In this document: piece by piece, positions 1 to 64,000 of the stretch | Layout: the number at the start of each line of letters is the position of its first letter | Numbering within the stretch: position 1 is the stretch's first letter | Assembly (NCBI GenBank): GCA_963677925.2 | Contig: CAXXYH010000003.1 | Span: 1,344,001 to 1,408,000 of the forward strand | DNA from: Spirochaetia bacterium | GTDB taxonomy: Bacteria; Spirochaetota; Spirochaetia; UBA9216 | DNA length: 64,000 nucleotides | Reading direction: 5' to 3' | Program-made: the position numbers and the translations under genes | Notes under the pieces: generated by a model | Databases searched by the model: none | Told to the model about the DNA's origin: nothing | What the model saw: the letters and a program-made list of their open reading frames with translations, nothing else

Positions 1-913
1 TTCTTGCCGCAAGATCTGATAAAATCAGGAGGCAGGCCCCACCCGCAGCGGAAGCCGGAAGCAGGCGGCTGTGTTCAGGTCCGGTTATCATCCGCATAAG
101 ATGAGGAACAATAAGACCGATAAAACCGATTATTCCCGAAACTGAAACTATTGCCGCAATAATTACGCAGCTTATAATCAGAAAGAATGCTCCTGTACGC
201 TGAGGATCGACCCCCAGGGAGTGGGCTTCGGTACTTCCGAGTGACATTATATTGAGCTTTCTTGAGTTAAGCATCAGAAATCCGCCGCAGACAATAACAA
301 CCGAACCGCAGAGTATCACCTTCTGCCAGCCGGCTGAAGTAAAGCTGCCCATCATCCACATCACGATACTGTCAATTTCACTTCGGTTGAGCATCATCAT
401 AAATGATATTCCTGCCTGAAATATATAGCCTATGGCTATGCCGCCGAGAAGCATTTTTCCGAAATCCCCCCGGCGGTTGCCGGCCAGGGCAAAAACAAGA
501 AATACCGTAAGCACCGAACCGATAAAGGCGGAAACAGATATTATACCTATTCCGGCGGTCAGGATTCCTGCTCCGGATATTATTGCAACAGTTGCACCGA
601 GCGAGGCTCCGGAAGAGATTCCCAGAAGATAGGGTTCGGCAAGCGGATTACGGAATACCGCCTGAAAGACAACACCCGAGGCGGCAAGTCCAGCACCGGC
701 AAAAGCAGCAAGCAGTACACGGGGAAGCCTGACTGAAAAAAGGATTAGAAGTGCCGAACGCGGTATAGCAAATGAAGTAATTCCGGCCTTATTCAGAATA
801 GCTTTAAGCGCAGTTAAAAATCCCACATCCGCTGCGCCCCATGAAGCCGAAAAAGGGATGAGGAAGATAAGCATAAGAAAAGGCAGTATAACAGCAGCGG
901 TTCTTTTAGACAT
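1..913 (-). CDS. btuC: Cobalamin/iron-siderophore ABC transporter permease (BtuC/FecCD family), runs off the window start
   Basis: Manual translation from ATG at 913: MSKRTAAVILPFLML...RLPRVLLAAFAGAGLAASGVVFQAVFRNPLAEPYLLGISSGASLGA, with FecCD motifs RLPR and RNPLAEP. Directly downstream of btuF. Absent from the ORF track because it has no stop in the window. Confidence 0.9.
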   Translation of the reverse strand, partial: MSKRTAAVILPFLMLIFLIPFSASWGAADVGFLTALKAILNKAGITSFAIPRSALLILFSVRLPRVLLAAFAGAGLAASGVVFQAVFRNPLAEPYLLGISSGASLGATVAIISGAGILTAGIGIISVSAFIGSVLTVFLVFALAGNRRGDFGKMLLGGIAIGYIFQAGISFMMMLNRSEIDSIVMWMMGSFTSAGWQKVILCGSVVIVCGGFLMLNSRKLNIMSLGSTEAHSLGVDPQRTGAFFLIISCVIIAAIVSVSGIIGFIGLIVPHLMRMITGPEHSRLLPASAAGGACLLILSDLAAR

Positions 914-940
914 CAGAAGATCTCCGGATTTGCATAGAGC

Positions 941-1837
941 TTACTGAACAGAGGTAAACAGATTGTTGAGAGACTCAAGTCCGTCAATAAGCCTCGGCCC
1001 CTGCCGTGTGATAATGTCTTCATCAAGTTCAAAAACTCTTCCATCCTTTACCGCGGTCAGCTGCGAATATACCCCGAAGCTGCAGAAAGATTCCTTCATT
1101 CCAAGCGGAACAATGATTATTTCAGGATCCCGCTCAAGAAGAACTTCAAGCGAGAATGACCAGCCTGAAACATCTGCAGCAATATTATCTCCGCCTGCTG
1201 ATTCAATCATCTTCCCTATGAAGGTGTCGCCGCCGGCTGTCCAGTCCCCGCCTTCGCCGAAACCGACAACGTAATAAACATCAGGGTGTGAATCCATCCC
1301 CCTGACATCTGAAACAAGGGCCTCATAACGGCTCTTCAATACCAGGTTAAGCTTTTCAGCTGAGTCAGCAGCTCCTAGATCTGAACCTATTCTCCCGATT
1401 ATATCATAAAGCCCTTCAAATTCTTCAGGTGCGTAGTAAAATCTTACATCAATACCTGCCTGCTGCAGAAGCTCTCCTGCCGCCTTCGATCCGTGAGTCG
1501 AGGCAATAACAAGATCGGGTTCAAGAGCAATAATCATCTCAGTATTCGGTTCCTGAATTGAACCGATTGACTGAATGCTCAATGCATCAGGCGGGTAGTC
1601 ACAATAATCTGTCCTGCCCACCAGGAGATCGCCCTTACCCAGAGCAAATATAGTTTCAGTTATATTCGGGCCAAGAGAAACTACCCTGAGAGTCCCGGAA
1701 GAATCAGCTGCAGGACCTGCCTCAGTTTCAGACCGGCTGTCTATTGAGGAAGCTTCTTCTTTGACTCCGCCGGCGAAAGCCGTAAAAGGCAGAATACTGA
1801 GAAGGATGAAAATAACAATGGTTTTATTTTTAAGCAT
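941..1837 (-). CDS. btuF: Cobalamin ABC transporter periplasmic binding protein (BtuF-like)
   Basis: RVVSLGPNITETIFALG, VGRTDYCDYP, EPDLVI and RQGPRL motifs; signal peptide; lies in the riboswitch-led operon. Confidence 0.88.
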   Translation of the reverse strand: MLKNKTIVIFILLSILPFTAFAGGVKEEASSIDSRSETEAGPAADSSGTLRVVSLGPNITETIFALGKGDLLVGRTDYCDYPPDALSIQSIGSIQEPNTEMIIALEPDLVIASTHGSKAAGELLQQAGIDVRFYYAPEEFEGLYDIIGRIGSDLGAADSAEKLNLVLKSRYEALVSDVRGMDSHPDVYYVVGFGEGGDWTAGGDTFIGKMIESAGGDNIAADVSGWSFSLEVLLERDPEIIIVPLGMKESFCSFGVYSQLTAVKDGRVFELDEDIITRQGPRLIDGLESLNNLFTSVQ

Positions 1838-1851
1838 CAGGATATTCTCCG

Positions 1852-3339
1852 TTATTCTTTGTTATATATTAATAAAGCACCGGGTCCGTCCCCGGAAGTC
1901 CACGAACCTGCAGAGACACCCTCCGGTGTTACAGCCACTATTCTGTCTTCACTGAAGAAACTGATATAAAGAAGATCATCATCTTCATCATAACTCAGAC
2001 CTGAATAATAGTCATATGCGGTATTCTCAGCCTCAATTATCATGTTATCGGATGAATGCAGTACTGAATAGCCGGAAAAACTGTTTCCGTATTTAAAGGA
2101 CTGGATCCCCCCTACCCCTGCAAGATAAACAGTTTGACCTGATTCATCTACAGATTCGCGAAACAACACCGGCGATCCGCCGATATCCAGATGCCCTTCA
2201 TAGGAGGGGGCTGCCGGACTGCTTAAATCAAGCACAAGAATTATACCGTCATCAGGATTGGTTCCGGGTTTTTCAGCCCCGACATCATACCGCACAGTTG
2301 TTGAACCGGGCAGATACGGCAGGTATTCAGAGTCAGTGAATGCCGATGCTGATCCGCCGTTGGTTCCGGTGCAGACAATTGTCAGCAGGCCGTTGTGAAT
2401 GAATGAAGACTGAGGGTTCAGTCCGTTACCCGGGAAATATTCCCCATTCACATCTGAGGCCCCGTAGTAGATATCCTCGAGGTTTAATTCAGCAACAAGA
2501 TGGAGATTTATTGATGATTCAGCTGCGCCGTCAGTAAGAGCCGGGACATTGAAGCTGAAAATACTAAGAGTCGCTTCGCGGAACTCTCCCGGCGCCTGAA
2601 CATTGCTTCCGCTGTACTCTGCAAGGGTATCACCTTCGGTCAGCAGGATTCCCGCATCGTAGCGGACATTGGTAACATAGAGCCAGCCGGTACCACCGTC
2701 AATATAAACCGAGCCCGATGTAGAGCCCCGCTTTTTATTATCGCCTGCTGCATTTTTTACAGTCGGCTCTGTCTGAGTTTCGGAATGTTCAAATGAAGAA
2801 TCATCAAGCTCTTCAAAACAGGCGGTAAAGCTGTAGGCCGTCTCAGTATCATTGAGGTTAACCAGCTGTACTTCATCCGTCTTGTATCCGGAAACAAAGA
2901 CCCATGAGGTTCCGTCAACGGGTATAAAATACATCGGATTGTAGCCGTTTTTAAAATAGTGCCTGTAATCGGGCAGGTAGTCGAGAATCTGAGCGTCTGC
3001 GGATTCCCCGGCATCATATGCTTCAATAGCATTCTGCCCCGACAGAACCACATAGAGTCTGCCGTCATACTGATAGAGGTCATTGGGAACGGCACTGCTG
3101 CTGTTGTAGTATCCTACAGTCTGCAGTGAGTTATATATAGTACCCTCATCAAGATCGAGTCCGCTAAGACTTTCAGCCGAGCCGTTTAGAATATACAGAC
3201 ATCTTTGAACATCGGCTGCAAAAAAAGCCTGATAATCAGTATCGTAAACAGGAGTGCAGGATAAGGTAATTAACAAAATCAAAGCAGATATACTCATTCC
3301 TCCGCGGAGAAGTCCTGCAGCGGGTTTATTTATTTTCAT
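1852..3339 (-). CDS. Surface lipoprotein, probable beta-propeller (BtuG/YncE-like B12-capture protein)
   Basis: Lipobox LSC; blade-like segments (PNDLYQYDGRLYVVLSGQNAIEAYD, WLYVTN, TVYLAG, LLYISF); C-terminal GDGPGALL; overlaps the btuB stop. Confidence 0.6.
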   Translation of the reverse strand: MKINKPAAGLLRGGMSISALILLITLSCTPVYDTDYQAFFAADVQRCLYILNGSAESLSGLDLDEGTIYNSLQTVGYYNSSSAVPNDLYQYDGRLYVVLSGQNAIEAYDAGESADAQILDYLPDYRHYFKNGYNPMYFIPVDGTSWVFVSGYKTDEVQLVNLNDTETAYSFTACFEELDDSSFEHSETQTEPTVKNAAGDNKKRGSTSGSVYIDGGTGWLYVTNVRYDAGILLTEGDTLAEYSGSNVQAPGEFREATLSIFSFNVPALTDGAAESSINLHLVAELNLEDIYYGASDVNGEYFPGNGLNPQSSFIHNGLLTIVCTGTNGGSASAFTDSEYLPYLPGSTTVRYDVGAEKPGTNPDDGIILVLDLSSPAAPSYEGHLDIGGSPVLFRESVDESGQTVYLAGVGGIQSFKYGNSFSGYSVLHSSDNMIIEAENTAYDYYSGLSYDEDDDLLYISFFSEDRIVAVTPEGVSAGSWTSGDGPGALLIYNKE

Positions 3340-5356
3340 AGTAGTATTTACCCTTTATGGTCCATTCAAATCCCGGCACGGGATAGCCGAGCCGGTCGAT
3401 ATATTCGACATTTGTAATGTTATCCGCAATTGCCGAAAGCCTGAGACTCTCTCCGATATTCACATTCAGTGCTGCCGACATGATAAAGACTGCATCGAGA
3501 GCCTTTGTGTTTGAATTATTTGTATACCTGTAGCTGATAAAAGAGCCGCCGATCTCGAGGGTATCATCGTATTCATCCGTCAGGCGCAGTGAAATATCGG
3601 CGGTGTGCCCGGGACGGTAGGCAAGCTGTTTACCGAAATTTACCGAGGTATCATCTGCATCTACACAGTTCAGCCAGCTGTAGGCCGCAGTCAGATCAAG
3701 AAGGACCGGAATGATAACTGGTTCGTACAGCCATGATGCAGAGGTTTCTATTCCGTAATTTTCTGCAAGGCCGATATTACGGGGACGCCAGATACCGCCC
3801 GCCGAAGGCATCCACTGTATAAGGTTTTCAAGGTTCGAATGAAAGAATACCGCTTCAAAACTTAATCCGGATTCATCCAGATCAAGATACATCCCCGCAT
3901 CCCAGCTGAAGCTTGTTTCAGGTTCCAGATCGGGATTGCCTGAGGCGAATGAGCCGGAGGGCCAGAAAAGATCACGGAAAGACGGACTGTTGTATCCGGT
4001 ACCGGCATTCAGTTTAAAATAAAGCGGACCTTCAGCGGTTTCAGTCCTGAATGGCGAATATCCGGCTGCCGCCGACCATGAGAAGGCATTATTGAAGATA
4101 TCGCCGTATCCTGCATAAATACTGTAATCAAAATCATATCGAACCGCCGGAATCAGATCAAAACTGCCGTATTCAGCAGTAAGATTCAGCCAGCTACTTC
4201 CCGAATGCTGTGAAGCATTACCGGCAACTGCTGAGAGGGTGCTGTCTGAGAGCGCGTTCGAATAGAGGTAATCGAATGAATATTTCAGGCCTGCATTATA
4301 ATCCAGAAGAAGTGATCCTGCCTCCTGAAAAGTCTGCCAGGAGATTTCCGATGCTATTGATGTATTGTCGTTGATGTTATTTACATCATCTTCAGGGTTG
4401 ATATAGTTGCTGTACAGATTATTAAGTGATGCAGAGAAGAAAAATGCGCCGGAAGATTCGGTTTCCAGGGTTCCATTAACTGAGACACCGGCAGTGCGAT
4501 CTGTGATCTCAGCTTCAGGAGTGAGGAACTCGGAGATTCCCGGAACTCCCCGGTTCGTGCAGTCAAATACAGTATCAGCAGAAACTGAAATCATAGCCTC
4601 TTCAGGTTCTACCCAGTTAAGAACTCCGGTTCCTCCGGCGCTCCAGCCGCTGTTATTCTCACGCACCAGACTGCCTTCCTGCGAACTGTATTCATAGTTT
4701 CCGCGGGTATACAATCCTCCGCCGGATATGGATGCGTCAAAACCGCTTTCTCCGAACAAGGGGCCGGAGACTAGAGCATTAAGCAGATGAGTATTCCAGG
4801 AACCGTAACCGTAAGAAGCCTCAGCTGTTAAATGTTTTTTTTCAGGTTCCCTGGTGATGATGTTGATTACTCCGCTGAATGCACCGTCGCCGTACATAGC
4901 TGCTCCGGCTCCTCGTATCACTTCAATGCGTTCGACATTTTCAAGCCGTATTCCGCCGAGGTCGGAAGTCCCGCTCCAGACCGATGCCGAGGGTTTACCG
5001 TCAATAAGGATAAGGACCTGTGCGTCGGTGCTGCCCCTGATGCTTATCTTAACCGGTTCAAGAACCCCGCCCTGTTTGGCAATTACAACACCGGGCACCT
5101 GCTCAACAGCCTCGGCAACAGTCCGGGCTCCGCTTGTTTCAATGTCTTCACGGTCAATTACAGAAACCTGTCCCGGAGTAATAAGTTCTTCCTCGTCGAC
5201 AGCGCTGTCTTCGATTAGCACCTCACCCTCATAGGTGTAGGTATCATCAGCGGTTATTTCGTATTCAACGGCCTGTTCATCCTGAGCACTGAGAGTAGTG
5301 ATCGCTGAGCTGAAAAAGATGAGAATTAAAATAAAATCAGGGAGCTTCTTCAACAT
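3326..5356 (-). CDS. btuB: TonB-dependent outer-membrane receptor, vitamin B12 (BtuB-like)
   Basis: Plug motifs (VSVIDREDIE, SIRG, VLILIDG, IEVIRGAGAAMYGDGAFSGVINIIT), barrel motif GNPDLEPE, aromatic C-terminus; downstream of cobalamin riboswitch. Confidence 0.88.
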   Translation of the reverse strand: MLKKLPDFILILIFFSSAITTLSAQDEQAVEYEITADDTYTYEGEVLIEDSAVDEEELITPGQVSVIDREDIETSGARTVAEAVEQVPGVVIAKQGGVLEPVKISIRGSTDAQVLILIDGKPSASVWSGTSDLGGIRLENVERIEVIRGAGAAMYGDGAFSGVINIITREPEKKHLTAEASYGYGSWNTHLLNALVSGPLFGESGFDASISGGGLYTRGNYEYSSQEGSLVRENNSGWSAGGTGVLNWVEPEEAMISVSADTVFDCTNRGVPGISEFLTPEAEITDRTAGVSVNGTLETESSGAFFFSASLNNLYSNYINPEDDVNNINDNTSIASEISWQTFQEAGSLLLDYNAGLKYSFDYLYSNALSDSTLSAVAGNASQHSGSSWLNLTAEYGSFDLIPAVRYDFDYSIYAGYGDIFNNAFSWSAAAGYSPFRTETAEGPLYFKLNAGTGYNSPSFRDLFWPSGSFASGNPDLEPETSFSWDAGMYLDLDESGLSFEAVFFHSNLENLIQWMPSAGGIWRPRNIGLAENYGIETSASWLYEPVIIPVLLDLTAAYSWLNCVDADDTSVNFGKQLAYRPGHTADISLRLTDEYDDTLEIGGSFISYRYTNNSNTKALDAVFIMSAALNVNIGESLRLSAIADNITNVEYIDRLGYPVPGFEWTIKGKYYYENK

Positions 5357-6365
5357 TAATACCCATCGCCCCCATTATCCTGGCGCCCATCATCCAGACT
5401 GGCCTACAGTCCTGACCGTCTAGGGCCTCGGGAGCATCTTCAAAACGAATGTACCGCATTTTACCATTGGACGACCAGGAAGATTCACCATCAGGCCATG
5501 ATGAGTTTGACTCATTGACAGTATAAAAATCAGCCAAATCAAAATAATCACCGCCTATATATGGATAAGACTCATACCCGGGATCATCCGGATTCGGACT
5601 GAAGTAACGTGATACATATACCTGATTCCCTTCAGAATCAGTTACCTCCTGATAGCGCTCATTGGAATCAAGCTCTTCAGCCGCTACTTCATTCCTGAAA
5701 TTTGCCCATGTATGATTGTTTCCATGCAGACCTGAAACCTTAGACCAGTCGTAGTTATCATTTATTGTTCCGGGAGAAGTATTAACAACATATGTTTCTG
5801 CAGAGCTTTTATACCAGATCGTATCATCGGGATTATCAGGATCGTAAGTTTCAGCAACCCATACATATGCAAGCTCATTCCATGAACCGTCGGCGACACC
5901 GCTTAGAAGGTTGTGATTTGAGAATGTCACAAAATCATCTCCCTCGCCGTCAACAATAACCCAGTCGGCATCAAACTGCCAAATTCCCCAGCCGCCTTCA
6001 CCAAGAACTGTCATATCAGCTTTTGAACTCCAAACGGCTACAGAACCCTCAGGAGGGCCGCAGGCTCCTTCCGCAGTACTGTCAAGCGGATACCTTTCTG
6101 AATTATAATAATCAGGAGAATCGGAAGCTCTCACCTCACCGACCTGTCCGAACTCCCAGGCAAGCACAGCGGTCAGATAAACATTGTCCGGGTAACCGGA
6201 ATCGGCACTTAAAACATCCTGCCAGTCCCCTACGGCAGCATCATCCTCAATATCAGGACTGTAGGCACTATCCGGCAAGTCCCCGCAGCCTGAAAAAAGC
6301 AGGACAGAGAAAACCGGAACAATAAAAAGAATAGAATATAAAAATCGATTTGTTGTTACCGGCAT
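5337..6365 (-). CDS. Lipoprotein with BtuH-like (B12-binding surface protein) signature
   Basis: Lipobox FSGC; VLGEGGWGIWQFD-x5-VDGEGDDFVTFSN, ELAYVWV, GGDYFDL and MRYIRFED resemble the SLGxxGG..FD..NG.G.DF..F.N pattern I recall for Bacteroides BtuH-type proteins. Confidence 0.55.
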   Translation of the reverse strand: MPVTTNRFLYSILFIVPVFSVLLFSGCGDLPDSAYSPDIEDDAAVGDWQDVLSADSGYPDNVYLTAVLAWEFGQVGEVRASDSPDYYNSERYPLDSTAEGACGPPEGSVAVWSSKADMTVLGEGGWGIWQFDADWVIVDGEGDDFVTFSNHNLLSGVADGSWNELAYVWVAETYDPDNPDDTIWYKSSAETYVVNTSPGTINDNYDWSKVSGLHGNNHTWANFRNEVAAEELDSNERYQEVTDSEGNQVYVSRYFSPNPDDPGYESYPYIGGDYFDLADFYTVNESNSSWPDGESSWSSNGKMRYIRFEDAPEALDGQDCRPVWMMGARIMGAMGINVEEAP

Positions 6366-6377
6366 AAACAGTTCCTG

Positions 6378-6893
6378 TTATTCTGAGAGAGTCAGGGTAG
6401 AGAAATAACTGAAGTAGCCGTTAGCTTCAGTAATAGTAGCAAGAGCTTCATCAGGATCTGTTATTTTATCAGCACCGTAGAGGTAGCCTTCGGAATACTC
6501 AACAGTTGTAACTCCGTCTACTGTCTGCAGGTTATACCATCTGATAACCGAATAAGTGTCCACGTATGCAGAATCTACATGCGCGGTATATTTAATCAGA
6601 AGGTAGCCGTAATTATCTGCATCATCCGGATTCTCGGATTCATCGTTGTATGTGATATTGCTGTACTTAACGATATCACCGCTGTAATCCCAGTCCCAGG
6701 CACTCGAATCATCTTCGGCAAAGGTAGAATCTGAACTGAATGTCCAGGTGGTTCCATAACCTGCATCCCATTCTCCTATCAGGGAAGGTTCGGTTAAAAA
6801 GCTCAGGGCATCGCTGCACCCGGTTGATGAAAGAATGATCACGGAAAGGGCAAGCAGCATTGCCAGTGTCTTAAATAGTTTTTTCTGTTTCAT
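6378..6893 (-). CDS. Small acidic lipoprotein of unknown function, first gene of the B12 operon
   Basis: Lipobox STGC; beta-rich LIGEW start; strong SD AAGGAG; directly after the riboswitch. Confidence 0.75.
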   Translation of the reverse strand: MKQKKLFKTLAMLLALSVIILSSTGCSDALSFLTEPSLIGEWDAGYGTTWTFSSDSTFAEDDSSAWDWDYSGDIVKYSNITYNDESENPDDADNYGYLLIKYTAHVDSAYVDTYSVIRWYNLQTVDGVTTVEYSEGYLYGADKITDPDEALATITEANGYFSYFSTLTLSE

Positions 6894-6896
6894 TTG

Positions 6897-6925
6897 TTTC
6901 TCCTTTTCAAAGGAAAAGCGGAGAA
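6897..6925 (-). promoter_or_regulatory. SD-sequestering hairpin (probable riboswitch expression platform)
   Basis: mRNA TTCTCCGCTTTTCCTTTGAAAAGGAGAA: TTCTCC and TTTCCTTT can each pair with the AAGGAGAA Shine-Dalgarno. Confidence 0.6.
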
Positions 6926-7002
6926 TACCTTACTAGTTATACGAAAAATAGTATCAGGTATATCCGGCTCAGTCCTCGAAGCCAAATAATAAAGTTGGGT
7001 GT

Positions 7003-7152
7003 TACACCAATGTTTCCTGACTTATGGCATATCCGGATATCCCGAACCTTCCCATGCATGCGCACAGTGGTAAAAACGGGACTAATGCCAATTACAGTGG
7101 CGGGTCCGCGGAGGATTTTCACCTCGCTTCCATTGAAATGTACCGGTTATTC
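7003..7152 (-). ncRNA. Cobalamin riboswitch
   Basis: Minus strand reads GGT...AATGGAAGCGAGGTGAAAATCCTCCGCGGACCCGCCACTGTAA...ACCACTG...GGGAAGG...AAGTCAGGAAAC (B12 box), upstream of a btuB/btuF/btuC operon. Confidence 0.93.
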
Positions 7153-7191
7153 TCTCATAAAAAGAGACTGTTATCAAGCCGGAGTATTAAT

Positions 7192-9283
7192 CTATGAGAA
7201 ATTATTAAGTCTTGACTTGCCGGCGGTTTCCGGGATTGATATTGTGTACAGAGCTTCTTTCCGGCTGTAGGAAAGTTCTGCATACAGCTGTCCGCACAGC
7301 AGACGGATAAGCTTCAGTCCCAGACTGGCTCCACTGTACTGATCGAAATCAAACCCCGGTCCGTTGTCCCTGTATTTAAATGTTATTGAACCGTCACTTC
7401 CGGCAGTTAACTGTATCCGGATTACGGAAGCCTCCAGGTCTTTAAAAGCATACTTCATGCTGTTCGTTATCAGCTCATTAAGAATAAGTCCGAGTGGAAT
7501 TGCATAATCGATATGCATCGTACAGGCCGGACATTCAATTTTTATATCAACCTTATTAGGATAAGAGCGCGTAATAAACTCTGTTAATGAAATAATGTAA
7601 TCTTTGAGATCGAGGGTTGAAAGAGAACCGCCTGCATATAGCTTGTCATGCGCACCTGCCATGGCAGTAACTCTGTGTTCGGAGGTTTTCAGAGCTTCAA
7701 CAGCATTCTCATCAGTCAATATGAATGACTGCAGTTTTAAAAGCCCGGATATGGTCTGCAGATTATTTCTAACCCTGTGATGAAGTTCGTTTAAGCAGCA
7801 TTTCCCTCTCATTCAAAGAGCTCACAAGCTGGCTTTCCGCTTCCTTATAGGCTGAAATATCCCTCAAAATGCTTATATAGGCATTTTTACCCTTATATAA
7901 AAACCCGCCTGTATTGACTTCAAAATACCTGACATCTTCGCCGCCCTTCTCCGGTTCATAAATTCTGCATGAAAGCTCCTCTCTAAGGCTTTCAGTGCCG
8001 GAATCAATTCTGTAGAAATCCGAGTTGATTTCACTGAAGATATCCCTGTGTGCTTTTTTGAAGGCAGGAAACAGGACATTGCGGTATCGTTCAGCTTTGG
8101 AATTTTCAAAAAGAATCCGGCCTTCCATACTGTGTACTACAGCGATATCCGGGATATGATTGAAAAGCGACTTAAAAAGCACTGCGGACTGCTTTCTTAA
8201 GCTAACATTAAACAGAAGAAGACCGATCAGAAACAGCAGTACTGCAAAAGAGCCGATAATAAACCAGAACAGAGGTCTGTTCTGATAATACATGGTATCA
8301 GGAACGTTAATAAGGACCGTACCAGGAGGAAAATCAGAAGGAGATATGCCGAATTTTCTCGATTCCGCATAATTCATGTAGGGAATAACGCTCGAATCAA
8401 CCTGAACACTGAGCATTTCAGCAGGCGTACCCGAAAGAACCTCTAAAGCAGTGGTACCCAGATATATACCCTGTTTTTCTGATGAGGCAACCAGCCCTCC
8501 TACACATCCGTCGGCAACATAATTATCCCAGAGAGCAAAAACGGGAGCTTTGGAGGCCTTAACAATAAGGGGATTAATAGTTTCAGGTTCAAACACAGTT
8601 CCATCAGGATCCCTGAGATAACTCAGGTTTAAAACTGCAGAATTATCAGGAATTTCAGTCAAATTCTGCAGCAGGTCCGCCTCCGGGAGTCCCTGGAGTA
8701 TGATATAGCTGAATCTTGCTGAAAATTCTTTTGACTCCAACTCAAATCTTTTTAAATTTGTTTTTCCGGTAGAAGTATTATCTACAACGACTACCACAGT
8801 GCTGATATCAAGAGGCAGAGAGCTTATCAGTTCAAGGTTTGCCGATATATCAAAGTTTTCTACGGCTCCTGTAATATGAGGTCTCTGCATCAGATTATGA
8901 GACCCCAGCAGGTTTACACCGCAGAAAATAACCGGAACCTCCGGAAAAAAATCCGCGCTGTGCTCAAGAAGAAAACGCAGTGCGTTATCATCGGAAGTCA
9001 GAAACAGGTCAAAATCTGTTTGAGCATATTTCTGAATGAGATAATTATAAAAAGCATCTGAAACAGAAACATAAGAGAACAGCTTGGTATCCAGATATTC
9101 CCTGTGGATTTTAGCAAATGGGTATTTTTCAAGAATCACGGAACTTAATGAGGCATCTATGCGCTGGGTCCACTTATGGGATGAATGATATGAGTGTATA
9201 ACTAAAATCTCGGGATTATCACGATCTGAAAAAACCGAAGACAGAGAAACCACAAACATTATCAGAAAAATCAGATACCGCAT
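7192..9283 (-). pseudogene. Sensor histidine kinase (periplasmic ABC-type sensor + TM + PAS-like + HisKA_2/HATPase) split by a 1-nt frameshift at about 7789-7795
   Basis: ORF 7769-9283 ends SLNEREMLLK|RTSSQG, while ORF 7192-7812 carries ELHHRVRNNLQ and the N, G1 and G2 boxes. Removing one base from CTT AAA C GAA restores LLKELHHRV. Confidence 0.75.
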
Positions 9284-9468
9284 TTATAAATTATAAAGAA
9301 AATTTAAAATAAACACAAAACTTGTTAAAAAAATAATTTTTTCTTGCTTTCAGGAAACAAAATCATAGAATTAACCATAGCTATCAAGAGTCACAACAGT
9401 CTCGCTGATGTATAGCAACAGTTAAGCATGACTTTTTACAACAGATTTTCAACAGGGAGAATGAAAAA

Positions 9469-11421
9469 ATGAAACTCAGAGAAAAGATACTAATTCCAAC
9501 CAGTCTTATTCTGATTCTTGGGATGTCCACCATCTCACTAATTCTGTACACCAATTTTAAAAGTGAAATCAGACGTATTATTGAGAGCGAAATGAATCAG
9601 GTTGCAGATATGCTTCTGCGTGACCTGGATTCATACCATGTCAAATCTAAAAATGATGTATCCATTTTCAGTACAAACACAGTCTTTACGGAATTCACCG
9701 GCAGCAGATCAGATGAATCGCTGGGCCGGGCTGTTTCTGAACTTAAGAAAATTAAAAACGGCAGAGAGGAGTACGAAAGCCTGGGAATTGCAGACACAAG
9801 CGGAATGATTATAGCCTGCGATAACGAGGCGCTCATAAACAAGGTTTCGATCGGTGACAGGGATTATTTTAAACTTTCCATGCAGGGAAAAACGGCTGCA
9901 GGCGCTGTCAGTATGAGCAAGGTTACGGAAAATCCGATCTTCGGCACAGCGACCCCAATCATAAACAACGGGAAGATTACAGCAGTTTTCTTTGCGGTAA
10001 TTGACCAGACATACTTCAATTCCAACTACCTTGATCATATCAAAATAGGCTCAACAGGATATGCCTTTTTAAGCGACGGGGACGGTATAATGATTGGATA
10101 CCCCGATAAAACGCAGCTGCTGAAATTTGATCTGAAAACATATGATTTCGGAAGAGAAATTGTCAGTAATAAGACAGGTATCATACATTATAAATTCAAG
10201 GGAGCAAGTAAGACAAATATTTATAAGGAAAGCGCTGAATCAGGCTGGATAATAGGTGTAACGGCCGAGGATTCAGATATTTTCAGTGTGATAACCAGGC
10301 TTCTGAGGCTCAGTATAATAATAACAGCGGTCTGTTTTGTTATCGGACTTATTGTTATTTTTCTGGTAACACGTTCGATAGTCTCACCGATACGGATTAC
10401 GGCAGGGTATGCAAACCTGCTTTCAGAAGGTGATCTTAAGATTGATTTTGACGAACGAATGCTTAGAAGGAAGGATGAAACAGGAGAGCTGGCCGGCTCC
10501 TTTAATGCGCTGATTAAAAAGCTCAACGAAATAGTGCTGGAAGTAATAGAAGCATCTGAAATTGTATCAAGGGGAAGCTCACAGCTGACCTCTACATCAG
10601 AACAGCTGTCACAGGGAGCCACTGAGCAGGCATCAATATCTGAAGAAGTCTCATCATCAATTGAAGAAATCAGCAGTTCAATTGATCAGAATAAGGATAA
10701 TGCCTATCAGACTGAAAGAATAGGAGCACAGGCCGCCGAAGATGCAGATGCCGGAGGTGCGGCTGTCAACGAAACGGTTGAGGCTATGAGAAATATTGCA
10801 GAAAAAATAAAAGTAATTGATGAAATCGCCAGACAGACCAACCTGCTCTCTCTTAACGCGGCAATAGAAGCCGCCAGAGCAGGAGAGTACGGAAAAGGCT
10901 TTGCAGTTGTAGCCGCCGAGGTGGGAAAACTTGCCGCCAACAGCCAGAAAGCTTCGACAGAGATTTTTGAAATAGCAAATGAAAGCGTTAAGAAGGCTGA
11001 ACATGCAGGGACAGTGATTTCTGAAATGATTCCAAACATAAGAAAGACGGCCGACCTTGTACAGGAAATATCAGCTACCAGCCTCGAGCAGTCAACAGGA
11101 GCTCAGCAGATAAGTACAGTAATAATGCAGCTGGATCAGGTAATTCAGACTAATGCAGCTTCCGCTGAAGAGTCTCTGGCAATGGCCGAAGAACTGTATT
11201 CTCAGGCTGAAAATCTTGGGAAGCTGATATCATTCTTTAAAATCAGAAATAATGCATCAGGGAAGAATTCCGCAGAAGGCGATAAATCACTTAATGATAA
11301 AGCTGCAGGACAGAGGAATAATGAACCAGCGAGACTGGCAGCTCCTGCAAAAAAACCGCCCGTGAAAAAGGTTAATCAGATAACGGAAGATGACGCAGAT
11401 ATGCTTTTCGAAGAATTTTAA
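9469..11421 (+). CDS. Methyl-accepting chemotaxis protein (dCache sensor, HAMP, signalling domain)
   Basis: Two TM helices, [38 protein letters not shown]-terminal pentapeptide LFEEF. Confidence 0.95.
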
Positions 11422-11605
11422 ATTTCTGATTTCTTTATCTGATATATAAAAATTATATCCTGTGTCGTCTGTCACCAGCCGGTACAGGATATATCATCAA
11501 CCGAATACATTCGATAAAAAGCTTGACAGCAGATCATGCTCATTATATTCTGTGGTACTGACACCTTGCCTGATTCTGAAATTTAACTGAAGCAGGAATA
11601 GTCAA

Positions 11606-12721
11606 ATGACCGAAAGCCTCCCCATAAAAGATATTCTCGATGTTATCGATACCGCTAAAATCTCAAACAGCAGCGGCTGTGTGAATCAGAAAATACTGGA
11701 TCTGTACAATAAAAACTTCGGAGGCGAAAGTTCCATCTATTTCCAGAAGGAAGACAGTGAACATTTCACCGATGTACTGAAAGCCAATATGGATGAGCAG
11801 TATAACAGAGACTATAAAAGCTATTACCACCGTTTTGATCCTCTTGATTTAATGGGTCTGCAGAAACATAATTTAATCGATATTGAATTAGTGGAGAATG
11901 TTGATTATTCAGGATGTGAGCGCAGTGAATATTATTCGGACTTCCTTTCCCCGCAGAAAATACATTATAAGCTGATTGTTTCATTAAAATCCGGAAAGGA
12001 ACTGCTTGGAAAAATTCTGCTTACTAAATCCAAGGAAAGCGGCAATTTCACAGCAGAGGAAATCAGTACTGCAAAAGAAATTACACCCTTTATGATACAG
12101 GCTGTTGAAATGAATAGAATGAAAGCTGAAATTGAAAACAACAACAGCCTTTTACGAATGATTGAAGATAATCTGAACAGCGGACTGATGCTGCTTGATT
12201 CATCCAAAAGGCTTATCCACATGAACAGCAGAGCAATACAGCTCTGCAAACGGCTACGGACAGATTCCTTTGAGATAAAGGGGTTTAACGACATTCATCC
12301 TCAGATAGTCAGGGATTACTCGGATATGCTTGATGAACTGAACGTCAAACATAATCCTGATCTGATTCTGCCCAGAAAGAGAATTTTCAAAAACGGAACC
12401 TCCACTTTTTCTGTCCGCTCGGATTTTATTGAAAATAATGATCTCCAGAAAAGAGGAGATTTTATACTGATCAATTTCAATGAGACTGCAAAGCATTCAG
12501 CAAAGGATAACATCAGTATTTCAGAATCCTACAGGCTGAGCAGCCGTGAAACTGAGGTAGTTAATCAGGTAATCAGAGGCCTGAGCAATTCACAGATCGC
12601 AAAAGAACTGTTTATAAGCGAAGTTACTGTAAAAAAGCACCTTCAGAATATCTTCAACAAGATGGAGGTAAGCAACCGTGCCTCCCTGATTCAGAAGATA
12701 CTGTCCGGACAGAACTCCTGA
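11606..12721 (+). CDS. LuxR-family transcriptional regulator (N-terminal sensor, C-terminal HTH)
   Basis: LSSRETEVVNQVIRGLSNSQIAKELFISEVTVKKHLQNIFNKMEV. Confidence 0.88.
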   Translation: MTESLPIKDILDVIDTAKISNSSGCVNQKILDLYNKNFGGESSIYFQKEDSEHFTDVLKANMDEQYNRDYKSYYHRFDPLDLMGLQKHNLIDIELVENVDYSGCERSEYYSDFLSPQKIHYKLIVSLKSGKELLGKILLTKSKESGNFTAEEISTAKEITPFMIQAVEMNRMKAEIENNNSLLRMIEDNLNSGLMLLDSSKRLIHMNSRAIQLCKRLRTDSFEIKGFNDIHPQIVRDYSDMLDELNVKHNPDLILPRKRIFKNGTSTFSVRSDFIENNDLQKRGDFILINFNETAKHSAKDNISISESYRLSSRETEVVNQVIRGLSNSQIAKELFISEVTVKKHLQNIFNKMEVSNRASLIQKILSGQNS

Positions 12722-12813
12722 AAAATTCTACTTTCGTATAGTACTCAACCTGAATTTTACTATTTAGAATATCCTCATAAGGGCCTTTAAATCTCATTTT
12801 CAGAAGGAATTAT

Positions 12814-13998
12814 ATGGAGACTTCTAAAACAAAGGTAAAGATCGCAATTTTCAGTTTTGCGATTCTCATGATGGGCGTAATGGGAATAGCAAGCGGGCTG
12901 TCGGAAATCGGAAAGCATTTCAGCGGAATCAGCCAGACTTCCATTCAGCTGCTCATAACCCTTCCGTGTATTGTAATAATTATTGTTAATCCGATTATCG
13001 GTAAGCTTCAGGAATATATTTCAATGAAAACACTGGTGCTCTTTGGTATACTGTGTTTTCTGGCCGGAGGAACAATCCCGGCATTCCTGAATTCATTCTC
13101 AACGATTCTAATATTAAGGGCTGTTCTCGGAATCGGAATAGGAACTGTTCAGGTTCTCTCATCAGCTCTTGTTGCGGCCAACTTTGAAGGTGATGAAAGA
13201 TCTTTTGTTATGGGACATCTTTCATCAGCGCAGATGCTCGGCTGTGCCGTTATGGTTTTTGTAAGCGGATACCTTGCAATGGCCGGCTGGAACATAACAT
13301 TTTATGTTCATCTGATTTCAGTAATATCTTTTATCTGTGTTGCAGCATTTCTTCCTGCAACCAAACCCATTAAATCCGGTGCAGCCGCATCGGCAGAAAA
13401 ACCAAAACTTACATCTGCGGCAATCGGCTGGGCAGTAACCATGATGATCTTTTTCATAGGCGGAATGATACTTGCAACCTACATGGCCTTCTTCATAACT
13501 GCCCACGAACTTGGAACTGCAGCACAGGCCGGCCAGGCAACAATGATATTTGCTGTTGGCGGTTTTCTCATGGGTTTATTTTACGGAAAGATAGCGCAGT
13601 CGGCAAAGAATGCCTCACTTGCTATAGGCCTTTTCATGGGTACGGCAGCCTTCCTTATCATTGCTTTCTCACCGAACATTATCCTGGTATACATCGGAAG
13701 CCTCTTATACGGCTGTTCAATCACAACGGTATTCGCAAGCGTAATGGTGGGCACATCAACTTCAGTCAGTCCGGTGGCTGTACCGCTGGCAATGTCAATT
13801 GTCGTGATGGGCCAGAACCTCGGTTCATTCCTCTGCCCCTATGTCATAACTCCTGTATCCGCGCTGATGAGCGAAGATGTGAATAAGTTTGCCTTTATAA
13901 GCGGAGCTATATTATTCGCAATCATGGGGCTTGCGGCACTTGCATGGGGTGTATCAAAAAATCTGAAAACCGGAAAAAGTCCGGCAGCAGCACAGTAA
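12814..13998 (+). CDS. MFS transporter
   Basis: About 12 hydrophobic segments, MFS-type loop motif, RAVLGIGIG. Confidence 0.88.
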   Translation: METSKTKVKIAIFSFAILMMGVMGIASGLSEIGKHFSGISQTSIQLLITLPCIVIIIVNPIIGKLQEYISMKTLVLFGILCFLAGGTIPAFLNSFSTILILRAVLGIGIGTVQVLSSALVAANFEGDERSFVMGHLSSAQMLGCAVMVFVSGYLAMAGWNITFYVHLISVISFICVAAFLPATKPIKSGAAASAEKPKLTSAAIGWAVTMMIFFIGGMILATYMAFFITAHELGTAAQAGQATMIFAVGGFLMGLFYGKIAQSAKNASLAIGLFMGTAAFLIIAFSPNIILVYIGSLLYGCSITTVFASVMVGTSTSVSPVAVPLAMSIVVMGQNLGSFLCPYVITPVSALMSEDVNKFAFISGAILFAIMGLAALAWGVSKNLKTGKSPAAAQ

Positions 13999-14010
13999 AG
14001 GAGAAACTCA

Positions 14011-15108
14011 ATGGATATTAAAGCAGCAGTTACCTATGAAGCAGGCAGCGACTTTGTTATTGAAACTGTTCAGATGGAAAACCCGGGTGATTATGAAGTA
14101 CTTGTAAAAATAAAAACAACCGGAATCTGTCATACAGATTTATCGGCAAGAAACCAGTATATTCCCTATCCCCTGCCCGGAGTGCTTGGACATGAGGGAG
14201 CCGGTATAGTTGAGAAGATCGGACCAAAGGTATCCAAGGTAAAACCCGGTGATCATGTAGCACTTGCATGGTTAAGCTGCGGAGTATGTGAAGCCTGCAA
14301 ATCAGGCAGGGACCCGTACTGCAGTGACTTTCTTAGGCTGAATTTCGGAGGCGTCAGAACAGACGGCTCAACATACCTCAGTAAAAACGGAAAAACCATA
14401 CATGGAAATTTTTTCGGACAGTCATCCTTCGCCAGCCATGCCCTGGCTCTTGAAAAGAATGTGGTCAAAGTTCCTAATGACGTACCTCTTGAAATCATGG
14501 GCCCTCTTGGATGCGGTGTGATGACCGGCGCAGGAGCGGTAATGAATGCACTTAAACCCTCTCCCGGCGACTCAATTGCGGTATTCGGGACCGGAACCGT
14601 GGGAATGAGTGCAATAATGGCTGCTAAAGTGATGGGATGCACAACAATCATAGCTGTTGATATAAAACCGGGAAGACTGGAGCTTGCAAAAGAATTCGGA
14701 GCAACCCATACCGTTAACCCTGCAGAAACAGACCCTGTGCAGGAGATTATCAGAATCACAGACGGCGGACCGAATTTCAGTCTTGAATGTATCGGTAATC
14801 CGGCTGTTTTCAGACAGACAACAGATGTGCTTCCCCTGCTTGGAGTTGCAGGACTTGTAGGCGTTGTTGCCCCGGGAACCGAAGTCAATCTGAACATGGA
14901 TCTGATAATGAACGGCAGAACCGTGAAAGGAATCATCGAAGGTGATGCTGTACCCGATCTTTTCATTCCGAGACTGATAGAACTCAACAGACAGGGAAAT
15001 TTCCCCTATGACAAGCTGATAAAATTCTACCCCTTTGAGGAAATAAACAAGGCGGTTGAAGATATGGAAAAGGGATTAGTTATAAAACCGGTCCTCGTGC
15101 AGAAATAA
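14011..15108 (+). CDS. Zn-dependent NAD(P) alcohol dehydrogenase, aryl/benzyl-alcohol dehydrogenase-like
   Basis: GICHTD, GHEGAG, structural Zn Cys cluster, FFGQSSFA, PLGCGVMTGAGAV. Confidence 0.88.
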   Translation: MDIKAAVTYEAGSDFVIETVQMENPGDYEVLVKIKTTGICHTDLSARNQYIPYPLPGVLGHEGAGIVEKIGPKVSKVKPGDHVALAWLSCGVCEACKSGRDPYCSDFLRLNFGGVRTDGSTYLSKNGKTIHGNFFGQSSFASHALALEKNVVKVPNDVPLEIMGPLGCGVMTGAGAVMNALKPSPGDSIAVFGTGTVGMSAIMAAKVMGCTTIIAVDIKPGRLELAKEFGATHTVNPAETDPVQEIIRITDGGPNFSLECIGNPAVFRQTTDVLPLLGVAGLVGVVAPGTEVNLNMDLIMNGRTVKGIIEGDAVPDLFIPRLIELNRQGNFPYDKLIKFYPFEEINKAVEDMEKGLVIKPVLVQK

Positions 15109-15129
15109 AAAGATTCTACGGAGAAAAAA

Positions 15130-16569
15130 ATGAACACTTATAAACTTTATATCAACGGTAAATGGGAAGATGCGGCTTCAGGACAGACATTCGATGATTT
15201 CAATCCGTACACTGGCGAACTGTATGCAAAGGTGCCGAAAAGTGATAAGGAAGATGCTGACAGGGCACTTGGTGCAGCTTATTCAGCACGAAAAGTATGG
15301 GAATCAACCCCGCCTGCTAAACGTGCGGAAGTTCTATTCAAGGCCGCCGGAATCCTATCTGAAAGTATGATGGATTTTGCTGCGGTTCTGACCGAAGAGG
15401 GCGGCGGAACCTTCGGCAAGAGTATGTTTGAAATTTCACAGACTATCGATCTGCTTTATACTGCAGGCGGCGACTGCAAAAACATACTTGGTGAAACCTT
15501 CCATTCAAATCCCGGAAAACTTTCCTATTCTATTCTCAGCCCCAAGGGAACAGTAGTCGCAATTTCTCCATGGAATTTTCCCTTAATCCTTTCAATGTAC
15601 AAAATCGCCTATTCCCTGGCAACCGGCAATACTGTGGTATTCAAGCCTGCAAGTGAAACACCTGTGCTTGGTCTAAAAATCGGTGAAATATTCGAAAAAG
15701 CCGGCTTACCCGACGGTGTACTTAATATTCTTACCGGCCCCGGCAGTGTACTTGGTGATGCGCTGATAGAGGACAGCCGAAGTTCTTTTATCACGATCAC
15801 AGGAGAAACAAATACAGGGCGTCACGTTGCAATGAAGGCCGCGGAAAACCTTAAAGGCTGCACCCTGGAACTGGGCGGCAAGAATCCTCTAATCATACTT
15901 AAGGATACTGATATCGATTATGCTGTGAACACAGCTGCCTTCGGTACCTTCATGCACCAGGGACAGATATGCATGTGTGTGGGACGGATCATCGTAGAGA
16001 AGGATATAGTTGAGGAATTCACCGCAAGGCTTGCCAAAAAGGCTGCAGCAATTCCATATGGAGATCCGAAAGCGCAGCAGACGGTTGTCGGTCCGCTTAT
16101 AAATGACAAAGCTGTGCAGAAAGTTGATCGGCTGGTTAAAGATGCGGTGGCAAAGGGAGCAAAACTCCTTTGCGGCGGTAAATTTGAAGGCAGAGTCTAT
16201 CAGCCTACAGTCCTTGGAGGAGTAACGAAGGATATGGATATTTTCAATGAAGAAACCTTCGGCCCCGTTGCATCTATAATTGAGGTCGGGAATGAAAAAG
16301 AAGCACTTAAGGTAGCCAATGACACAACCTACGGATTATCATCGGCAGTGCTGACAAAAGATATTCAGAAAGCTTTGTATCTGTCTGAAGGCCTCGAAGC
16401 CGGAATGGTTCATGTAGGTGCGTCTTCAGTCGATGCCGATGCAACCTGTCCGTTCGGCGGATGCAAATGGAGCGGTCAGGGCCGTGAAGGCGGCAGATAT
16501 TCACTTGAAGAACTGTCGGATGTAAAATGGGTCACGATAGAGAAAACGGATATGCAGTTTCCTTTCTAA
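15130..16569 (+). CDS. Aldehyde dehydrogenase, benzaldehyde/vanillin dehydrogenase-like
   Basis: ISPWNFP, LELGGKNP, HQGQICM catalytic Cys, EETFGPV. Confidence 0.9.
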   Translation: MNTYKLYINGKWEDAASGQTFDDFNPYTGELYAKVPKSDKEDADRALGAAYSARKVWESTPPAKRAEVLFKAAGILSESMMDFAAVLTEEGGGTFGKSMFEISQTIDLLYTAGGDCKNILGETFHSNPGKLSYSILSPKGTVVAISPWNFPLILSMYKIAYSLATGNTVVFKPASETPVLGLKIGEIFEKAGLPDGVLNILTGPGSVLGDALIEDSRSSFITITGETNTGRHVAMKAAENLKGCTLELGGKNPLIILKDTDIDYAVNTAAFGTFMHQGQICMCVGRIIVEKDIVEEFTARLAKKAAAIPYGDPKAQQTVVGPLINDKAVQKVDRLVKDAVAKGAKLLCGGKFEGRVYQPTVLGGVTKDMDIFNEETFGPVASIIEVGNEKEALKVANDTTYGLSSAVLTKDIQKALYLSEGLEAGMVHVGASSVDADATCPFGGCKWSGQGREGGRYSLEELSDVKWVTIEKTDMQFPF

Positions 16570-16591
16570 GCAATATTCCCTGTTTCCCGTT

Positions 16592-16621
16592 CAGGCAGTC
16601 TTTAGAGGCTGCCTGTTTTTT
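16592..16621 (+). terminator. Intrinsic terminator after the aldehyde dehydrogenase
   Basis: CAGGCAGTC-tttaga-GGCTGCCTG followed by TTTTTT. Confidence 0.8.
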
Positions 16622-16627
16622 ATATCC

Positions 16628-18421
16628 TCAGTTCTTTTCTACCCTGTTTCGGCCCTTCCGCTTGGCGGAATAAAGGGCCGTATCTGCGATATGGAGGATG
16701 TCATACCACTTCATTTCAGATGAGGGAACGGCAGTTGTGATACCGGCGCTTACCGTGACGGATTCCGAACATTCAGAATCTATATGTTCTATTCCGAGAT
16801 CTTCTATGTTCTCACGCAGCCGTTCGGCAATGCGCTCAAGCTCTGCTATTTCACAGTTCGGTATTACTGCAACAAATTCCTCTCCGCCGTAACGGGCAAT
16901 AAGGTCGCCGCGGCGGTTGAGAGAATCACTTAGAGCAGAAGCTACGGCCTTTAGGCATTCGTCTCCTGCCATGTGTCCGTAACGGTCGTTATACAGCTTG
17001 AAATAATCTATATCGATCATCATCATCCCGAAAGAAACCTCTGTAAGTCTGTTGCGGTCCCACAGTTTCTGCATATATTCATTCAAGTATCTGCGGTTCG
17101 CAAGCTCTGTCAGCGGATCTACATATGACAGGTCGTATAGTTTTTCAGTCTCTTTTTCCATGGCAAGAAAGGCATCACTTAACTTGTTGATTTTTGTATA
17201 AGCAGACGAGGTATTATAAGCCTGCAGAAATGTCTGATAGATTGTAAAAATCAGAAACATTATATGCGGACTGTTAGGCGGAACGATCAGCTGATTATCA
17301 AGCATCCCAAGAATAGTGGCTGTAACAAGCATCAGGTATCCAAACAGATAAGCAATAGACAGAAAATCAAGCTTCTGTACAGAGCGGGTAACAATGGCAA
17401 ATATCGTGTAAAGAATAACAATAATACTGAAAGCTTCAAGCGGCACCAGCAGCCTGGTGAAGAATTGAGGTTTTGTAAAAAGTATAGGCAGCCATCCGAC
17501 AGCGGAAACGCCTATCACGATGAGTAAAACTTTCCGGAAAAACATAACCGGAAAGGAAAAATACAGATAGCAGAAAAACATCGGAATGGATAAGACCAGC
17601 GCCGAATAAATGAATCTGGTACGGGTATTGGAGCTGAAGTTTTCGAATATGCTCTTGAAAAGCAGCTCATCCTTACAGCCGATAAACAGGGCTATCAGAA
17701 TAAAGACTATTCCGAGAAAGAGATAAGGCAGCCTCAGATGCTGACTTGAATTCATCAGAAAAATTGCAAGGTGATAAATACCGATTATTATTACGGCTCC
17801 GAATATCACGGCATCAAGGGCAAGATGCTTTTCCCTGTACTTGTTAAGAGTATAAAAATTTCCGAAAAATATATCCCGGTTCAGACCGCCGTATATATCA
17901 GTCCAGCTTGAGACGTTAAAAACAAGGTCGATTGTATCTCCAGTTTCGGGGAGGGGAATCATGGCAGGAAGCGATTCTCCTTCAAAACTTTCAGGATCGG
18001 TGGAAGGCCTTCCCGCAGAGAAAACTTCCTTGCCGTTCACAAAAACTGTATAACTCTGCAGAACATTTGAAAGCTTGAGACAGAGATTTGCGGGGCTGTT
18101 ATCGGGAAGAAGAAGCCTTACAGAGTAAACTCCGGTGCCTCTTACATGAGGATTCCAGTAACCGGGAACATTGATAAACTCATCAGCGTTCTCGGGCGCA
18201 TAGCTAGAGAAATTTTCTGTACTGCAGAACTCTTCCCAGAAGAAGGCCCAGCTTCCTTCCAGCTCAATTATAGTTGATTCAAGCTCTGTTTCGGTTCTCA
18301 GGTCTATTATGCCGTTTTGAGCCGTATGTTTATGAACATGAGGTACACATGAGCCCAGTAAAAGCAGCATTAACAGTGACGGGAAAACTGCCAGAAGCCC
18401 CTTATTTACGAAGTTTTTCAT
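16628..18421 (-). CDS. Diguanylate cyclase with 7TM-DISM-type sensor region
   Basis: LEGSWAFFW and VPGYWN extracellular domain, about 7 TM segments, DPLTELANRR, DIDYFKLYND, RRGD I-site, RYGGEEF. Confidence 0.9.
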   Translation of the reverse strand: MKNFVNKGLLAVFPSLLMLLLLGSCVPHVHKHTAQNGIIDLRTETELESTIIELEGSWAFFWEEFCSTENFSSYAPENADEFINVPGYWNPHVRGTGVYSVRLLLPDNSPANLCLKLSNVLQSYTVFVNGKEVFSAGRPSTDPESFEGESLPAMIPLPETGDTIDLVFNVSSWTDIYGGLNRDIFFGNFYTLNKYREKHLALDAVIFGAVIIIGIYHLAIFLMNSSQHLRLPYLFLGIVFILIALFIGCKDELLFKSIFENFSSNTRTRFIYSALVLSIPMFFCYLYFSFPVMFFRKVLLIVIGVSAVGWLPILFTKPQFFTRLLVPLEAFSIIVILYTIFAIVTRSVQKLDFLSIAYLFGYLMLVTATILGMLDNQLIVPPNSPHIMFLIFTIYQTFLQAYNTSSAYTKINKLSDAFLAMEKETEKLYDLSYVDPLTELANRRYLNEYMQKLWDRNRLTEVSFGMMMIDIDYFKLYNDRYGHMAGDECLKAVASALSDSLNRRGDLIARYGGEEFVAVIPNCEIAELERIAERLRENIEDLGIEHIDSECSESVTVSAGITTAVPSSEMKWYDILHIADTALYSAKRKGRNRVEKN

Positions 18422-18464
18422 CCCTAAGATCGATATTAGCAGAATATTGTTTAATCTGCAATTA

Positions 18465-19235
18465 TTACCTTACTGCTAATACTAACATTCGCTGTGCTTT
18501 ATGGTCATAGGGTCTTCCGTCAAGCGCCCCGAAAAACCTGACTTCTGAAAAACCGGCTTCCGCCAGCAGAAGAGCCATTTCCTTTGCCGAATACAGACGG
18601 TGCCTGAATATTATTTCATTGAGTTCCGATGGCTGCTCATGTGAATCGGAAACAAAGAGCCAGCGGTTTTCAATATGAGTCCAGCCGTCGGTTATACGGT
18701 ACTGAAGCATGATATGATAGCCGTCACGCTGAAACCATTCAGAGTTTTTAAAATGAAGGGCGGTTGTCTCTTTTCCGATGGTATCTATAAGAAACTGACC
18801 GCCGGAAACCAGCGATTCACAGACGTTCCTGCACATCAGAAGGTCATCCTCTTCATCATCAAAGTAACCGAAGGATGTGAAGAAATTGAGTGCGAAATCG
18901 TAGCTTTCCGGCTTTTTGAAGGTACGGACATCCTGCTCAACGTATTCAACCTCAAGTCCTGCTTTTTCTGCTGCGGCCCGTGCCCGTTTCAGATAGGGTT
19001 TTGTGATATCAACCCCGGTTACTGAATGCCCTCTTTCGGCAAATGCCAGGTCATGCCGTCCTTCGCCGCAGCAGAGATCAAGTATTCTGCTCCCGGATTT
19101 AAGCCCGGCTAAAGCGGCAATGCCGTCGGCTTCCTCCTCTGTATCAGCCATCCTGTCGGGATCAAACATCAGAGGGCGGTATCTTTCCCAGAATTCTTCG
19201 GTCTCAAACCAGTCTTCACGTAAATCTATAAACAC
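18465..19235 (-). CDS. Class I SAM-dependent methyltransferase
   Basis: ILDLCCGEGRH, VTGVD, FTSFGYF. Confidence 0.9.
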   Translation of the reverse strand: MFIDLREDWFETEEFWERYRPLMFDPDRMADTEEEADGIAALAGLKSGSRILDLCCGEGRHDLAFAERGHSVTGVDITKPYLKRARAAAEKAGLEVEYVEQDVRTFKKPESYDFALNFFTSFGYFDDEEDDLLMCRNVCESLVSGGQFLIDTIGKETTALHFKNSEWFQRDGYHIMLQYRITDGWTHIENRWLFVSDSHEQPSELNEIIFRHRLYSAKEMALLLAEAGFSEVRFFGALDGRPYDHKAQRMLVLAVR

Positions 19236-19287
19236 ATGAAGCCTCCTTCACTTGATCTATAAGCCTATTCATGATACTCAGTGAACT

Positions 19288-19563
19288 ATGGATTTACAAC
19301 AGCAAAAGCAGGAAATTCTTTTTCCTGTATCGTTTCAGCTGAAGATAATCTGCATGGCTCATGACTGCGATAAATCAGCTTTCGACAGGTTCGGAAAAGT
19401 TCTGGACAAGTATTCAATTCCTCACAGCGGATGGAACAGCAAACCAAGCAGCGGAGGAAAGTATTCCAGCTATCGAGTTGATGTAACACTCGGCGATAAG
19501 CAAACAATGCAGAAGATGTATGCTGAACTGCAGTCGCTTGACGGGGTTAAATGCGTGATCTAA
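19288..19563 (+). CDS. DUF493/YbeD-family protein
   Basis: FPVSFQLKII, SSGGKYSSY, C-terminal GVKCVI. Confidence 0.8.
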   Translation: MDLQQQKQEILFPVSFQLKIICMAHDCDKSAFDRFGKVLDKYSIPHSGWNSKPSSGGKYSSYRVDVTLGDKQTMQKMYAELQSLDGVKCVI

Positions 19564-20795
19564 GCCTGCTTACCGATGAAGACATAAAATTCATCGATGA
19601 AAAAGCAGAACAGTATCGTTTCAGTTTTCAGGATAAAAAGAAAGTCTCCGAAATTGCCGATGACCTCAGACGCTGGGACGAAGGAAATATAACATCGTTC
19701 TGGCCGGCAGAAGAGAACTCAAAACTCAAGGGCAAAGATCTTCGGAAGCATATAATGAACAGCCTTATTACCGGGTGGGATATACTGAAGAAGTCTGATA
19801 AGGAGTATGAAAACTTTGAATCGGGCTATCAGCCGGAAAAGCGGATATCAGTACTTTCAGATACACCGGCGGAGAATCCTATTATGGGAACCTGTCCTGT
19901 CGCCTCGGAAAAGACCAGATGCTGCAACCTCAGGACGCTCGATGCCGTTATGAACTGCGGATTTGACTGCAGCTACTGCAGCATACAGACCTTCTACCAC
20001 ACGAGGGAAATCAAGTTTCACACCGATTTAAGGCAAAAACTTTCTATTATAAGTGATTCTCTTTCACCCGATCAGCGCTATCACATCGGCACAGGCCAGT
20101 CCTCGGATTCCCTGATGTGGGGAAACCATCAAGGAATGATGGAGCATCTGTTTGATTTTGCCGAGACAAACCCGAATGTGATTCTGGAACTGAAATCAAA
20201 ATCGGATAATATTGATTACCTGAGAGGACACAGGATTCCTCCTAATGTAGTGACAACATGGAGTCTTAATCCGGAAGTCATCATTGATAAAGAGGAACAT
20301 CTTGCAGCATCGCTTAAAAGGCGGCTTGCCGCTGCCGAGGCAGTTTCTTCTGCAGGCGGACTTGTAGGCTTTCACTTTCATCCTATGGTGATGTACAAAG
20401 GCTGGCAGGAAGGATACAGTTATATCTTCAGCGAACTGCTTAAACGATTCAATGCTGATGATGTCTGCATGGTTTCGATGGGAACACTGACTTTTATCAA
20501 ACCGGTGATGCGCGAGCTCAAACGCAGGATGTTTAAAAGCAAGATACTGCAGATGCCGATGACCGAGATTGCCGGAAAGTTTTCATACCCATTTGAGGTC
20601 AAGGCAGAGTTGTTCCGCTTCGCCTATGAAGCGCTGAAGCCCTGGCATGACTCAGTCTTCTTTTACATGTGCATGGAGGATATCGCACTATGGGAACCGG
20701 TATTCGGCAGAACGTACAGCACAAATGAGAATTTTGAAGAAGACATGATAAGCAGCTACTTTAAAAAGATAGAGAGTAAATGGAAAAAGCAGTAA
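19551..20795 (+). CDS. Radical SAM protein, spore photoproduct lyase (SplB)-like
   Basis: CGFDCSYC, IGTGQSSDSL, LELKSKS, WSLNP, FHFHP, FYMCME. Confidence 0.8.
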   Translation: MRDLSLLTDEDIKFIDEKAEQYRFSFQDKKKVSEIADDLRRWDEGNITSFWPAEENSKLKGKDLRKHIMNSLITGWDILKKSDKEYENFESGYQPEKRISVLSDTPAENPIMGTCPVASEKTRCCNLRTLDAVMNCGFDCSYCSIQTFYHTREIKFHTDLRQKLSIISDSLSPDQRYHIGTGQSSDSLMWGNHQGMMEHLFDFAETNPNVILELKSKSDNIDYLRGHRIPPNVVTTWSLNPEVIIDKEEHLAASLKRRLAAAEAVSSAGGLVGFHFHPMVMYKGWQEGYSYIFSELLKRFNADDVCMVSMGTLTFIKPVMRELKRRMFKSKILQMPMTEIAGKFSYPFEVKAELFRFAYEALKPWHDSVFFYMCMEDIALWEPVFGRTYSTNENFEEDMISSYFKKIESKWKKQ

Positions 20796-22030
20796 TAATC
20801 GGAGAAAAAGGCAGCGACAGCCTGATTGCGGAACTCAGCGAGATGGTCACAACCATCGGAATGGAAGTCTTTGACAGCATTACAGTCTCCGAAACTGCCA
20901 GACATCCAGCATGGCTGATAGGTTCGGGAAAGGCTGCCGAAATACTGGAATACTGCGATGATAATGAAGCAGATGTCATTGTTTTCAACATGGCCCTCTC
21001 GCCGTCTCAGCAGCGGAACTGGGAAAAGGCTTCCGGACTCTGTGTAATTGACAGACAGGAAGTAATTCTTGAAATATTCTCACAGCGGGCTGTCACCAGA
21101 GAAGCCAGCCTTCAGACAGGTCTTGCCCGCCTCGAATATTCCCTGCCCCGCCTGACCCGGGCATGGACCCACCTGTCACGGCAGCGCGGAGGAACTAGGG
21201 GAACACGTGGCGAGGGTGAAACCCAGCTTGAAGTTGACCGCCGTATTGTTCTTAACCGGATTGCGAAGATGAAGCGTGAGCTCGCCCAGATAGAAAAACA
21301 GCGCGCGGTCCGGCGGGCACGACGTACAGGTGCAGGTGTATTTTCAGCCTGTATAGTCGGTTATACGAATGCAGGTAAATCATCAATGCTGAATCTTTTA
21401 AGCGGTTCCGATGCCTATTCCGAGGATCTGCTCTTCGCCACACTCGACCCTACAACACGTATGGTGCAGCTGCCGTCCGGCACTGTCATAACATTGACTG
21501 ATACTGTCGGATTTATTAGAGACCTGCCTCACAAACTGGTTCAGGCCTTTCATTCAACTCTGGAAGAAGCCGTGCTTGCAGACCTGCTTATAAATGTAGT
21601 AGATGCATCGGACCCTGAGGCCGCAAACCATTTTGATACAACTGTAGAAACTCTTGCCGAGATAGGAGCAAAAGGCAAACGGATGATAACCGTCTTTAAC
21701 AAGATGGATCTGCTTGATGCTGATGATGAGGCCTTTATGTTCGGGCTGAACAGAATCAGCGGGCAGTCAGAGAAAACAATAAACTGCTCAGTAAAGGAAA
21801 AAACAGGTATAGAGGATCTTCTTGCTGAAATTGACGCAATTGTGGCTGAAACACGGGTTGAAACCGTGTTTATTATTCCCTTTTCAGACTACAGGGCCGC
21901 AGCCTACCTGCATGAAAACAGTGAAATTATTGAAGAAAAGCATCAGGATGAGGGTGTTGAAATTACAGTTGTCTGCAGTCCGGAGGTATCCGGAAGGCTT
22001 GAAAAGTACAGAAAACCGTCACAGGAATAA
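20780..22030 (+). CDS. hflX: Ribosome-splitting GTPase HflX
   Basis: GEGETQLEVDRR, VGYTNAGKSS, LFATLDPT, DTVGFI, NKMD. Confidence 0.96.
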   Translation: MEKAVIIGEKGSDSLIAELSEMVTTIGMEVFDSITVSETARHPAWLIGSGKAAEILEYCDDNEADVIVFNMALSPSQQRNWEKASGLCVIDRQEVILEIFSQRAVTREASLQTGLARLEYSLPRLTRAWTHLSRQRGGTRGTRGEGETQLEVDRRIVLNRIAKMKRELAQIEKQRAVRRARRTGAGVFSACIVGYTNAGKSSMLNLLSGSDAYSEDLLFATLDPTTRMVQLPSGTVITLTDTVGFIRDLPHKLVQAFHSTLEEAVLADLLINVVDASDPEAANHFDTTVETLAEIGAKGKRMITVFNKMDLLDADDEAFMFGLNRISGQSEKTINCSVKEKTGIEDLLAEIDAIVAETRVETVFIIPFSDYRAAAYLHENSEIIEEKHQDEGVEITVVCSPEVSGRLEKYRKPSQE

Positions 22031-22050
22031 GATTTTCAGGAATCTGATTT

Positions 22051-22455
22051 TCAGCTGACCATGGTGCCAAGAGCATAAGTCAGGGTTTTTATCATCTCTT
22101 CCCGCTTAAGCGGTTTTACAATGTAGTGTACGGCTCCGTTCAGGAAGGCTTCCTTCATCAGATCGGATTTACCCAGCGCGCTCACAATAACCACACAGGC
22201 TTCCGGATCAATTTTGCGGATCTCTTTCAGAGCCTCAACCCCGTGCATACCCGGCATAGTAATATCCATTGTGACAAGATCGATATCCGGAAAAAAGGCT
22301 TCATACTTCTCAACGGCTTCCTTGCCGTGTGACGCAACTCCGATAACCTCAAATCCTTCAGCTTCCAGCAGCTTCTTTATCTGGTTCTGCACAAAAAGAG
22401 AGTCATCAACTACCAGTACTTTATACGGAGTGCCGTCCGCTTTCAAACCGATCAT
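22051..22455 (-). CDS. cheY: Single-domain response regulator, CheY-like
   Basis: VLVVDDS, DLVTMDITMP, SA, YIVKP; N-terminal GTPYKVL typical of spirochaete CheY. Confidence 0.75.
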   Translation of the reverse strand: MIGLKADGTPYKVLVVDDSLFVQNQIKKLLEAEGFEVIGVASHGKEAVEKYEAFFPDIDLVTMDITMPGMHGVEALKEIRKIDPEACVVIVSALGKSDLMKEAFLNGAVHYIVKPLKREEMIKTLTYALGTMVS

Positions 22456-22545
22456 ACAATTATATTTTGTATTTTTTAGCGCTTAATTGCAAGCATTTTC
22501 GGGCATCTCTTGAAATAAATAATACAATGGTTTACGCTCAGATTC

Positions 22546-23742
22546 ATGAAAACATATGATGAGATCAATCACAGAATAGAGTCGGGAAAGGCGGTAGTCC
22601 TTACAGCAGATGAAGTTATAGACTACGTTGACAGAAAGGGACTTGATGAGGCCGCTGCTGAAATAGATGTAGTAACCACAGCAACCTTCGGACCTATGTG
22701 CTCATCTGGATGTTTTCTAAACTTCGGACACTCAAAGCCGAAGATGCGTATGACCGAAGTCTGGATTGATGATGTCATGGCATATGCCGGTATCGCAGCG
22801 GTGGATGTATACCTGGGGGCAACTCAGCTTCGGCACAATGATCCTGCAAACATGTACTATCCAGGCGACTTTCTATACGGCGGAGGCCACGTCATTGAAA
22901 AGCTGGTTGCAGGTGAAGAACTTCAGCTTTTTGCCCTCAGTTACGGTACAGATGAGTATCCGCTTAAAGAGATAAGAACGTATTTCACAATAGATGACCT
23001 TAACCAGGCCATCATGACAAATCCCCGCAACTGCTACCAGAACTACAATGTCGCAATCAACTGTTCCGACAAGCCTATTTATACATATCTGGGTGAGCTT
23101 AGACCGAACATGAAAAATCTCACATACTGCTCGGCCGGACAGCTTTCACCTCTTTTAAACGACCCGCTTTACCGGACTATAGGTGTAGGTACAAGCATCT
23201 GGCTTGCAGGAGCTCACGGACATGTATACTCCGAAGGAACCCAGCATGCCTCGGCCTGCCAGAGAGGTGAAAACGGAGTGCCGATGGAAGGCGCCGGAAC
23301 CCTGGCGCTTACCGGAAACATGAAGGAAATGGACCCGGAATTTGTCCGGGGAGTCAGCCTCAAGGGCTACGGAGTATCACTGGCTCTCGGAGTAGGTATT
23401 CCCATTCCTGTTCTTGATAAGGAAGTTTTAAGGCAGTGCTGTGTACGAGACAGCGAGATATTTGCCGAGGTAATTGACTATTCATCATCCTACCCGGAAC
23501 GGCGCGGAGACATACTTGGAAGACTGTCATATGCCGATCTTAGGAGCGGAACCGTTGATTTGAACGGAAAGAAGGTTGCAACCGGTTCTATGTCCTCATA
23601 TTCAAAGGCACTCAGGATCGCCGAACTGCTGAAAGAGGAAATCCGGAATGGCGACTTCCTGCTCAGCAAGCCCTTCAGGCCGCTGCCGGTAAACCAGGGA
23701 ATGAGCCCGCTTGATGTCAGGGCACAGGGAGAGAAAAAATGA
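22546..23742 (+). CDS. Homocysteine biosynthesis enzyme (L-aspartate semialdehyde sulfurtransferase, MA1821/DUF39 family), without CBS domains
   Basis: KTYDEINHRIESGKAVVLTADE, DVVTTATFGPMCSSG, YGGGHVIE, NPRNCYQNY, SAGQLSPLLNDP. Confidence 0.9.
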   Translation: MKTYDEINHRIESGKAVVLTADEVIDYVDRKGLDEAAAEIDVVTTATFGPMCSSGCFLNFGHSKPKMRMTEVWIDDVMAYAGIAAVDVYLGATQLRHNDPANMYYPGDFLYGGGHVIEKLVAGEELQLFALSYGTDEYPLKEIRTYFTIDDLNQAIMTNPRNCYQNYNVAINCSDKPIYTYLGELRPNMKNLTYCSAGQLSPLLNDPLYRTIGVGTSIWLAGAHGHVYSEGTQHASACQRGENGVPMEGAGTLALTGNMKEMDPEFVRGVSLKGYGVSLALGVGIPIPVLDKEVLRQCCVRDSEIFAEVIDYSSSYPERRGDILGRLSYADLRSGTVDLNGKKVATGSMSSYSKALRIAELLKEEIRNGDFLLSKPFRPLPVNQGMSPLDVRAQGEKK

Positions 23743-24164
23743 GCACTGCCGGAGAAATAACCAAAAGAGTAATACTGAGCTTTCCGAAGTTTGTATCAGG
23801 TCAGCCGATAATTACCGGACTGATTAGAAAATACGACCTCGAAATTAATATATACCGGGCAAGAGTTACACCCAATGAAGAAGGTTACATCGCAATTGAT
23901 GTAAAAGGAACAGAGGACCAGATAGACCAGGGTTTTGAGTTCATCCGCTCATGCAATGTTGAAATCAATCTAACTGAAAACAGTCTTCTGTGGGATAAAG
24001 ATAAGTGTACAGGATGCGGGAACTGCGTTCCCCACTGCCCCACCGGAGCCCTCTATGTGGTTGAGGACCGATCTAGAGCTATTGATTTTCACCGCGACAA
24101 ATGCATTGAATGCCTGAGCTGCATACGAAACTGTCCATTCGGAGCATGCAGCTCTATATTCTGA
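23739..24164 (+). CDS. NIL-domain 2x[4Fe-4S] ferredoxin (MA1822-like partner)
   Basis: N-terminal NIL-like domain, CTGCGNCVPHCP and CIECLSCIRNCP; ATGA overlap with the upstream gene. Confidence 0.9.
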   Translation: MSTAGEITKRVILSFPKFVSGQPIITGLIRKYDLEINIYRARVTPNEEGYIAIDVKGTEDQIDQGFEFIRSCNVEINLTENSLLWDKDKCTGCGNCVPHCPTGALYVVEDRSRAIDFHRDKCIECLSCIRNCPFGACSSIF

Positions 24165-24166
24165 AT

Positions 24167-24967
24167 ATGAGAGAATTCAGAACCTTCAGGTTCAGGGACG
24201 CATCATACCGTATTTCAGTCAGATTCGGAGCAAGCGGAAAGCAGCAGACCAGTTTGACAGACGCAATATACACCGAACTCTTCAGCATTATAACAGGGCT
24301 CAGGGAAGGCCTTGAAGCATTTGTAAAAACCGACCGTATCTTTTTATCCTCATTTTCACCTGTGGAGGCCTCCCCGGAAGCTCCCGAAGCGGCAAAAAGA
24401 ATGGCCGAGGCGGCATCACCTGCAGGGGTCGGCCCAATGGCGGCAGTTGCCGGAACCATAGCCCAGATGGCAGCCGAATCCGTATTCCAAAAGCATTCAG
24501 CAGACGGCCTCAGGGAGGTAATAATTGAAAACGGCGGTGATATATTCATTCAGACTGATGAGGCGCCTGCAGATTCTACAGATGAGACTTATAATATCAT
24601 TATCAGCCTGTTTACAGGCCCGGACTCACCTTTCAAAAACCTTGCGCTTAAAATACCATCCACTGACCTGCCGGTATCAGTCTGTTCTTCATCATCAATC
24701 ATGGGACATTCTGCAAGTATGGGAAACTGCGATCTTGCGACTGTCATTTCAAAAAGCGGCTCTCTGGCGGATGCCGCAGCTACTGCAGCCGCCAACCTTG
24801 TAAAAACAACAGACGATCTGAAAGCTGCAGCTGAGCAGATCTCTTCTATTGAGGGAATTATCGGAGTTTTACTGTTCAAGGATGATAAAATGGCCGCCGC
24901 CGGGCAGATACCGGAGATAATAAGGCAGAATGACCCGGAAAGCAGCAGCAAGATTACCATATACTGA
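24167..24967 (+). CDS. UPF0280/ApbE-like protein (COG2122, MA1715-like sulfide assimilation factor)
   Basis: GVGPMAAVAGTIA, IENGGDI, VCSSSSIMGHSASMG, ADAAATAAAN; start reassigned to ATG 24167. Confidence 0.85.
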   Translation: MREFRTFRFRDASYRISVRFGASGKQQTSLTDAIYTELFSIITGLREGLEAFVKTDRIFLSSFSPVEASPEAPEAAKRMAEAASPAGVGPMAAVAGTIAQMAAESVFQKHSADGLREVIIENGGDIFIQTDEAPADSTDETYNIIISLFTGPDSPFKNLALKIPSTDLPVSVCSSSSIMGHSASMGNCDLATVISKSGSLADAAATAAANLVKTTDDLKAAAEQISSIEGIIGVLLFKDDKMAAAGQIPEIIRQNDPESSSKITIY

Positions 24968-25049
24968 CATCCATAAATAAAAAAAACGATTCACGCTTAC
25001 CTCCAAAAGCGTTATAATGTGTTCACAGCTCAGACATGGAGACAGTACC

Positions 25050-25613
25050 TTGGGTAAAATGAAGAATGCCGACTCGGCAAAAACCCGTGAAAAAATCATC
25101 AGCGCGGCTGCTCATCTCATTATCCGGCAGGGAGCCGAGAACACAAGCCTCTCTGACATCGCCAAAGAAAGCGGAATAAGCAAGGGTACTCTTTACTATT
25201 ACTATCCAACCAAGTCTGAACTCATATTTGAAATTACAACAAGGCATATGCGAAGACTCACCGAGGATATCATTAGATGGGTCGGTGCAATGAAGGGCGG
25301 CCTGCCGCCCGAAAAGATACTTCAGGCGGTCTACAGTCTGCTGACAAGGGCAAGCAAGAGAGGAAGGCTGCACCTGTACCTTATCTATGACGGAATTTCC
25401 GGAAATGAAGCAGCCGCAGAACGGGTACGCGATATTTACCTAGACTGGAAAAAGGCTGTGAAGGACGGCCTTGGCAGGCTGGTAGAGGATGATCCAGACA
25501 AGGAAATACTTGCCGAACTTATCCTGGCCTGTCTTGACGGTGTTTTCATTCAGGCCAGTCTCGGTATCAACGACATTCCCCTTGAAAAAATGACCAGAAG
25601 AATCCTGGGATAA
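25050..25613 (+). CDS. TetR-family transcriptional regulator
   Basis: TSLSDIAKESGISKGTLYYYYPTKSEL; GGAG precedes TTG at 25050 (alternative start ATG 25059). Confidence 0.88.
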   Translation: MGKMKNADSAKTREKIISAAAHLIIRQGAENTSLSDIAKESGISKGTLYYYYPTKSELIFEITTRHMRRLTEDIIRWVGAMKGGLPPEKILQAVYSLLTRASKRGRLHLYLIYDGISGNEAAAERVRDIYLDWKKAVKDGLGRLVEDDPDKEILAELILACLDGVFIQASLGINDIPLEKMTRRILG

Positions 25614-25626
25614 TATTCATATTTAT

Positions 25627-25675
25627 TTGACAAGTTCCTATATAAAGTTTATAAATAAGTTAGAGTTAGCTCTAC
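25627..25675 (+). promoter_or_regulatory. Sigma70 promoter with MerR(AdhR)-type palindromic operator
   Basis: TTGACA-17 nt-TATAAA (25627-25655), followed by TAGAGTTAGCTCTA (25661-25674). Confidence 0.65.
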
Positions 25676-25711
25676 GTTTAACTTGCTTCAATTTTTCAGC
25701 GGAGGTGCATA

Positions 25712-26143
25712 ATGACTTACACCATAGGTGATGTAGCACAAAAATTTAATCTTAGTATTCATACCCTGCGTTACTATGAAAAAGAGGGACTTCTGCCCTT
25801 CGTTCAGCGTTCCGACAGCGGAATCAGAAAATTTGATGATAATGCAATTGAGGGTATTAAGGTTATTGAATGCCTTAAAAAAACCAACATGCAGCTGAAG
25901 GACATCAAGTCATTCATGGACTGGTGCACGGAAGGTGATGATTCTCTCAAACAAAGACAGAAGATGTTTCATGAGCGAAAGGCAATCGTTGAGCAGCAGA
26001 TAGCCGAACTTAACAATGTCATGGAACTTATCAATTATAAATGCTGGTACTATGATACCGCAGTTGAACTCGGCTCAGAAAAGGCTGTCTGGGACATGCC
26101 GCCTGAGCAGATACCTGAAGAGATAAAAGCTCTGAAGCATTAG
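25712..26143 (+). CDS. MerR-family regulator, AdhR-like
   Basis: YTIGDVA, HTLRYYEKEGL, IECLKKTNM with the conserved Cys, INYKCWYY. Confidence 0.9.
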   Translation: MTYTIGDVAQKFNLSIHTLRYYEKEGLLPFVQRSDSGIRKFDDNAIEGIKVIECLKKTNMQLKDIKSFMDWCTEGDDSLKQRQKMFHERKAIVEQQIAELNNVMELINYKCWYYDTAVELGSEKAVWDMPPEQIPEEIKALKH

Positions 26144-26160
26144 GGGGCTTCAGAGCTTTT
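26125..26160. terminator. Bidirectional intrinsic terminator between convergent genes
   Basis: AAAAGCTCTGAAGC / GCTTCAGAGCTTTT perfect inverted repeat. Confidence 0.75.
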
Positions 26161-26188
26161 ATTTACATTATCACCGCGGCCTTATTAC

Positions 26189-27118
26189 TTAATCAAAGAA
26201 ATAAGGCAGCAGATTATAGATATAATCATTCATGGCAGCGTATGTATGCACCCCGCCTTCTGCAACCATATAATACAGGTTGCTGCTGTTGAAATCCGTA
26301 CCGTAATGAAAAACATCATTTATTTTTTTCATTTCTTCTATCTGATCGGTCAGATTCTCATAGGCCATGTCTTTAGTACCGGTGGCAGCAAGAATCAGAA
26401 AATCTGCAGGTGTAATCCCGTATTTTTCCGGCACACTGCCAATGTACCCGGCCGTTTCTGCTGTTTTTGTACGGCCGCCCATAGTCTCAATAACCCAGCT
26501 GTCACCGCTCATCGGCATGAAATACTTGAACTCCGGCAGATTATTGATGAAGGTATACCAGGTGGTAACCGATCCCATTGAAAAGCCGCCGAATGCCCTG
26601 TTTTCACGGGCTGTTAGTGTCCGGTACTTTTCATCAACCGCAGGGATAAGATTTTCTGAAAGCTCGGAATGAAACTCGCTAACAAGGAGGGCATCATCAG
26701 AACTTGCAGGATTATAATAACTTGGAGTTACCACGATCATAGGCTCAATGTCGCCTTTTGCAATCATATTATCCAGAAGAACCTTCAATGAAGAGGTGCG
26801 GCCGACTCCGCCGAAAAAAGTTTCAGCCTGACCTGAACCTCCATGCATCAGGTAGAAGCTATTATAGCGCCGGTCAGCTCTTTCCTCATAATCAAAGGGC
26901 AGATAGATATAGGCATGCTTCTCAAATTTTCGGCCGTGATAATCTGCCACGTAATCCAGACGTTCGACCCTGCCCCCCTCATCATAGGTCTGCATATAAG
27001 GGGAAGGGATATTATTAAAATTCAATTCCGTACCAGTGTTTTTTTCACCGGCACCCTGTGCTGTTAAATTCATGCTATATATTAATAATAAAATACAGAC
27101 TATCAAAGTCTTTTTCAT
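26189..27118 (-). CDS. Secreted alpha/beta-hydrolase esterase (XynZ/feruloyl-esterase-like)
   Basis: Signal peptide, YLMHGGSG, RAFGGFSMG nucleophile elbow, GGVH. Confidence 0.85.
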   Translation of the reverse strand: MKKTLIVCILLLIYSMNLTAQGAGEKNTGTELNFNNIPSPYMQTYDEGGRVERLDYVADYHGRKFEKHAYIYLPFDYEERADRRYNSFYLMHGGSGQAETFFGGVGRTSSLKVLLDNMIAKGDIEPMIVVTPSYYNPASSDDALLVSEFHSELSENLIPAVDEKYRTLTARENRAFGGFSMGSVTTWYTFINNLPEFKYFMPMSGDSWVIETMGGRTKTAETAGYIGSVPEKYGITPADFLILAATGTKDMAYENLTDQIEEMKKINDVFHYGTDFNSSNLYYMVAEGGVHTYAAMNDYIYNLLPYFFD

Positions 27119-27133
27119 AATGAACTCCTGTTA

Positions 27134-28045
27134 TTAAAGATAAGTAAAAATTCCATCCAGGAAAAGACCAAGTAATATTGAGAAAAGAATCAGTACAGCA
27201 ACATAAAAACCAAGCATCTTCTTCGATAGAAAGCTTCCCATCGCAAGAAGCGGAGCTATCCTTGTCCCAGGTCCGGTTACAAGAAAAGCCATAGCAGCAC
27301 CGGTACTAAGTCCATTCTGCATAAGCATATCCACAAAGGGTATGATCCCCCCGCCGCAGACATAGACAGGTATACTTATAAGAGCTGCCAGAATTATATT
27401 TAACCAGCTGCTGTAGTATTCACCTTTCAAAAGTACCGAGACAGGAACAAGGGTTTCAAGCGTTGTGCTTGCCAGAACCCCAATCACAACATAAAAACCC
27501 ACATATTCGAGATTGAAATATGCACTTTTAAGAAAATCCGGAATTCTGAAGTTGTGAATATTTTTTTCTACACTGCTGGTCTGTCTTTTCAGCCTTTCAT
27601 GCACCTCATCAGTACCGAAACTGCCGTTCTTTTTTTCAAAGAAAATTATAATAACACCCAGAATAAGGGTGAATAAAAAAACGGCTGCCAGCCGGAGAAG
27701 TGCAAATTCGCCACCCAGACCGCCCCATGTTACGAGAAAAAGCTGAGGATTCATCAGCGAGGAGGCTGAAAGAAAGGTCAACAGAATTGAAAGGGCAACA
27801 CCACCGTGATACAGGCTGAGGATCACCGGAATAGTGGCAAATGTACTTAGCGGAGATATAATTCCAAGAACTGAAGCCGCAATAATCTTGAAAAACGAAT
27901 CTTTACCTGCAGCTTTTTTCCCGGCCTTACTGAAGGGGGTATATTTCAGGACTTCTGCAAGAAGCACCCCTATAAGAATATAGGGGAGCAGATCAAGCAG
28001 AAGAAGTCCTGATTTCTCAAGTATAGTTAATACAACTGAGAACAT
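27134..28045 (-). CDS. DUF318 (YraQ/ArsP-type) permease, copy 1
   Basis: ISPLSTFATIP, ASSLMNP, PVYVCGGG, GAAMAFLVTGP. Confidence 0.82.
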   Translation of the reverse strand: MFSVVLTILEKSGLLLLDLLPYILIGVLLAEVLKYTPFSKAGKKAAGKDSFFKIIAASVLGIISPLSTFATIPVILSLYHGGVALSILLTFLSASSLMNPQLFLVTWGGLGGEFALLRLAAVFLFTLILGVIIIFFEKKNGSFGTDEVHERLKRQTSSVEKNIHNFRIPDFLKSAYFNLEYVGFYVVIGVLASTTLETLVPVSVLLKGEYYSSWLNIILAALISIPVYVCGGGIIPFVDMLMQNGLSTGAAMAFLVTGPGTRIAPLLAMGSFLSKKMLGFYVAVLILFSILLGLFLDGIFTYL

Positions 28046-28055
28046 TCTATATTAT

Positions 28056-29591
28056 TCAGAGTGTTATTCTGCTGCTGTTCAGATACTTGTCGTAAGCCTG
28101 AATTTCAACTTTTGACGCGTTAAGCAGCTTCTGATCAGAGTAGTCCAGTTTTACACTCATACCCTGCCCCTTTGAAGACCCTGCTAATTTTCCGTCAATA
28201 AATACATCTATTTTAATCAGGTCCTTATCGGATTTAATATCAGCCTTGATTGTACCACCCTGCTTTGCAAAATTCTCAACTGATACTACAGGAGCTGTGA
28301 AGTCTTCATAATTCTTATGCCTTGGTTCAGGATACATCAGTGTCATGGGGAAGCCAGGAACTCCGAAAGGTTTCTTGACTTCTGCAACACTGGCATTACC
28401 CACTACATTAATTCTTGAAGGATCAGCAATTCCTGCATTGTCTGCAGCAAGTGTATGCAGATAATCAACCTTTTGGGCATCCATTCCTATGATATATGAA
28501 TGAATAGTATCCACAGCGACAGCATCTGATCCGGCAAGAATCAGCCGCATGTTCTTCTGGGCGTCTTCGAGGGAACGTGCACCCATTGCTACAGGTCCGT
28601 TTTCGGTTCCCTGCAGGCCGTCGGTAACAACAAAATCAACAGGCTTTACAAGGTAAAAATCGTGGATGAATTTGTTTATTGATTCCCAGCCGTGGTCAAT
28701 TGACATTCTGTTCAGATAAGGAGTTCCGCTTCCGGTAGAATAAACAAGTATGGGTGCGGTACCTATTGCTACATTCTTCACAGCACCGGTAACGGCTGCG
28801 TTCATATGACTTTTCAGAACAGGAAGGCTGATAACAACATCCGCTGAGTAATAGGTTTTGTCAATGTAATATAAGCCCTTGGTAAGTGTGGATACGTCAT
28901 CGGTAAAAATTTTGCGATCGCCCAAATCTACAGCAACCATATCATCTGTATTTATATTACTGTAATCACCGCCTGTTTCATCAAAAGTGAGAATCTCATC
29001 AACTTCAGGCAGATTTGCTTTGGTCCAGCCGACTATCTCCATGTTCCTTGGAGTATTTCCCCAGCCTGATGTTTCCATAAGATATATCCTGCCGCTTGGG
29101 TTAAGCTCACGTACAAGTTCGGATACGGCCTTGATTATCCGGTAGTCTGTTGCAATTCCGTTCACCTTCTGCGGAAGGTACCTGCTTTCATCGCTATAGC
29201 CGTCACCGTCTCTCATGGCAGAAAACATGCTGCCTGCATAACTTTTAGCGGCTATAAGGTTTGGTTTCAGAACTACAAAATCACCGTCTGAAACAATTCC
29301 ATCAAGACCACCGGCAAGCGCTACTGCTTCTCTTACCATCTGCCTGACTTCGGCATCGGTAATATCAGCAGCATTTTCTTTCGAACTGCGCACAAGTGCA
29401 ACATCAGTACTGTCATAATTCTTATTTACAAGCTCTGCTGAAACACTCTGTTTTTCAAGAACAGCCCTGGCCTCTTCATTTGAAACGGTTCTGCAGGCTG
29501 CAGCGGCAATGATAAGAACAAGCGCAGCAATCAGAATAATTCTTCTCCTGCGTGTCTTACGCAATTTTTTGTTTCCTTCATTTTTGCTCAT
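28056..29591 (-). CDS. Exported DUF362-domain protein, copy 1 (probable lipoprotein)
   Basis: VVLKPNL, ADVVISLPVLKSH, TGAVKN, DGLQGTENGP, DAVAVD; lipobox AAAC; start at 29591 follows GGAGGG. Confidence 0.8.
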   Translation of the reverse strand: MSKNEGNKKLRKTRRRRIILIAALVLIIAAAACRTVSNEEARAVLEKQSVSAELVNKNYDSTDVALVRSSKENAADITDAEVRQMVREAVALAGGLDGIVSDGDFVVLKPNLIAAKSYAGSMFSAMRDGDGYSDESRYLPQKVNGIATDYRIIKAVSELVRELNPSGRIYLMETSGWGNTPRNMEIVGWTKANLPEVDEILTFDETGGDYSNINTDDMVAVDLGDRKIFTDDVSTLTKGLYYIDKTYYSADVVISLPVLKSHMNAAVTGAVKNVAIGTAPILVYSTGSGTPYLNRMSIDHGWESINKFIHDFYLVKPVDFVVTDGLQGTENGPVAMGARSLEDAQKNMRLILAGSDAVAVDTIHSYIIGMDAQKVDYLHTLAADNAGIADPSRINVVGNASVAEVKKPFGVPGFPMTLMYPEPRHKNYEDFTAPVVSVENFAKQGGTIKADIKSDKDLIKIDVFIDGKLAGSSKGQGMSVKLDYSDQKLLNASKVEIQAYDKYLNSSRITL

Positions 29592-29652
29592 GTATCCCTC
29601 CAAATAGATAAGGGCTGTCATAAAGACAGCCCATATTTCGACTTATTTTTAT

Positions 29653-31368
29653 TTATTCATTCATTCCGGCCATATCCCAGAGTCTTTCGTGAAAGAGCTC
29701 AACCATGGCAGGATCCATATAATGGAAAACTGTACTTTCATTATTCAGGTGCATGGCTTCCCTGCCCCCTGTAGTATATGCAGGCCATTCTGGAAGGCCT
29801 TCAGCTGCGGGCTTTCCGGTTTTTGCAAACTCTACCCAGGCACTTGAAACAGCCTTTGAAAGCCTTGCAACATCCTCACCTCCGTTAGTCATTACCGTTC
29901 CGGCAGCGTTTGTTGCATTATCGAATACGAACGGGATCTCCATTGTATGCGGTGAATAAAGTTTTCCGTCCATCATGGGTGAAAGCCAGTCAAAGCGGAA
30001 AGCGTATACCGGGGCTGAACCTGGAGTAGCTGCGCGGACATCCATAATTTCAGATGTAAGTGTTCCCATCATGAAGTCTGACAGAAGTCTGAACCAGATA
30101 CCGGAAGCATCGTATTCAGGAAAATCTGCTCTGTAGGAATCTATGATATCAGAAGAATTCCCCAATCCGAAAAATGCAGAAGTTCTCATACCAAGACCAA
30201 AGTTACCAAGGTTGAAAGCTGAACGATCACCAAGCATAAAGAGGGTGAACTCGGTACCGTTTGTACCAATCATCAACGGAACATCGGCTCCTGCCGCTGC
30301 AGCCCTGTCTGTGTAAACATGATCCAGGATGAGCTCTCCATCAATAACCGGCCAGAATCCTGTAGGAAAGCCGGGAGCACCCATCATATCAGACATTGAC
30401 TGGCTGGAAAGAACTCTTTCTTCCGCAGCAATAATATCAGCTGTAGAGAGTTCGTAGAGTTTATCTGCATCTTCTGCTGTAATACCAAGTGCTTCAAGAA
30501 CGGTTTCGGCAAGCTCATCGGCTTCTTCAGGTGTGAGAAATCTTGTAAGCGGACCGCTTTCTACTATTGCCCTGTCAAAAAGACCCTTTGCTGACGGAAC
30601 ACCAAGCATTGTATTTACCTTCCATCCACCGCCTGATTCACCGAAAATTGTGACAAGTTCCGGATTTCCTCCGAAGGCACTTATATTGTCCCTTACCCAT
30701 TCAAGAGCAGCTTTCATATCCTTAACACTAAGGTTGGAAGAATCTGAAAAATCCCCCCCAAGAACACGTGAAAAATCTGTAAGACCGGAAAGTCCGAGTC
30801 TGTGGTTTATTGTTACAACAATTACATCACCGCGGCTGGCAAGGTTTTCACCTTCATAAATTGCGCATGATCCGCTTCCGGTTGTCCATCCGCCTCCATG
30901 CAGCCATACCATTACCGGCAGTGTGCCGTCTGCATTTTCAGGTGTCCAAATATTAAGTGCAAGGCAGTCATCACCTGGAACTACATAAGCCGGCGGCTGA
31001 AAAGCAGGATCAACAGGTGTTGACATTGTGGGGTCGAGTGAACTCTGCTGGGGTGATGAATCTGCATATCTGTCTGCTATGAATACCTCGCTCCAGGGTT
31101 CAACTGCCTGTGGCGGCTTAAAGCGGTTCTGACCTGCTATGCTCTGGGCATATGGGATTCCGAGAAAGCGGTTAACTCCGTTAAGGTTTTCACCCTGAAC
31201 CGGGCCGCTTAGAGTCTCAACTATTGATGTGGGTCTTCCCTTCTCAACAATAAACTCGAATTTCATCTGTGTTTCTTGTTCTGTATTTGTTGCACAGCCT
31301 GTAAACAGGACTGCTGAAAGTAATAAGACGCCTGTAAAAAGGCTGCTTATCTTATTTGTAAATTTCAT
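29653..31368 (-). CDS. Type-B carboxylesterase lipoprotein (PnbA-like)
   Basis: Lipobox FTGC, FLGIPYA, DCLALNIWTP, WLHGGG, FGESGGG, HTMEIPFVF; start reassigned to 31368. Confidence 0.9.
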   Translation of the reverse strand: MKFTNKISSLFTGVLLLSAVLFTGCATNTEQETQMKFEFIVEKGRPTSIVETLSGPVQGENLNGVNRFLGIPYAQSIAGQNRFKPPQAVEPWSEVFIADRYADSSPQQSSLDPTMSTPVDPAFQPPAYVVPGDDCLALNIWTPENADGTLPVMVWLHGGGWTTGSGSCAIYEGENLASRGDVIVVTINHRLGLSGLTDFSRVLGGDFSDSSNLSVKDMKAALEWVRDNISAFGGNPELVTIFGESGGGWKVNTMLGVPSAKGLFDRAIVESGPLTRFLTPEEADELAETVLEALGITAEDADKLYELSTADIIAAEERVLSSQSMSDMMGAPGFPTGFWPVIDGELILDHVYTDRAAAAGADVPLMIGTNGTEFTLFMLGDRSAFNLGNFGLGMRTSAFFGLGNSSDIIDSYRADFPEYDASGIWFRLLSDFMMGTLTSEIMDVRAATPGSAPVYAFRFDWLSPMMDGKLYSPHTMEIPFVFDNATNAAGTVMTNGGEDVARLSKAVSSAWVEFAKTGKPAAEGLPEWPAYTTGGREAMHLNNESTVFHYMDPAMVELFHERLWDMAGMNE

Positions 31369-31396
31369 CCTAATAGCTCCAAAAATATAGTAAAAT

Positions 31397-32302
31397 TTAA
31401 TTTCTTGAATTGAATACCATCGCAAGCATGGATTTAAGCGTCAGCTTTCCTCCGTAAACAGGCATTGCACTCGCATTGCCGTAATCTTTTAATGGTTCAA
31501 CACTTCTGAGATATTTCATATCCTCATCCGAGATGACAAAATCCAGCTCCGCATTGCTTTTCATATGAGCAGGATTTGCAGTTTTTGGCAGGGGCAGAAG
31601 GCCAAGCTGAAGATCATATCTTATAGAAAGCTGGGGAACTGAGACCTTGTATTTGGCAGCCATATCCGCAATATCCTTTCTTTTAAGCAGTTCTCCATGG
31701 GCTACGGGTGAATATGCTTCCACCAGGATTCCCTTCTCCTGTGTATATTTAATGAGGGCTTCAGGGGTATTTCCTATATGCGCAAGAACCTGATTTACTG
31801 CGGGTTTCACCGTGCAGGACTCAAGGATATTATCAAGATCAACTTCTTCAAAGTTTGAAAGACCTATAGCCCTAAGCTTGCCGGCCTTATGAGCTTCTTC
31901 AAGTGCACGCCAGGCTTCCCTGTTTCCTTCAAAGAAATGCTCCCCCTCTCGAAATTTGGTCCAGGGCTGAGGACTGTGAATGATCATCATATCGATGTAA
32001 TCAAGCCCCATAGTCTTAAGTGATTTATCTATTGCAGAGGCTGCCTTTTTATAGGATTTGGCCTCAGCAGCAAGTTTTGTTGTTACAAAGAGTTCTTTTC
32101 GATCAACACCGCAGTTTCTGACAGCCTCTCCAACACCGTTTTCATTTCGATAAGCCTGGGCAGTATCGATGTGTCTGTATCCGATCTTGACTGCCTCTTT
32201 TACTGCCTGAACAACATCCTTATTGTTAATAAACCAGGTGCCTAGTCCAAGTTTTGGTATCTCTATGCCGTTTGATAATGTGTAATTTTCTTTTAAAATC
32301 AT
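31397..32302 (-). CDS. Aldo/keto reductase (DkgA-like)
   Basis: LGLGTW, GYRHIDTAQAY, LFVTTKL, IGLSNF, LPKT. Confidence 0.92.
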   Translation of the reverse strand: MILKENYTLSNGIEIPKLGLGTWFINNKDVVQAVKEAVKIGYRHIDTAQAYRNENGVGEAVRNCGVDRKELFVTTKLAAEAKSYKKAASAIDKSLKTMGLDYIDMMIIHSPQPWTKFREGEHFFEGNREAWRALEEAHKAGKLRAIGLSNFEEVDLDNILESCTVKPAVNQVLAHIGNTPEALIKYTQEKGILVEAYSPVAHGELLKRKDIADMAAKYKVSVPQLSIRYDLQLGLLPLPKTANPAHMKSNAELDFVISDEDMKYLRSVEPLKDYGNASAMPVYGGKLTLKSMLAMVFNSRN

Positions 32303-32335
32303 AATCTAATCTCCTTACAGCCGTAATCCGGCAAA

Positions 32336-32815
32336 TTATTCAACTAATTCAAAGGTCATCTTTACATTGCCGTTCCCAAGAATCTGCTTCAACTCAGTCT
32401 GTGAAACCCCATTGATATGACCCATTTTTGTAAAATTCCATGAATTAGGTTCGTAATAAACAACAACCGAGCTTCCCATAAACAGGATAATGTCTCCCGG
32501 TTCTGTTCGAATCTGCCTGTTATTTGCAGGCAGACGCCTCCATAGCATGCCGACCTTCTCCATAGAACCGTAATCCCGCATGCTGACCGTTTTAGGTCTT
32601 CCTGAAATCAGCTTCTTAAAAGCCTGTGATGATGAATTATTTTCCATCGTTGCGGTAAGCTCACGGCCGTTAACAGTGATTTTAATCTGATATTCACCAT
32701 CCAGTGAAAGTCTTCCGAAGGCTGCCGGTGTAAAAAAGTAAAGAATAGCTATGACAGCCAGAATAATTATTATCAATCCAATCATCTTAATATTTATGCC
32801 CCTGGTGCTTCTCAT
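32336..32815 (-). CDS. Cyclophilin-like fold protein with N-terminal TM, copy 1
   Basis: LTATMENNSSSQAF, MRDYGSMEKVG, PGDIILFMGSSVVVYY. Confidence 0.75.
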   Translation of the reverse strand: MRSTRGINIKMIGLIIIILAVIAILYFFTPAAFGRLSLDGEYQIKITVNGRELTATMENNSSSQAFKKLISGRPKTVSMRDYGSMEKVGMLWRRLPANNRQIRTEPGDIILFMGSSVVVYYEPNSWNFTKMGHINGVSQTELKQILGNGNVKMTFELVE

Positions 32816-32822
32816 CAGATCT

Positions 32823-33740
32823 CTATTTGGACAGTTTTGCGTATTCAGCGTCGCTTACAGCTTCGCACCACTGGTTTTTCCCGTCTTTTCCGGGAATCTC
32901 TATTGCAATATGTGAAAACCAGGAATCCTTTTTAGCACCATGCCAGTGTTTTACATTCGCAGGAATATATACTACCGAGCCGGGCTCAAGACTGACGGCA
33001 TCCTTGCCCTCTTCCTGGTACCAGCCCTGACCTACTGTACATACAAGCAGCTGCCCGCCGTTTTCGGAAGCATGGTGAATGTGCCAGTTATTCCTGCAAC
33101 CTGGTTCAAAGTTTACATTTGCAAAAAACAGAGGAACCTTGCCGGGTCGTGTAAGCATTTTGATATAGGAACGGCCGATAAAATATTTTTTCAATATAAA
33201 ATTGTACATACCTGTACCGAACATATTGGCCTTGTCGAATTCTTCCTTTGTTTTGATGAGCAGCTTGGAACCCAGCGGTGAGAAATCCTTTAGACCCTTC
33301 CCAGGTTTAAGAGCCTTGTAATAATCATCAGAAACAGGCTCAAGCCATTCATTACTGCACTGTTCACCCGGAATTTCCACTGATATATGTGTGAACCAGC
33401 TGTCTTCCTTTGCTCCGTGCCAGTGCTTAACTTCGGCTGGAATATAGATAAAGGAACCCGCTGAGAGGCTCTGGGCGTTCTTACCCTCCTGCTGGTACCA
33501 GCCTTCACCGGCTGTACAAATCAGAATCTGGCCGCCCCCGCTTTTTGAATGGTGGATATGCCAGTTGTTCCTGCAGCCTGGTTCAAATGTCACATTTGCA
33601 AGGAATACAGGCCAGTCTCCCGGCTTTGCATAAAAGTTAAGAAATGAATTCCCGATAAAATACTGCGCAAACATATCATTGGGAATTCCCTTCCCGAATT
33701 TATTTACTTTCTCAAAATCTTTCTCATTGATATATTTCAT
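32823..33740 (-). CDS. Tandem double-cupin protein
   Basis: NV(T/N)FEPGCRNNWHIHH...GGQ.L.CT.G.GWYQ.EGK...VKHWHGA..DSWF.HI occurs twice. Confidence 0.88.
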   Translation of the reverse strand: MKYINEKDFEKVNKFGKGIPNDMFAQYFIGNSFLNFYAKPGDWPVFLANVTFEPGCRNNWHIHHSKSGGGQILICTAGEGWYQQEGKNAQSLSAGSFIYIPAEVKHWHGAKEDSWFTHISVEIPGEQCSNEWLEPVSDDYYKALKPGKGLKDFSPLGSKLLIKTKEEFDKANMFGTGMYNFILKKYFIGRSYIKMLTRPGKVPLFFANVNFEPGCRNNWHIHHASENGGQLLVCTVGQGWYQEEGKDAVSLEPGSVVYIPANVKHWHGAKKDSWFSHIAIEIPGKDGKNQWCEAVSDAEYAKLSK

Positions 33741-33810
33741 ATTTGTCTCCTAAAAAGTACTCATACTCTATTGATAAATTAAAAGTAATGGATCCTGTGT
33801 CTGAAAACAA

Positions 33811-33845
33811 TGTCTATTCCAACAATTAACATGCCTATTTCTACA
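33811..33845. promoter_or_regulatory. Tandem AraC-type operator, site A
   Basis: TGTCTATTCCAACA-N7-TGCCTATTTCTACA with a 21-bp period, between araC and the cupin-led operon. Confidence 0.7.
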
Positions 33846-33898
33846 ATTTTAAGACTGAATATGTTTATTTTTTATTATTTTCATGCATAATATACCAC

Positions 33899-34786
33899 AT
33901 GAAAGAACATATCAAACAACTAAGAGATTCAATTTCAACGCATTTAAAGGATAAGGAATTCATTGATATGGGAATTGGGAATGCAGCATTGTTTCAGAGT
34001 ACAAAGTCGTATGAATCAAAGCCTAAACTTTACCATCCACATATCATGCTGTTAGCCCAGGGTAAAAAGATAATTTATTTAGGCGGCAAGGAATATCTTT
34101 ATGATCCATACCATTACTTCGTACAGACAGTTTCACTTCCTCTGAACTGCAAGGCAGTAATTGAAGATGATCAGCCAATTATGGGTATTATTTTAAGAAT
34201 TACACCGCAGGTGATTGGGGAGATTCTTTTTGAAATGGAGACCGAACCGGTTCCGGCCAAATCAATTTCAAGCAGCCTTTACAATGCTAAAACAACAGAT
34301 AAACTTATTGATTCATGCATCAGGCTGGTAAATACTCTTGAATCAAAAAATGAAACAAAGGTTCTCGGTCCCTGCTATGTCAAGGAGATACTGTTCCGGA
34401 TTCTAAATGGTGAGAATGGAAATATTCTGAGAGAACTTGCCAACAATAACCGCGGGTTTTACCAGATTGCCAGGGTTATAAATAATATACATGAAAACTA
34501 TTCGCAACCCATTGTCATTCCGGCTCTGGCAAAGGAAGCCGGAATGAGCCCCACTGCATTTCATTCCGCGTTTAAATCTGTGACAAGTATCTCACCTCTT
34601 CAGTATATAAAAAATATCCGTCTGCATAAGGCCAAGGAATTTATTCAGAATGAAGGTGAAAAAGTCAATACTGCAGCTACGCGGGTTGGTTACGAAAGCA
34701 CATCGCAATTCAGCAGAGAATATAAACGTTTTTTCGGGACTTCACCAACCAGTGACAGACTGAGCGGATCGAGTACCATGTTTTGA
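33899..34786 (+). CDS. AraC-family regulator, YqhC-like
   Basis: AQGKKIIYLG N-domain; LAKEAGMSPTAFHSAFK, SPLQYIK, VGYESTSQFSREYKRFFG. Confidence 0.92.
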   Translation: MKEHIKQLRDSISTHLKDKEFIDMGIGNAALFQSTKSYESKPKLYHPHIMLLAQGKKIIYLGGKEYLYDPYHYFVQTVSLPLNCKAVIEDDQPIMGIILRITPQVIGEILFEMETEPVPAKSISSSLYNAKTTDKLIDSCIRLVNTLESKNETKVLGPCYVKEILFRILNGENGNILRELANNNRGFYQIARVINNIHENYSQPIVIPALAKEAGMSPTAFHSAFKSVTSISPLQYIKNIRLHKAKEFIQNEGEKVNTAATRVGYESTSQFSREYKRFFGTSPTSDRLSGSSTMF

Positions 34787-34825
34787 TACTCCAGTGCTGA
34801 TTAAGATAAAACTGCGGCAGTTTTT

Positions 34826-36301
34826 TTATTCAGCTTTCTTCTTTGTCTCTTTGACAAACAGAATACATACAAAACCGACCAGAACAATTCCCAGCACACA
34901 CATAAAGGCAACATTCATGCCGCTGATGGTTGCATTCAGCAGTCCTTCATTGTACATTGCCGGATTAGTCTGCTCGAGTGCTGCCCCGGGAATATTCCGC
35001 AGTTCGATATTAGACATAATTGTCACGAGGATAGCCACACCGATAGAACCGACGATCTGCCTTGAAGTATTTGTTACAGCAGTAGCGTGGTGCAGAAGTT
35101 CTGTTGGAAGCGCATTCATTCCGGCAGCCTGCAGATTCATAAAAATAAAGCCCAGACCGATAAATCTGAAGCCGTTAAAGATGGTAAGCTCAAGGATACT
35201 TGTATCAAGACTGAATGAGGTGAATGGTATTACAGAGATTATAACAAGGATAATTCCCGGAATAACAAGACGCTTTATACCGTATCTGTCAAAGAGCCTT
35301 CCCGATATCAGCATAACAAAGGCCATGATAAAAGCCCCGGGGAACAGAACCATTCCGCTCGTAAATGCTGATCTGCCAAGTACCGATTGAATGAATATTG
35401 GAATCAGCAGTGTTGAGGCAACATGCGCAATATTCAGAAATGAATTCGCAACAGTAGTAAGGGTAAATGTAGGAGATTTAAATACACGCAGCTGCAGTGA
35501 AGGGTTATAAATTGATAATTGTCTGATTACAAACACAACTACAGTTGCAGAACCGATAAGTATGCTTAAATATACATAGGGTGATGACCATCCCCTGCTT
35601 CCTGCACTGCTGAATCCGAAAAGCATCCCGCCGAACCCGACTGCCGAAAGAACAAGCGACTTAATATCGATCTTTACAGATTTGGACGGTACAATATCAC
35701 GCATAAGAAAAAATGCAAGAATAATATCTACCGCAACAAAGGGCAGAAGTCCAATAAACAGAAACTGCCAGCTGAACCGGTCGATAAAAAATCCGGCAAT
35801 TACCGGACCTAAAGCCGGTCCGAAACTTATCACCAGCCCGTAGATGCCCATTGCAAGTCCCCTTTTTTCAGCTGGAAAAGTAAGGACAAAGACGGTATTA
35901 ACCAGAGGCATCAGGATTCCGCAGGCTATAGCCTGAAAAACTCTGCCGGCAATCAGAACCGGGTAGCTTGGAGAAAACGCACAGAGAATTGTTCCGCCTG
36001 CAAAAACAAACATCGAAAAGATATAAAGTTTCTTTGTGGATATCTTTTCAAGAAGAAGTGCCGTCATCGGGATCATTACCCCGTTAGTCAGCATGAATGC
36101 TGTTGTAACCCATTGAACCTGACTGGCCACCAGATCAAAATGCAGCATAAGTTTCGGCAGAGCAGTACTCAGCAGTGTCTGGTTCAGAACTGCAACAAGT
36201 GAACCGAATAAGATTGTTATGATCAGCGGGATTCTTCTGAATGTTTTCCCATGTATATCTATGTTATATGCTTCATTCTCTACTTTCTTCATTTCAACCA
36301 T
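34826..36301 (-). CDS. DHA2-family MFS efflux pump (LmrB/EmrB-like)
   Basis: LNQTLLSTALP, QWVTTAFML, GPALGPVIAG; about 14 TM segments. Confidence 0.9.
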   Translation of the reverse strand: MVEMKKVENEAYNIDIHGKTFRRIPLIITILFGSLVAVLNQTLLSTALPKLMLHFDLVASQVQWVTTAFMLTNGVMIPMTALLLEKISTKKLYIFSMFVFAGGTILCAFSPSYPVLIAGRVFQAIACGILMPLVNTVFVLTFPAEKRGLAMGIYGLVISFGPALGPVIAGFFIDRFSWQFLFIGLLPFVAVDIILAFFLMRDIVPSKSVKIDIKSLVLSAVGFGGMLFGFSSAGSRGWSSPYVYLSILIGSATVVVFVIRQLSIYNPSLQLRVFKSPTFTLTTVANSFLNIAHVASTLLIPIFIQSVLGRSAFTSGMVLFPGAFIMAFVMLISGRLFDRYGIKRLVIPGIILVIISVIPFTSFSLDTSILELTIFNGFRFIGLGFIFMNLQAAGMNALPTELLHHATAVTNTSRQIVGSIGVAILVTIMSNIELRNIPGAALEQTNPAMYNEGLLNATISGMNVAFMCVLGIVLVGFVCILFVKETKKKAE

Positions 36302-36328
36302 AAGTACTCCAAATCAATTCCCGGCAGT

Positions 36329-36775
36329 TTAATATTCTGTGATACGTTTCAGAAGAACAACAGAATCATTTAATACCGCCTGTTCAGATTCGGTAAGTCT
36401 TTCGGATATAGCTTTTGCCAGCCAGTCATTCCAGACAGCCCGTCCTCCGGATAAATAATTTTTGCCTTCTTCAGACAGATGTATATATGTTTTCCTTCCG
36501 TCATTCGGATCAGCCTGACCGTCTATATAGCCAAGCTGTTTAAGGGCCTGTACAGTATTCCTCATAGACTGAGGACGTACCCCTTCCATACGTGAAAGTT
36601 CCGATACCGTAGCCTCTCCTACAGTATCCAGTCTAAGGAGAACGGCTATCTGAGAGGATGAGAGGTTATAGGAAAATGATTGTTCCCTTAGGCGGCGCCT
36701 CAGCTTACTCAGCTGGGCCCGAAGTTCTGAGGCAAGTACTGCAATATCGACATTTTCACTGTTTTCTGAATTCAT
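36329..36775 (-). CDS. MarR-family regulator
   Basis: TVSELSRMEGVRPQSM, DPNDGRK. Confidence 0.9.
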   Translation of the reverse strand: MNSENSENVDIAVLASELRAQLSKLRRRLREQSFSYNLSSSQIAVLLRLDTVGEATVSELSRMEGVRPQSMRNTVQALKQLGYIDGQADPNDGRKTYIHLSEEGKNYLSGGRAVWNDWLAKAISERLTESEQAVLNDSVVLLKRITEY

Positions 36776-36781
36776 TGCGTA

Positions 36782-36825
36782 ACTATAAATATATACAGTC
36801 TAACTGTCAAGTTTAACTGTATATA
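36782..36825 (-). promoter_or_regulatory. Sigma70 promoter with overlapping MarR-type palindromes; probably a leaderless transcript
   Basis: TTGACA(36810-36805)-17 nt-TATAGT(36787-36782)-6 nt-ATG; ACAGTCTAACTGT and AGTTTAACT palindromes. Confidence 0.7.
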
Positions 36826-36833
36826 CTTATTAT

Positions 36834-37283
36834 TTATTCTGCGATCTCGATCCTGAAAGAAACACTGTTATCAAGTTTTTTCAGAACATGAAGATCTGAT
36901 TCATCAATGCTTCCTAAAACCATTACCGGCATGGGAAGCCTGTGCTGCACAACATAGAAGATGCTGATCCAGCCGCCTACAATACTTATATCTCCATTTC
37001 TCCAGCCGTACTGCCTCTCCGAGCTGTCAGACTCTAGTGCAGGAGCTGTACCGCAATAATCAAGTGAAGATCTTCCCAACGATATCGACATTGGTAGTTT
37101 ACTCCTGAGAGATTCCGCCGCTTTGGTACTGTTCAGGGTTGCGTGTAAAACATAGTCTCCGCTTGTCAGAGTAACGCGTGTACCATTCTCAAGTCCGCTG
37201 CGTCTTGGCGGTCTCGAAAACCAGAATATTAATAAAACTAAAACTGCAATAATAATTAAAACTCTAATCATAATTTTACTCAT
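36834..37283 (-). CDS. Cyclophilin-like fold protein with N-terminal TM, copy 2
   Basis: LHATLNSTKAAESLRSKLP, GDISIVGGWISIFY. Confidence 0.65.
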   Translation of the reverse strand: MSKIMIRVLIIIAVLVLLIFWFSRPPRRSGLENGTRVTLTSGDYVLHATLNSTKAAESLRSKLPMSISLGRSSLDYCGTAPALESDSSERQYGWRNGDISIVGGWISIFYVVQHRLPMPVMVLGSIDESDLHVLKKLDNSVSFRIEIAE

Positions 37284-38192
37284 CTATATACCTATAGTAT
37301 TCAAAATAATTCCAAGAATAAATGAGAAGCCAATCAGGAAGGCAACGTAAAAAAATACCATCTTCTTTGACATAAAGCTTCCAAGTGCAGCCAGGGCTGT
37401 AACCCGTGTAGCAGGACCGACAATAAGAAATGCCATAGCGGCTCCAAGGCTCATTCCATTATTCATAAGCATCTGGACAAGGGGAATAACCCCGCCTCCG
37501 CATATATATACTGGAATACTTAAGAATGCCGCAAATATAATATTTAGCCATTCCATTGTGGCCTGTTCAAAAAGCAGCGTAACCGGAACAACAGCTTCCA
37601 GCGCTACACTGATAAGAATTCCAATCAGCAGATATTTCCCTATAAACCTGAAAGTAGACCACACGCCCTTCAGATATTCAGGGAAGTGGAAACTTGCAAT
37701 ATTCTTTGGTTTTCTGCAGCTGTTTCCGCTTTCCTCAATTCTGGAATTAACATTTCCTGAATCAAAGATTTTGATTTTCTTATTAATAAGAATTAAAGAA
37801 AACCCGAGCAAAACTGCGAAGACAAAAACACTGACAAGTCGTATCAATCCGAAACCAAGCCCGAATCCGCCGCAGGTAACTAAAAACAGCTGAGGGTTCA
37901 GCAGTGATGAGGCACCAAGGAAGGTAACCAGAGGTGCTACCGGTGTTTCCTTTTTATAAAGATCTATAACAATGGGAACGGTACTGTAGGTGCAGAGAGG
38001 AGAGGCTATCCCCAATGCTGCAGCAATAAATATTGATAACGACGGTGATTTTTTTATAGCCTTCTGAACAAAATCCGCCCAGGATGTGTATTTCAGTATT
38101 TCTGAAAGAAAAACTCCCCCGATTACCCAGGGGAGAAAATCAAGCAGAAGGCTGAAGGCCCTTTGAAAAACTGCTGATAAGAATTCAAACAT
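37284..38192 (-). CDS. DUF318 (YraQ/ArsP-type) permease, copy 2
   Basis: ASPLCTYSTVP, ASSLLNP, PVYICGGG; clear paralog of 27134-28045. Confidence 0.82.
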   Translation of the reverse strand: MFEFLSAVFQRAFSLLLDFLPWVIGGVFLSEILKYTSWADFVQKAIKKSPSLSIFIAAALGIASPLCTYSTVPIVIDLYKKETPVAPLVTFLGASSLLNPQLFLVTCGGFGLGFGLIRLVSVFVFAVLLGFSLILINKKIKIFDSGNVNSRIEESGNSCRKPKNIASFHFPEYLKGVWSTFRFIGKYLLIGILISVALEAVVPVTLLFEQATMEWLNIIFAAFLSIPVYICGGGVIPLVQMLMNNGMSLGAAMAFLIVGPATRVTALAALGSFMSKKMVFFYVAFLIGFSFILGIILNTIGI

Positions 38193-38205
38193 TAAATATT
38201 TCCGT

Positions 38206-39696
38206 TTAGATCCCTATCTTAGAGCTGTTTAAGAATCTGTCGAATCCATAAACTTCAATAGTTGATTTTTCATCATAGTTAAGGCCTTCAAAAGTGAAAT
38301 CAAGCTCTTTTCCTGAAGCTGCAGCTGAGCCTTCAAATACACCGTCAATATATACTGCAGCTTTAACCAAATCTTCATTTGAAATCATGGTCCCTTTCAG
38401 GGTTCCTGATTCAAGAACTATATTTTTCAGGCTTATAGCAGGATTTTCATAATCATCATATTTCCGTATGGCTTCAGCAAGAGAACCGAAAGGCCGCTTG
38501 ATTTCACTTACACGGACATTACCCAGAACATTTATCCTGGCCGGATCCATTATTCCCATTCCGTCTTCAGCAAGATACTTTATATAATCCACCTGCTGCG
38601 GATCTACACCGATAATAAGGGACTGCACTGTATCAATTGCAACCGCGTTTTTTGCTGCCATAATCACGCGCATATTTTTTTTGGCAGATTCATATGAATC
38701 TGCACCCTGCCCTATAGGGCCGTACTCCATTCCCTGAAGACCGTCAGTAATAATAAAGTCAACAGGCTTTACCATGTAAAAGTCATGGATGAATTTATTA
38801 AGAGGTTCCCAGCTGTGATCGACACCAAGGCGGCTCAGGGGCATTATTGTTGAAGCCATCATGGGATTCCCGTATACACGGGGAGGAGCTGTACCTATTC
38901 CTACATTCTTGATTCCGCCGGTAATTGCTGCATTACCATGACTTTTTAAAAGCGGCAGATCTATTACTACATCAGCTGAGTAGTATAATTTATCAATGTA
39001 ATACTTTCCCTCTGTCCACTTATCCAGGTCATCGGTGTATCTTTTTTTATCACCTATATCAACTGCTGTCAGATCTGAAGTATCAACTGAAAACAGGCTG
39101 TCACCCGAATCATCATAATTAAGTATTTCATCAACTTCGGGAAGATTTTCTTTTGTCCACCCGAGTATCTCCATATTCCCTGCAGTATCATCCCAGCAGG
39201 ATGTTTCCATAAGGTAAATTCTTCCTGAAGGATTCAACTCACGCACAAGTTCCGATGCGACCTTTATCACACGGTAATCTGTAGCAATTCCATTTACTTC
39301 CTGTGGAAGCATATTTTCTTCAGTACTGGCCATTCCGTTAACACGGTGGTAAGCCGATATTAGATTCGGCTTAAGGACGACAAAGTCTCCGTCATGTACA
39401 ATATCTTCAAGACCGCCGGCAAGCTCTACAGACTCTCTGATCATGGAGCGAATATCATCTTCTGTAATATCTTCTGCATGGTCTTTTCTACTTTTAATCA
39501 ATGCTACATCGGCAGTCTGATTTTCGTATGGCTTGTAGTCAGCTTTTACAATATCTTTAAGCGGTTCCACTCTGTTCATACGGTAACTTTGAACGGTAAA
39601 GAAGACCACTACAATAATAACCACTGAACCGAGAATTATTCCTATCCATTTTAAAACTTTCAGCAGGGGGCTTTTCTTTTTTTCTTTTCTACCCAT
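38206..39696 (-). CDS. Membrane-anchored DUF362-domain protein, copy 2
   Basis: N-terminal TM; VVLKPNL, NGIATDYR, LKSH, GGIKN, PVDF; paralog of 28056-29591. Confidence 0.8.
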   Translation of the reverse strand: MGRKEKKKSPLLKVLKWIGIILGSVVIIVVVFFTVQSYRMNRVEPLKDIVKADYKPYENQTADVALIKSRKDHAEDITEDDIRSMIRESVELAGGLEDIVHDGDFVVLKPNLISAYHRVNGMASTEENMLPQEVNGIATDYRVIKVASELVRELNPSGRIYLMETSCWDDTAGNMEILGWTKENLPEVDEILNYDDSGDSLFSVDTSDLTAVDIGDKKRYTDDLDKWTEGKYYIDKLYYSADVVIDLPLLKSHGNAAITGGIKNVGIGTAPPRVYGNPMMASTIMPLSRLGVDHSWEPLNKFIHDFYMVKPVDFIITDGLQGMEYGPIGQGADSYESAKKNMRVIMAAKNAVAIDTVQSLIIGVDPQQVDYIKYLAEDGMGIMDPARINVLGNVRVSEIKRPFGSLAEAIRKYDDYENPAISLKNIVLESGTLKGTMISNEDLVKAAVYIDGVFEGSAAASGKELDFTFEGLNYDEKSTIEVYGFDRFLNSSKIGI

Positions 39697-39749
39697 ATTA
39701 CCTCCAATTTACTGATTAACATGATATATACAGTAACCATATAAAAGAA

Positions 39750-39784
39750 TATCTAATCCAACATATAATTTGCCTATTTCTACA
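39750..39784. promoter_or_regulatory. Tandem AraC-type operator, site B
   Basis: TATCTAATCCAACA-N7-TGCCTATTTCTACA; the second half-site is identical to that of site A. Confidence 0.7.
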
Positions 39785-39862
39785 TAACCCACACCCCAGA
39801 TACATACATTCGTTTTTTTTCATGCCAATTACAACCATTACTTTATAAAACTAATAATCATC

Positions 39863-39887
39863 AAAAAATCCCGGGGCAACCCGGGAT
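39863..39887 (-). terminator. Intrinsic terminator of the GRE-transporter operon
   Basis: ATCCCGGG-gcaa-CCCGGGAT hairpin with a U-tract on the minus strand. Confidence 0.75.
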
Positions 39888-39929
39888 AAAAAGAAAAGAA
39901 ATGAAATAAAAAGGAAATCACTTTTTTAA

Positions 39930-41216
39930 CTAGTAAATCCCTATAGCAATCATCACCAGATACAGAGCTATATTAATAAACGGCCATCCAAGAAGAAAAT
40001 TAAAAATAGTTTTCCTGTGACCATCATCATCAACACTTGCAACTACAAGTCCACCGCTTCCGGAGAAAGGTGATACTGCTGTAGCCATAGAACCTACAGC
40101 AACAGCTGCAAAGGCTATTCCGGGATTGAAGCCTCCGGCGATTGCCAATGCGGGAACCAGGGCAAGGAAGGTTGTATTTACGACGAATCCGCTTACGAAC
40201 AGACTCATAATACCGGCAAAAAGAGCAAGCATCATTGGAATAATTCCGGTTGGCACACTGGTGGACAGCCAGTTTGATACCATCTCTATTGCGCCGGTCT
40301 TACTTACAATACCAATCAATGTACCCATTCCGCATAATGTGGTAAGGGCTGAAAGGGGAACTTTTTTGAAAGCTTCCTTTTCATCACCAACCTTGAATAA
40401 CGAAAGAAGAACTACTCCTATGAATGCAATCCAGATAAGGTACACACCTCTTGAGAACTTGACTGCAACAGGATTTCCATGTCCCAGCAGTCCTGCCAAA
40501 GGAGCAGCAACAAGAAGAACAACAAAACCGATTATTACAGCAAGGTTAATTCTCTGCTTTTTATTAAAAGGTTCAGGTTTACTAAGCTCTGGAGCCTTGA
40601 TCTTGTAACCTTTAAAGACTATGTAAGCAATTATAAAAATAATTGTATAAAGGAGTGTAATCTGGAAAAGGGCATGGTTTCCAAAATTATGGGCTTCAGC
40701 CTCGGAATGCCCGCCGAAATTCATTATGAGTTCTCTAAGAAAAATACCAGCTGTACTAATAGGGGTGAACCCGCCGGCACTGATTCCTGACACACATGAA
40801 ACAGCAGCGAGGATGTTATTCATACCTGTTACCTTTGCAATGGTAAGCCCGATAGGAATCATCATAACAGTAGCCCCGTCACCGGCCCCTATTCCAGCCA
40901 TAATAAATGAAAGGATGTACAGAACTATAGGAATGGCCCACGGAATATTCCTTACAGAATAAACAACTTTATCAGCAACTTTTTCGAGTGTTCCGTTCAG
41001 AACCGCAAAACTGTAAAAGAGTGTTACAGAAAACAGAAGAAGAAATAGTCTGGTCGGAAAAACACCGACTAATCCTCGGGGTGATTCACCAAGCACAAAG
41101 ACACCGATAATATAGGCAGCGGTTATAGCCCATAAACCTATATTGGTTTTTGTTTTTGTTCCAATCACAATAACGGCTACTATTGCAATCAAGCTGATAA
41201 TGATGATAGTCATCAA
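39930..41216 (-). CDS. IT-superfamily carboxylate carrier (SLC13/MatC-like), copy 1
   Basis: Highly hydrophobic; NIGLWAI, FAVLNGTLE, SPFSGSGGLVVAS. Confidence 0.75.
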   Translation of the reverse strand: MMTIIIISLIAIVAVIVIGTKTKTNIGLWAITAAYIIGVFVLGESPRGLVGVFPTRLFLLLFSVTLFYSFAVLNGTLEKVADKVVYSVRNIPWAIPIVLYILSFIMAGIGAGDGATVMMIPIGLTIAKVTGMNNILAAVSCVSGISAGGFTPISTAGIFLRELIMNFGGHSEAEAHNFGNHALFQITLLYTIIFIIAYIVFKGYKIKAPELSKPEPFNKKQRINLAVIIGFVVLLVAAPLAGLLGHGNPVAVKFSRGVYLIWIAFIGVVLLSLFKVGDEKEAFKKVPLSALTTLCGMGTLIGIVSKTGAIEMVSNWLSTSVPTGIIPMMLALFAGIMSLFVSGFVVNTTFLALVPALAIAGGFNPGIAFAAVAVGSMATAVSPFSGSGGLVVASVDDDGHRKTIFNFLLGWPFINIALYLVMIAIGIY

Positions 41217-41269
41217 TACCTCCTATTTATTTTTTTACCGGCTTCTCCTCCGGCATTAATTTCAATGAT

Positions 41270-43660
41270 TTATACCTCAGCAAAAGCTGTTCGCTCTATA
41301 ATTTCATTCTGCATGTCATTTCCAAGGGCTGTAAAATATGCACTATATCCGGCAACCCTTACTACAAGATCCTGATGCTCATCTGGAGCAGCCTGAGCTT
41401 CAATCAGATCATCCTTGTTTACAATATTGAACTGAATGTGCTTTCCGCCCTGTGAAAAATATGTTTTGATAAGCGAACCAAGCTTTAAAAGATCAGCCCG
41501 GCTTTTCAATGCCGACGGATGAAACTTCATATTCAACAGAGTTGCCTGATAAGTGTCCTGATTAATCTTCATTGCACTCTTAAGTACACCAGTCGGCCCG
41601 TTCTTATCCATACCGTGATTAGGCGACATACTTCCATCAGCAAGTATTTCACCTCGCTTACGTCCGTCCGGGGTGGCGCCGGTAAGGGCTCCGCCCGGCT
41701 GATGGGCTGTGATTGATATTGCAGTTGCTATACCCTTTCCCCCGAAAAAGGATCTTAAGGAAACGAGTTTCTTTTCAAATTTCTCATAAACTTCAGCTGC
41801 AAGTTCATCTACATAGTCAACTCCGTTACCGTACTTTGGAACTGCCAGAAAATCTTTCTGCATTTCTTCAAAACCGACCCAGTCTGAATCGAGAGCTTTG
41901 ACAAGCTCATCCATTGAGTATTTCTTGTCTTCATAGACGAGTTTTTTAACTGCAGCAAGTGAATCAGCAACATTGATACCTCCAACAGGACAGAGGGAGA
42001 GGCTGTTTTCAAACGGAATGGAACGCCTTAAAATATCCTTTCCCTCTTTGACTGCATCAAACATCAATGAAGATCTGAATGGATCAGGAAATAAGTTCTG
42101 CTCGGCTCTTAGTTCAATATTACATTTCTCAACCCCGAGCTCAATGAAGTAATCCATCTGTTTATAGAAGGCATTCTTAAATGCTTCAAAATCTGACATC
42201 TGTGTAACATCACCTGTTTTAATTCCGACAGTTTCATTGGTACCCTTATTAAATCCGTTGTGCATGAATATATCGAAGGCCAACGCAACAACGATAAATC
42301 CGAAAGTTGCAGTCCTTGATTTTCCCGGAATAGCACCATCGAGACAGCCGCATACAATATAATTACGGGCGTCTTCTATGGGCAAACCATGATACTGGTG
42401 AAAGAAATTTATGTAAGATTTATCTCCGATGAAGGCGGGCATTCCAATTCCGGCTTTTACAACTTCAAGGGCCTTTACCATCAGCTCATCAGGTGTTTTA
42501 TCATGTACTCTCAGAGTGAGTGTATGATGAGGTATTTTAGTTTCCATTGCGGCATCAAGCAGAAGATATGTAAGCTTGTTGCTGGCATCATTTCCATCTT
42601 TATCAACACCCCCGATAATAAAATTATGCCATTTAGCCATACCGGCATTTTTTTTCCTGTTCTGCTGACCTGAAACTCGATTTAGTTTGATATCCTTGAT
42701 ACGCAGAAGTTCTAAAAGTTCAATTACTTCCTCATCAGTAGTAATTCCTTTTTCAATATCATTTTTATAAAATGGATACATGTACTGATCAAAACGTCCG
42801 GCTGCAGCTGTAGTTGCAGGATTTATCATTAGAAAGGTGAACCAGAAGCACTGTATCGCTTCAAAAAAAGTTTCAGCAGGTTTGGCAGGTACTTTCGAAC
42901 AGGCTTTAGAAATTCGCATTAGTTCAAGTTTTCTTTCAGGGTCATTTTCTTCCATAGCCATCTCGGCTGCAAGTTCCGAATACCTCTGTGCAAGCCTTAT
43001 GAGGGCTTTATGAACAATAATAACAGAATTAAGAAAATCGACAGCTTCCTGATCAGGAGTTTCGCTAGCTTCCTGAATTTTCAAAGCTTCTTCGCACTCT
43101 GCAATTAAACTTAATGAACCTTCGTTCAGCATCTTTTCATAATCAACTCCAATCAGAAAGAACCCCGGGCCAAGGCCGAGACCGGACTGAGCATAACCAC
43201 CGCCGCTGCCTTCAGCCCCTTTCCAGGGAGGAAGCATTACTCCTGATTTCATGAAAGGCCATAGTTGCTCGCTTTTCATAAATTCAGCACCCATGGCTGA
43301 AATTAGTGTTTCACTGCTGAATTTTTCATTAATTTTCTGTATTTCATCTTCATCTGCAGGATTGATTATGTAATTTTCATTTTTTAATGATTCAATTTCA
43401 TCCGGCGTCCACGTACCATATTCATAATCAATCTCAAGGCCAAAGGGTTTACTTGCCCCTGCTCCCGCAAAAAGTTCATCATCTTCAATAAAAATAGTTA
43501 TTTTTTCAAGAATATTTTTTATAATAGCCGCGCGTCGAAGTACGCTGGGCTGCCCTTCAGTAGCTGAAAGAGTCTGTGTAGCTATTTTAAATTTCTCAAT
43601 ACAAAGAGGGTACTTTTCTACCTTCAGTGTATCTAAAAGCCGTTCAATTCTTGGTGTCAT
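41270..43660 (-). CDS. Glycyl radical enzyme of an unassigned subclass
   Basis: C-terminal LVVRVAGYSAYF Gly-radical motif, HIQFN, GRFDQYMYPFY, ATPDGR; Cys loop YIVCGCLDG; 796 aa. Confidence 0.92.
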   Translation of the reverse strand: MTPRIERLLDTLKVEKYPLCIEKFKIATQTLSATEGQPSVLRRAAIIKNILEKITIFIEDDELFAGAGASKPFGLEIDYEYGTWTPDEIESLKNENYIINPADEDEIQKINEKFSSETLISAMGAEFMKSEQLWPFMKSGVMLPPWKGAEGSGGGYAQSGLGLGPGFFLIGVDYEKMLNEGSLSLIAECEEALKIQEASETPDQEAVDFLNSVIIVHKALIRLAQRYSELAAEMAMEENDPERKLELMRISKACSKVPAKPAETFFEAIQCFWFTFLMINPATTAAAGRFDQYMYPFYKNDIEKGITTDEEVIELLELLRIKDIKLNRVSGQQNRKKNAGMAKWHNFIIGGVDKDGNDASNKLTYLLLDAAMETKIPHHTLTLRVHDKTPDELMVKALEVVKAGIGMPAFIGDKSYINFFHQYHGLPIEDARNYIVCGCLDGAIPGKSRTATFGFIVVALAFDIFMHNGFNKGTNETVGIKTGDVTQMSDFEAFKNAFYKQMDYFIELGVEKCNIELRAEQNLFPDPFRSSLMFDAVKEGKDILRRSIPFENSLSLCPVGGINVADSLAAVKKLVYEDKKYSMDELVKALDSDWVGFEEMQKDFLAVPKYGNGVDYVDELAAEVYEKFEKKLVSLRSFFGGKGIATAISITAHQPGGALTGATPDGRKRGEILADGSMSPNHGMDKNGPTGVLKSAMKINQDTYQATLLNMKFHPSALKSRADLLKLGSLIKTYFSQGGKHIQFNIVNKDDLIEAQAAPDEHQDLVVRVAGYSAYFTALGNDMQNEIIERTAFAEV

Positions 43661-43713
43661 TTTTGCCTCCGTCTAATCCAAATATATCAGCATAATTTAA
43701 TAATCTGTATATA

Positions 43714-43729
43714 TGCAATTTATGTGCCA
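43714..43729 (-). promoter_or_regulatory. Sigma54 -24/-12 promoter of the GRE operon
   Basis: TGGCACATAAATTGCA (consensus TGGCAC-N5-TTGC), 54 nt upstream of the ATG. Confidence 0.88.
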
Positions 43730-43888
43730 TATATAAACTTCTTTTTCCATTTTAGACTTTTTCTTAAATATTCTAATTCTGATTAAACTTTGGTGCATTT
43801 TTAACGTATTTATATATTTTTTTAGTTTTATGTTCAGAATAAGGCCTCCAAATTCCACATTAAGTATATTAACGTTACAGGACACAAA

Positions 43889-43913
43889 GTTACACTTTGT
43901 AACCTTTTGCAAC
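43889..43913. promoter_or_regulatory. Putative enhancer (UAS) for the GRE promoter
   Basis: GTTACACTTTGTAAC palindrome overlapping TGTAACCTTTTGCAAC; same motif at the same distance as 61709-61725. Confidence 0.55.
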
Positions 43914-43993
43914 GTTCTTATAAAACAATAAAAACTACATTAATCTGCTGCATTAGCCTTAATAAATATCAAAAGTATAATTCTGCCTGAAAT

Positions 43994-44010
43994 TGTTTCA
44001 TATTGTTACA
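43994..44010. promoter_or_regulatory. Putative enhancer (UAS) for the solute-binding protein promoter
   Basis: TGTTTCATATTGTTACA, a variant of the shared motif. Confidence 0.5.
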
Positions 44011-44118
44011 GACTGTCAGTACTTTCAATAAGAATGTTTCACTGCATAAAGACACATTCTAACTATGTTCGCGAACTTACTGCGAAGGAAAAGGAATTTC
44101 CCTGTATTTAACAGGAAT

Positions 44119-44134
44119 TGGCATATATTTTGCA
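44119..44134 (+). promoter_or_regulatory. Sigma54 -24/-12 promoter of the solute-binding protein gene
   Basis: TGGCATATATTTTGCA, then GGAGG at 44146 and ATG at 44157. Confidence 0.8.
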
Positions 44135-44156
44135 ATTCTCATTCCGGAGGTTAAAT

Positions 44157-45746
44157 ATGAAAAATTTTCATATCAAAAAATCAGTTCCAAAAGTATTAAT
44201 TGCAGCAGGTCTACTTGTTATGCTGCTGGCGGTATCACAGTTTTCATCCTGTGTCACCACGGACGCTTCAGCAAAACAGCTGAATGTAGCTTTGTCTACT
44301 CTGGCCGAAGAAAACTTTCTTCCCTGGAACGGAAGTACAGTCAGAAAGCCCTATCTGGATTGTATTTACGAATACATCGCGTATATCGATCCGGAAACAT
44401 CAGAACCGATCCCAGGCCTTGCTGAAAGCTGGAAATACTCTGATGACGGCCGGACTGTAACCCTGTTCATCAGAAAAGGAATTCAATTCCAGCAAGGCTG
44501 GGGAGAGTTTTCAGCTGAAGATGTTAAGTTTTCCATCGACAGAATGCTTGATCCTTCCGCTGTAGGCGGCCAGGCTTCAGCATTAAGAATGGCCGTTGCT
44601 TCGGTTGAAGCTGCGGAGAAGTATAAAGCCGTTATTACCCTGAAGGCTCCGGATCCTGTATTTGTTCAGGGTTATCTTGGAAATGGTGTAGCTATTCCCA
44701 TGGCATGTAAAAAATACATTGAAGAGATGGGAGAAGACTATGCGAATGATAACCCGGTAGGAACCGGAGCTTACACTCTGGGCGGTCATGTTGAAGGTAC
44801 ATCCGTTTCTGTACAAAAAGTCGAAGGAATGGACGAACACTGGCGTGTGAAACCGGAATTTGATACCATCAATTTTCTCGCTGTTTCAGACGAAGCTGAG
44901 CGCGTAGCTATGCTTAAAAATGGAGATATCGATCTTGCTCCGATAAACTGCAGCTCCATTACAGAAGTTGAACAGGCTGGATTGGAGACTGTTTCAATTT
45001 ATCATAATTATACTGCGGTTCTCCGTTTCGGCGGTACCAGCGGCATGTACCCTAACCCTGATGTTCCCTGGGCAAAAAAAGAGGTTCGACAGGCACTTAA
45101 TTATGCTGTAGACAGAGATAAGCTTATCAATGAAGTCCTTAAAGGAGAAGGAGATCCGGCAGGGATTGACCCCGATGCAAATGAGTTTAAAGATATAAAA
45201 GCTTACCCCTACGATCCTGCAAAGGCAAAAGCACTTCTGGCACAGGCCGGGTATCCTGATGGATTTGATGTAACCATCATGGCTGCGGCAACCATACCTG
45301 GTGCAGAACTCCCTATGCTTTCCGAAATGGTAGCAGCCCAATGGAATGAAATAGGTATTCGCGCAGAAGTGAAAGAAATCACAAATGCAGAAATTAGAGA
45401 AGCATGGACTACCGGAAAATATACCGATGTAATATGGACCCACAGAACTTACCCATGTTCAAACCTTGTTACTTCATTCCTTGTAATGAATTCCACCAGA
45501 AGCCCTCATGGTTCATTCTCCAATGAGGACACTGACAAAAGGATTATGAGTATTGCAATGGAAACTGATCCGGATCTTAGACTTTCCAAAATCCAGGAGA
45601 TGGCACAGTGGCTTAATGATGAGGGAGCAAGTATATATCTTGTTCATGGCAATGAGCCTTATGGAATAAGCAGCAAGGTAGGAAACTGGCCGGCTATCAA
45701 TCAGAATGTTACTAATTTTGATCAGATTTCTTTCGGTTCCAGATAA
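44157..45746 (+). CDS. ABC transporter substrate-binding lipoprotein, family 5 (DppA/NikA-like), orphan
   Basis: Lipobox FSSC, PGLAESW, PVGTGAY, VRQALNYAVDR, YDPAKAKALLAQAGYPDGF; start reassigned to 44157 after GGAGG. Confidence 0.9.
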   Translation: MKNFHIKKSVPKVLIAAGLLVMLLAVSQFSSCVTTDASAKQLNVALSTLAEENFLPWNGSTVRKPYLDCIYEYIAYIDPETSEPIPGLAESWKYSDDGRTVTLFIRKGIQFQQGWGEFSAEDVKFSIDRMLDPSAVGGQASALRMAVASVEAAEKYKAVITLKAPDPVFVQGYLGNGVAIPMACKKYIEEMGEDYANDNPVGTGAYTLGGHVEGTSVSVQKVEGMDEHWRVKPEFDTINFLAVSDEAERVAMLKNGDIDLAPINCSSITEVEQAGLETVSIYHNYTAVLRFGGTSGMYPNPDVPWAKKEVRQALNYAVDRDKLINEVLKGEGDPAGIDPDANEFKDIKAYPYDPAKAKALLAQAGYPDGFDVTIMAAATIPGAELPMLSEMVAAQWNEIGIRAEVKEITNAEIREAWTTGKYTDVIWTHRTYPCSNLVTSFLVMNSTRSPHGSFSNEDTDKRIMSIAMETDPDLRLSKIQEMAQWLNDEGASIYLVHGNEPYGISSKVGNWPAINQNVTNFDQISFGSR

Positions 45747-45762
45747 TTCAAAACTGAATATC

Positions 45763-45797
45763 TCCCGATGCCCTGAAGGACTTCCAGGGCATCGGGA
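45763..45797. terminator. GC-rich hairpin between convergent genes (terminator)
   Basis: TCCCGATGCCCTG / CAGGGCATCGGGA 13-bp inverted repeat. Confidence 0.75.
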
Positions 45798-45832
45798 ATA
45801 GTTATTTGAATAAAATAAATTGCTGATATATT

Positions 45833-47647
45833 TCAGACAGGAACTTTAGATAATAAATTTGAGAATAGACCGGAGTTCAAAGCATGATTAATAGTCTGCA
45901 ATGCTTTTATGTGCTCATCCGGATTTTGTTTTGGAGATATGATGAGAAAAACCAGGTCAACATGTTTCTCGGGTTTTATATGCCACAAGACAGGCTTTTC
46001 CAGTTTACAGCCAATGGCGACAGCATCATCGACAAATTCGGATCTGCAGTGAGGCATTGCAATCCCTTCTATCAAAACCGTAGAACCCAGCTGTTCCCTT
46101 TCGATAACAGCATTCATTGTGTAGTTTACATCTTCAACATAACCATGTTCAAAAAGTGATGTTATGAGTTGGTTTATAATTTGAGTTTTAGACATTGAAT
46201 TCTGAACTTCCATTCTCTGCATAGGAACCGGCATCAACCGATCCAAATTAAGAGGCGGTTGAGGAAGGGTTTGTTTTTTAACAGCTTCTGCTTCACCGGC
46301 GGTCCACTGCTTCCATCTTATCAAAGTCCGTTCAGACAAAAAAGCGCCTACAAGTTCAAACATAACCAATGCCGGGACTATGGTATTGAAAACCATAGCA
46401 CCTTCTTCACCGCCCAGTACACTCGCTACAAGAATTGTTTCAACTGCTGCCATACCCGCCTGAGGGAGCATCAGCTTGGGAATACTTGCCGTAATTTTTT
46501 GGTCCTGTCCTGTCAGTTTGCAGCCGATCCAGTTTCCTCCCAGCTTTGAAACTGTCCTCAGTCCGAAGTATCCAAGAACCAGAAATAATGTATCAAGCGA
46601 GAAGGTTTCTATCTGAACACTTGCCCCTATAATACCGAAGAACAGCAGATTAAAAACCGGCATAACATCTTTCAGTTTAAGTGAATCAAACAGCGCATTT
46701 GTATGAAAATTTGCTACCAGGATTCCGGCAAGCACAGCAACAATGAGGAAAGGCAGATCAAAATGCATTGCTACTGAAATGACAATCGCAATAGCACCTA
46801 TGATTATCAAAAGTATTTCAACAGATGGAGTCGGATGATCTGAAAGTATTGATGACAGCAGAGAATTATTATCGTCACCATTCAGATCTTCATGCTCATG
46901 CTTATAATTTCTGATTGTGAAGCGCAGTATGATAAAAAGAACAACGCCAAGAAGCACTGCAAGCCCCATCTCGAGGGATACATCTGCAAAGATATGCACA
47001 GGCGAAATGTGTTCCCCTGCTTTAATACCTGTTGCAACACCAAGCATGATAGAAAACACTATAACTTCTAAAACATCATCAAGAACAACAATATTTGCAA
47101 GTATGTTTTTAAGCGGACCTTCTATCTGGAAACGCGACATTAATATAAAGGTAAGCGCAGGTGCTGTTGCAATACCGATTGAACCTATCAGCATGGCAAC
47201 CACCCATGAAGCTCTGAATATAAAATGAAACCCAAGTGAAATAACCATCCAAGTCAGGACCGCCTGGATCAGGCAAATGATAGTTGCTTTTACGCCTACC
47301 TGTTTTAGACGATTCCAGTGAAGCTCCTCTCCAAGAGAAAAAGCCACTATTCCAAGAAAAAGGAAAACAAAAAAATGTGACCCTTCCATTATGAGTGCGT
47401 AATCATGAAAACGGTTCTCGAAGAAATTAACGGCAGGACCCATTATGGTTAATGATGCTATTCCCGGATGACCGGACAGCCATCTACTGACTAGTAAAAG
47501 AAAATGAGGTCCCACCAGTACACCGCCTATAATCTGACCGATAACTTCACCTACATGAATTTTACGAGCTATTCTTCCGCCGAAATAAGCAGCCAGAACA
47601 AGCAGGCCCAATTCAAAAATCTGTAATTCAATATGTGAAATGCTGAT
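45833..47647 (-). CDS. Cation/H+ antiporter fused to a C-terminal PTS EIIA(Ntr/Fru)-like domain
   Basis: ATAPA, VVLDDV, PQAGMA antiporter motifs; EREQLGSTVLIEGIAMPH EIIA motif; start uncertain (ATC 47647 after a strong SD, or TTG 47611). Confidence 0.85.
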   Translation of the reverse strand: MSISHIELQIFELGLLVLAAYFGGRIARKIHVGEVIGQIIGGVLVGPHFLLLVSRWLSGHPGIASLTIMGPAVNFFENRFHDYALIMEGSHFFVFLFLGIVAFSLGEELHWNRLKQVGVKATIICLIQAVLTWMVISLGFHFIFRASWVVAMLIGSIGIATAPALTFILMSRFQIEGPLKNILANIVVLDDVLEVIVFSIMLGVATGIKAGEHISPVHIFADVSLEMGLAVLLGVVLFIILRFTIRNYKHEHEDLNGDDNNSLLSSILSDHPTPSVEILLIIIGAIAIVISVAMHFDLPFLIVAVLAGILVANFHTNALFDSLKLKDVMPVFNLLFFGIIGASVQIETFSLDTLFLVLGYFGLRTVSKLGGNWIGCKLTGQDQKITASIPKLMLPQAGMAAVETILVASVLGGEEGAMVFNTIVPALVMFELVGAFLSERTLIRWKQWTAGEAEAVKKQTLPQPPLNLDRLMPVPMQRMEVQNSMSKTQIINQLITSLFEHGYVEDVNYTMNAVIEREQLGSTVLIEGIAMPHCRSEFVDDAVAIGCKLEKPVLWHIKPEKHVDLVFLIISPKQNPDEHIKALQTINHALNSGLFSNLLSKVPV

Positions 47648-47657
47648 AGTGTTCTCC

Positions 47658-48659
47658 TTATATTATATCTGTATAGCCTACATGATTGCCTTCTATCGTT
47701 CGATTAAGCAATCTTTTATTAACGAGATAATACAGATGAGATAAAGTTTCACCTACAGCAAACCATTTCTGGTGAGGCGGAAAACTTTCCCAGTCAAGAC
47801 CGCGGGCAGACCATGACAGCTTGCCGGCGATTGAATATGCATCGATACCAGGATTAGAATTGATGATGCCAATAATTTCTTCTATCCTTTTATCATGGTG
47901 CTCGATCAGTTCATCAATTCTGCTGTAAATATCTTTCCGCGGAGTACTGCGGTGTGCGGGAAAGGCTGTCTGGACAGGAAGATTTTTTATACTGTGTAAA
48001 CTGTTCAGGTATTCGGCAAGAGGGTCTTTTCCATCAGCCCATATCCCTATATTTGGAGATATGTCAAAGAGGACATGATCTCCTGTAAAAAGCATTTGTG
48101 TTTCTGCAATATATAACACCATATGTCCCGGACTATGTCCCGGTGTATGAATACATTGACATTCTACTCCGCCAAGATCTATAACGTCGCCGTGTGAAAC
48201 ATTAGTAACAGGAAAAATTTTACCGGGAAGATAAACCCTGTTATGGTTTTCCCGATCCTGCCGGCCGATACTGTCTTCGGGATACCCTTCTTTAATATAA
48301 AGATTATTCAGCCAGCGTATTGTTTCACCTTTAACGGCCCTGAGATAATATTCATAATCATTTTCATTCATATAAATCGTACAATTTTTTTCAGCAAACA
48401 AGGGTGCCTGCCCGAAATGATCAGAATGACCGTGAGTAACAAAAAGGGCGGTTTTAGCCATATCCAGATTTATTTCTTCAATTCCGGACCACAGCTCTTC
48501 CCTGCACTCCTCTGCATCAAATCCTGTATCAATAATCAGGTTTTGTTCTTCACCGCAAATAACATAGGAATTTAAATTCCTTAAAGGATTGTTTTTTAGT
48601 TTTACATCAATAAGCCAGATTTCAGGCGAGTCTGATAATTTTTTAACATTATTTTCCAT
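47658..48659 (-). CDS. Metallo-beta-lactamase fold hydrolase
   Basis: THGHSDH, TPGHSPGH, FTGDH, PAH. Confidence 0.9.
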   Translation of the reverse strand: MENNVKKLSDSPEIWLIDVKLKNNPLRNLNSYVICGEEQNLIIDTGFDAEECREELWSGIEEINLDMAKTALFVTHGHSDHFGQAPLFAEKNCTIYMNENDYEYYLRAVKGETIRWLNNLYIKEGYPEDSIGRQDRENHNRVYLPGKIFPVTNVSHGDVIDLGGVECQCIHTPGHSPGHMVLYIAETQMLFTGDHVLFDISPNIGIWADGKDPLAEYLNSLHSIKNLPVQTAFPAHRSTPRKDIYSRIDELIEHHDKRIEEIIGIINSNPGIDAYSIAGKLSWSARGLDWESFPPHQKWFAVGETLSHLYYLVNKRLLNRTIEGNHVGYTDII

Positions 48660-48758
48660 AAATCTCCCGCATGGTTAACAGATCAATACCAGAAAAACAA
48701 TGCCGGACAAGAAAGTAACTTCCTCCCCGGCATCATACTAATTGTAGATATAGCGTAA

Positions 48759-50039
48759 TTAGAAAATATCGAAGAATCTTACTGCTGACAGAAGTGCTCC
48801 GAATAATGACATCAGGATAGCTGTAGGAAGCAGCTGCCTTGTCATCTTATCCTGCTGATCTTCAGCAGTTGAAGCTACCATAACAGCACCGCCGCTTGAG
48901 AACGGTGAAATTGCAGAAGACATAGCACCTACAAAAATAACTATAATCAGTGTTGAAACATCAATTCCGGTTACCTTTGCAACTGATATTGCAAGCGGAT
49001 AAAGAAGAGGACAGACTACACCAAGTCCGCTTGAGAAGAAGCTGAGAAATGCAGCAAAAATACTGAAAGCCGGAACAATAATAAACGGTGTTCCTACCCT
49101 GCCAAGAATCTCAGCCATTCTATCAACAAGGCCGGCCTCTGTTGCTACAAGCATCAGCATGTTGATACCGGCTATTGTAATGATAGTCGGGAAATTGATT
49201 TTCTGTAAAATTTTCTTCTCATCACCAAGCTTCATTGCCATAGCTGCTATTGCGGCAAGAACCATGATTACCTGAGGCTGACAAACCTGTCTGAGCAGCA
49301 TAGTAATCGGATTTCTTACAAAAGTAGAAAGTATAGTAGGAATTACCATCAAACAGCATGCAATAATTATGAGAATTATTGTTTTTTTCTGAACAGGATT
49401 AAAGTCTTCAGGCTTTTCAACAACTACATTTTTTGCTTTATAACCTTTGAGTACAAAGTATGCAATTATACACATTATAATTCTTGCAACACTATCTGCA
49501 AGCCAGGTTCGCATCTGAATACCAAACGCACCGTCAACGCCATTCTGTTCAAGGATAGACAATGATATAACTCCACCATATCCATTGAAGGGGTTACCGG
49601 CGCCGAGATAGACAGCACATGTTATTACAATTGCGACAAGCAGCGGAGAAATTCCTGCAGCAGCAGCCATAGCAAATACAATAGGACCGATGAAAATCGG
49701 TGTTGAGGGACCAGCACCCAATGCTGATACTACGGTTCCAACAACAAGAATTACAAGCGGAATTAATTTTGCCTGACCATGCATGGCAAACAGCATTTTC
49801 TTTCCAAGCAGGGCCATTGTTCCGTTCTCATTTGCATAAGTAAAAAACAATCCGATTGATATCAGAAAGAAAACAATTGTGTTAGGCCAGTAGTTAATAA
49901 TTGTACTGACACGCAGACCTAACATCAGTGTTCCGATAAGGAACGCAGCACCCATAGCGATAACACCGGAGTTGCACTTGAACTTCCAACCGATTACGAT
50001 TGCCGCTATTATAGCAATCAAAGAAACAGTTAATGCCAT
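48759..50039 (-). CDS. IT-superfamily carboxylate carrier (SLC13/MatC-like), copy 2
   Basis: NSGVIA, YANENGTM, SPFSSGGAVMVAS; paralog of 39930-41216. Confidence 0.75.
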   Translation of the reverse strand: MALTVSLIAIIAAIVIGWKFKCNSGVIAMGAAFLIGTLMLGLRVSTIINYWPNTIVFFLISIGLFFTYANENGTMALLGKKMLFAMHGQAKLIPLVILVVGTVVSALGAGPSTPIFIGPIVFAMAAAAGISPLLVAIVITCAVYLGAGNPFNGYGGVISLSILEQNGVDGAFGIQMRTWLADSVARIIMCIIAYFVLKGYKAKNVVVEKPEDFNPVQKKTIILIIIACCLMVIPTILSTFVRNPITMLLRQVCQPQVIMVLAAIAAMAMKLGDEKKILQKINFPTIITIAGINMLMLVATEAGLVDRMAEILGRVGTPFIIVPAFSIFAAFLSFFSSGLGVVCPLLYPLAISVAKVTGIDVSTLIIVIFVGAMSSAISPFSSGGAVMVASTAEDQQDKMTRQLLPTAILMSLFGALLSAVRFFDIF

Positions 50040-50060
50040 TAAAAGACCTCCTAAATATAT

Positions 50061-50094
50061 TAAGAGCTATAGATAATTATTTCTATAGCTCTTA
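50061..50094. other. Intergenic stem-loop between the dehydratase genes and the transporter
   Basis: TAAGAGCTATAGA / TCTATAGCTCTTA perfect 13-bp inverted repeat. Confidence 0.6.
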
Positions 50095-50105
50095 TTTTTT
50101 TTGTT

Positions 50106-51374
50106 TTACTTCTTTGCTTCTTTTGCTTTTGCCCGTCTGTCATCAATTGATTCAAATAAAGCCTGCAGACGGGTTCTAACCTGTGCTTCATTGAAATAAC
50201 TCTGATCGGTATGATCCAGCTCAAGAACGATTGCAGGAATACCATATTCCTTCTCAACCATGGCGCACATATCATATGAGCCCATACCCCATGGACGGCA
50301 GGTATGCGGTGAGTGTATGATTACAGCATCAATCTGAAATCCTTCAATATACTTTCTTACCTGAGTTCTGAATTTTGTTTCAAAGTTTATAGAATAGCCG
50401 CTGTTGCTGAATTCGCATCCTTCTGAAAACAGCGGATCATCCGGATGCAGTCCATCCGGTGGATAGGCATCTTCGATATATTCGGAATCTCTTCCAAATC
50501 CATATGTACCGTTTACAAGAACCGCTCCGTTCTCATTGAAAATTCTTGCGAGCTTGCCGACTGCGTACCATGGAAAATTTCCACGCCACATAAGTCTGTA
50601 TTTTTCATTATCAGATACACCAATCCCCTTGCTTGCCCTGTCAATAACTTCTTCTGCAAAAGCTTTGTACATTTCTGCAGCAGACTTGTTTCTCATAGTC
50701 AGACTTGGAACCATTGCAACAGCGCCATCAATAAAACTGGCAGGTGCCGGAACAGCTTTTACAGTCTCAAGAATAAGTTTTCTCCAGATACCCATTTCTC
50801 TGATTTCATGGATATTTTCCTTAAGTCTGTCGTAGTCAAAGGGTCTGCCTGTTATCTCTTCAAGGAACTCAATAAATTCCTTGATCTGATCTCTGGTGTA
50901 ATGAGCATTATCTCTCAGCTGCTGAGGATCTGATTCATAGAGAAAGGGCATATCAAGTACGAATACAGGTACATTGAAAATCTTTCCGAGACAGTAGGAC
51001 CACTGCATCATACTCGGACAGGCGTTTCCAAGTACCAGAAAATCGGGTTTGGGAACCTGAAATCTTTCGGGAATATCAACACCGTCAACCATCATAAGAG
51101 CCTGACCGATATTAATTTTTGCATATGAACAGCACTCAACACCAAGACCGGCTGCCTTTGAGTAGTCCATGTAAATGTCCTGAAGCTGAGCAGAAGCAAT
51201 TCTTGCCGCAGTATTTTCAGCCAGAAAACAGCTGATACCATGAACATTCATTACTTCGTAGGGAGCTGGTCCCATACACCAGGCAACAGTGTCTGCTCTT
51301 TCTCTGAGGTCATCATAGAACTCGTCCATTATTTTATTAATAACTGTAGTTGCTTGTATTTTATTAATTGCCAT
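50106..51374 (-). CDS. 2-hydroxyacyl-CoA dehydratase family subunit (HgdA/FldB/BcrB-like)
   Basis: ENTAA, CCSYAKIN, PKPDF, NAC, CRP, QVRTRLQAL; start reassigned to 51374. Confidence 0.85.
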   Translation of the reverse strand: MAINKIQATTVINKIMDEFYDDLRERADTVAWCMGPAPYEVMNVHGISCFLAENTAARIASAQLQDIYMDYSKAAGLGVECCSYAKINIGQALMMVDGVDIPERFQVPKPDFLVLGNACPSMMQWSYCLGKIFNVPVFVLDMPFLYESDPQQLRDNAHYTRDQIKEFIEFLEEITGRPFDYDRLKENIHEIREMGIWRKLILETVKAVPAPASFIDGAVAMVPSLTMRNKSAAEMYKAFAEEVIDRASKGIGVSDNEKYRLMWRGNFPWYAVGKLARIFNENGAVLVNGTYGFGRDSEYIEDAYPPDGLHPDDPLFSEGCEFSNSGYSINFETKFRTQVRKYIEGFQIDAVIIHSPHTCRPWGMGSYDMCAMVEKEYGIPAIVLELDHTDQSYFNEAQVRTRLQALFESIDDRRAKAKEAKK

Positions 51375-51375
51375 C

Positions 51376-52548
51376 TTATACCGCCATATTCTCAGTAATA
51401 CTCTCAAAGAAACTTTGGAGTCTTGTTTTCACCTGTCCTGTCTGCTCATTTTCAATATCAATAAACAGGTCGAGATCCTTTTTACCCTGCTGAGTAAGCT
51501 GCCTGTGAGCAAGAAAGTAGGAATAGTAGTGAGGCTCACAGTTCTGAACCATGATATTTATAACTGCTGCTGCACCGGTATCTTCAAGCATCTTAAGCTG
51601 GTAATCACCCAGTGTACGATTTTCATACTTTGTCGGGCATACTGAAACCGGATTAAAATAAGCCTGAGCCAGGGCCTCCATCGGATCAAGATCAGTTTGA
51701 TACAATGTATTGAAATATCTTGAGCCTACGTAAAGATCATCATCAATAATGACACCTCCGGTGCTCTCAATTGACTCAAGTACATAATCCTTACAAATTT
51801 CACAAATACTTCCGCTTACAATTACAGGAACATCTTTTGATTTTTCAAACGAAGAAGCCTTTTCTTCAAGAAGTGTCAGCAGCTCCTTAAGAAGGCTGCT
51901 GTGCTCTGTCTTAGGCATACACATTGAGGCCTGTACTATTCTTGAGACATCAAGTCCGCTTAGAATTCCAGGATTTGCTCTTCTGATATCATACAGCTTG
52001 ATCATAAGAGACTTATTTTCATTATAAATCGCGATTGCCTTCTTTAAATCTTCATCACTGAATTCAGACCCTGCAATTTCGCTGATAATCCCTCTCATTT
52101 TTGCCATTTCACGGCGAGTAAAATCCTGTGTAAGGCCCCTCTCAAGCTCAGGAGGAAAGTACATAAACTGGACCTTTTTAACTTTATCAGTAATGTAAGG
52201 GATAAGATCACCAATCATTCTAATTTCATGACAGCAGTCCTTTATCATTAGACAATCTACGTAACTTAAGTCATCAGTTAAAGCCTGCTCTACCATACTG
52301 CGAACATATCCGCACATATGACTCTGAACGTGTGCATTTGCAGCTACAATTGGTTTATTCTGTTCAAGAAGAACCATTGGAATCATCCCTGCAGCTTCAA
52401 TAAGCGGCTCAGGAACATCCAGACCTGCACAGGAAACAACTTTTTTATTTGTTTTCTGTTTCCATTCACGCATTGTTGCGTGCGGATCTGCAGCAATGGA
52501 TGCGAACTTATCCAACATCTGCTGCAATCCAGTAGCGTTATCTGCCAT
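51376..52548 (-). CDS. 2-hydroxyacyl-CoA dehydratase family subunit (HgdB/FldC/BcrC-like)
   Basis: PEPLIEAAG, MCGYVRS, DCC, DDLYVGSRY, NCEP, GQVKTRLQSF. Confidence 0.85.
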   Translation of the reverse strand: MADNATGLQQMLDKFASIAADPHATMREWKQKTNKKVVSCAGLDVPEPLIEAAGMIPMVLLEQNKPIVAANAHVQSHMCGYVRSMVEQALTDDLSYVDCLMIKDCCHEIRMIGDLIPYITDKVKKVQFMYFPPELERGLTQDFTRREMAKMRGIISEIAGSEFSDEDLKKAIAIYNENKSLMIKLYDIRRANPGILSGLDVSRIVQASMCMPKTEHSSLLKELLTLLEEKASSFEKSKDVPVIVSGSICEICKDYVLESIESTGGVIIDDDLYVGSRYFNTLYQTDLDPMEALAQAYFNPVSVCPTKYENRTLGDYQLKMLEDTGAAAVINIMVQNCEPHYYSYFLAHRQLTQQGKKDLDLFIDIENEQTGQVKTRLQSFFESITENMAV

Positions 52549-52559
52549 TATAATTTCTC

Positions 52560-53366
52560 CTATTCTACAATTTGGTTAATATGCTGTTTCAAGCCTCTTT
52601 CTTTTGCTGTAACAGCAGCTCCTAAAGCACCGATAATCTGAGGTTCCGGAGCTATCAGTAATTTTGTTTCAAGTAATTCTTCAAAAGCTTTAACAACCCC
52701 AAGATTTTTTGCTACTCCACCGCTCATAGCGATTGGTGCAGTCAGCCTGGCTTTTTTAACCAGAAGATAAACCCTTCGTGCAACAGCTGAATGAATTCCA
52801 GCCATAACATTTACAGGATTAGTCCCCTTCTTGGAAATCTGAGAGATTACCTCAGATTCTGCAAAAACTGTGCATATACTGCTGATGGGGAGAGCTTCAG
52901 TAGCTTCCAGAGAGCGTTTTCCCATTTCATTTACTGAAAGCCCCATGATTCCAGCCATGACATCCAGGAATCTTCCCGTACCGGCAGCACAGCGATCGTT
53001 CATAGCAAATGTAATGATACGTCCTGCTTCATCGATTGAAATGGCCTTGCTGTCCTGACCTCCGATGTCTATTACACCTCTGGCTTCGGGAAAGTAGTAG
53101 TTAATACCCTTTCCATGGCAACCAATTTCGGTCACCTGACCGTCAACAAATTCCAGCAGTTCACGTCCGTATCCTGTTGCAATTGAATAGTCAATGTCAT
53201 CCTGCGAATATCCAGCTTCATCAAGACACTGTTTCAAACACCTGTTAGCTGCATCTTCCGGTGCAAATCCCGTTAAAACAATGGAAGAGGAAAGAAGTTT
53301 TCCTTCCTCATCCAGTATTGCCACTTTTGTTGTTGTAGAACCTATATCAATTCCGACAAAAACCAC
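52560..53366 (-). CDS. ATP-dependent [4Fe-4S] dehydratase activator (HgdC/FldI/HadI family)
   Basis: GIDIGSTTTK, TGYGR, DIGGQDSK, MNDRCAAGTGRFL, CTVFAESE, GGVAKN. Confidence 0.93.
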   Translation of the reverse strand: MVFVGIDIGSTTTKVAILDEEGKLLSSSIVLTGFAPEDAANRCLKQCLDEAGYSQDDIDYSIATGYGRELLEFVDGQVTEIGCHGKGINYYFPEARGVIDIGGQDSKAISIDEAGRIITFAMNDRCAAGTGRFLDVMAGIMGLSVNEMGKRSLEATEALPISSICTVFAESEVISQISKKGTNPVNVMAGIHSAVARRVYLLVKKARLTAPIAMSGGVAKNLGVVKAFEELLETKLLIAPEPQIIGALGAAVTAKERGLKQHINQIVE

Positions 53367-53395
53367 TTGCTATACCTACCTTATTGGGAATCAGA

Positions 53396-54637
53396 TTAAG
53401 CTCTGAACTGGTTGATTACACCAGCGTTTTCCCATGAATCAACTTCAGATTCATCGAAGCCGTATTCCTTTAAAATCTCTACAGTGTTCTCTCCCATTCT
53501 TGGGGCGTGCCTGTCAATTCTTGCAGGAGTATCGCTGAGGCTGAAAGGAAATCCCATACAGTAATTTTTTCCATAAGTGGGGTGCTCTACCTCAATAAAC
53601 ATCTGGGAGCCTCTTTTTGCTGTGTCCAGAACTGCTGTCCGGGGGCTGATAATTGGTGCATTCGGAACACCGGCTTTTGAAAGAATCACATCCCATTCAG
53701 CTGTTGTTTTCTGCATAAAGATTTCTCCGAAAACTCTATCGAGTTCAGGATGGTTTTCACGTCTTAAAGAATTAGTAGCGAAACGTTCATCAGGGCCCAT
53801 CTCAGGTACGCCAAGAGCTTTTGTAAGTTCCACCCACAGCTTCTGACTTCCGCATGTTATAAAAACCCAGCTGTCTTTTGTTTTGTAAGCCTGGCAGGGA
53901 ACCAGTTCAGGATGACCAAGCCCGGTAGGCTTAAAATCATAATCATCGTTTGCGAAAATAGGTCCTACATACTGCTGCAGATACTGCAGTGTTGAATTAA
54001 AAAGTGACACCATAACCTTCTGCCCCTTACCGGTGACTGATCGGTTATACAGAGCCATCATGATTGCCTCAGTACAGTTATGACATCCTGCTATATCGGA
54101 TATCGAAGGACCGGGTTTTGCTATGTGATCTTCATCAAGACCTGTACATGCAATGGTTCCGGCTCGTGCCTGAATTACAACGTCCATTCCCCCGTCCTTG
54201 GCGTTGGGGTGATCAGGCGGAAATGCTGTTATCTGAGCCCAAACAAGTTTTGGATTTACCTTATGAACTTCTTCATATCCGTATCCCATAGCTTCAATGG
54301 TTCCCGGGCGGAAATTACTTACCATGATGTCTGCTGTTTCAAGCATTTTCCAAATGACTTTTTTTCCAGCTTCACTTCGGTAATCTACACAGATACCTTC
54401 CTTGTTCCGGTTCATTGAAAGAAATGCATCACCGCCATGTATGGGCGCATCCTTTTCCATCCACTTGGTACTGTTGATTCCACGGGTGGCATCGCCTTTG
54501 ATACCTTCAACCTTTATGACTCTAGCGCCATAATCAGCAAGGATTGTAGTACATGCCGGGCCGGCAAGTGCTATGGTTAAATCTACAACAGTAATACCAT
54601 CAAGCGGTCTTCGGTTGCCTTCTGCTGAAACACTCAT
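53396..54637 (-). CDS. Family III (CaiB/BaiF) CoA-transferase
   Basis: PLDGITVVDL, AGP, GARVIKVE, NRNK, NFRPG, SISD catalytic Asp. Confidence 0.92.
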   Translation of the reverse strand: MSVSAEGNRRPLDGITVVDLTIALAGPACTTILADYGARVIKVEGIKGDATRGINSTKWMEKDAPIHGGDAFLSMNRNKEGICVDYRSEAGKKVIWKMLETADIMVSNFRPGTIEAMGYGYEEVHKVNPKLVWAQITAFPPDHPNAKDGGMDVVIQARAGTIACTGLDEDHIAKPGPSISDIAGCHNCTEAIMMALYNRSVTGKGQKVMVSLFNSTLQYLQQYVGPIFANDDYDFKPTGLGHPELVPCQAYKTKDSWVFITCGSQKLWVELTKALGVPEMGPDERFATNSLRRENHPELDRVFGEIFMQKTTAEWDVILSKAGVPNAPIISPRTAVLDTAKRGSQMFIEVEHPTYGKNYCMGFPFSLSDTPARIDRHAPRMGENTVEILKEYGFDESEVDSWENAGVINQFRA

Positions 54638-54706
54638 ATAGTTTCTCCTCCATTAGTAAAATTAGTTTTTGAAAAATAGATTGATTTATAAAAATCGTAT
54701 TAATGC

Positions 54707-55870
54707 CTAATTAATCAGACTGAAAATTCCTGCGGCACCCATACCTCCACCTATGCACATAGAGATGAGAGCATACTTGCCGTTATTGTCTTTAAGATAA
54801 TCCAGAGCTTTTTCGGTCAGAATGGTTCCCGTAGCACCCATAGGGTGACCAAGTGCCATGGCTCCGCCGTAAGGATTCACCTTTTCAGGATTCATCCCGA
54901 GTTCTCTAGTACAGGCTAATGCCTGAGAAGCAAAAGCCTCGTTAAGCTCGATTACATCCATCTGCTCCAGACTGAGACCAGTTTTTTTAAGAAGTTTAGG
55001 AATTGCATAAATCGGCCCCATTCCCATCAAGCTGGGGTCACAGCCTGCAACGGCAAAACCTTCAAACTTTGCTATTGGTTTCATTCCAAGCTCTTCCGCT
55101 TTCTTTCTTTCCATCACAACAGCATAGGCAGCAGCATCAGTCATCTGTGATGATGTAGCGGCAGTCACAAGGCCGTTTTCCCTGAATGGTGGATCCATTG
55201 ATGCCATCTTTTCCAGAGAGGTTCTGAGATTTCCTTCAGCGTCAGCAAGTATTCCATCGTCTTCAGAAATCCAGACACCCTGATCATTAGACATAGGAAT
55301 AATACTTGGAGAAAGTTTACCGGCCATCCGGGCTACAGAAGCCCTTCTGTGTGACTCCAAAGCCATCTCTTCCATTTCCGCTCTGGTAATTTTGTATTTA
55401 TCTGCTACTCTTTCTGCGGTTTCTCCCATAGACATTATTGCTGAGGGATAATTCTCTTTTATCCATGGATTAAGATACGGTTCCTGAAAAGGATCAAAGC
55501 AGTCAGTCATAAACTCAGCGCCGCCTGCAACAGCTATGTCATATTCACCGGCAATGATTGCATTTGAAGCAGCAGCTATAGTCTGCAGGCCTGAAGAGCA
55601 GAATCTGTTTACTGTCTGTGCAGGGATTTCTTCCGGCAGCTCTGCCCTATTGACAATAAGCCGGCTTACATTCATATCCATTTCCTTTAAAGGGAATGCA
55701 CAGCCTGTAAGAACATCACCGATTAATTCCGGACTCAACTGTGGAACTTTTTCCAGCACTCCTTTCAAAGTCATTGCTGCATAATTAATTGGATGGGTCT
55801 GACTGAAGCCGCCCTTCCTTGCCCTGCAGCAGGCACTTCTTCCGTATGCTACAATTACAGCTTCTCTCAT
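54707..55870 (-). CDS. Thiolase (acetyl-CoA C-acyltransferase)
   Basis: [26 protein letters not shown]. Confidence 0.94.
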
Positions 55871-55885
55871 TTTAAGTCTCCTAAT

Positions 55886-56737
55886 CTATTTGTAGTCGTA
55901 CCAGCCGCGTCCTGACTTTCTGCCGAAACGCCCGTCTTTAACCATTTCAGTGACAACTTCAGGACAGCTCCAGTCGGTGACCGGAAGACCTTCAAGGGAA
56001 TCACAAACATGAGTGAATGTATCAAGACCCGAAAGATCCATCATTTCGAATGGTCCGAGAGGATGGTTCAAACCGAGTTTCATTGCTGTGTCTATATCTT
56101 CAGCTGTTGCTATTCCGTCCGTATAACAGCGGAGAGCTTCTAGCACGAATGCAAAAAGACAGCGGTTAACAATAAAACCGGGTTCATCTTTTTTACATTC
56201 CACGGCTGTTTTCTTCATACCGGCGGCAGTCTCCTTAACCGTTTGAATTGTTTCATCACTGGTCGCTGTGCACCTGATCAACTCAACAAGTTTCATTACA
56301 GCCACTGGAAAGAAGAAATGCATTCCTACACAGCGTTCCTTGTGGTCACATCCTGACATTATTTCTTCAACCGACATCGAGGATGTGTTGGTGCAGAATA
56401 TGGCATCAGGCCTGCAGACTTCAGATAAGCCGTTGAAGATTTCCTGTTTCAGTTCAAGAACTTCGGGGGCTGCTTCAATAATGAGGTCACATTTACTCAT
56501 GTCAGATATTTCAGTAGTGCAGCTTATTCGTTCTAAAGTTTTTTCTGCTTCATCAGCATCCTGTTTACCGGCCGCTACTCTTTTCTCCATGGCTGCTTTC
56601 ATTTTCTGTACAGCATTACTGCAGAATTCAATTTTTATATCTCGTAAAACTACGTCGTAACCGGCCGAGGCTGCTATCTGAGCAATACCTGCGCCCATTT
56701 GTCCCGCTCCGATTACACCAATTGTTTTCACTATCAT
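55886..56737 (-). CDS. 3-hydroxyacyl-CoA dehydrogenase (Hbd-like)
   Basis: GAGQMGAGIA, TNTSS, GMHFF, PGFIVNR, GRKSGRGWY. Confidence 0.93.
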   Translation of the reverse strand: MIVKTIGVIGAGQMGAGIAQIAASAGYDVVLRDIKIEFCSNAVQKMKAAMEKRVAAGKQDADEAEKTLERISCTTEISDMSKCDLIIEAAPEVLELKQEIFNGLSEVCRPDAIFCTNTSSMSVEEIMSGCDHKERCVGMHFFFPVAVMKLVELIRCTATSDETIQTVKETAAGMKKTAVECKKDEPGFIVNRCLFAFVLEALRCYTDGIATAEDIDTAMKLGLNHPLGPFEMMDLSGLDTFTHVCDSLEGLPVTDWSCPEVVTEMVKDGRFGRKSGRGWYDYK

Positions 56738-56749
56738 TTAAGTGGCTCC

Positions 56750-57664
56750 TTAATTATGCTGAAAGATCGGTTTACGTTTTTCGAGCATAGCCCTCATACC
56801 CTCTTTCTGGTCATGGGTTTTAAAAAGCTCTGTAAACTCTACCGTCTCTCTTTCTTTACCGTAGGTCATGCCCTCTTTCACTGAAAAGTTGATTGTATTC
56901 TTTGCCGCGGCAACAGCTTTACCCGGCATCTGAATCAGTCTTGCAGCAACAGCTGAGGCCTTCTGACAAATAGCATCAGCCTCTGCAGCGGCAGCAGCAG
57001 ACTCACATTCACTGTAAAGAAGTTTCATCTTTTCTAAATTGCCGTTATTTTCACGTTTTGCAGATTCGAGTGAAGCCTTGGCTTCCGCAGACGCCTTATC
57101 CAGCTCGGAACTTCCTGGCTCGAACCAGTTTAATAACCCCATATCAAAAGCAGCTTTACCGCTGATTTTTTCATTAAGTAGAATTAATTGCTTAGCAATA
57201 GAAGGTCCCAGCAATGAAGCCGCACGAACGCAGCCGTTGGCTCCCGGGATTACACCAAGTCCGACTTCCGGAAACGACAATAAAGTTCTCGGACCGCCAA
57301 CCCTGAAATCACATGCCAAAGCAAGCTCAAAACCTCCTCCGAATGCAAAACCGCAAATTGCAGCTATAGTCGGAATCTGAAGATTTTCAATTTCATCATT
57401 TATTTTTATTGCAAGCTGACATACTTCGTGAGCCTTTACAGGATCTGCATCAACCATATCGGTGATATCAGCTCCGGCAGCAAAGGCTCTTGTTCCTGCT
57501 CCGCTTATGACAACAGCTCTTATTGATGAATCCTTTTTTATTTCCTGAATTGTGGAATAAAGAAGTTGATTCAATTCAAGATTCAGTGCATTGAGCTGAT
57601 GTGGTCGATTCAATAATATTTCTGCAATACCATCTGCTACTTCAAGCAGGACTAATGGCTCCAT
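56750..57664 (-). CDS. Enoyl-CoA hydratase (crotonase) with an internal insertion
   Basis: LNRP..LNAL, AFAAGADI, GGGFELALACD, PEVGLGVIPG. Confidence 0.9.
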   Translation of the reverse strand: MEPLVLLEVADGIAEILLNRPHQLNALNLELNQLLYSTIQEIKKDSSIRAVVISGAGTRAFAAGADITDMVDADPVKAHEVCQLAIKINDEIENLQIPTIAAICGFAFGGGFELALACDFRVGGPRTLLSFPEVGLGVIPGANGCVRAASLLGPSIAKQLILLNEKISGKAAFDMGLLNWFEPGSSELDKASAEAKASLESAKRENNGNLEKMKLLYSECESAAAAAEADAICQKASAVAARLIQMPGKAVAAAKNTINFSVKEGMTYGKERETVEFTELFKTHDQKEGMRAMLEKRKPIFQHN

Positions 57665-57720
57665 TCCTAACCTCAGTGTATTAATATTTAATTTTCAATT
57701 ATTTTTAAATTCAGAAATAA

Positions 57721-57746
57721 AGGCGGAGCCGGTTTACGGTCCGCCT
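57721..57746 (-). terminator. Intra-operon hairpin (weak terminator or stabiliser) after the reductase gene
   Basis: AGGCGGACCG-taaac-CGG(C)TCCGCCT followed by TTATTT on the minus strand. Confidence 0.5.
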
Positions 57747-57760
57747 ATTAATTTAATGTT

Positions 57761-59776
57761 CTAAGCTTTCATAACTGCTTCACGGGCATCAGCTATTGCA
57801 TCCATAGCTTTACGCGGCTTGCTGGAGTCGCCGATTTGAACAAGAACATTTGGAATCATAGTTTTTAATTTTTCTGCGAGATCATTTTCCGGCCTGGAAC
57901 CTATTGCAAGAACAACTGTGTCAGCAGGAATATTCTTGGTTGTTCCATCTTCTGTATTTTCTACTGTCACAGAATCTTTCTGTATCGAAACTACTTTTGA
58001 GTTTGTATGTCTCCATACTTTGAAGCGGCTTAGATTGCTCATAAATATCCACTTTGTTGAAGCACCGATATCTGCACCTATTTTCTTCTGCATTTCTACT
58101 ATCGCTACTTTTTTGCTTCCCTGAGTAATAAGTTCATATAATCTTTCAGGTGTTTCGGCTTTATAAAGCATAAGGAATTTCAAAACCTCAGCAGAGATAG
58201 TACCCTCTTCAGCAAGCATCAAGGCAGTTTCAACACCTACAGCACCGCCTCCGACAACAACTACATTCTTACCGGTGTTAACTTTTCCCCTTAAGACATC
58301 CCAGGCTGATACTACATTTGCACCTTCTTCGGTAGGAAACTTCGGAATTATTGGTGCGGCACCTGTGGCAATAACTACACGTTTAAAATATCCGCTTACG
58401 ACAGCTGCGTTAATTTCTTCTGCAATAGCTTCTTTGTTAAACTGAAATGAAACCCCGGCATCAAGACATTCTTCATACTGATTAACCGGAAGTTCGGCAA
58501 AGGCTTCTCTTCCGGGTGCTGCAGCTACCATATCCATCTGTCCGCCGAAAGTGCTTTTTCGTTCCCAGACTGTCACAGTAGATCCAGCCTTGGCAGCCCG
58601 CAGAGCGTATTCCATACCTGCGACTCCGGCTCCGATAACAAGTGTAGGTTCCGGAGTGTGATTATTTTCATCCATCTCTCTGCCTGCATCACTATTGGCA
58701 AGACAGCACAGAGGAGCGTTGGCAAAAATATTATCCATACAGCCCTGATTACATCCAACACATTGTCTGACAAGTTCAGGATGACCGACAGCCATCTTAT
58801 TTACCATTTCCGGGTCAGCAATAAATGCACGGCAGAATCCGATAAAGTCAGCATCGCCACGATCAAGGATTGCTGATGCGGTTTCAAAATTCATTCTGTT
58901 ACATGCATACACCGGCACTGAGACCTGCTCTTTAACCCTTTTTGCAAGGTAAGCGTATGCGCCGTTTGGTACATCCATAGTTACCTGCGGGACTGGAGTT
59001 TCATGCCATCCGCCGGTTATATTAAGAGCATCAACACCAAGCTTCTCAAGTTCTTTAGCAACACGGATACAATCATCATTATCATTTCCATTGCGGACAT
59101 AGTCGTTTCCGGCAAGTCTTACAGCAATAGGATAATCAGGTCCGACAGCATTTCTGACAGCCTGGAAAATTTCTCTAAGGAAAGTCATTCTTCCATCAAG
59201 GAATCCGCCGTATTTATCAGTTCTGAAGTTTGTTGCGGATGAAAGGAACTGTGCAATCAAATACCCGGCACTGCCGACAAGCTCGACACCATCAAAGCCG
59301 ACATCTTTTGCTCTCTTGGCTGCATCCGCAAAGTTCTTGATTATTTCTTCAATTTCTTCAATTTCAAGAGCTCTTGTTTTAGAGCGGCTGAATCCACAGA
59401 AAAACTCAGAAGGTGCTACAGGAGTCTCGCCGTTGTAAACGACCGGGTTTGAATAAGCACCTGCATGCCAGAGCTGTGGAAAAACTTTTCCTCCAGCTTC
59501 ATGAATAGCATCCACCAGGTCTTTCATTCCCGGCATGTTTGAATCACTCGAGAGCTGCATTACTCCGGCAGTTGTAACTCTTAAGGGATCTACACCTACC
59601 GCTCCAACAACCATAAGACCGACACCGCCGGCTGCTCTTTTTTTATAAAATTCAATAAGTCTTGGGGTGACATTACCTTCTTTCGTACAGTATGAAAGGT
59701 TAGCAGGGGTCATCACAAAACGGTTTTTCAATTCAAGATTCCCGATTTTACCGGGCTGTAATAAAGATTCGTACAT
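57761..59776 (-). CDS. FMN/FAD/[4Fe-4S] oxidoreductase of the 2,4-dienoyl-CoA reductase / enoate reductase (OYE) family
   Basis: LKNRFVM, QLWHAG, GSAGYLIAQFLS, NFRTDKYGG, CVGCNQGC...C, two GxGxxG motifs. Confidence 0.9.
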   Translation of the reverse strand: MYESLLQPGKIGNLELKNRFVMTPANLSYCTKEGNVTPRLIEFYKKRAAGGVGLMVVGAVGVDPLRVTTAGVMQLSSDSNMPGMKDLVDAIHEAGGKVFPQLWHAGAYSNPVVYNGETPVAPSEFFCGFSRSKTRALEIEEIEEIIKNFADAAKRAKDVGFDGVELVGSAGYLIAQFLSSATNFRTDKYGGFLDGRMTFLREIFQAVRNAVGPDYPIAVRLAGNDYVRNGNDNDDCIRVAKELEKLGVDALNITGGWHETPVPQVTMDVPNGAYAYLAKRVKEQVSVPVYACNRMNFETASAILDRGDADFIGFCRAFIADPEMVNKMAVGHPELVRQCVGCNQGCMDNIFANAPLCCLANSDAGREMDENNHTPEPTLVIGAGVAGMEYALRAAKAGSTVTVWERKSTFGGQMDMVAAAPGREAFAELPVNQYEECLDAGVSFQFNKEAIAEEINAAVVSGYFKRVVIATGAAPIIPKFPTEEGANVVSAWDVLRGKVNTGKNVVVVGGGAVGVETALMLAEEGTISAEVLKFLMLYKAETPERLYELITQGSKKVAIVEMQKKIGADIGASTKWIFMSNLSRFKVWRHTNSKVVSIQKDSVTVENTEDGTTKNIPADTVVLAIGSRPENDLAEKLKTMIPNVLVQIGDSSKPRKAMDAIADAREAVMKA

Positions 59777-59829
59777 TATATTTCTAAGCTCCTTATTTCT
59801 ATTGGTTTATTTTCAATTCAGACAAATGC

Positions 59830-61407
59830 TTAAAGTGTAAAATCAAAATATTTTGAATCCATCACCTTTACGTCATCAGCTACTTGTGGTGCGAAATCCA
59901 TATTGTCTAAAATATCTTTCTGCAGATCTATTCCAGGTGCAACTTCAGTAAGCAGTAAGCCTTCTGATGTGAGCTTAAAAACACAGCGTTCGGTAATATA
60001 AATTACATCCTGCTCTTTTTCATTTGCAAACTCTCCTGAGAAAGAGATCTGTTCTACATTGCTTACGAATTTTTTAGATGTACCTTCTTTTACAATATTC
60101 AGTTTGCCGTTTTCGAATTTCAGTTCCATATCTTTTCCGTCCATGAAACTTGTAAGAAATACAACCTTATTATTTCCCTGTGTAAGATTAATAAATCCGC
60201 CGACGCCGATAATGATTTTACCGACCTTACTTACTCCAACATCTCCTGAAGGTCCAATCTGGGCCGCACCTACATATACACCGTCAAGGTTTCCCCCGTC
60301 ATAGAAATCAAACATTGAGGGCATTGTGGTAATCATCTGAGCATTTATAGTAGCACCGAAACCGGGAACAGGAAGAGGCACTCCGCCTATCAACCCAACT
60401 TCATTGGTCATGACAATGTTATCCCATTCGCCGCTCTCGGTTGCTATAGTTGAAATAAGTCCGGGTATACCAACACCAAGATTAATAACATCTCCGGTTT
60501 TTATTTCATCGTAAGCTCTTCTTGCTATGATGTACTGATCATATCGTTTTTTATTTCCGGGGATTATCGATACCATTTTCTCAATGTAAGGAACAACTTT
60601 AGCTTCAGGAAGAACACCGTCTCCGCTTAGTGCAGGCTGATTTTTTTCAAACACACACTGCATCTGGTTTGGATTGATTACCAGATAATCCACAACCTTT
60701 CCCGGAAGCTGTACTGTCTTTGCAGAGAATCTCCTTTCAGATCTTCTCTCTACCTGTACTACTACAACACCGCCATTAGCCTTGGTAGCCATAGCGATTT
60801 CTTTTGCATCAACAAATGCGGCTTCATCTGTAAAAGAAATGTTCCCTCTTTCATCAGCTGCAGTTCCAGCGATAAAAGCGATATCAATTTTCGGAGTCGT
60901 GTATTGAAGATATTCCTCACCGTCTACTTCAATAAGCTTTGAAATATCTGCTACAGATTCTGCTTTTTCATTAAGCCTCGCACCATTGTTACGCGGGTCA
61001 ACTGAAGTCTTAAGTCCAACCTGACTTATGATTGCCGGTTTTTTCCCTGCGGCAGCTCTATACAGATGTGAGATAACTCCCTGCGGCAGATTAAATCCTG
61101 CAACTTTATTTTCACCAACCATTCGTGCAAGCGAAGGCAGTGAACTGAACTGTCCCATATATACTGTATCTACAAGTCCCTCGGCATCCTGAAACATTGC
61201 ATCAGTGTACGCACCGGGACGGGCTATCCCTAAAGAAGTAGCTCCCCACAAAGTAAGCCCCTTCGGTGATTTAGTTTCCCTGTAACGATTACCTAGCGAG
61301 GTTGCAAGCAGATCCGGATTACAGACTGTGCAGACGCCATTAATTGAGATAACATCATTGTCGCTTACAAGATTTGCCGCCTCATCGGCTGAAATTATTT
61401 TTGCCAT
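59830..61407 (-). CDS. Family I acyl-CoA:acetate CoA-transferase, fused (YdiF/Pct-like)
   Basis: NLPQG, VGLKTSVDPR, ADERGN, INLGVGIP, NEVG catalytic Glu, FDFYDGG, GGFINL, YITERCVF. Confidence 0.92.
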   Translation of the reverse strand: MAKIISADEAANLVSDNDVISINGVCTVCNPDLLATSLGNRYRETKSPKGLTLWGATSLGIARPGAYTDAMFQDAEGLVDTVYMGQFSSLPSLARMVGENKVAGFNLPQGVISHLYRAAAGKKPAIISQVGLKTSVDPRNNGARLNEKAESVADISKLIEVDGEEYLQYTTPKIDIAFIAGTAADERGNISFTDEAAFVDAKEIAMATKANGGVVVVQVERRSERRFSAKTVQLPGKVVDYLVINPNQMQCVFEKNQPALSGDGVLPEAKVVPYIEKMVSIIPGNKKRYDQYIIARRAYDEIKTGDVINLGVGIPGLISTIATESGEWDNIVMTNEVGLIGGVPLPVPGFGATINAQMITTMPSMFDFYDGGNLDGVYVGAAQIGPSGDVGVSKVGKIIIGVGGFINLTQGNNKVVFLTSFMDGKDMELKFENGKLNIVKEGTSKKFVSNVEQISFSGEFANEKEQDVIYITERCVFKLTSEGLLLTEVAPGIDLQKDILDNMDFAPQVADDVKVMDSKYFDFTL

Positions 61408-61523
61408 AGCACTCTTGTATGAGTGTCCATACAGAACCCATACTTCTCCTTATAATAGAATTCCTGAATTTTAAAATATTCATTTATTGAATCATTTACT
61501 TATCTTCAGGATGGTGCTAATAG

Positions 61524-61539
61524 TGCAATTTATATGCCA
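61524..61539 (-). promoter_or_regulatory. Sigma54 -24/-12 promoter of the CoA-dependent operon
   Basis: TGGCATATAAATTGCA, 15/16 identical to the GRE promoter. Confidence 0.88.
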
Positions 61540-61699
61540 GTTTTCATTTTGGATTTTAAATGACGAAGGTTTCTTTAATATTTAATATATTTTAATCTGA
61601 TTTTTGTGATTTTAAGGCTTTATTCCTGTTTAAGTTTTTTTATGTATCTTTTTTTTATTTATAAATGTAACATCTGTAATTTTAACACAATAAAGGCGT

Positions 61700-61725
61700 T
61701 TAACATTTTGAAACACTTTGCAACA
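61700..61725. promoter_or_regulatory. Putative enhancer (UAS) for the CoA operon promoter
   Basis: TTAACATTTTGAAACACTTTGCAACA, with 10-bp periodic TG(A/C)AACA units about 170 bp from the -24 box. Confidence 0.55.
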
Positions 61726-61730
61726 TTAAT

Positions 61731-61769
61731 AAAAAAAAGCTTATTGTAAATATTCATTACAATAAGCTT
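61731..61769 (-). terminator. Intrinsic terminator of the enhancer-binding protein gene
   Basis: AAGCTTATTGTAA / TTACAATAAGCTT stem plus an 8-nt U-tract on the minus strand. Confidence 0.7.
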
Positions 61770-61795
61770 CTTGTTTAGCTTTTTTTAGCTTTTTA

Positions 61796-63235
61796 TCACT
61801 TATGAATTAATAAATCTTCAGAATCTTCAGTTTTTAAAAGTTTCCTGTATAACGTAGTTCGTGATATCCCAAGTTTTTCAGCAGCAGCCTTCCTGTTTCC
61901 GTTAGTTTCAACCAATGCTTCAAGTATTTTTTCCCGCTCAATGTGTTTGTATTCATCTATAACTGCACGTTCATCAAAAGAATTATCCGGACTTTCCCGT
62001 CTTCTCACATCCGCCATAATCATATCTTCTCCTATGAGAAGATTTTCAAGCAGTACAGGAGTAATTAAACTTCTTTCCGTAAGAACAACAATTTTTTCAA
62101 TTATATTTCTCAATTCCCTGACATTTCCGGGCCAGGAATAATTCTCGAAATATTTATAAGTATCCTTTGATAACTGAACATATTTATTATACAAGTTATT
62201 TAATATAGCAATGTAATGTTTTGCCAGCGGAATTATGTCTTCTTTCCTCTCACGGAGGGGTGGAATATCAATAAATATTACACCGATTCGGTATAGTAAA
62301 TCTTCCCTGAAAAGATTTTCCCTTACCATCTTTTTTAAATCTTTATTTGTGGCTGCAATAAAACGTACGTTCAGCTCAATTGTTTTAACACCGCCTACTC
62401 TTGTAAATTTCCTGCTTTCAAGGACTCTCAGCAATTTAACCTGAAGATCCATAGGAATATCACCAATCTCATCAAGAAAAACAGTCCCTCCTTCGGCAGA
62501 TTCAAGTAGACCTATATGTCCTGAATTTGATGCACTGGTAAAAGCTCCTTTCTCATAACCAAATAATTCAGACTCCATTAAAGAAGGTGACATTTGAGGA
62601 ATACAGACAGGAACAAAAGGCTTCTCTTTACGGGGGCTGTTTTCGTGAAGAAGTTTGGCAATAATCTCTTTCCCCACTCCCGACTCGCCGGTTATTACAA
62701 CGCTGGCATCAGAAGCAGCTATTTTCATTGTATTCTTAACAATGCGCTTCATTAGTTCATCTTCAAAAACCGGTGTATTGTGTTTTCTAAGAAGATAATC
62801 ATAAAGATATTCATTTGATTTCTGTAAATAGGTCATATTATGCCGAAGTTTATCAACATCTTCCATCAACTCATCAGCAACCATGCAATAAGTAACGACT
62901 GTCTTTACTTTATTATTTTCATCCTTAACCACTTTACTATGCGAGTATACCCATTGGTCGTCTATAGCATGAAAGAGTTCCTTTGAATCTTCTCCAATCC
63001 GGAACGCCTTTTCACTGGCTGAAGAATTGTAATACTTTTCTTTAATTAAATCAGTAGAGCCTTTTCCTTCGACATCTGAGGGATTCAGTCTTAAGTGTTT
63101 AAGAAACTGTTCACTGACACAAAGGAATTTACCATCAGCTCCCCGAACGGTTATAGGTATCATTTCAGATAATTTATTGAGAATCAATTTGTTTATTTCG
63201 TTAATTTCACTTTCAGTCATCCTAAAATAATTCAT
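61796..63235 (-). CDS. Sigma54-dependent enhancer-binding protein (PAS-like + AAA+ + Fis HTH)
   Basis: GESGVGKE, ESELFGYEKGAFTSA, FLDEIGD, FREDLLYR, WPGNVREL, AAEKLGISRTTLYRKL. Confidence 0.95.
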   Translation of the reverse strand: MNYFRMTESEINEINKLILNKLSEMIPITVRGADGKFLCVSEQFLKHLRLNPSDVEGKGSTDLIKEKYYNSSASEKAFRIGEDSKELFHAIDDQWVYSHSKVVKDENNKVKTVVTYCMVADELMEDVDKLRHNMTYLQKSNEYLYDYLLRKHNTPVFEDELMKRIVKNTMKIAASDASVVITGESGVGKEIIAKLLHENSPRKEKPFVPVCIPQMSPSLMESELFGYEKGAFTSASNSGHIGLLESAEGGTVFLDEIGDIPMDLQVKLLRVLESRKFTRVGGVKTIELNVRFIAATNKDLKKMVRENLFREDLLYRIGVIFIDIPPLRERKEDIIPLAKHYIAILNNLYNKYVQLSKDTYKYFENYSWPGNVRELRNIIEKIVVLTERSLITPVLLENLLIGEDMIMADVRRRESPDNSFDERAVIDEYKHIEREKILEALVETNGNRKAAAEKLGISRTTLYRKLLKTEDSEDLLIHK

Positions 63236-63335
63236 AAGACATCCAAGAACTCCAGTGTTATTGTAAAATTACACGGACATTATAGCACGCCTTTTTTTAT
63301 CTGTTAATTTTTTCTTATAGATTCTAATATTTATT

Positions 63336-63953
63336 TCATGCAATAAAAATATTAAATATTACTATAATACCAAGTATAACAAGAAGACTTCCAAGCAAAT
63401 AATTTAAGACTGTATATATCTTTACTGTTATAAATCTTCTAAAAACCACAACAAGAAGACTTAAACCGCTCCACCAGAAAACAGTACCCGTAATTATCCC
63501 GCAGATCAAAAGTATTCCATTTTGAACAGAAAGGTTGTCGCTGACATTGAAAGCAGCAAAAGCTACGAGAAAAGAAAGTATAGTAGCCGGATTCATAATT
63601 GCAATTAAAAATGAAATAGAAAACTGCTTTGACAGTCCTTTTACAGATACATCTTCAGATTTTTTAATTTCCTTTTTTCGGAAATTAAGCATCCCCATGA
63701 TTATTAAGACCAGAGCACCTGCTATCCCAAACTCAGAACTGAACTTAAGCAAAAAATCTGAAATTATGGAAACACTGAATACGGTTAAAATTGAATAGAA
63801 AAGATCCGCGGCTGAGGATCCAAGTCCTGTAAACAGACCGGACAGAAACCCGTTCCTTAAAGTATTGTTTATCGTTAATACACCAATAGCTCCGGCAGGG
63901 ACTCCGAAGACTATTCCCATTAACAACCCCCTGACAAAATAACTTGCTATCAT
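63336..63953 (-). CDS. LysE-family translocator
   Basis: PAGAIG, GLGSSAAD, MNPATI; about 6 TM segments. Confidence 0.85.
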   Translation of the reverse strand: MIASYFVRGLLMGIVFGVPAGAIGVLTINNTLRNGFLSGLFTGLGSSAADLFYSILTVFSVSIISDFLLKFSSEFGIAGALVLIIMGMLNFRKKEIKKSEDVSVKGLSKQFSISFLIAIMNPATILSFLVAFAAFNVSDNLSVQNGILLICGIITGTVFWWSGLSLLVVVFRRFITVKIYTVLNYLLGSLLVILGIIVIFNIFIA

Positions 63954-64000
63954 AATTTATACGATCAAACCCTTGCGATCAGGGAATTCATTTCTGCCCT

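Follow-up and report, generated by a model that had tools for sequence, protein, structure and literature searches.

A predicted sigma-54 regulon linking a Cys-x-Asp glycyl radical enzyme to a radical dehydratase and beta-oxidation operon, probably for anaerobic organic acid metabolism

We predict that three transcription units in the window, the 64,000-nucleotide stretch of Spirochaetia DNA analysed here, form a sigma-54 regulon with one activator and three promoters. The predicted units are a Cys-x-Asp glycyl radical enzyme (GRE) with a MatC-type carrier, an orphan family-5 binding lipoprotein, and a run of 12 tightly spaced genes. The regulon probably encodes a previously undescribed anaerobic pathway for an organic acid, whose best-fitting candidate is an aliphatic hydroxy- or unsaturated (di)carboxylate. 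An aryl acid looks the least likely substrate, because the family III CoA-transferase is closest to succinate-hydroxymethylglutarate CoA-transferase (SUGCT) and both carriers are of the MatC/CitMHS type. Taken as a whole, the combination of this regulon and the inferred organic acid route is in our judgement the best explanation of the locus, and a probable one.

Scanning the window with TGGCACNNNNNTTGCW at up to two mismatches gave 24 matches against 33.1 expected, so loose -24/-12 matches are not enriched there. Matches with at most one mismatch number only three, all intergenic and each oriented toward the next gene, in agreement with the three -24/-12 promoters of the initial annotation. 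The exact match (TGGCACATAAATTGCA, 43714-43729, minus strand) ends 54 nt upstream of the GRE ATG. The other two each have one mismatch; TGGCATATATTTTGCA (44119-44134, plus strand) ends 23 nt upstream of the ATG of the binding-protein gene, and TGGCATATAAATTGCA (61524-61539, minus strand) ends 117 nt upstream of the ATG of CoA-transferase I, the first gene of the 12-gene operon. All three boxes have the GG/GC element spacing of a sigma-54 promoter, TGGCAC-N5-TTGCW. On both strands of the 5.04 Mb genome the strict form TGGCA[CT]N5TTGC[AT] occurs 22 times, and three of these sites are packed into 17.8 kb at the regulon. The genome also encodes rpoN (Sigma54_DBD, 191.7 bits, G000:C4:471744-472220). 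One point that counts against our reading is that the binding-protein transcript is predicted to begin only about 11 nt upstream of the ATG. This start, ATG 44157, is the most likely one for the gene; a TTG at 44118 was rejected as overlapping the promoter. The host is an anaerobe, and the part of its genome that holds the regulon is species-specific.

Control by a single activator, as proposed earlier for the three units, is supported by an upstream box, GTTNCA-N4-GTTNCA, that lies 124-185 nt upstream of the -24 box at all three promoters and in the same orientation as the promoter. These putative activator sites are GTTGCAAAAGGTTACA at the GRE promoter (43898-43913, minus strand, 184 nt before the -24 box), GTTTCATATTGTTACA at the binding-protein promoter (43995-44010, plus strand, 124 nt) and GTTGCAAAGTGTTTCA at the 12-gene operon promoter (61709-61724, minus strand, 185 nt). 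The GRE and operon promoter regions can be aligned (GTTGCAAAAGGTTACAAAGTGTAAC and GTTGCAAAGTGTTTCAAAATGTTAAAC, respectively), and the box was derived post hoc from these two, which counts against our reading; the binding-protein site was not used in the derivation. Genome-wide the box occurs 14 times, with about 11.6 expected, and three of the 14 precede the three promoters. Among the 22 strict sigma-54 sites, a box within 300 nt is found at exactly the three regulon promoters.

The candidate activator (479 aa, 61796-63235, minus strand) has a PAS-like N-terminus, an AAA+ domain (Sigma54_activat, PF00158, 2.4e-62; Walker A GESGVGK) and HTH_8. It is the only Sigma54_activat protein of the window, with no second one by tblastn, as the initial annotation had also counted. 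Its sigma-54 contact loop reads GAFTSA, matching GAFTGA at five of six positions, which counts against our reading; the same variant is present in one other activator of this genome. The gene has its own sigma-70-like promoter (63279-63307, minus strand; TTAACA-17-TATAAT with TG, 11/12) and a terminator-like hairpin at its 3' side (61734-61772, minus strand; 16 pairs and a T-run).

The GRE (796 aa, 41270-43660, minus strand) matched the Pfam PFL-like (1.4e-153) and Gly_radical (4.5e-31) families and scored under every NCBIfam equivalog cut-off. It has the RVxG[FWY] glycine motif (Gly771 in RVAGY) and the catalytic Cys loop of the family, and this thiyl loop reads G438-C439-L-D441. C439, D441 and G771 were invariant in all 24 clade members aligned. 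Aligned solved GREs have Glu at the loop position in five cases and Leu in one (7e7l). According to a 2026 review (PMC13450708, sections 5.6 and 5.7), Cys-x-Glu (CXE) is present in all characterised GRE eliminases and isomerases, and this review assigns no reaction to a Cys-x-Asp GRE. The window enzyme, with Cys-Leu-Asp, lacks the Cys-x-Glu of that group and is to this extent atypical, as first noted. The first GRE search returned 1452 relatives, the best 120 of which were at least 55% identical, and the Cys-x-Asp GREs form a large branch. The earlier description of the regulon as self-contained was wrong, because no GRE activase is encoded in the window, a result that also counts against our reading. 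Two activases above the TIGR02494 cut-off are encoded in the genome, 675 kb and 386 kb away, the former next to a GRE paralogue with 74% identity. The window GRE would rely on an activase encoded elsewhere, most likely this paralogue-linked one (G000:C3:709289-710227).

Carrier 1, which follows the GRE gene (428 aa, 39930-41216, minus strand), is a MatC_N/CitMHS anion carrier (PF07158, 7.9e-30; PF03600, 3.2e-26) with an 84% identical paralogue at G000:C3:712727-713956. The unit ends in a terminator-like hairpin (39868-39887, minus strand; eight pairs, six of them G-C, and a T-run). The binding lipoprotein (529 aa, 44157-45746, plus strand; SBP_bac_5, 4.6e-68) has a signal peptide ending in FSSC, and its nearest solved relatives are YliB/GsiB, DppA and AgaA. 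No permease or ATPase genes were found beside its gene.

The link between this GRE clade and HGD-D, CoA-transferase and beta-oxidation genes recurs in other genomes, as supported by gene neighbourhoods. Within about 10 kb of 51 GRE-clade loci, we found HGD-D genes at nine, family III CoA-transferases at 11, MatC-type carriers at 16 and YdiF-type transferases at four; PGA_cap is present at nine of the loci. A check for such co-occurrence had been proposed in the initial annotation; its outcome is positive, and the link recurs in other phyla. On contig L067, a GRE is found together with an activator, two family III transferases, the window's dehydratase subfamily and a family-5 binding protein. 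At locus L072, where rpoN and an activator are also present, a sigma-54 box lies 49 nt upstream of the dehydratase gene. Against our reading, only one of 23 loci with the window's dehydratase subfamily has a GRE, which is of the Cys-x-Glu type and 28% identical, and where HGD-D genes adjoin Cys-x-Asp GREs elsewhere, they are of a different subfamily (22-27% identical).

The link is fullest in an uncharacterised, sigma-54-driven cluster of 35 kb in Geosporobacter ferrireducens IRF9 (NZ_CP017269.1, about 1.972-2.008 Mb; loci L015, L116 and L117). Like the regulon in the window, this cluster has Cys-x-Asp GREs (three, each with GCLD), both types of MatC carrier, HGD-D alpha and beta subunits, and both CoA-transferase types (family III and, at 42% identity, YdiF-type). 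It also encodes a thiolase and a 3-hydroxyacyl-CoA dehydrogenase/hydratase fusion, together with a PAS-AAA-HTH activator sharing 35% identity with that of the window, and it has five strict sigma-54 boxes. These are preceded by GTTGCA-N4-WGCAAC, which shares the GTTGCA half-site with the window, and two of the three exact sites in that genome are in the cluster. The two clusters differ in several respects. In Geosporobacter the HGD-D subunits are of a different subfamily (23-25% identical), an acyl-CoA dehydrogenase with Etf stands in place of the FadH-type enzyme, and PGA_cap replaces the MBL hydrolase. The Geosporobacter cluster contains the GRE activase and showed no dehydratase activator, and its upstream box is an inverted repeat, whereas that of the window is a direct repeat.

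The usual surroundings of the GRE subclade suggest one alternative, in which the three units are co-regulated but serve two routes. The GRE and carrier 1 would be a self-sufficient module for uptake, conversion and export, copied from the activase-linked paralogue and brought under the activator's control, and the 12-gene operon would degrade a different, related acid. The subclade is usually found as MerR-activase-GRE-carrier without CoA genes (the paralogue locus, L009 and G001), and the module, with or without its activase, also stands alone in L039 and in G225, where about 19 kb on each side shows only the GRE and its activase. In the GRE tree, the window enzyme and P0002 (86% identical) form a diverged sister to the paralogue clade. 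Furthermore, the GRE unit and the 12-gene operon have one carrier each, and the two carriers are only about 25% identical to each other. However, the type of carrier 2 adjoins both Cys-x-Asp GREs (L015, L017 and L018) and the window's dehydratase subfamily (L064-L066); carrier 2 is 51% identical to the carrier adjoining the GRE in L018 and 54% identical to the one beside the closest dehydratase homologues. Geosporobacter, moreover, again clusters GRE, dehydratase and beta-oxidation genes under sigma-54 boxes. We consider two separate routes unlikely and prefer a single one.

Every gene call made earlier for the three units was confirmed by Pfam and NCBIfam, and the long operon proved to have 12 genes rather than 11, with intergenic gaps of 1-99 nt. 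All 12 lie on the minus strand. The first encodes a fused family I CoA-transferase of the YdiF/FadX type (59830-61407; PDB 2ahu YdiF, 361.7 bits), one of the two CoA-transferases of the regulon. It is followed by a FadH/BaiCD-type Fe-S flavoenzyme (57761-59776) that has an OYE domain, a four-Cys motif (C-x2-C-x3-C-x11-C; CVGCNQGCMDNIFANAPLCC at residue 339) and an FAD/NAD(P) domain (Pyr_redox_2) in one chain, and that aligns over residues 2-637 with the 2,4-dienoyl-CoA reductase 1ps9 (331 bits). By domains, the beta-oxidation core is complete: a crotonase-fold enoyl-CoA hydratase (304 aa, 56750-57664), a 3-hydroxyacyl-CoA dehydrogenase (55886-56737) and a thiolase above its cut-off (54707-55870; TIGR01930, 375.9 bits). 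The second CoA-transferase, of family III (53396-54637; Pfam, 4e-102), has succinate-hydroxymethylglutarate CoA-transferase 9br6 as its nearest solved relative (209.8 bits).

The predicted dehydratase has PF06050 twice and an ATP-dependent activator, and it is of a rare HGD-D subfamily without a name. The BcrAD_BadFG activator (268 aa, 52560-53366) scored 261.1 bits on the acyl-CoA dehydratase activase model TIGR00241, above the 125.4 cut-off. The HadC-like beta subunit (51376-52548; HGD-D, 1.2e-62) and the HadB-like alpha subunit (50106-51374; HGD-D, 3.7e-56; 422 aa in the database gene call) scored 158 and 142.6 bits on the HadC and HadB models, under the equivalog cut-offs of 700 and 750. 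After an A+T-rich 13-pair hairpin whose operon-strand tail is not T-rich (50061-50094), the operon continues with carrier 2, also MatC_N/CitMHS by Pfam (426 aa, 48759-50039), and an MBL-fold hydrolase that distantly matches glyoxalase II and PqsE thioesterases (47658-48659). Gene 12, 46 nt further on, encodes a Na+/H+-exchanger-type membrane domain fused to PTS EIIA-2 (45833-47611; PF00999, 1.3e-24; PF00359, 5e-24). A 2-hydroxyacid dehydrogenase was absent among the 17 genes scanned, which counts against our reading.

Also counted against it are the nearly equal scores of the HGD-D subunits on benzoyl-CoA reductase and double-cubane models (152 bits on BcrC and 146 on double-cubane for beta; 115 on BcrB for alpha). 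Alternatively, then, the HGD-D pair and the ATPase could be an ATP-driven reductase of the benzoyl-CoA reductase or double-cubane type, acting on an unsaturated or cyclic acyl-CoA and forming, with the FadH/naphthoyl-CoA-reductase-like enzyme, a reductive ring or diene pathway. Consistent with this, the alpha subunit gave 99.8 bits to MbdO compared to 113.7 bits to HadB (PDB 3o3m), the OYE protein gave 320 bits to 2-naphthoyl-CoA reductase, and the family III transferase gave 150.6 bits to benzylsuccinate CoA-transferase. We nevertheless regard this as distinctly improbable, given that dehydratase subunits give the top scores, that there is a single ATPase gene, activator-sized and above the dehydratase-activase cut-off, and that the carriers belong to a type associated with aliphatic di- and tricarboxylates. 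Finally, it is highly improbable that the three promoters are genuine sigma-54 promoters answering different activators, the units being neighbours and no regulon: the genome does encode about 30 activator paralogues by tblastn, and a fourth promoter, with an identical 16-mer but no upstream box, precedes another family-5 binding protein 94 kb away, but the oriented box occurs at only the three regulon promoters among the 22 strict sites, the activator gene adjoins the units, and the Geosporobacter cluster is parallel in build, its activator being a homologue and its half-site similar.

For the single regulon and route that we favour, we propose the following scheme. The PAS domain would bind an aliphatic organic acid that has been imported, which is most likely a hydroxy- or unsaturated (di)carboxylate of C4-C7, and the ligand-bound activator would open all three promoters. 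The two carriers and the binding protein would import the acid or swap it for a product. The SUGCT-like family III and YdiF-like family I CoA-transferases would form and recycle the thioester, from which the ATP-primed Fe-S dehydratase, made up of the activator and two HGD-D subunits, would strip the alpha-hydroxyl via ketyl-radical chemistry. Hydration, oxidation and thiolysis of the enoyl-CoA product could then lead to acetyl-CoA; alternatively, the FadH-type enzyme could reduce this product, which would serve as an electron sink. The MBL-fold protein may hydrolyse a thioester. The GRE would convert the free acid or a close relative, before or beside the CoA route, via C-X cleavage or decarboxylation. 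We speculate further, as an unlikely extension, that the Cys-x-Asp GREs constitute a new reaction class, in which radical decarboxylases or lyases act on aliphatic dicarboxylates, each with a MatC-type exchanger, and that they feed or drain a dehydratase route here and in Geosporobacter; this would be an undescribed sigma-54-controlled anaerobic pathway with two radical enzymes in series. For example, the dehydratase and family III transferase may yield an unsaturated dicarboxylate such as glutaconate. The GRE would then take over from the biotin-dependent glutaconyl-CoA decarboxylase by removing the carboxyl group at the allylic position. Alternatively, the GRE may produce a 2-hydroxy acid that is consumed by the dehydratase.

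By tying a GRE and a dehydratase to a beta-oxidation set, two CoA-transferases and carriers, the regulon narrows the search for a substrate to imported aliphatic acids. Ligand screens could also be run on its sensor, which is the PAS domain, and on its binding protein. The parallel cluster of G. ferrireducens, a named strain with a complete genome, provides a second organism for bench work. The outcome could be a GRE reaction class and an anaerobic route for carbon that are both new.

No characterised pathway with this gene combination was found in the literature searched, which included the review PMC13450708, and the initial annotation had recognised none either. The window GRE shares the fold, length, RVAGY motif and single catalytic Cys in a G-C-x-acid loop with the GRE eliminases and isomerases (1R8W, propanediol dehydratase, CutC, HypD, IslA, HplG and YbiW/PflD), and its best solved match is glycerol dehydratase 1R8W (472 bits). 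It differs in having Asp441 where, according to the review, every characterised member has Glu, and also in its gene neighbours, which encode carboxylate carriers and not microcompartment or aldehyde-handling proteins. In our reading of the alignment, the window GRE also does not conserve what we take to be the GDH positions His164 and Ser282. PrdR, of the sigma-54 activators of Clostridia, is the best NCBIfam match of the regulon's activator (351.8 bits, residues 2-466), and is likewise a one-component activator adjoining the catabolic operon it serves. However, this score is below the 795-bit cut-off, the first approximately 120 residues of the PrdR model are absent, and the target genes are unrelated to proline reductase.

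Amino-acid-fermenting anaerobes use (R)-2-hydroxyacyl-CoA dehydratase pathways, such as HadI/HadBC with HadA, HgdC/HgdAB with GctAB, and lactoyl-CoA dehydratase with propionate CoA-transferase. The window resembles these in its TIGR00241-passing activator ATPase, its two HGD-D subunits, for which HadB is the best solved match, and the adjacent CoA-transferase, and it resembles the acrylate route in combining a YdiF-type family I transferase with an enoyl-CoA reductase. In contrast to these pathways, its subunits are far under the HadB and HadC cut-offs, it has no 2-hydroxyacid dehydrogenase, and the resemblance of its family III transferase to SUGCT suggests dicarboxylates. It also brings a GRE, a FadH-type enzyme and a full hydratase, dehydrogenase and thiolase set together under sigma-54 control. 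To our knowledge, the only characterised route that unites a GRE, a family III CoA-transferase, a beta-oxidation set and an HGD-D/BcrAD-type enzyme is the anaerobic toluene pathway, with benzylsuccinate synthase, BbsEF, beta-oxidation and benzoyl-CoA reductase. Compared to that pathway, the window GRE has no small subunits and is closer to the eliminases than to the X-succinate synthases, there is one ATPase gene rather than two, and the carboxylate carriers suggest a polar substrate rather than a hydrocarbon.

The initial annotation had described a sigma-54 regulon that joins a glycyl radical enzyme (GRE) to a radical dehydratase and beta-oxidation genes; this observation was confirmed, and all of its gene calls were borne out by Pfam and NCBIfam. 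The activator gene (61796-63235, minus strand), encoding a predicted PAS-like/AAA+/HTH_8 protein, is followed by 12 genes, also on the minus strand, with intergenic gaps of 1-99 nt. In order, these encode a YdiF/FadX-type family I CoA-transferase, a FadH/BaiCD-type Fe-S flavoenzyme, a crotonase, a 3-hydroxyacyl-CoA dehydrogenase (Hbd), a thiolase, a family III CoA-transferase, a BcrAD/BadFG ATPase, two subunits of the dehydratase family HGD-D, a MatC/CitMHS carrier (carrier 2), an MBL-fold hydrolase, and a Na+/H+-exchanger fused to a PTS EIIA-2 domain (45833-47611). The genes listed earlier for this operon stand, and the list becomes complete with this twelfth gene, which had been left out; the fusion that ends the operon is an unusual pairing for a sigma-54 operon. 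A perfect, A+T-rich hairpin of 13 pairs (50061-50094) separates the dehydratase gene from carrier 2 and may act in processing or attenuation, dividing the operon into 9 + 3 genes. The gene for a family-5 binding lipoprotein (44157-45746) heads toward the operon's end and is divergent from the GRE gene (41270-43660), which is followed by a second MatC-type carrier, carrier 1 (39930-41216); a G+C-rich terminator closes the GRE-carrier unit.

Loose matches to the -24/-12 consensus, with up to two mismatches, are not enriched in the window (24 found compared to 33 expected). The three promoters proposed from the sequence are the sole window matches with at most one mismatch, and all three are intergenic and in the right orientation. 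The 5.04 Mb genome, in which rpoN was also found, holds 22 copies of the strict form. When the GRE and operon promoter regions were aligned, a conserved block appeared approximately 185 nt ahead of the -24 element, which we reduced to the box GTTNCA-N4-GTTNCA; exact 9-mers common to the promoter regions comprised just the promoter boxes and A+T-rich words, and the upstream box was not among them. Genome-wide, the box has 14 sites, compared to approximately 11.6 expected from composition. Three of these precede the three -24 boxes by 184, 124, and 185 nt, each on the promoter's strand, and the strict sigma-54 sites with a box within 300 nt (3 of 22 genome-wide) are exactly the three in the window. 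Because the box was derived from the other two regions, the binding-protein promoter provides an independent test of it. On this sequence evidence, the grouping of the three units into one regulon is well supported. A look for sequencing datasets covering 53396-63235 gave one of DNA, probably the assembly's own source, and none of RNA. A fourth sigma-54 site (G000:C3:1294584; L111:2585), 94 kb away, lies ahead of the gene for a different family-5 binding lipoprotein (547 aa), which adjoins an Amidohydro_3 gene. Its 16-mer is identical to that of the binding-protein promoter, but it lacks the GTTNCA box and was rejected as a member.

Approximately 30 activator paralogues were found in the genome by tblastn, with a single one in the window, as had been noted. 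Ahead of the activator gene is a good sigma-70-like promoter (11/12, with TG), and a 16-pair terminator stands between the gene and the operon promoter. Pfam found no match in the 160 N-terminal residues of the activator; this region is probably PAS-like, as suggested by Atlas features (very high-scoring, taken as a lead only) and by the Pfam PAS match of a homologue in Geosporobacter. One caveat for the regulon reading is that the sigma-54 contact loop is GAFTSA, not GAFTGA (residues ~228-233). The genome holds a second GAFTSA activator near G000:C4 1012732, with a strict sigma-54 box close by at C4:1013648.

The GRE carries the motif RVAGY (Gly771) and a single catalytic cysteine, Cys439, within G-C-L-D. 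Cys439, Asp441, and Gly771 are invariant across 24 clade members that share 55-87% identity. Among solved structures, B12-independent glycerol dehydratase matches it best (472 bits), and the residue aligned at Asp441 is Glu in glycerol dehydratase, HplG, 8iof, HypD, and diol dehydratase, and Leu in 7e7l. A 2026 review (PMC13450708, sections 5.6 and 5.7) states that Cys-x-Glu is kept in all characterised eliminases and isomerases; a word search of its text gave zero occurrences of CXD, aspartate, or dicarboxyl. The clade is large, with 1452 relatives in a first search, and the best 120 of the 1452, all at least 55% identical, bear names from Clostridia, Desulfobacula, Sedimentisphaerales, and Acidobacteria. 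A close GRE was present in just 2 of 400 Clostridia genomes when two candidates were scored per genome.

The regulon had been called self-contained, which is incorrect in that the window has no GRE activase: two activases in the genome exceed the TIGR02494 cut-off, and they lie 675 kb and 386 kb away. One of them starts a MerR-activase-GRE-carrier locus whose GRE and carrier are 74% and 84% identical to the window pair. These two activases above the curated cut-off coexist with seven GRE genes, five of which are of the Cys-x-Asp type. The six GREs outside the window are at C3:710229, C3:1625521, C3:1774647, C4:213553, C4:1339541, and C4:1359309, the last with a PGA_cap gene directly upstream. 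Tree building grouped the window GRE with P0002, a metagenomic protein 86% identical to it. In a well-supported seven-row clade, the sister of this pair consists of the paralogue and a nearly identical copy of the latter from G001, a genome of the same genus. Identity between G001 and the window is 88% to ~25616, and only paralogous matches follow further on; G001 has no window GRE, no dehydratase, and nothing from ~25.7 kb to the window end. The regulon is therefore part of a stretch of at least 38 kb (about 25700-64000) that is species-specific relative to G001. Just upstream of the regulon, a module of DUF362, ArsP_1-type permease, and Cyclophilin_like2 genes occurs twice (27134-29621 and 36834-39696; also 32336-32815) among esterase, carboxylesterase, aldo-keto reductase, and cupin genes. 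A second thiolase/Hbd/crotonase/OYE region in the genome (G000:C3:741-770 kb) was rejected as a paralogous regulon, as it has Ptb/Buk and a beta-keto acid cleavage enzyme, lacks HGD-D, and is of the butyrate/lysine-fermentation type.

The BcrAD/BadFG ATPase passes the acyl-CoA dehydratase activase model (261 bits against a cut-off of 125), and the alpha-like HGD-D subunit scores highest with HadB in NCBIfam and gives 113.7 bits with PDB 3o3m. Benzoyl-CoA-reductase and double-cubane models score only a little lower, the margin being smallest for the beta-like subunit, and with these scores so near, the HGD-D pair could conceivably be a reductase. The dehydratase subfamily is rare: only 40 other clusters, nearly all of them unnamed, were found among 5.8 billion proteins at E <= 3e-106, the best at 61% identity. 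The alpha subunit matched 4 of 41 genomes (its own and 40 relatives), the three non-self matches being just 22-23% identical. The subfamily was not found at E <= 1e-80 in 399 sampled Clostridia (two more genomes were unscored) or, at family level, in five genomes with the GRE clade, where the best match gave 215 bits. At 23 metagenome loci of the subfamily, the neighbours include the second HGD-D subunit (19), an activator (12), a family III transferase (9), a carrier 54% identical to carrier 2 (3, the closest loci), and an SBP_bac_5 protein (3: L067, L069, and L076); L071 has an oligopeptide-type ABC ATPase gene. Besides this dehydratase subfamily, the L067 contig has two family III transferases, a family-5 binding protein, and a GRE, which is of the Cys-x-Glu type and 28% identical. 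At another metagenome locus (L072:1319-5205), rpoN and a PrpR_N-type activator directly adjoin an operon of this subfamily, with a sigma-54 box 49 nt ahead of its first gene.

The nearest solved structures of the remaining enzymes are succinate-hydroxymethylglutarate CoA-transferase (SUGCT) for the family III transferase, YdiF for the family I transferase, E. coli FadH and 2-naphthoyl-CoA reductase for the flavoenzyme, and, for the hydrolase, an uncharacterised MBL protein; the hydrolase also matches glyoxalase II and PqsE thioesterases distantly. In the pathway that we propose, an acid would be taken up and converted to a thioester by CoA transfer; radical alpha-dehydration would follow, and hydration, oxidation, and thiolysis would yield acetyl-CoA. 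The FadH-type enzyme would carry out an enoyl-CoA redox step, a role that acyl-CoA dehydrogenase/Etf would fill in Geosporobacter. Based on the SUGCT-like transferase and the MatC carriers, we favour an aliphatic dicarboxylate rather than an aryl acid as the substrate. The CoA gene set has no 2-hydroxyacid dehydrogenase, so the acid may come pre-hydroxylated or gain its hydroxyl by another step. No matching pathway is named in the parts of the literature covered.

Fifty-one GRE-clade loci were surveyed for neighbours, and the counts are floors because the loci are just 3.7-22.4 kb long. The predicted co-occurrence of the clade with dehydratase and beta-oxidation genes was found in part: HGD-D genes are present at 9 loci and family III transferases at 11, whereas Hbd, thiolase, FadH-type, and MBL genes are present at none. 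Other neighbours are activases (28), MatC-type carriers (16), PGA_cap proteins (9), YdiF-type transferases (4), family-5 binding proteins (4), and a crotonase (1). The HGD-D genes at these loci are of a different subfamily, with 22-27% identity to those of the window. The set of GRE, HGD-D alpha/beta, family III transferase, PGA_cap, and transporter recurs in Clostridia, Bacillota, and Acidobacteriota, according to record labels. Relatives of carrier 2 come directly after the GRE at L015, L017, and L018 (46-51% identical) and lie inside the closest dehydratase loci (54%); carrier 2 in this way provides a link between the two kinds of loci. As counter-examples, the window GRE's own subclade usually has just MerR-activase-GRE-carrier, and in G225, a genome with a clade member, an activase alone accompanies the GRE within ~19 kb in both directions. 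A decarboxylase working with a substrate/product exchanger would likewise be consistent with the conserved GRE-carrier pairs. A single pathway comprising the GRE, dehydratase, and CoA genes is plausible and is supported by recurrence.

Geosporobacter ferrireducens IRF9, into whose complete genome L015 was extended, provides the strongest independent support for joint action of these families under a homologous activator. Its cluster of ~35 kb holds three GCLD GREs and an activase, MatC carriers of both types as well as CitMHS and DASS carriers, HGD-D alpha/beta, a family III transferase, a PGA_cap protein, a fused 3-hydroxyacyl-CoA dehydrogenase/hydratase, a thiolase, and an acyl-CoA dehydrogenase with EtfBA. 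A PcrA/UvrD helicase gene by the cluster (L117:4731-8000) contains an intein-splicing domain. The cluster has five strict sigma-54 boxes, with palindromes GTTGCA-N4-WGCAAC upstream; two of the three exact sites in the 5.8 Mb genome are inside the cluster, as are 3 of ~20 with up to one mismatch. Also in the cluster are a YdiF-type transferase, the first gene past a sigma-54 box and 42% identical to the window's, and a PAS-AAA-HTH activator that shares 35% identity with the window's over residues 27-466. The half-site is identical between the Geosporobacter palindromes and the window box.

Follow-up and report, generated by a model that had tools for sequence, protein, structure and literature searches.

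The window, the whole stretch of 64,000 nucleotides analyzed here, carries on its minus strand a gene for an oxygen-sensitive glycyl radical enzyme (GRE) of 796 amino acids, P0001 (positions 41270 to 43660). The open reading frame starts with ATG and is preceded by a GGAGG ribosome-binding site. Its translation contains a Pfam PFL-like barrel (PF02901; E = 1.4e-153, residues 1 to 655) and a C-terminal glycyl radical domain (PF01228, Gly_radical; E = 4.5e-31, residues 677 to 777), together with the motifs expected of the superfamily, an RVxG[FWY] Gly loop and a catalytic cysteine on a Cys loop. P0001 is almost certainly a genuine GRE. Its AlphaFold2 model (mean pLDDT, 86.3; pTM, 0.90) is weak at residues 648 to 670, which correspond to an active-site-lining strand in relatives. 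Foldseek aligned the model to solved GREs with TM scores of 0.85 to 0.92, a range that does not discriminate GRE classes, and the ESM Atlas returned generic GRE clusters only. P0001 departs from the consensus of its clade at two of the positions on which 16 or more of the 18 aligned members agree. Given the recognizable domains, the two departures, and the pLDDT of 86.3, the gene is intact and its product probably functional.

The gene lies between an SBP_bac_5 gene and a gene for a MatC/CitMHS-type carrier of 428 amino acids (39930 to 41216, minus strand; Pfam MatC_N and CitMHS). The latter begins 53 nt downstream of the GRE gene, is intact, and encodes a protein 84% identical to the carrier beside a paralogous GRE. 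It is followed by a terminator-like hairpin and T run (39868 to 39887, minus strand; 8 pairs, 6 of them G-C), which derives from a consensus scan only. The GRE and the carrier are probably cotranscribed. An exact match to the sigma-54-type promoter pattern TGGCAC-N5-TTGCW (TGGCACATAAATTGCA, 43714 to 43729, minus strand) is located 54 nt before the ATG. The 5.04-Mb genome, in which rpoN is present, contains six exact matches compared to one for a reversed control pattern. The three sites found in the window at one mismatch or less are, taken alone, not above chance, as 47 of 100 shuffles reached the same number. A putative activator-binding element (GTTGCAAAAGGTTACAAAGTGTAACT, 43888 to 43913, minus strand) lies 184 nt upstream of the GRE promoter and is repeated at 61699 to 61724, 185 nt upstream of a second sigma-54 promoter. 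Allowing one mismatch, these are the only two sites genome-wide for this pattern, which was itself derived from both of them. The GRE and the carrier are thus likely to constitute a two-gene sigma-54 unit, whose promoter and element recur before the only 2-hydroxyacyl-CoA dehydratase operon of the genome.

In the 457-nt gap upstream of the GRE gene, a single open reading frame of at least 30 amino acids is found on the GRE strand. This 71-amino-acid frame (43697 to 43912) was rejected as a small subunit: it starts with TTG, is rich in Lys and Ile, and overlaps both the promoter and the upstream element. An Rfam search of positions 39000 to 46000 at gathering scores gave no match and no known riboswitch. 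The lack of a credible small upstream frame bears on C-C bond formation, by hydroalkylation or another addition, which the earlier note had listed among the possible chemistries. The X-succinate synthases have accessory subunits, and no genes for small subunits of this kind accompany P0001. BSS and MASS were among the weaker PDB matches (317 and 330 bits), and the clade of P0001 is separate from putative succinate-synthase-like rows in both trees described below. Arginines typical of the clade could, by inference only, hold a fumarate-like cosubstrate; all the same, we regard an addition reaction as very improbable. A limonene GRE (PMC12583861) was set aside, as that paper appears to describe a succinate synthase.

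The second promoter (TGGCATATAAATTGCA, 61524 to 61539) heads a putatively coregulated operon (45833 to 61539, minus strand; Pfam assignments). It encodes CoA_trans, an OYE-type enoate/dienoyl reductase, an enoyl-CoA hydratase, a 3-hydroxyacyl-CoA dehydrogenase, a thiolase, a CoA-transferase III, an HgdC-like activator, two HGD-D dehydratase subunits, a second MatC carrier, an MBL-fold protein, and an Na/H-exchanger-EIIA fusion. The HGD-D genes are the only ones in the genome. We take the order of CoA-transferase III, activator, and two dehydratase subunits to resemble that of the aryllactate (fld) and 2-hydroxyisocaproate (had) operons. A gene for a sigma-54-dependent activator of 479 amino acids (61796 to 63235, minus strand; Pfam Sigma54_activat and HTH_8) may be inferred to encode the candidate regulator of both units; its N-terminal 155 amino acids gave a subthreshold PAS match only. 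A pathway gap at glutaconyl-CoA decarboxylase was also considered and dismissed. Two sets of biotin-type decarboxylase genes (Carboxyl_trans plus OAD_beta) are present in the genome, so that no clear gap is left that the GRE might close.

The Gly loop RVAGYS (residues 768 to 773; 41342 to 41359, minus strand) is intact, in agreement with the earlier note, and identical to that of a paralogue with 74% identity (VVRVAGYSAYFTA). By homology, G771 (41348 to 41350) is the predicted radical site. The thiyl loop was likewise confirmed as YIVCGCLDG, of which the stretch C437-G-C439-L-D441 occupies exactly 42338 to 42352 (minus strand). HMMER alignment to glycerol dehydratase (1R8W) pairs Cys433 with C439 and Glu435 with D441. 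On this alignment C439 would be the catalytic cysteine, with D441 in place of the eliminase glutamate, and the Asp at Cys+2 and the additional Cys at Cys-2 fall where the first reading had put them.

Two features that had been regarded as distinctive proved otherwise. The loop is not peculiar to P0001: of 8,000 candidates scored, 1,452 proteins had E values of 0.001 or less, and all of the 119 best that were listed, each at least 55% identical to P0001, carry GC[LV]D. Five GREs with this kind of loop are encoded in the genome. The extra cysteine, on the other hand, did not hold up as part of a signature, since 118 of the 119 homologues listed have Thr at that position. The one exception, P0002 (86% identical), shares both loop substitutions with P0001. 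Among the homologues listed, Cys437 is a lineage quirk and does not belong to the clade signature.

The G-C-V-E loop ascribed to eliminases agrees with our alignments and with the CXE motif as given in the parts consulted of a June 2026 review (PMC13450708), where all eliminases and isomerases listed in sections 5.6 and 5.7 retain CXE. The CXE enzymes are GD, PD, CutC, HypD, IslA, HpsG, HplG, YbiW, and PflD; P0001, with C439-L-D441, does not have this motif. In common with PFL and TdcE, P0001 has a GRE fold, a Gly loop, and two cysteines in the thiyl loop, but the cysteines are adjacent in PFL and TdcE (C-C), whereas in P0001 they are separated by Gly (C-G-C). P0001 scored 127.3 bits against the PFL model TIGR01255 (cutoff, 994.2 bits) and 101 bits against 1H16.

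Family models and phylogeny place P0001 apart from the CXE enzymes. Against TIGR01774, the PFL2-3 subfamily model with a cutoff of 678.2 bits, P0001 reached 531.2 bits. The five Cys-x-Asp paralogues of the genome scored between 514 and 539 bits, while its two CxE paralogues both passed, with 984 and 795 bits. The best NCBIfam equivalog for P0001 gave 520.6 of the 1,000 bits needed. In a FastTree phylogeny of 141 rows, 17 of the 20 CxD rows fell into one clade of 18 rows (SH-like support, 92), nested in sets with support of 97 to 99. A quick IQ-TREE phylogeny of 50 rows recovered the clade together with four near rows (support, 99). P0001 lies inside the clade in both trees, which are unrooted and without bootstraps. 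The name Cys-x-Asp clade is an informal label, as a published one was not found. All of its marks are present in P0001, namely GC[LVIM]D, a Gly-rich insertion, a shortened GHS loop, and R335, R449, and R546.

On sequence grounds, P0001 belongs to a large Cys-x-Asp clade that constitutes a GRE subclass in which we found no characterized member. This upholds the proposal of an uncharacterized subclass: no NCBIfam equivalog was reached, the best structure is only 35% identical, and no CXD enzyme was found. A search for high identity to a characterized GRE with the same loop returned no such match. No characterized GRE with a CXD loop was found among the articles listed in the literature searches or in the sections consulted of PMC13450708.

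The best sequence match of P0001 is glycerol dehydratase from Clostridium butyricum (1R8W/1R9D; 472 bits). With 1R8W (35% identity) and the propanediol dehydratases (5I2A/5I2G and 9RCO; 31 to 33%), it has in common the fold (Foldseek TM, 0.88 to 0.89), the Gly loop, the position of the catalytic Cys, and an acidic residue at Cys+2. The differences from glycerol dehydratase are concentrated around the active site. Besides Asp for Glu435, P0001 has Leu169 for His164, an ESNGHS loop shortened by 3 to 4 residues, some 16 additional residues ahead of the first barrel strand, and the clade-specific R335, R449, and R546, and it fails the TIGR01774 cutoff. A clade-specific Gly-rich insertion (approximately residues 143 to 168, LPPWK..GSGGGYAQSGLGLGPGF; 43157 to 43234, minus strand) lies directly before L169. 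The Gly-rich segment GSGGGYAQSGLGLGPG noted earlier (residues ~151 to 166) is indeed present and is a clade-wide insertion. Segment 140-172 spans 31 to 41 residues in the 18 clade rows, compared to 15 to 24 in 60 of 61 CxE representatives, most of which have 16 to 20. The His164 column, in turn, contains His in 45 of the 61 CxE representatives and in none of the 18 clade rows; in glycerol dehydratase this residue protonates the leaving hydroxyl, according to section 5.6 of PMC13450708. The GHS loop (segment 272-289) has 17 to 18 residues in the clade and 21 to 22 in 58 of the 61 CxE representatives, so that P0001 has neither the eliminase His nor the full-length loop. R335 is invariant in the clade and R449 and R546 are almost invariant, whereas 56 of the 61 CxE representatives have Gly at position 546.

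These differences weigh against P0001 being a 1,2-eliminase, i.e., a dehydratase or lyase whose substrate is a hydroxycarboxylate (a sugar acid, for example, or a 2,3-dihydroxy acid). In such an enzyme Asp441 would act as the base on the substrate hydroxyl, and another residue would have to serve as the proton donor for the missing His. The acidic residue at Cys+2 in all 119 homologues listed argues for it, as do the top pairwise and structural matches, which are the glycerol and propanediol dehydratases. An aldehyde product would fit the aldehyde:ferredoxin oxidoreductase that shares a locus with clade GREs in L025 (the one member checked against Pfam), L067, and L079, and one paralogue locus contains a DHDPS-family aldolase, a TRAP system, and a GH106 enzyme. 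However, the His164 counterpart is missing throughout the clade, the GHS loop is shortened, and the TIGR01774 model, passed by both CxE paralogues of the same genome, is failed by P0001. Unlike in glycerol and propanediol dehydratase loci, no microcompartment or aldehyde-handling genes are found near P0001, and an aldehyde-handling enzyme is also absent from the minimal conserved module of regulator, activase, GRE, and carrier (L016, L022, and L065). Altogether, we consider an eliminase unlikely, at about the level of an outside contender. The Asp at Cys+2 does retain a carboxylate where the catalytic base is located and is compatible with eliminase-type chemistry.

The neighboring group in both trees consists of AAD-like proteins, whose representative P0218 scored 677 bits against AAD from Olsenella scatoligenes (7E7L). 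The Cys-x-Asp clade and the AAD-like group are separate clades that fall together on one side of a branch supported at 97 (FastTree) and 99 (IQ-TREE quick). AAD acts on a carboxylate. Like P0001, it has no accessory subunit and lacks both the His of the eliminases and the Glu of the CXE motif; the AAD loop reads GCVL. Its pairwise score with P0001 is 407.5 bits only, and by this measure the dehydratases (472 bits for 1R8W) are favored over AAD (407 bits).

The tree position would suit P0001 as an AAD-like arylacetate decarboxylase that has an aromatic or heteroaromatic acetate as its substrate and takes part in aromatic amino acid fermentation together with the putatively coregulated operon, whose gene order is fld/had-like. 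Several observations are at odds with this. The eight AAD-like rows lack the Gly-rich insertion (15 to 21 residues in segment 140-172), the Asp at Cys+2, and R546, have a full-length GHS-region loop of 21 residues, and show neither the clade insertion nor the set of three arginines. The MatC/CitMHS-type carrier next to P0001 suggests di- or tricarboxylates rather than the arylacetates of AAD, and other paralogues are found beside TTT and TRAP systems. P0001 does not attain equivalog-level similarity to the GRE decarboxylases HPAD, IAD, PAD, and AAD, remaining far below the cutoffs of the IAD model (447.8 of 1,100 bits) and the HPAD large-subunit model (366 of 1,150 bits). An arylacetate substrate is therefore improbable.

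No radical-SAM activase gene was found in the 64-kb window. Genome-wide, 2 of 27 TIGR02494 matches were above the cutoff, which makes a radical-SAM activating enzyme available. One of the two (C3:709331-710200) adjoins the 74% paralogue, which has the same Gly loop as P0001; the genome has one cognate-type activase. Known cross-activation occurs mostly among highly similar GREs, and the pairs cited have identical or near-identical Gly loops (PMC13450708, section 2.5). Activation of P0001 in trans by the activase of the paralogue is, by a modest degree, the expectation we favor.

The missing activase could also indicate that the GRE-carrier pair was copied without the activase and a MerR regulator and is an unused, silent or redundant duplicate. 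In G001, a genome of the same genus, a P0001 orthologue is missing and only a paralogue locus at 73% identity is present, which is consistent with such a history. Against it stand the intact frame with only two departures at positions on which 16 or more of the 18 clade rows agree, the intact carrier, the gene's own ribosome-binding site, exact sigma-54 promoter, and terminator-like hairpin, and the existence elsewhere of the 86% relative P0002 with the same two loop substitutions. A silent duplicate therefore seems most unlikely.

All five Cys-x-Asp GREs of the genome have a MatC/CitMHS, TTT, or TRAP system no more than three genes away. These carboxylate transporters and the arginines of the clade make a carboxylate the rather probable substrate of P0001. 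The reaction type (decarboxylation, lyase reaction, or C-C addition) is undecidable by sequence, and the evidence leans toward a decarboxylase. The position beside AAD in the trees, the loss of eliminase residues, and the gene context all point indirectly in this direction, and P0001 may tentatively be viewed as a radical decarboxylase. Decarboxylation of an imported di- or tricarboxylate is our best guess, with a dehydratase being less likely.

Our preferred explanation, to which we assign a probability of roughly 0.45 as a whole, combines a radical decarboxylase of an imported acid with a sigma-54 unit and activation in trans. The GRE would be transcribed together with the adjacent MatC/CitMHS carrier from the sigma-54 promoter and coregulated with the 2-hydroxyacyl-CoA dehydratase/beta-oxidation operon through the common upstream element and the activator at 61796 to 63235. 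The activase at C3:709331-710200 would install the glycyl radical in trans. A small imported di- or tricarboxylate would be bound by the extra arginines, and H-atom or electron transfer to the thiyl radical of Cys439 would start the reaction. Radical decarboxylation of the type R-CH2-COO- to R-CH3 would follow, with Asp441 as a proton relay; canonical 1,2-elimination is the less likely course.

The GRE-carrier pair presumably resembles decarboxylase-plus-exchanger modules such as the oxalate/formate, malate/lactate, and amino acid/amine systems. As in these, a putative decarboxylase gene is followed directly by that of a secondary organic-anion carrier. Unlike in exchanger modules, other paralogues lie beside binding-protein-dependent, nonexchanging importers (TTT and TRAP). 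Because TTT and TRAP systems import only, the decarboxylase-plus-exchanger idea fails for some of the paralogues.

A speculative and rather doubtful extension is that the entire Cys-x-Asp clade represents a new functional class, radical decarboxylases that act on aliphatic di- and tricarboxylates without a cofactor. In that case, the GRE-MatC pair would decarboxylate an acid taken up from outside in which a CH2-COO- group lies beside a radical-stabilizing group. Candidate reactions would yield crotonate from glutaconate or acetate from malonate, or would decarboxylate an isomer of aconitate or itaconate. Their product would enter the coregulated CoA-transferase/2-hydroxyacyl-CoA dehydratase/beta-oxidation operon or leave via the carrier. 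Anaerobic acid fermentation would then have a biotin- and CoA-independent alternative to decarboxylases of the glutaconyl-CoA type.

GREs catalyze reactions as different as trimethylamine production from choline, hydroxyproline dehydration, the release of sulfite from isethionate, and the formation of skatole and p-cresol. To our knowledge, each newly assigned GRE so far has revealed a new anaerobic reaction. As the active site of the clade is unlike that of every studied class at several positions together, it is plausible that the clade carries out a new reaction with common organic acids as substrates. The window offers an experimental handle, with a cultivable-type genome, five paralogues, and one cognate-type activase. 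The promoter and element common to the GRE unit and the acid fermentation operon narrow the substrate search and supply a candidate regulator to exploit.

Clade records come from Spirochaetia, Clostridia (many of them gut or rumen genomes), Desulfobacterota-type bacteria, Acidobacteriota, Planctomycetota, and Chloroflexota. A metagenome scan for closer orthologues yielded the single locus L128, at 52% identity. Gene context was tallied in 71 loci with a Cys-x-Asp GRE, after leaving out 4 of 75 (L058, L066, L077, and L086) that had no recognized GRE open reading frame. A MatC/CitMHS, TTT, or TRAP transporter occurs within three genes of the GRE in 30 of the 71 loci and anywhere in the locus in 36; in 25, no transporter of these types and no activase is encoded at that distance of three genes or less. 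HGD-D genes are present in eight, a link to CoA chemistry elsewhere. In L025, a same-strand array comprises CitMHS, PGA_cap, HgdA, HgdB, CoA-transferase III, GRE, MatC, activase, and CoA-transferase III, and the order in L024 is GRE, MatC, DUF6198, acyl-CoA dehydrogenase, EtfB, EtfA, CitMHS, HgdA, and HgdB. A GRE gene followed directly by a carrier gene recurs in Spirochaetia, Clostridia, and Planctomycetota (L016, L022, L024, L028, and L065).

The gene for the glycyl radical enzyme (GRE) P0001 occupies positions 41270-43660 (-) as one open frame of 796 codons, starting with ATG and with GGAGG just before it. Pfam assigned residues 1-655 to a PFL-like domain (E = 1.4e-153) and residues 677-777 to the glycyl radical domain (E = 4.5e-31). 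What the earlier note had observed in the sequence was confirmed in full: the Gly loop RVAGYS (residues 768-773) is intact, the sequence of the thiyl loop is Y-I-V-C437-G-C439-L-D441-G, with CGCLD at exactly nucleotides 42338-42352, and the Gly-rich stretch GSGGGYAQSGLGLGPG is present. In the HMMER alignment, Cys433 of glycerol dehydratase (GDH; 1R8W) pairs with C439 and Glu435 with D441, placing Asp at Cys+2 and the extra Cys at Cys-2.

The proposal that this is an uncharacterised GRE subclass also held. P0001 reached none of the NCBIfam equivalog models, with bit scores against cut-offs of 521/1000 (HpsG), 463/1100 (HypD), 458/1050 (CutC), 448/1100 (IAD), 366/1150 (HPAD), and 127/994 (PFL), and failed the broad PFL2-3 subfamily model TIGR01774 (531 bits; cut-off, 678). 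The other GREs of the genome provide a useful internal control, in that all five Cys-x-Asp enzymes scored 514 to 539 bits with TIGR01774 and the two with Glu at Cys+2 (CxE) scored 984 and 795. The top solved-structure match was 1R8W (472 bits), which was 35% identical in a Foldseek superposition of the AlphaFold2 model (pLDDT, 86.3; pTM, 0.90). Since TM scores were 0.85 to 0.92 to every GRE class, the modeled GRE fold is certain but gives no pointer to class. Residues 648 to 670 (nucleotides 41651-41719, AISITAHQPGG...) were modeled at a pLDDT of 32 to 35 from an input alignment of only 26 sequences; the equivalent strand bears substrate-contacting residues in solved GREs. No characterised Cys-x-Asp GRE was found in literature searches or in sections 5.4, 5.6, 5.7, and 7 and further passages of a 2026 review (PMC13450708); according to this review, entire GRE clades are still untested.

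The GC[LV]D loop was present in all 119 listed homologues (GCLD in 65, GCVD in 54) from a search of 5.8 billion proteins, which were 55 to 86% identical to P0001 and all generically named. Thr at Cys-2 and Asn at Cys+4 were each found in 118 of them, the exception being P0002 (86% identity), which carries Cys and Ala at these positions as P0001 does. Asp is therefore the family rule, whereas C437 and A443 are substitutions of the small P0001/P0002 lineage, and the extra Cys, which the earlier note had included in the motif, does not belong to the signature. Two unrooted trees without bootstraps were calculated. In the FastTree tree of 141 rows (134 full-length representatives at 50% identity, together with P0001 and the genome's six other GREs), 17 of 20 Cys-x-Asp rows fell into one 18-row clade (support, 92), nested in sets with support of 97 to 99, and three were placed elsewhere. 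In an IQ-TREE quick tree of 50 chosen rows, the Cys-x-Asp clade grouped with four near relatives (support, 99) and lay with an eight-row group on one side of a 99-supported branch. One member of that group, P0218, matched the arylacetate decarboxylase AAD (7E7L) with 677 bits.

Comparison of the 18 clade rows with 61 CxE representatives revealed a remodeled active site. Segment 140-172 comprises 31 to 41 residues in the clade, about 16 extra, versus mostly 16 to 20 in the CxE proteins, and the 'ESNGHS' loop is three to four residues shorter. His at the GDH His164 column occurs in none of the clade rows (L169 in P0001) versus 45 of 61 CxE representatives. In the clade, R335 does not vary at all and W344, R449, R546, S649, and H653 hardly vary; 56 of the 61 CxE proteins have Gly at position 546. 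An anionic substrate would be in keeping with the three additional arginines.

A hydroxy-acid dehydratase, the main rival reading, would agree with the best pairwise matches of P0001 and with the acidic residue retained at Cys+2. P0001 lacks two of the three elements used by eliminases in catalysis, because the eliminases and isomerases listed in the review all retain CXE and the leaving hydroxyl is protonated by His164 in GDH (PMC13450708). We consider this activity rather unlikely. The reading we favor, with a probability of roughly one in three, is a radical decarboxylase. A small di- or tricarboxylate would be imported by the adjacent MatC carrier and attacked by the Cys439 thiyl radical, made from Gly771; decarboxylation might then proceed as in the neighboring AAD-type enzymes, Asp441 serving to relay the proton, and the product would be processed at the CoA level by a putatively coregulated operon or exported. 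Biotin-type decarboxylases exist elsewhere in the genome, so that P0001 does not have to fill any evident gap. The two sets (Carboxyl_trans plus OAD_beta; C3:362750-366273 and C3:1249681-1253204) gave HMM scores that are equal or almost equal, suggesting that a large duplication took place recently.

The 5.04-Mb genome encodes seven GREs, five of them with the Cys-x-Asp loop. Only 2 of 27 matches to the activase model TIGR02494 exceeded its cut-off, and one of these lies directly upstream of P0003, a 74% identical paralogue, in the order MerR, activase, GRE, MatC. Known cross-activation is mostly between highly similar GREs, the cited pairs having the same or nearly the same Gly loops (PMC13450708). 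As P0001 shares its exact Gly loop with P0003, it is plausible that P0001 is activated in trans by this activase. A carboxylate-type carrier lies within three genes of each of the five Cys-x-Asp GREs: MatC/CitMHS in two cases, TctBAC in two (one with a PrpD/MmgE-family enzyme and a PGA_cap protein), and TRAP DctPQM with a DHDPS-family aldolase in one. The Cys-x-Asp GRE finding is real and interesting, and the P0001 locus offers an experimental handle, as the genome has five paralogues and one cognate-type activase and the putative regulon is defined.

P0001 and the MatC carrier gene (39930-41216, -) are separated by 53 nt and followed by a terminator-like hairpin. The sequence TGGCACATAAATTGCA, 54 nt before the P0001 ATG, is an exact sigma-54 consensus, which has six matches in the whole genome (one for a reversed control pattern); rpoN is present. 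A nearly identical promoter, TGGCATATAAATTGCA (61524-61539, -), sits just downstream of a sigma-54 activator gene (61796-63235, -) and heads a same-strand gene row of about 15.5 kb (61407-45833, -). This operon encodes CoA_trans, an OYE-type reductase, enoyl-CoA hydratase, 3-hydroxyacyl-CoA dehydrogenase, thiolase, CoA-transferase III, an HgdC-like activator, the only pair of HGD-D subunits in the genome, a second MatC (sharing 28% identity with the GRE-linked one), an MBL-fold protein, and a Na/H-exchanger-EIIA fusion. An element, GTTGCAAA-NN-GTTWCAAA-NTGT, lies 184 and 185 nt upstream of the GRE and operon promoters, respectively (operon copy, 61699-61724, -), and these two sites, from which the pattern was derived, are the only ones genome-wide at one mismatch or less. 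What is informative is that the element stands in the same register at both promoters and occurs nowhere else in the genome. A third sigma-54-like site, TGGCATATATTTTGCA (44119-44134, +; one mismatch), is found at the start of a divergent SBP_bac_5 gene (44118-45746), an orphan family-5 solute-binding protein with no ABC permease genes after it.

Gene neighborhoods were compared in 75 loci, comprising 70 of 79 homologue loci (at least 41% identity; L022-L091) and the genome's own five. A recognisable Cys-x-Asp GRE frame was present in 71, to which all counts refer, many contigs being short. A MatC/CitMHS, TTT, or TRAP gene was found within three genes of the GRE in 30 loci (36 anywhere in the locus sequence) and an activase in 28; both were absent from this interval in 25. 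PucR-type regulators (17/71), PGA_cap (15/71), PrpD/MmgE (12/71), SBP5 homologues (10/71), and HGD-D dehydratase subunits (8/71) also occurred. Two arrays are telling: L025 carries, on one strand, CitMHS, PGA_cap, HgdA, HgdB, CoA-transferase III, GRE, MatC, activase, and CoA-transferase III, and L024 (Geosporobacter ferrireducens) carries GRE, MatC, DUF6198, acyl-CoA dehydrogenase, EtfB, EtfA, CitMHS, HgdA, and HgdB. At least two Cys-x-Asp GREs were present in 15 of 71 loci, as two or three paralogues, often side by side and often with one 'TGCLD[GA]N' and one 'AGCLD[LV]N' type; multi-GRE loci include L023, L031, L037, L044-L046, L056, L057, L060-L062, L067, L068, L079, L081-L083, and L090. 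Such paralogues could catalyze sequential reactions or form hetero-oligomers.

In G001, a 98% complete genome of the same genus, we found no P0001 orthologue, only a paralogue locus (73%), and no syntenic copy of positions 30001-64000, only scattered paralogous matches. The region, at least 34 kb long, is accessory. In our reading, a GRE-carrier module arose by duplication or acquisition, shed its MerR and activase genes, and became part of a sigma-54 regulon that also includes the acid-fermentation operon. A same-clade GRE-like frame at G001:C9:322209-323744, covering residues 281 to 792 only and containing one in-frame TAG, is probably a decayed paralogue. The window also contains two copies of a gene pair (27134-29621 and 37284-39696, both -) encoding a DUF362 protein of about 500 aa with an N-terminal membrane segment and an ArsP_1-type permease; the second pair was assigned by Pfam, and the first was judged alike from its translations. 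The second pair is followed by genes for a cyclophilin-like family protein and a MarR regulator.
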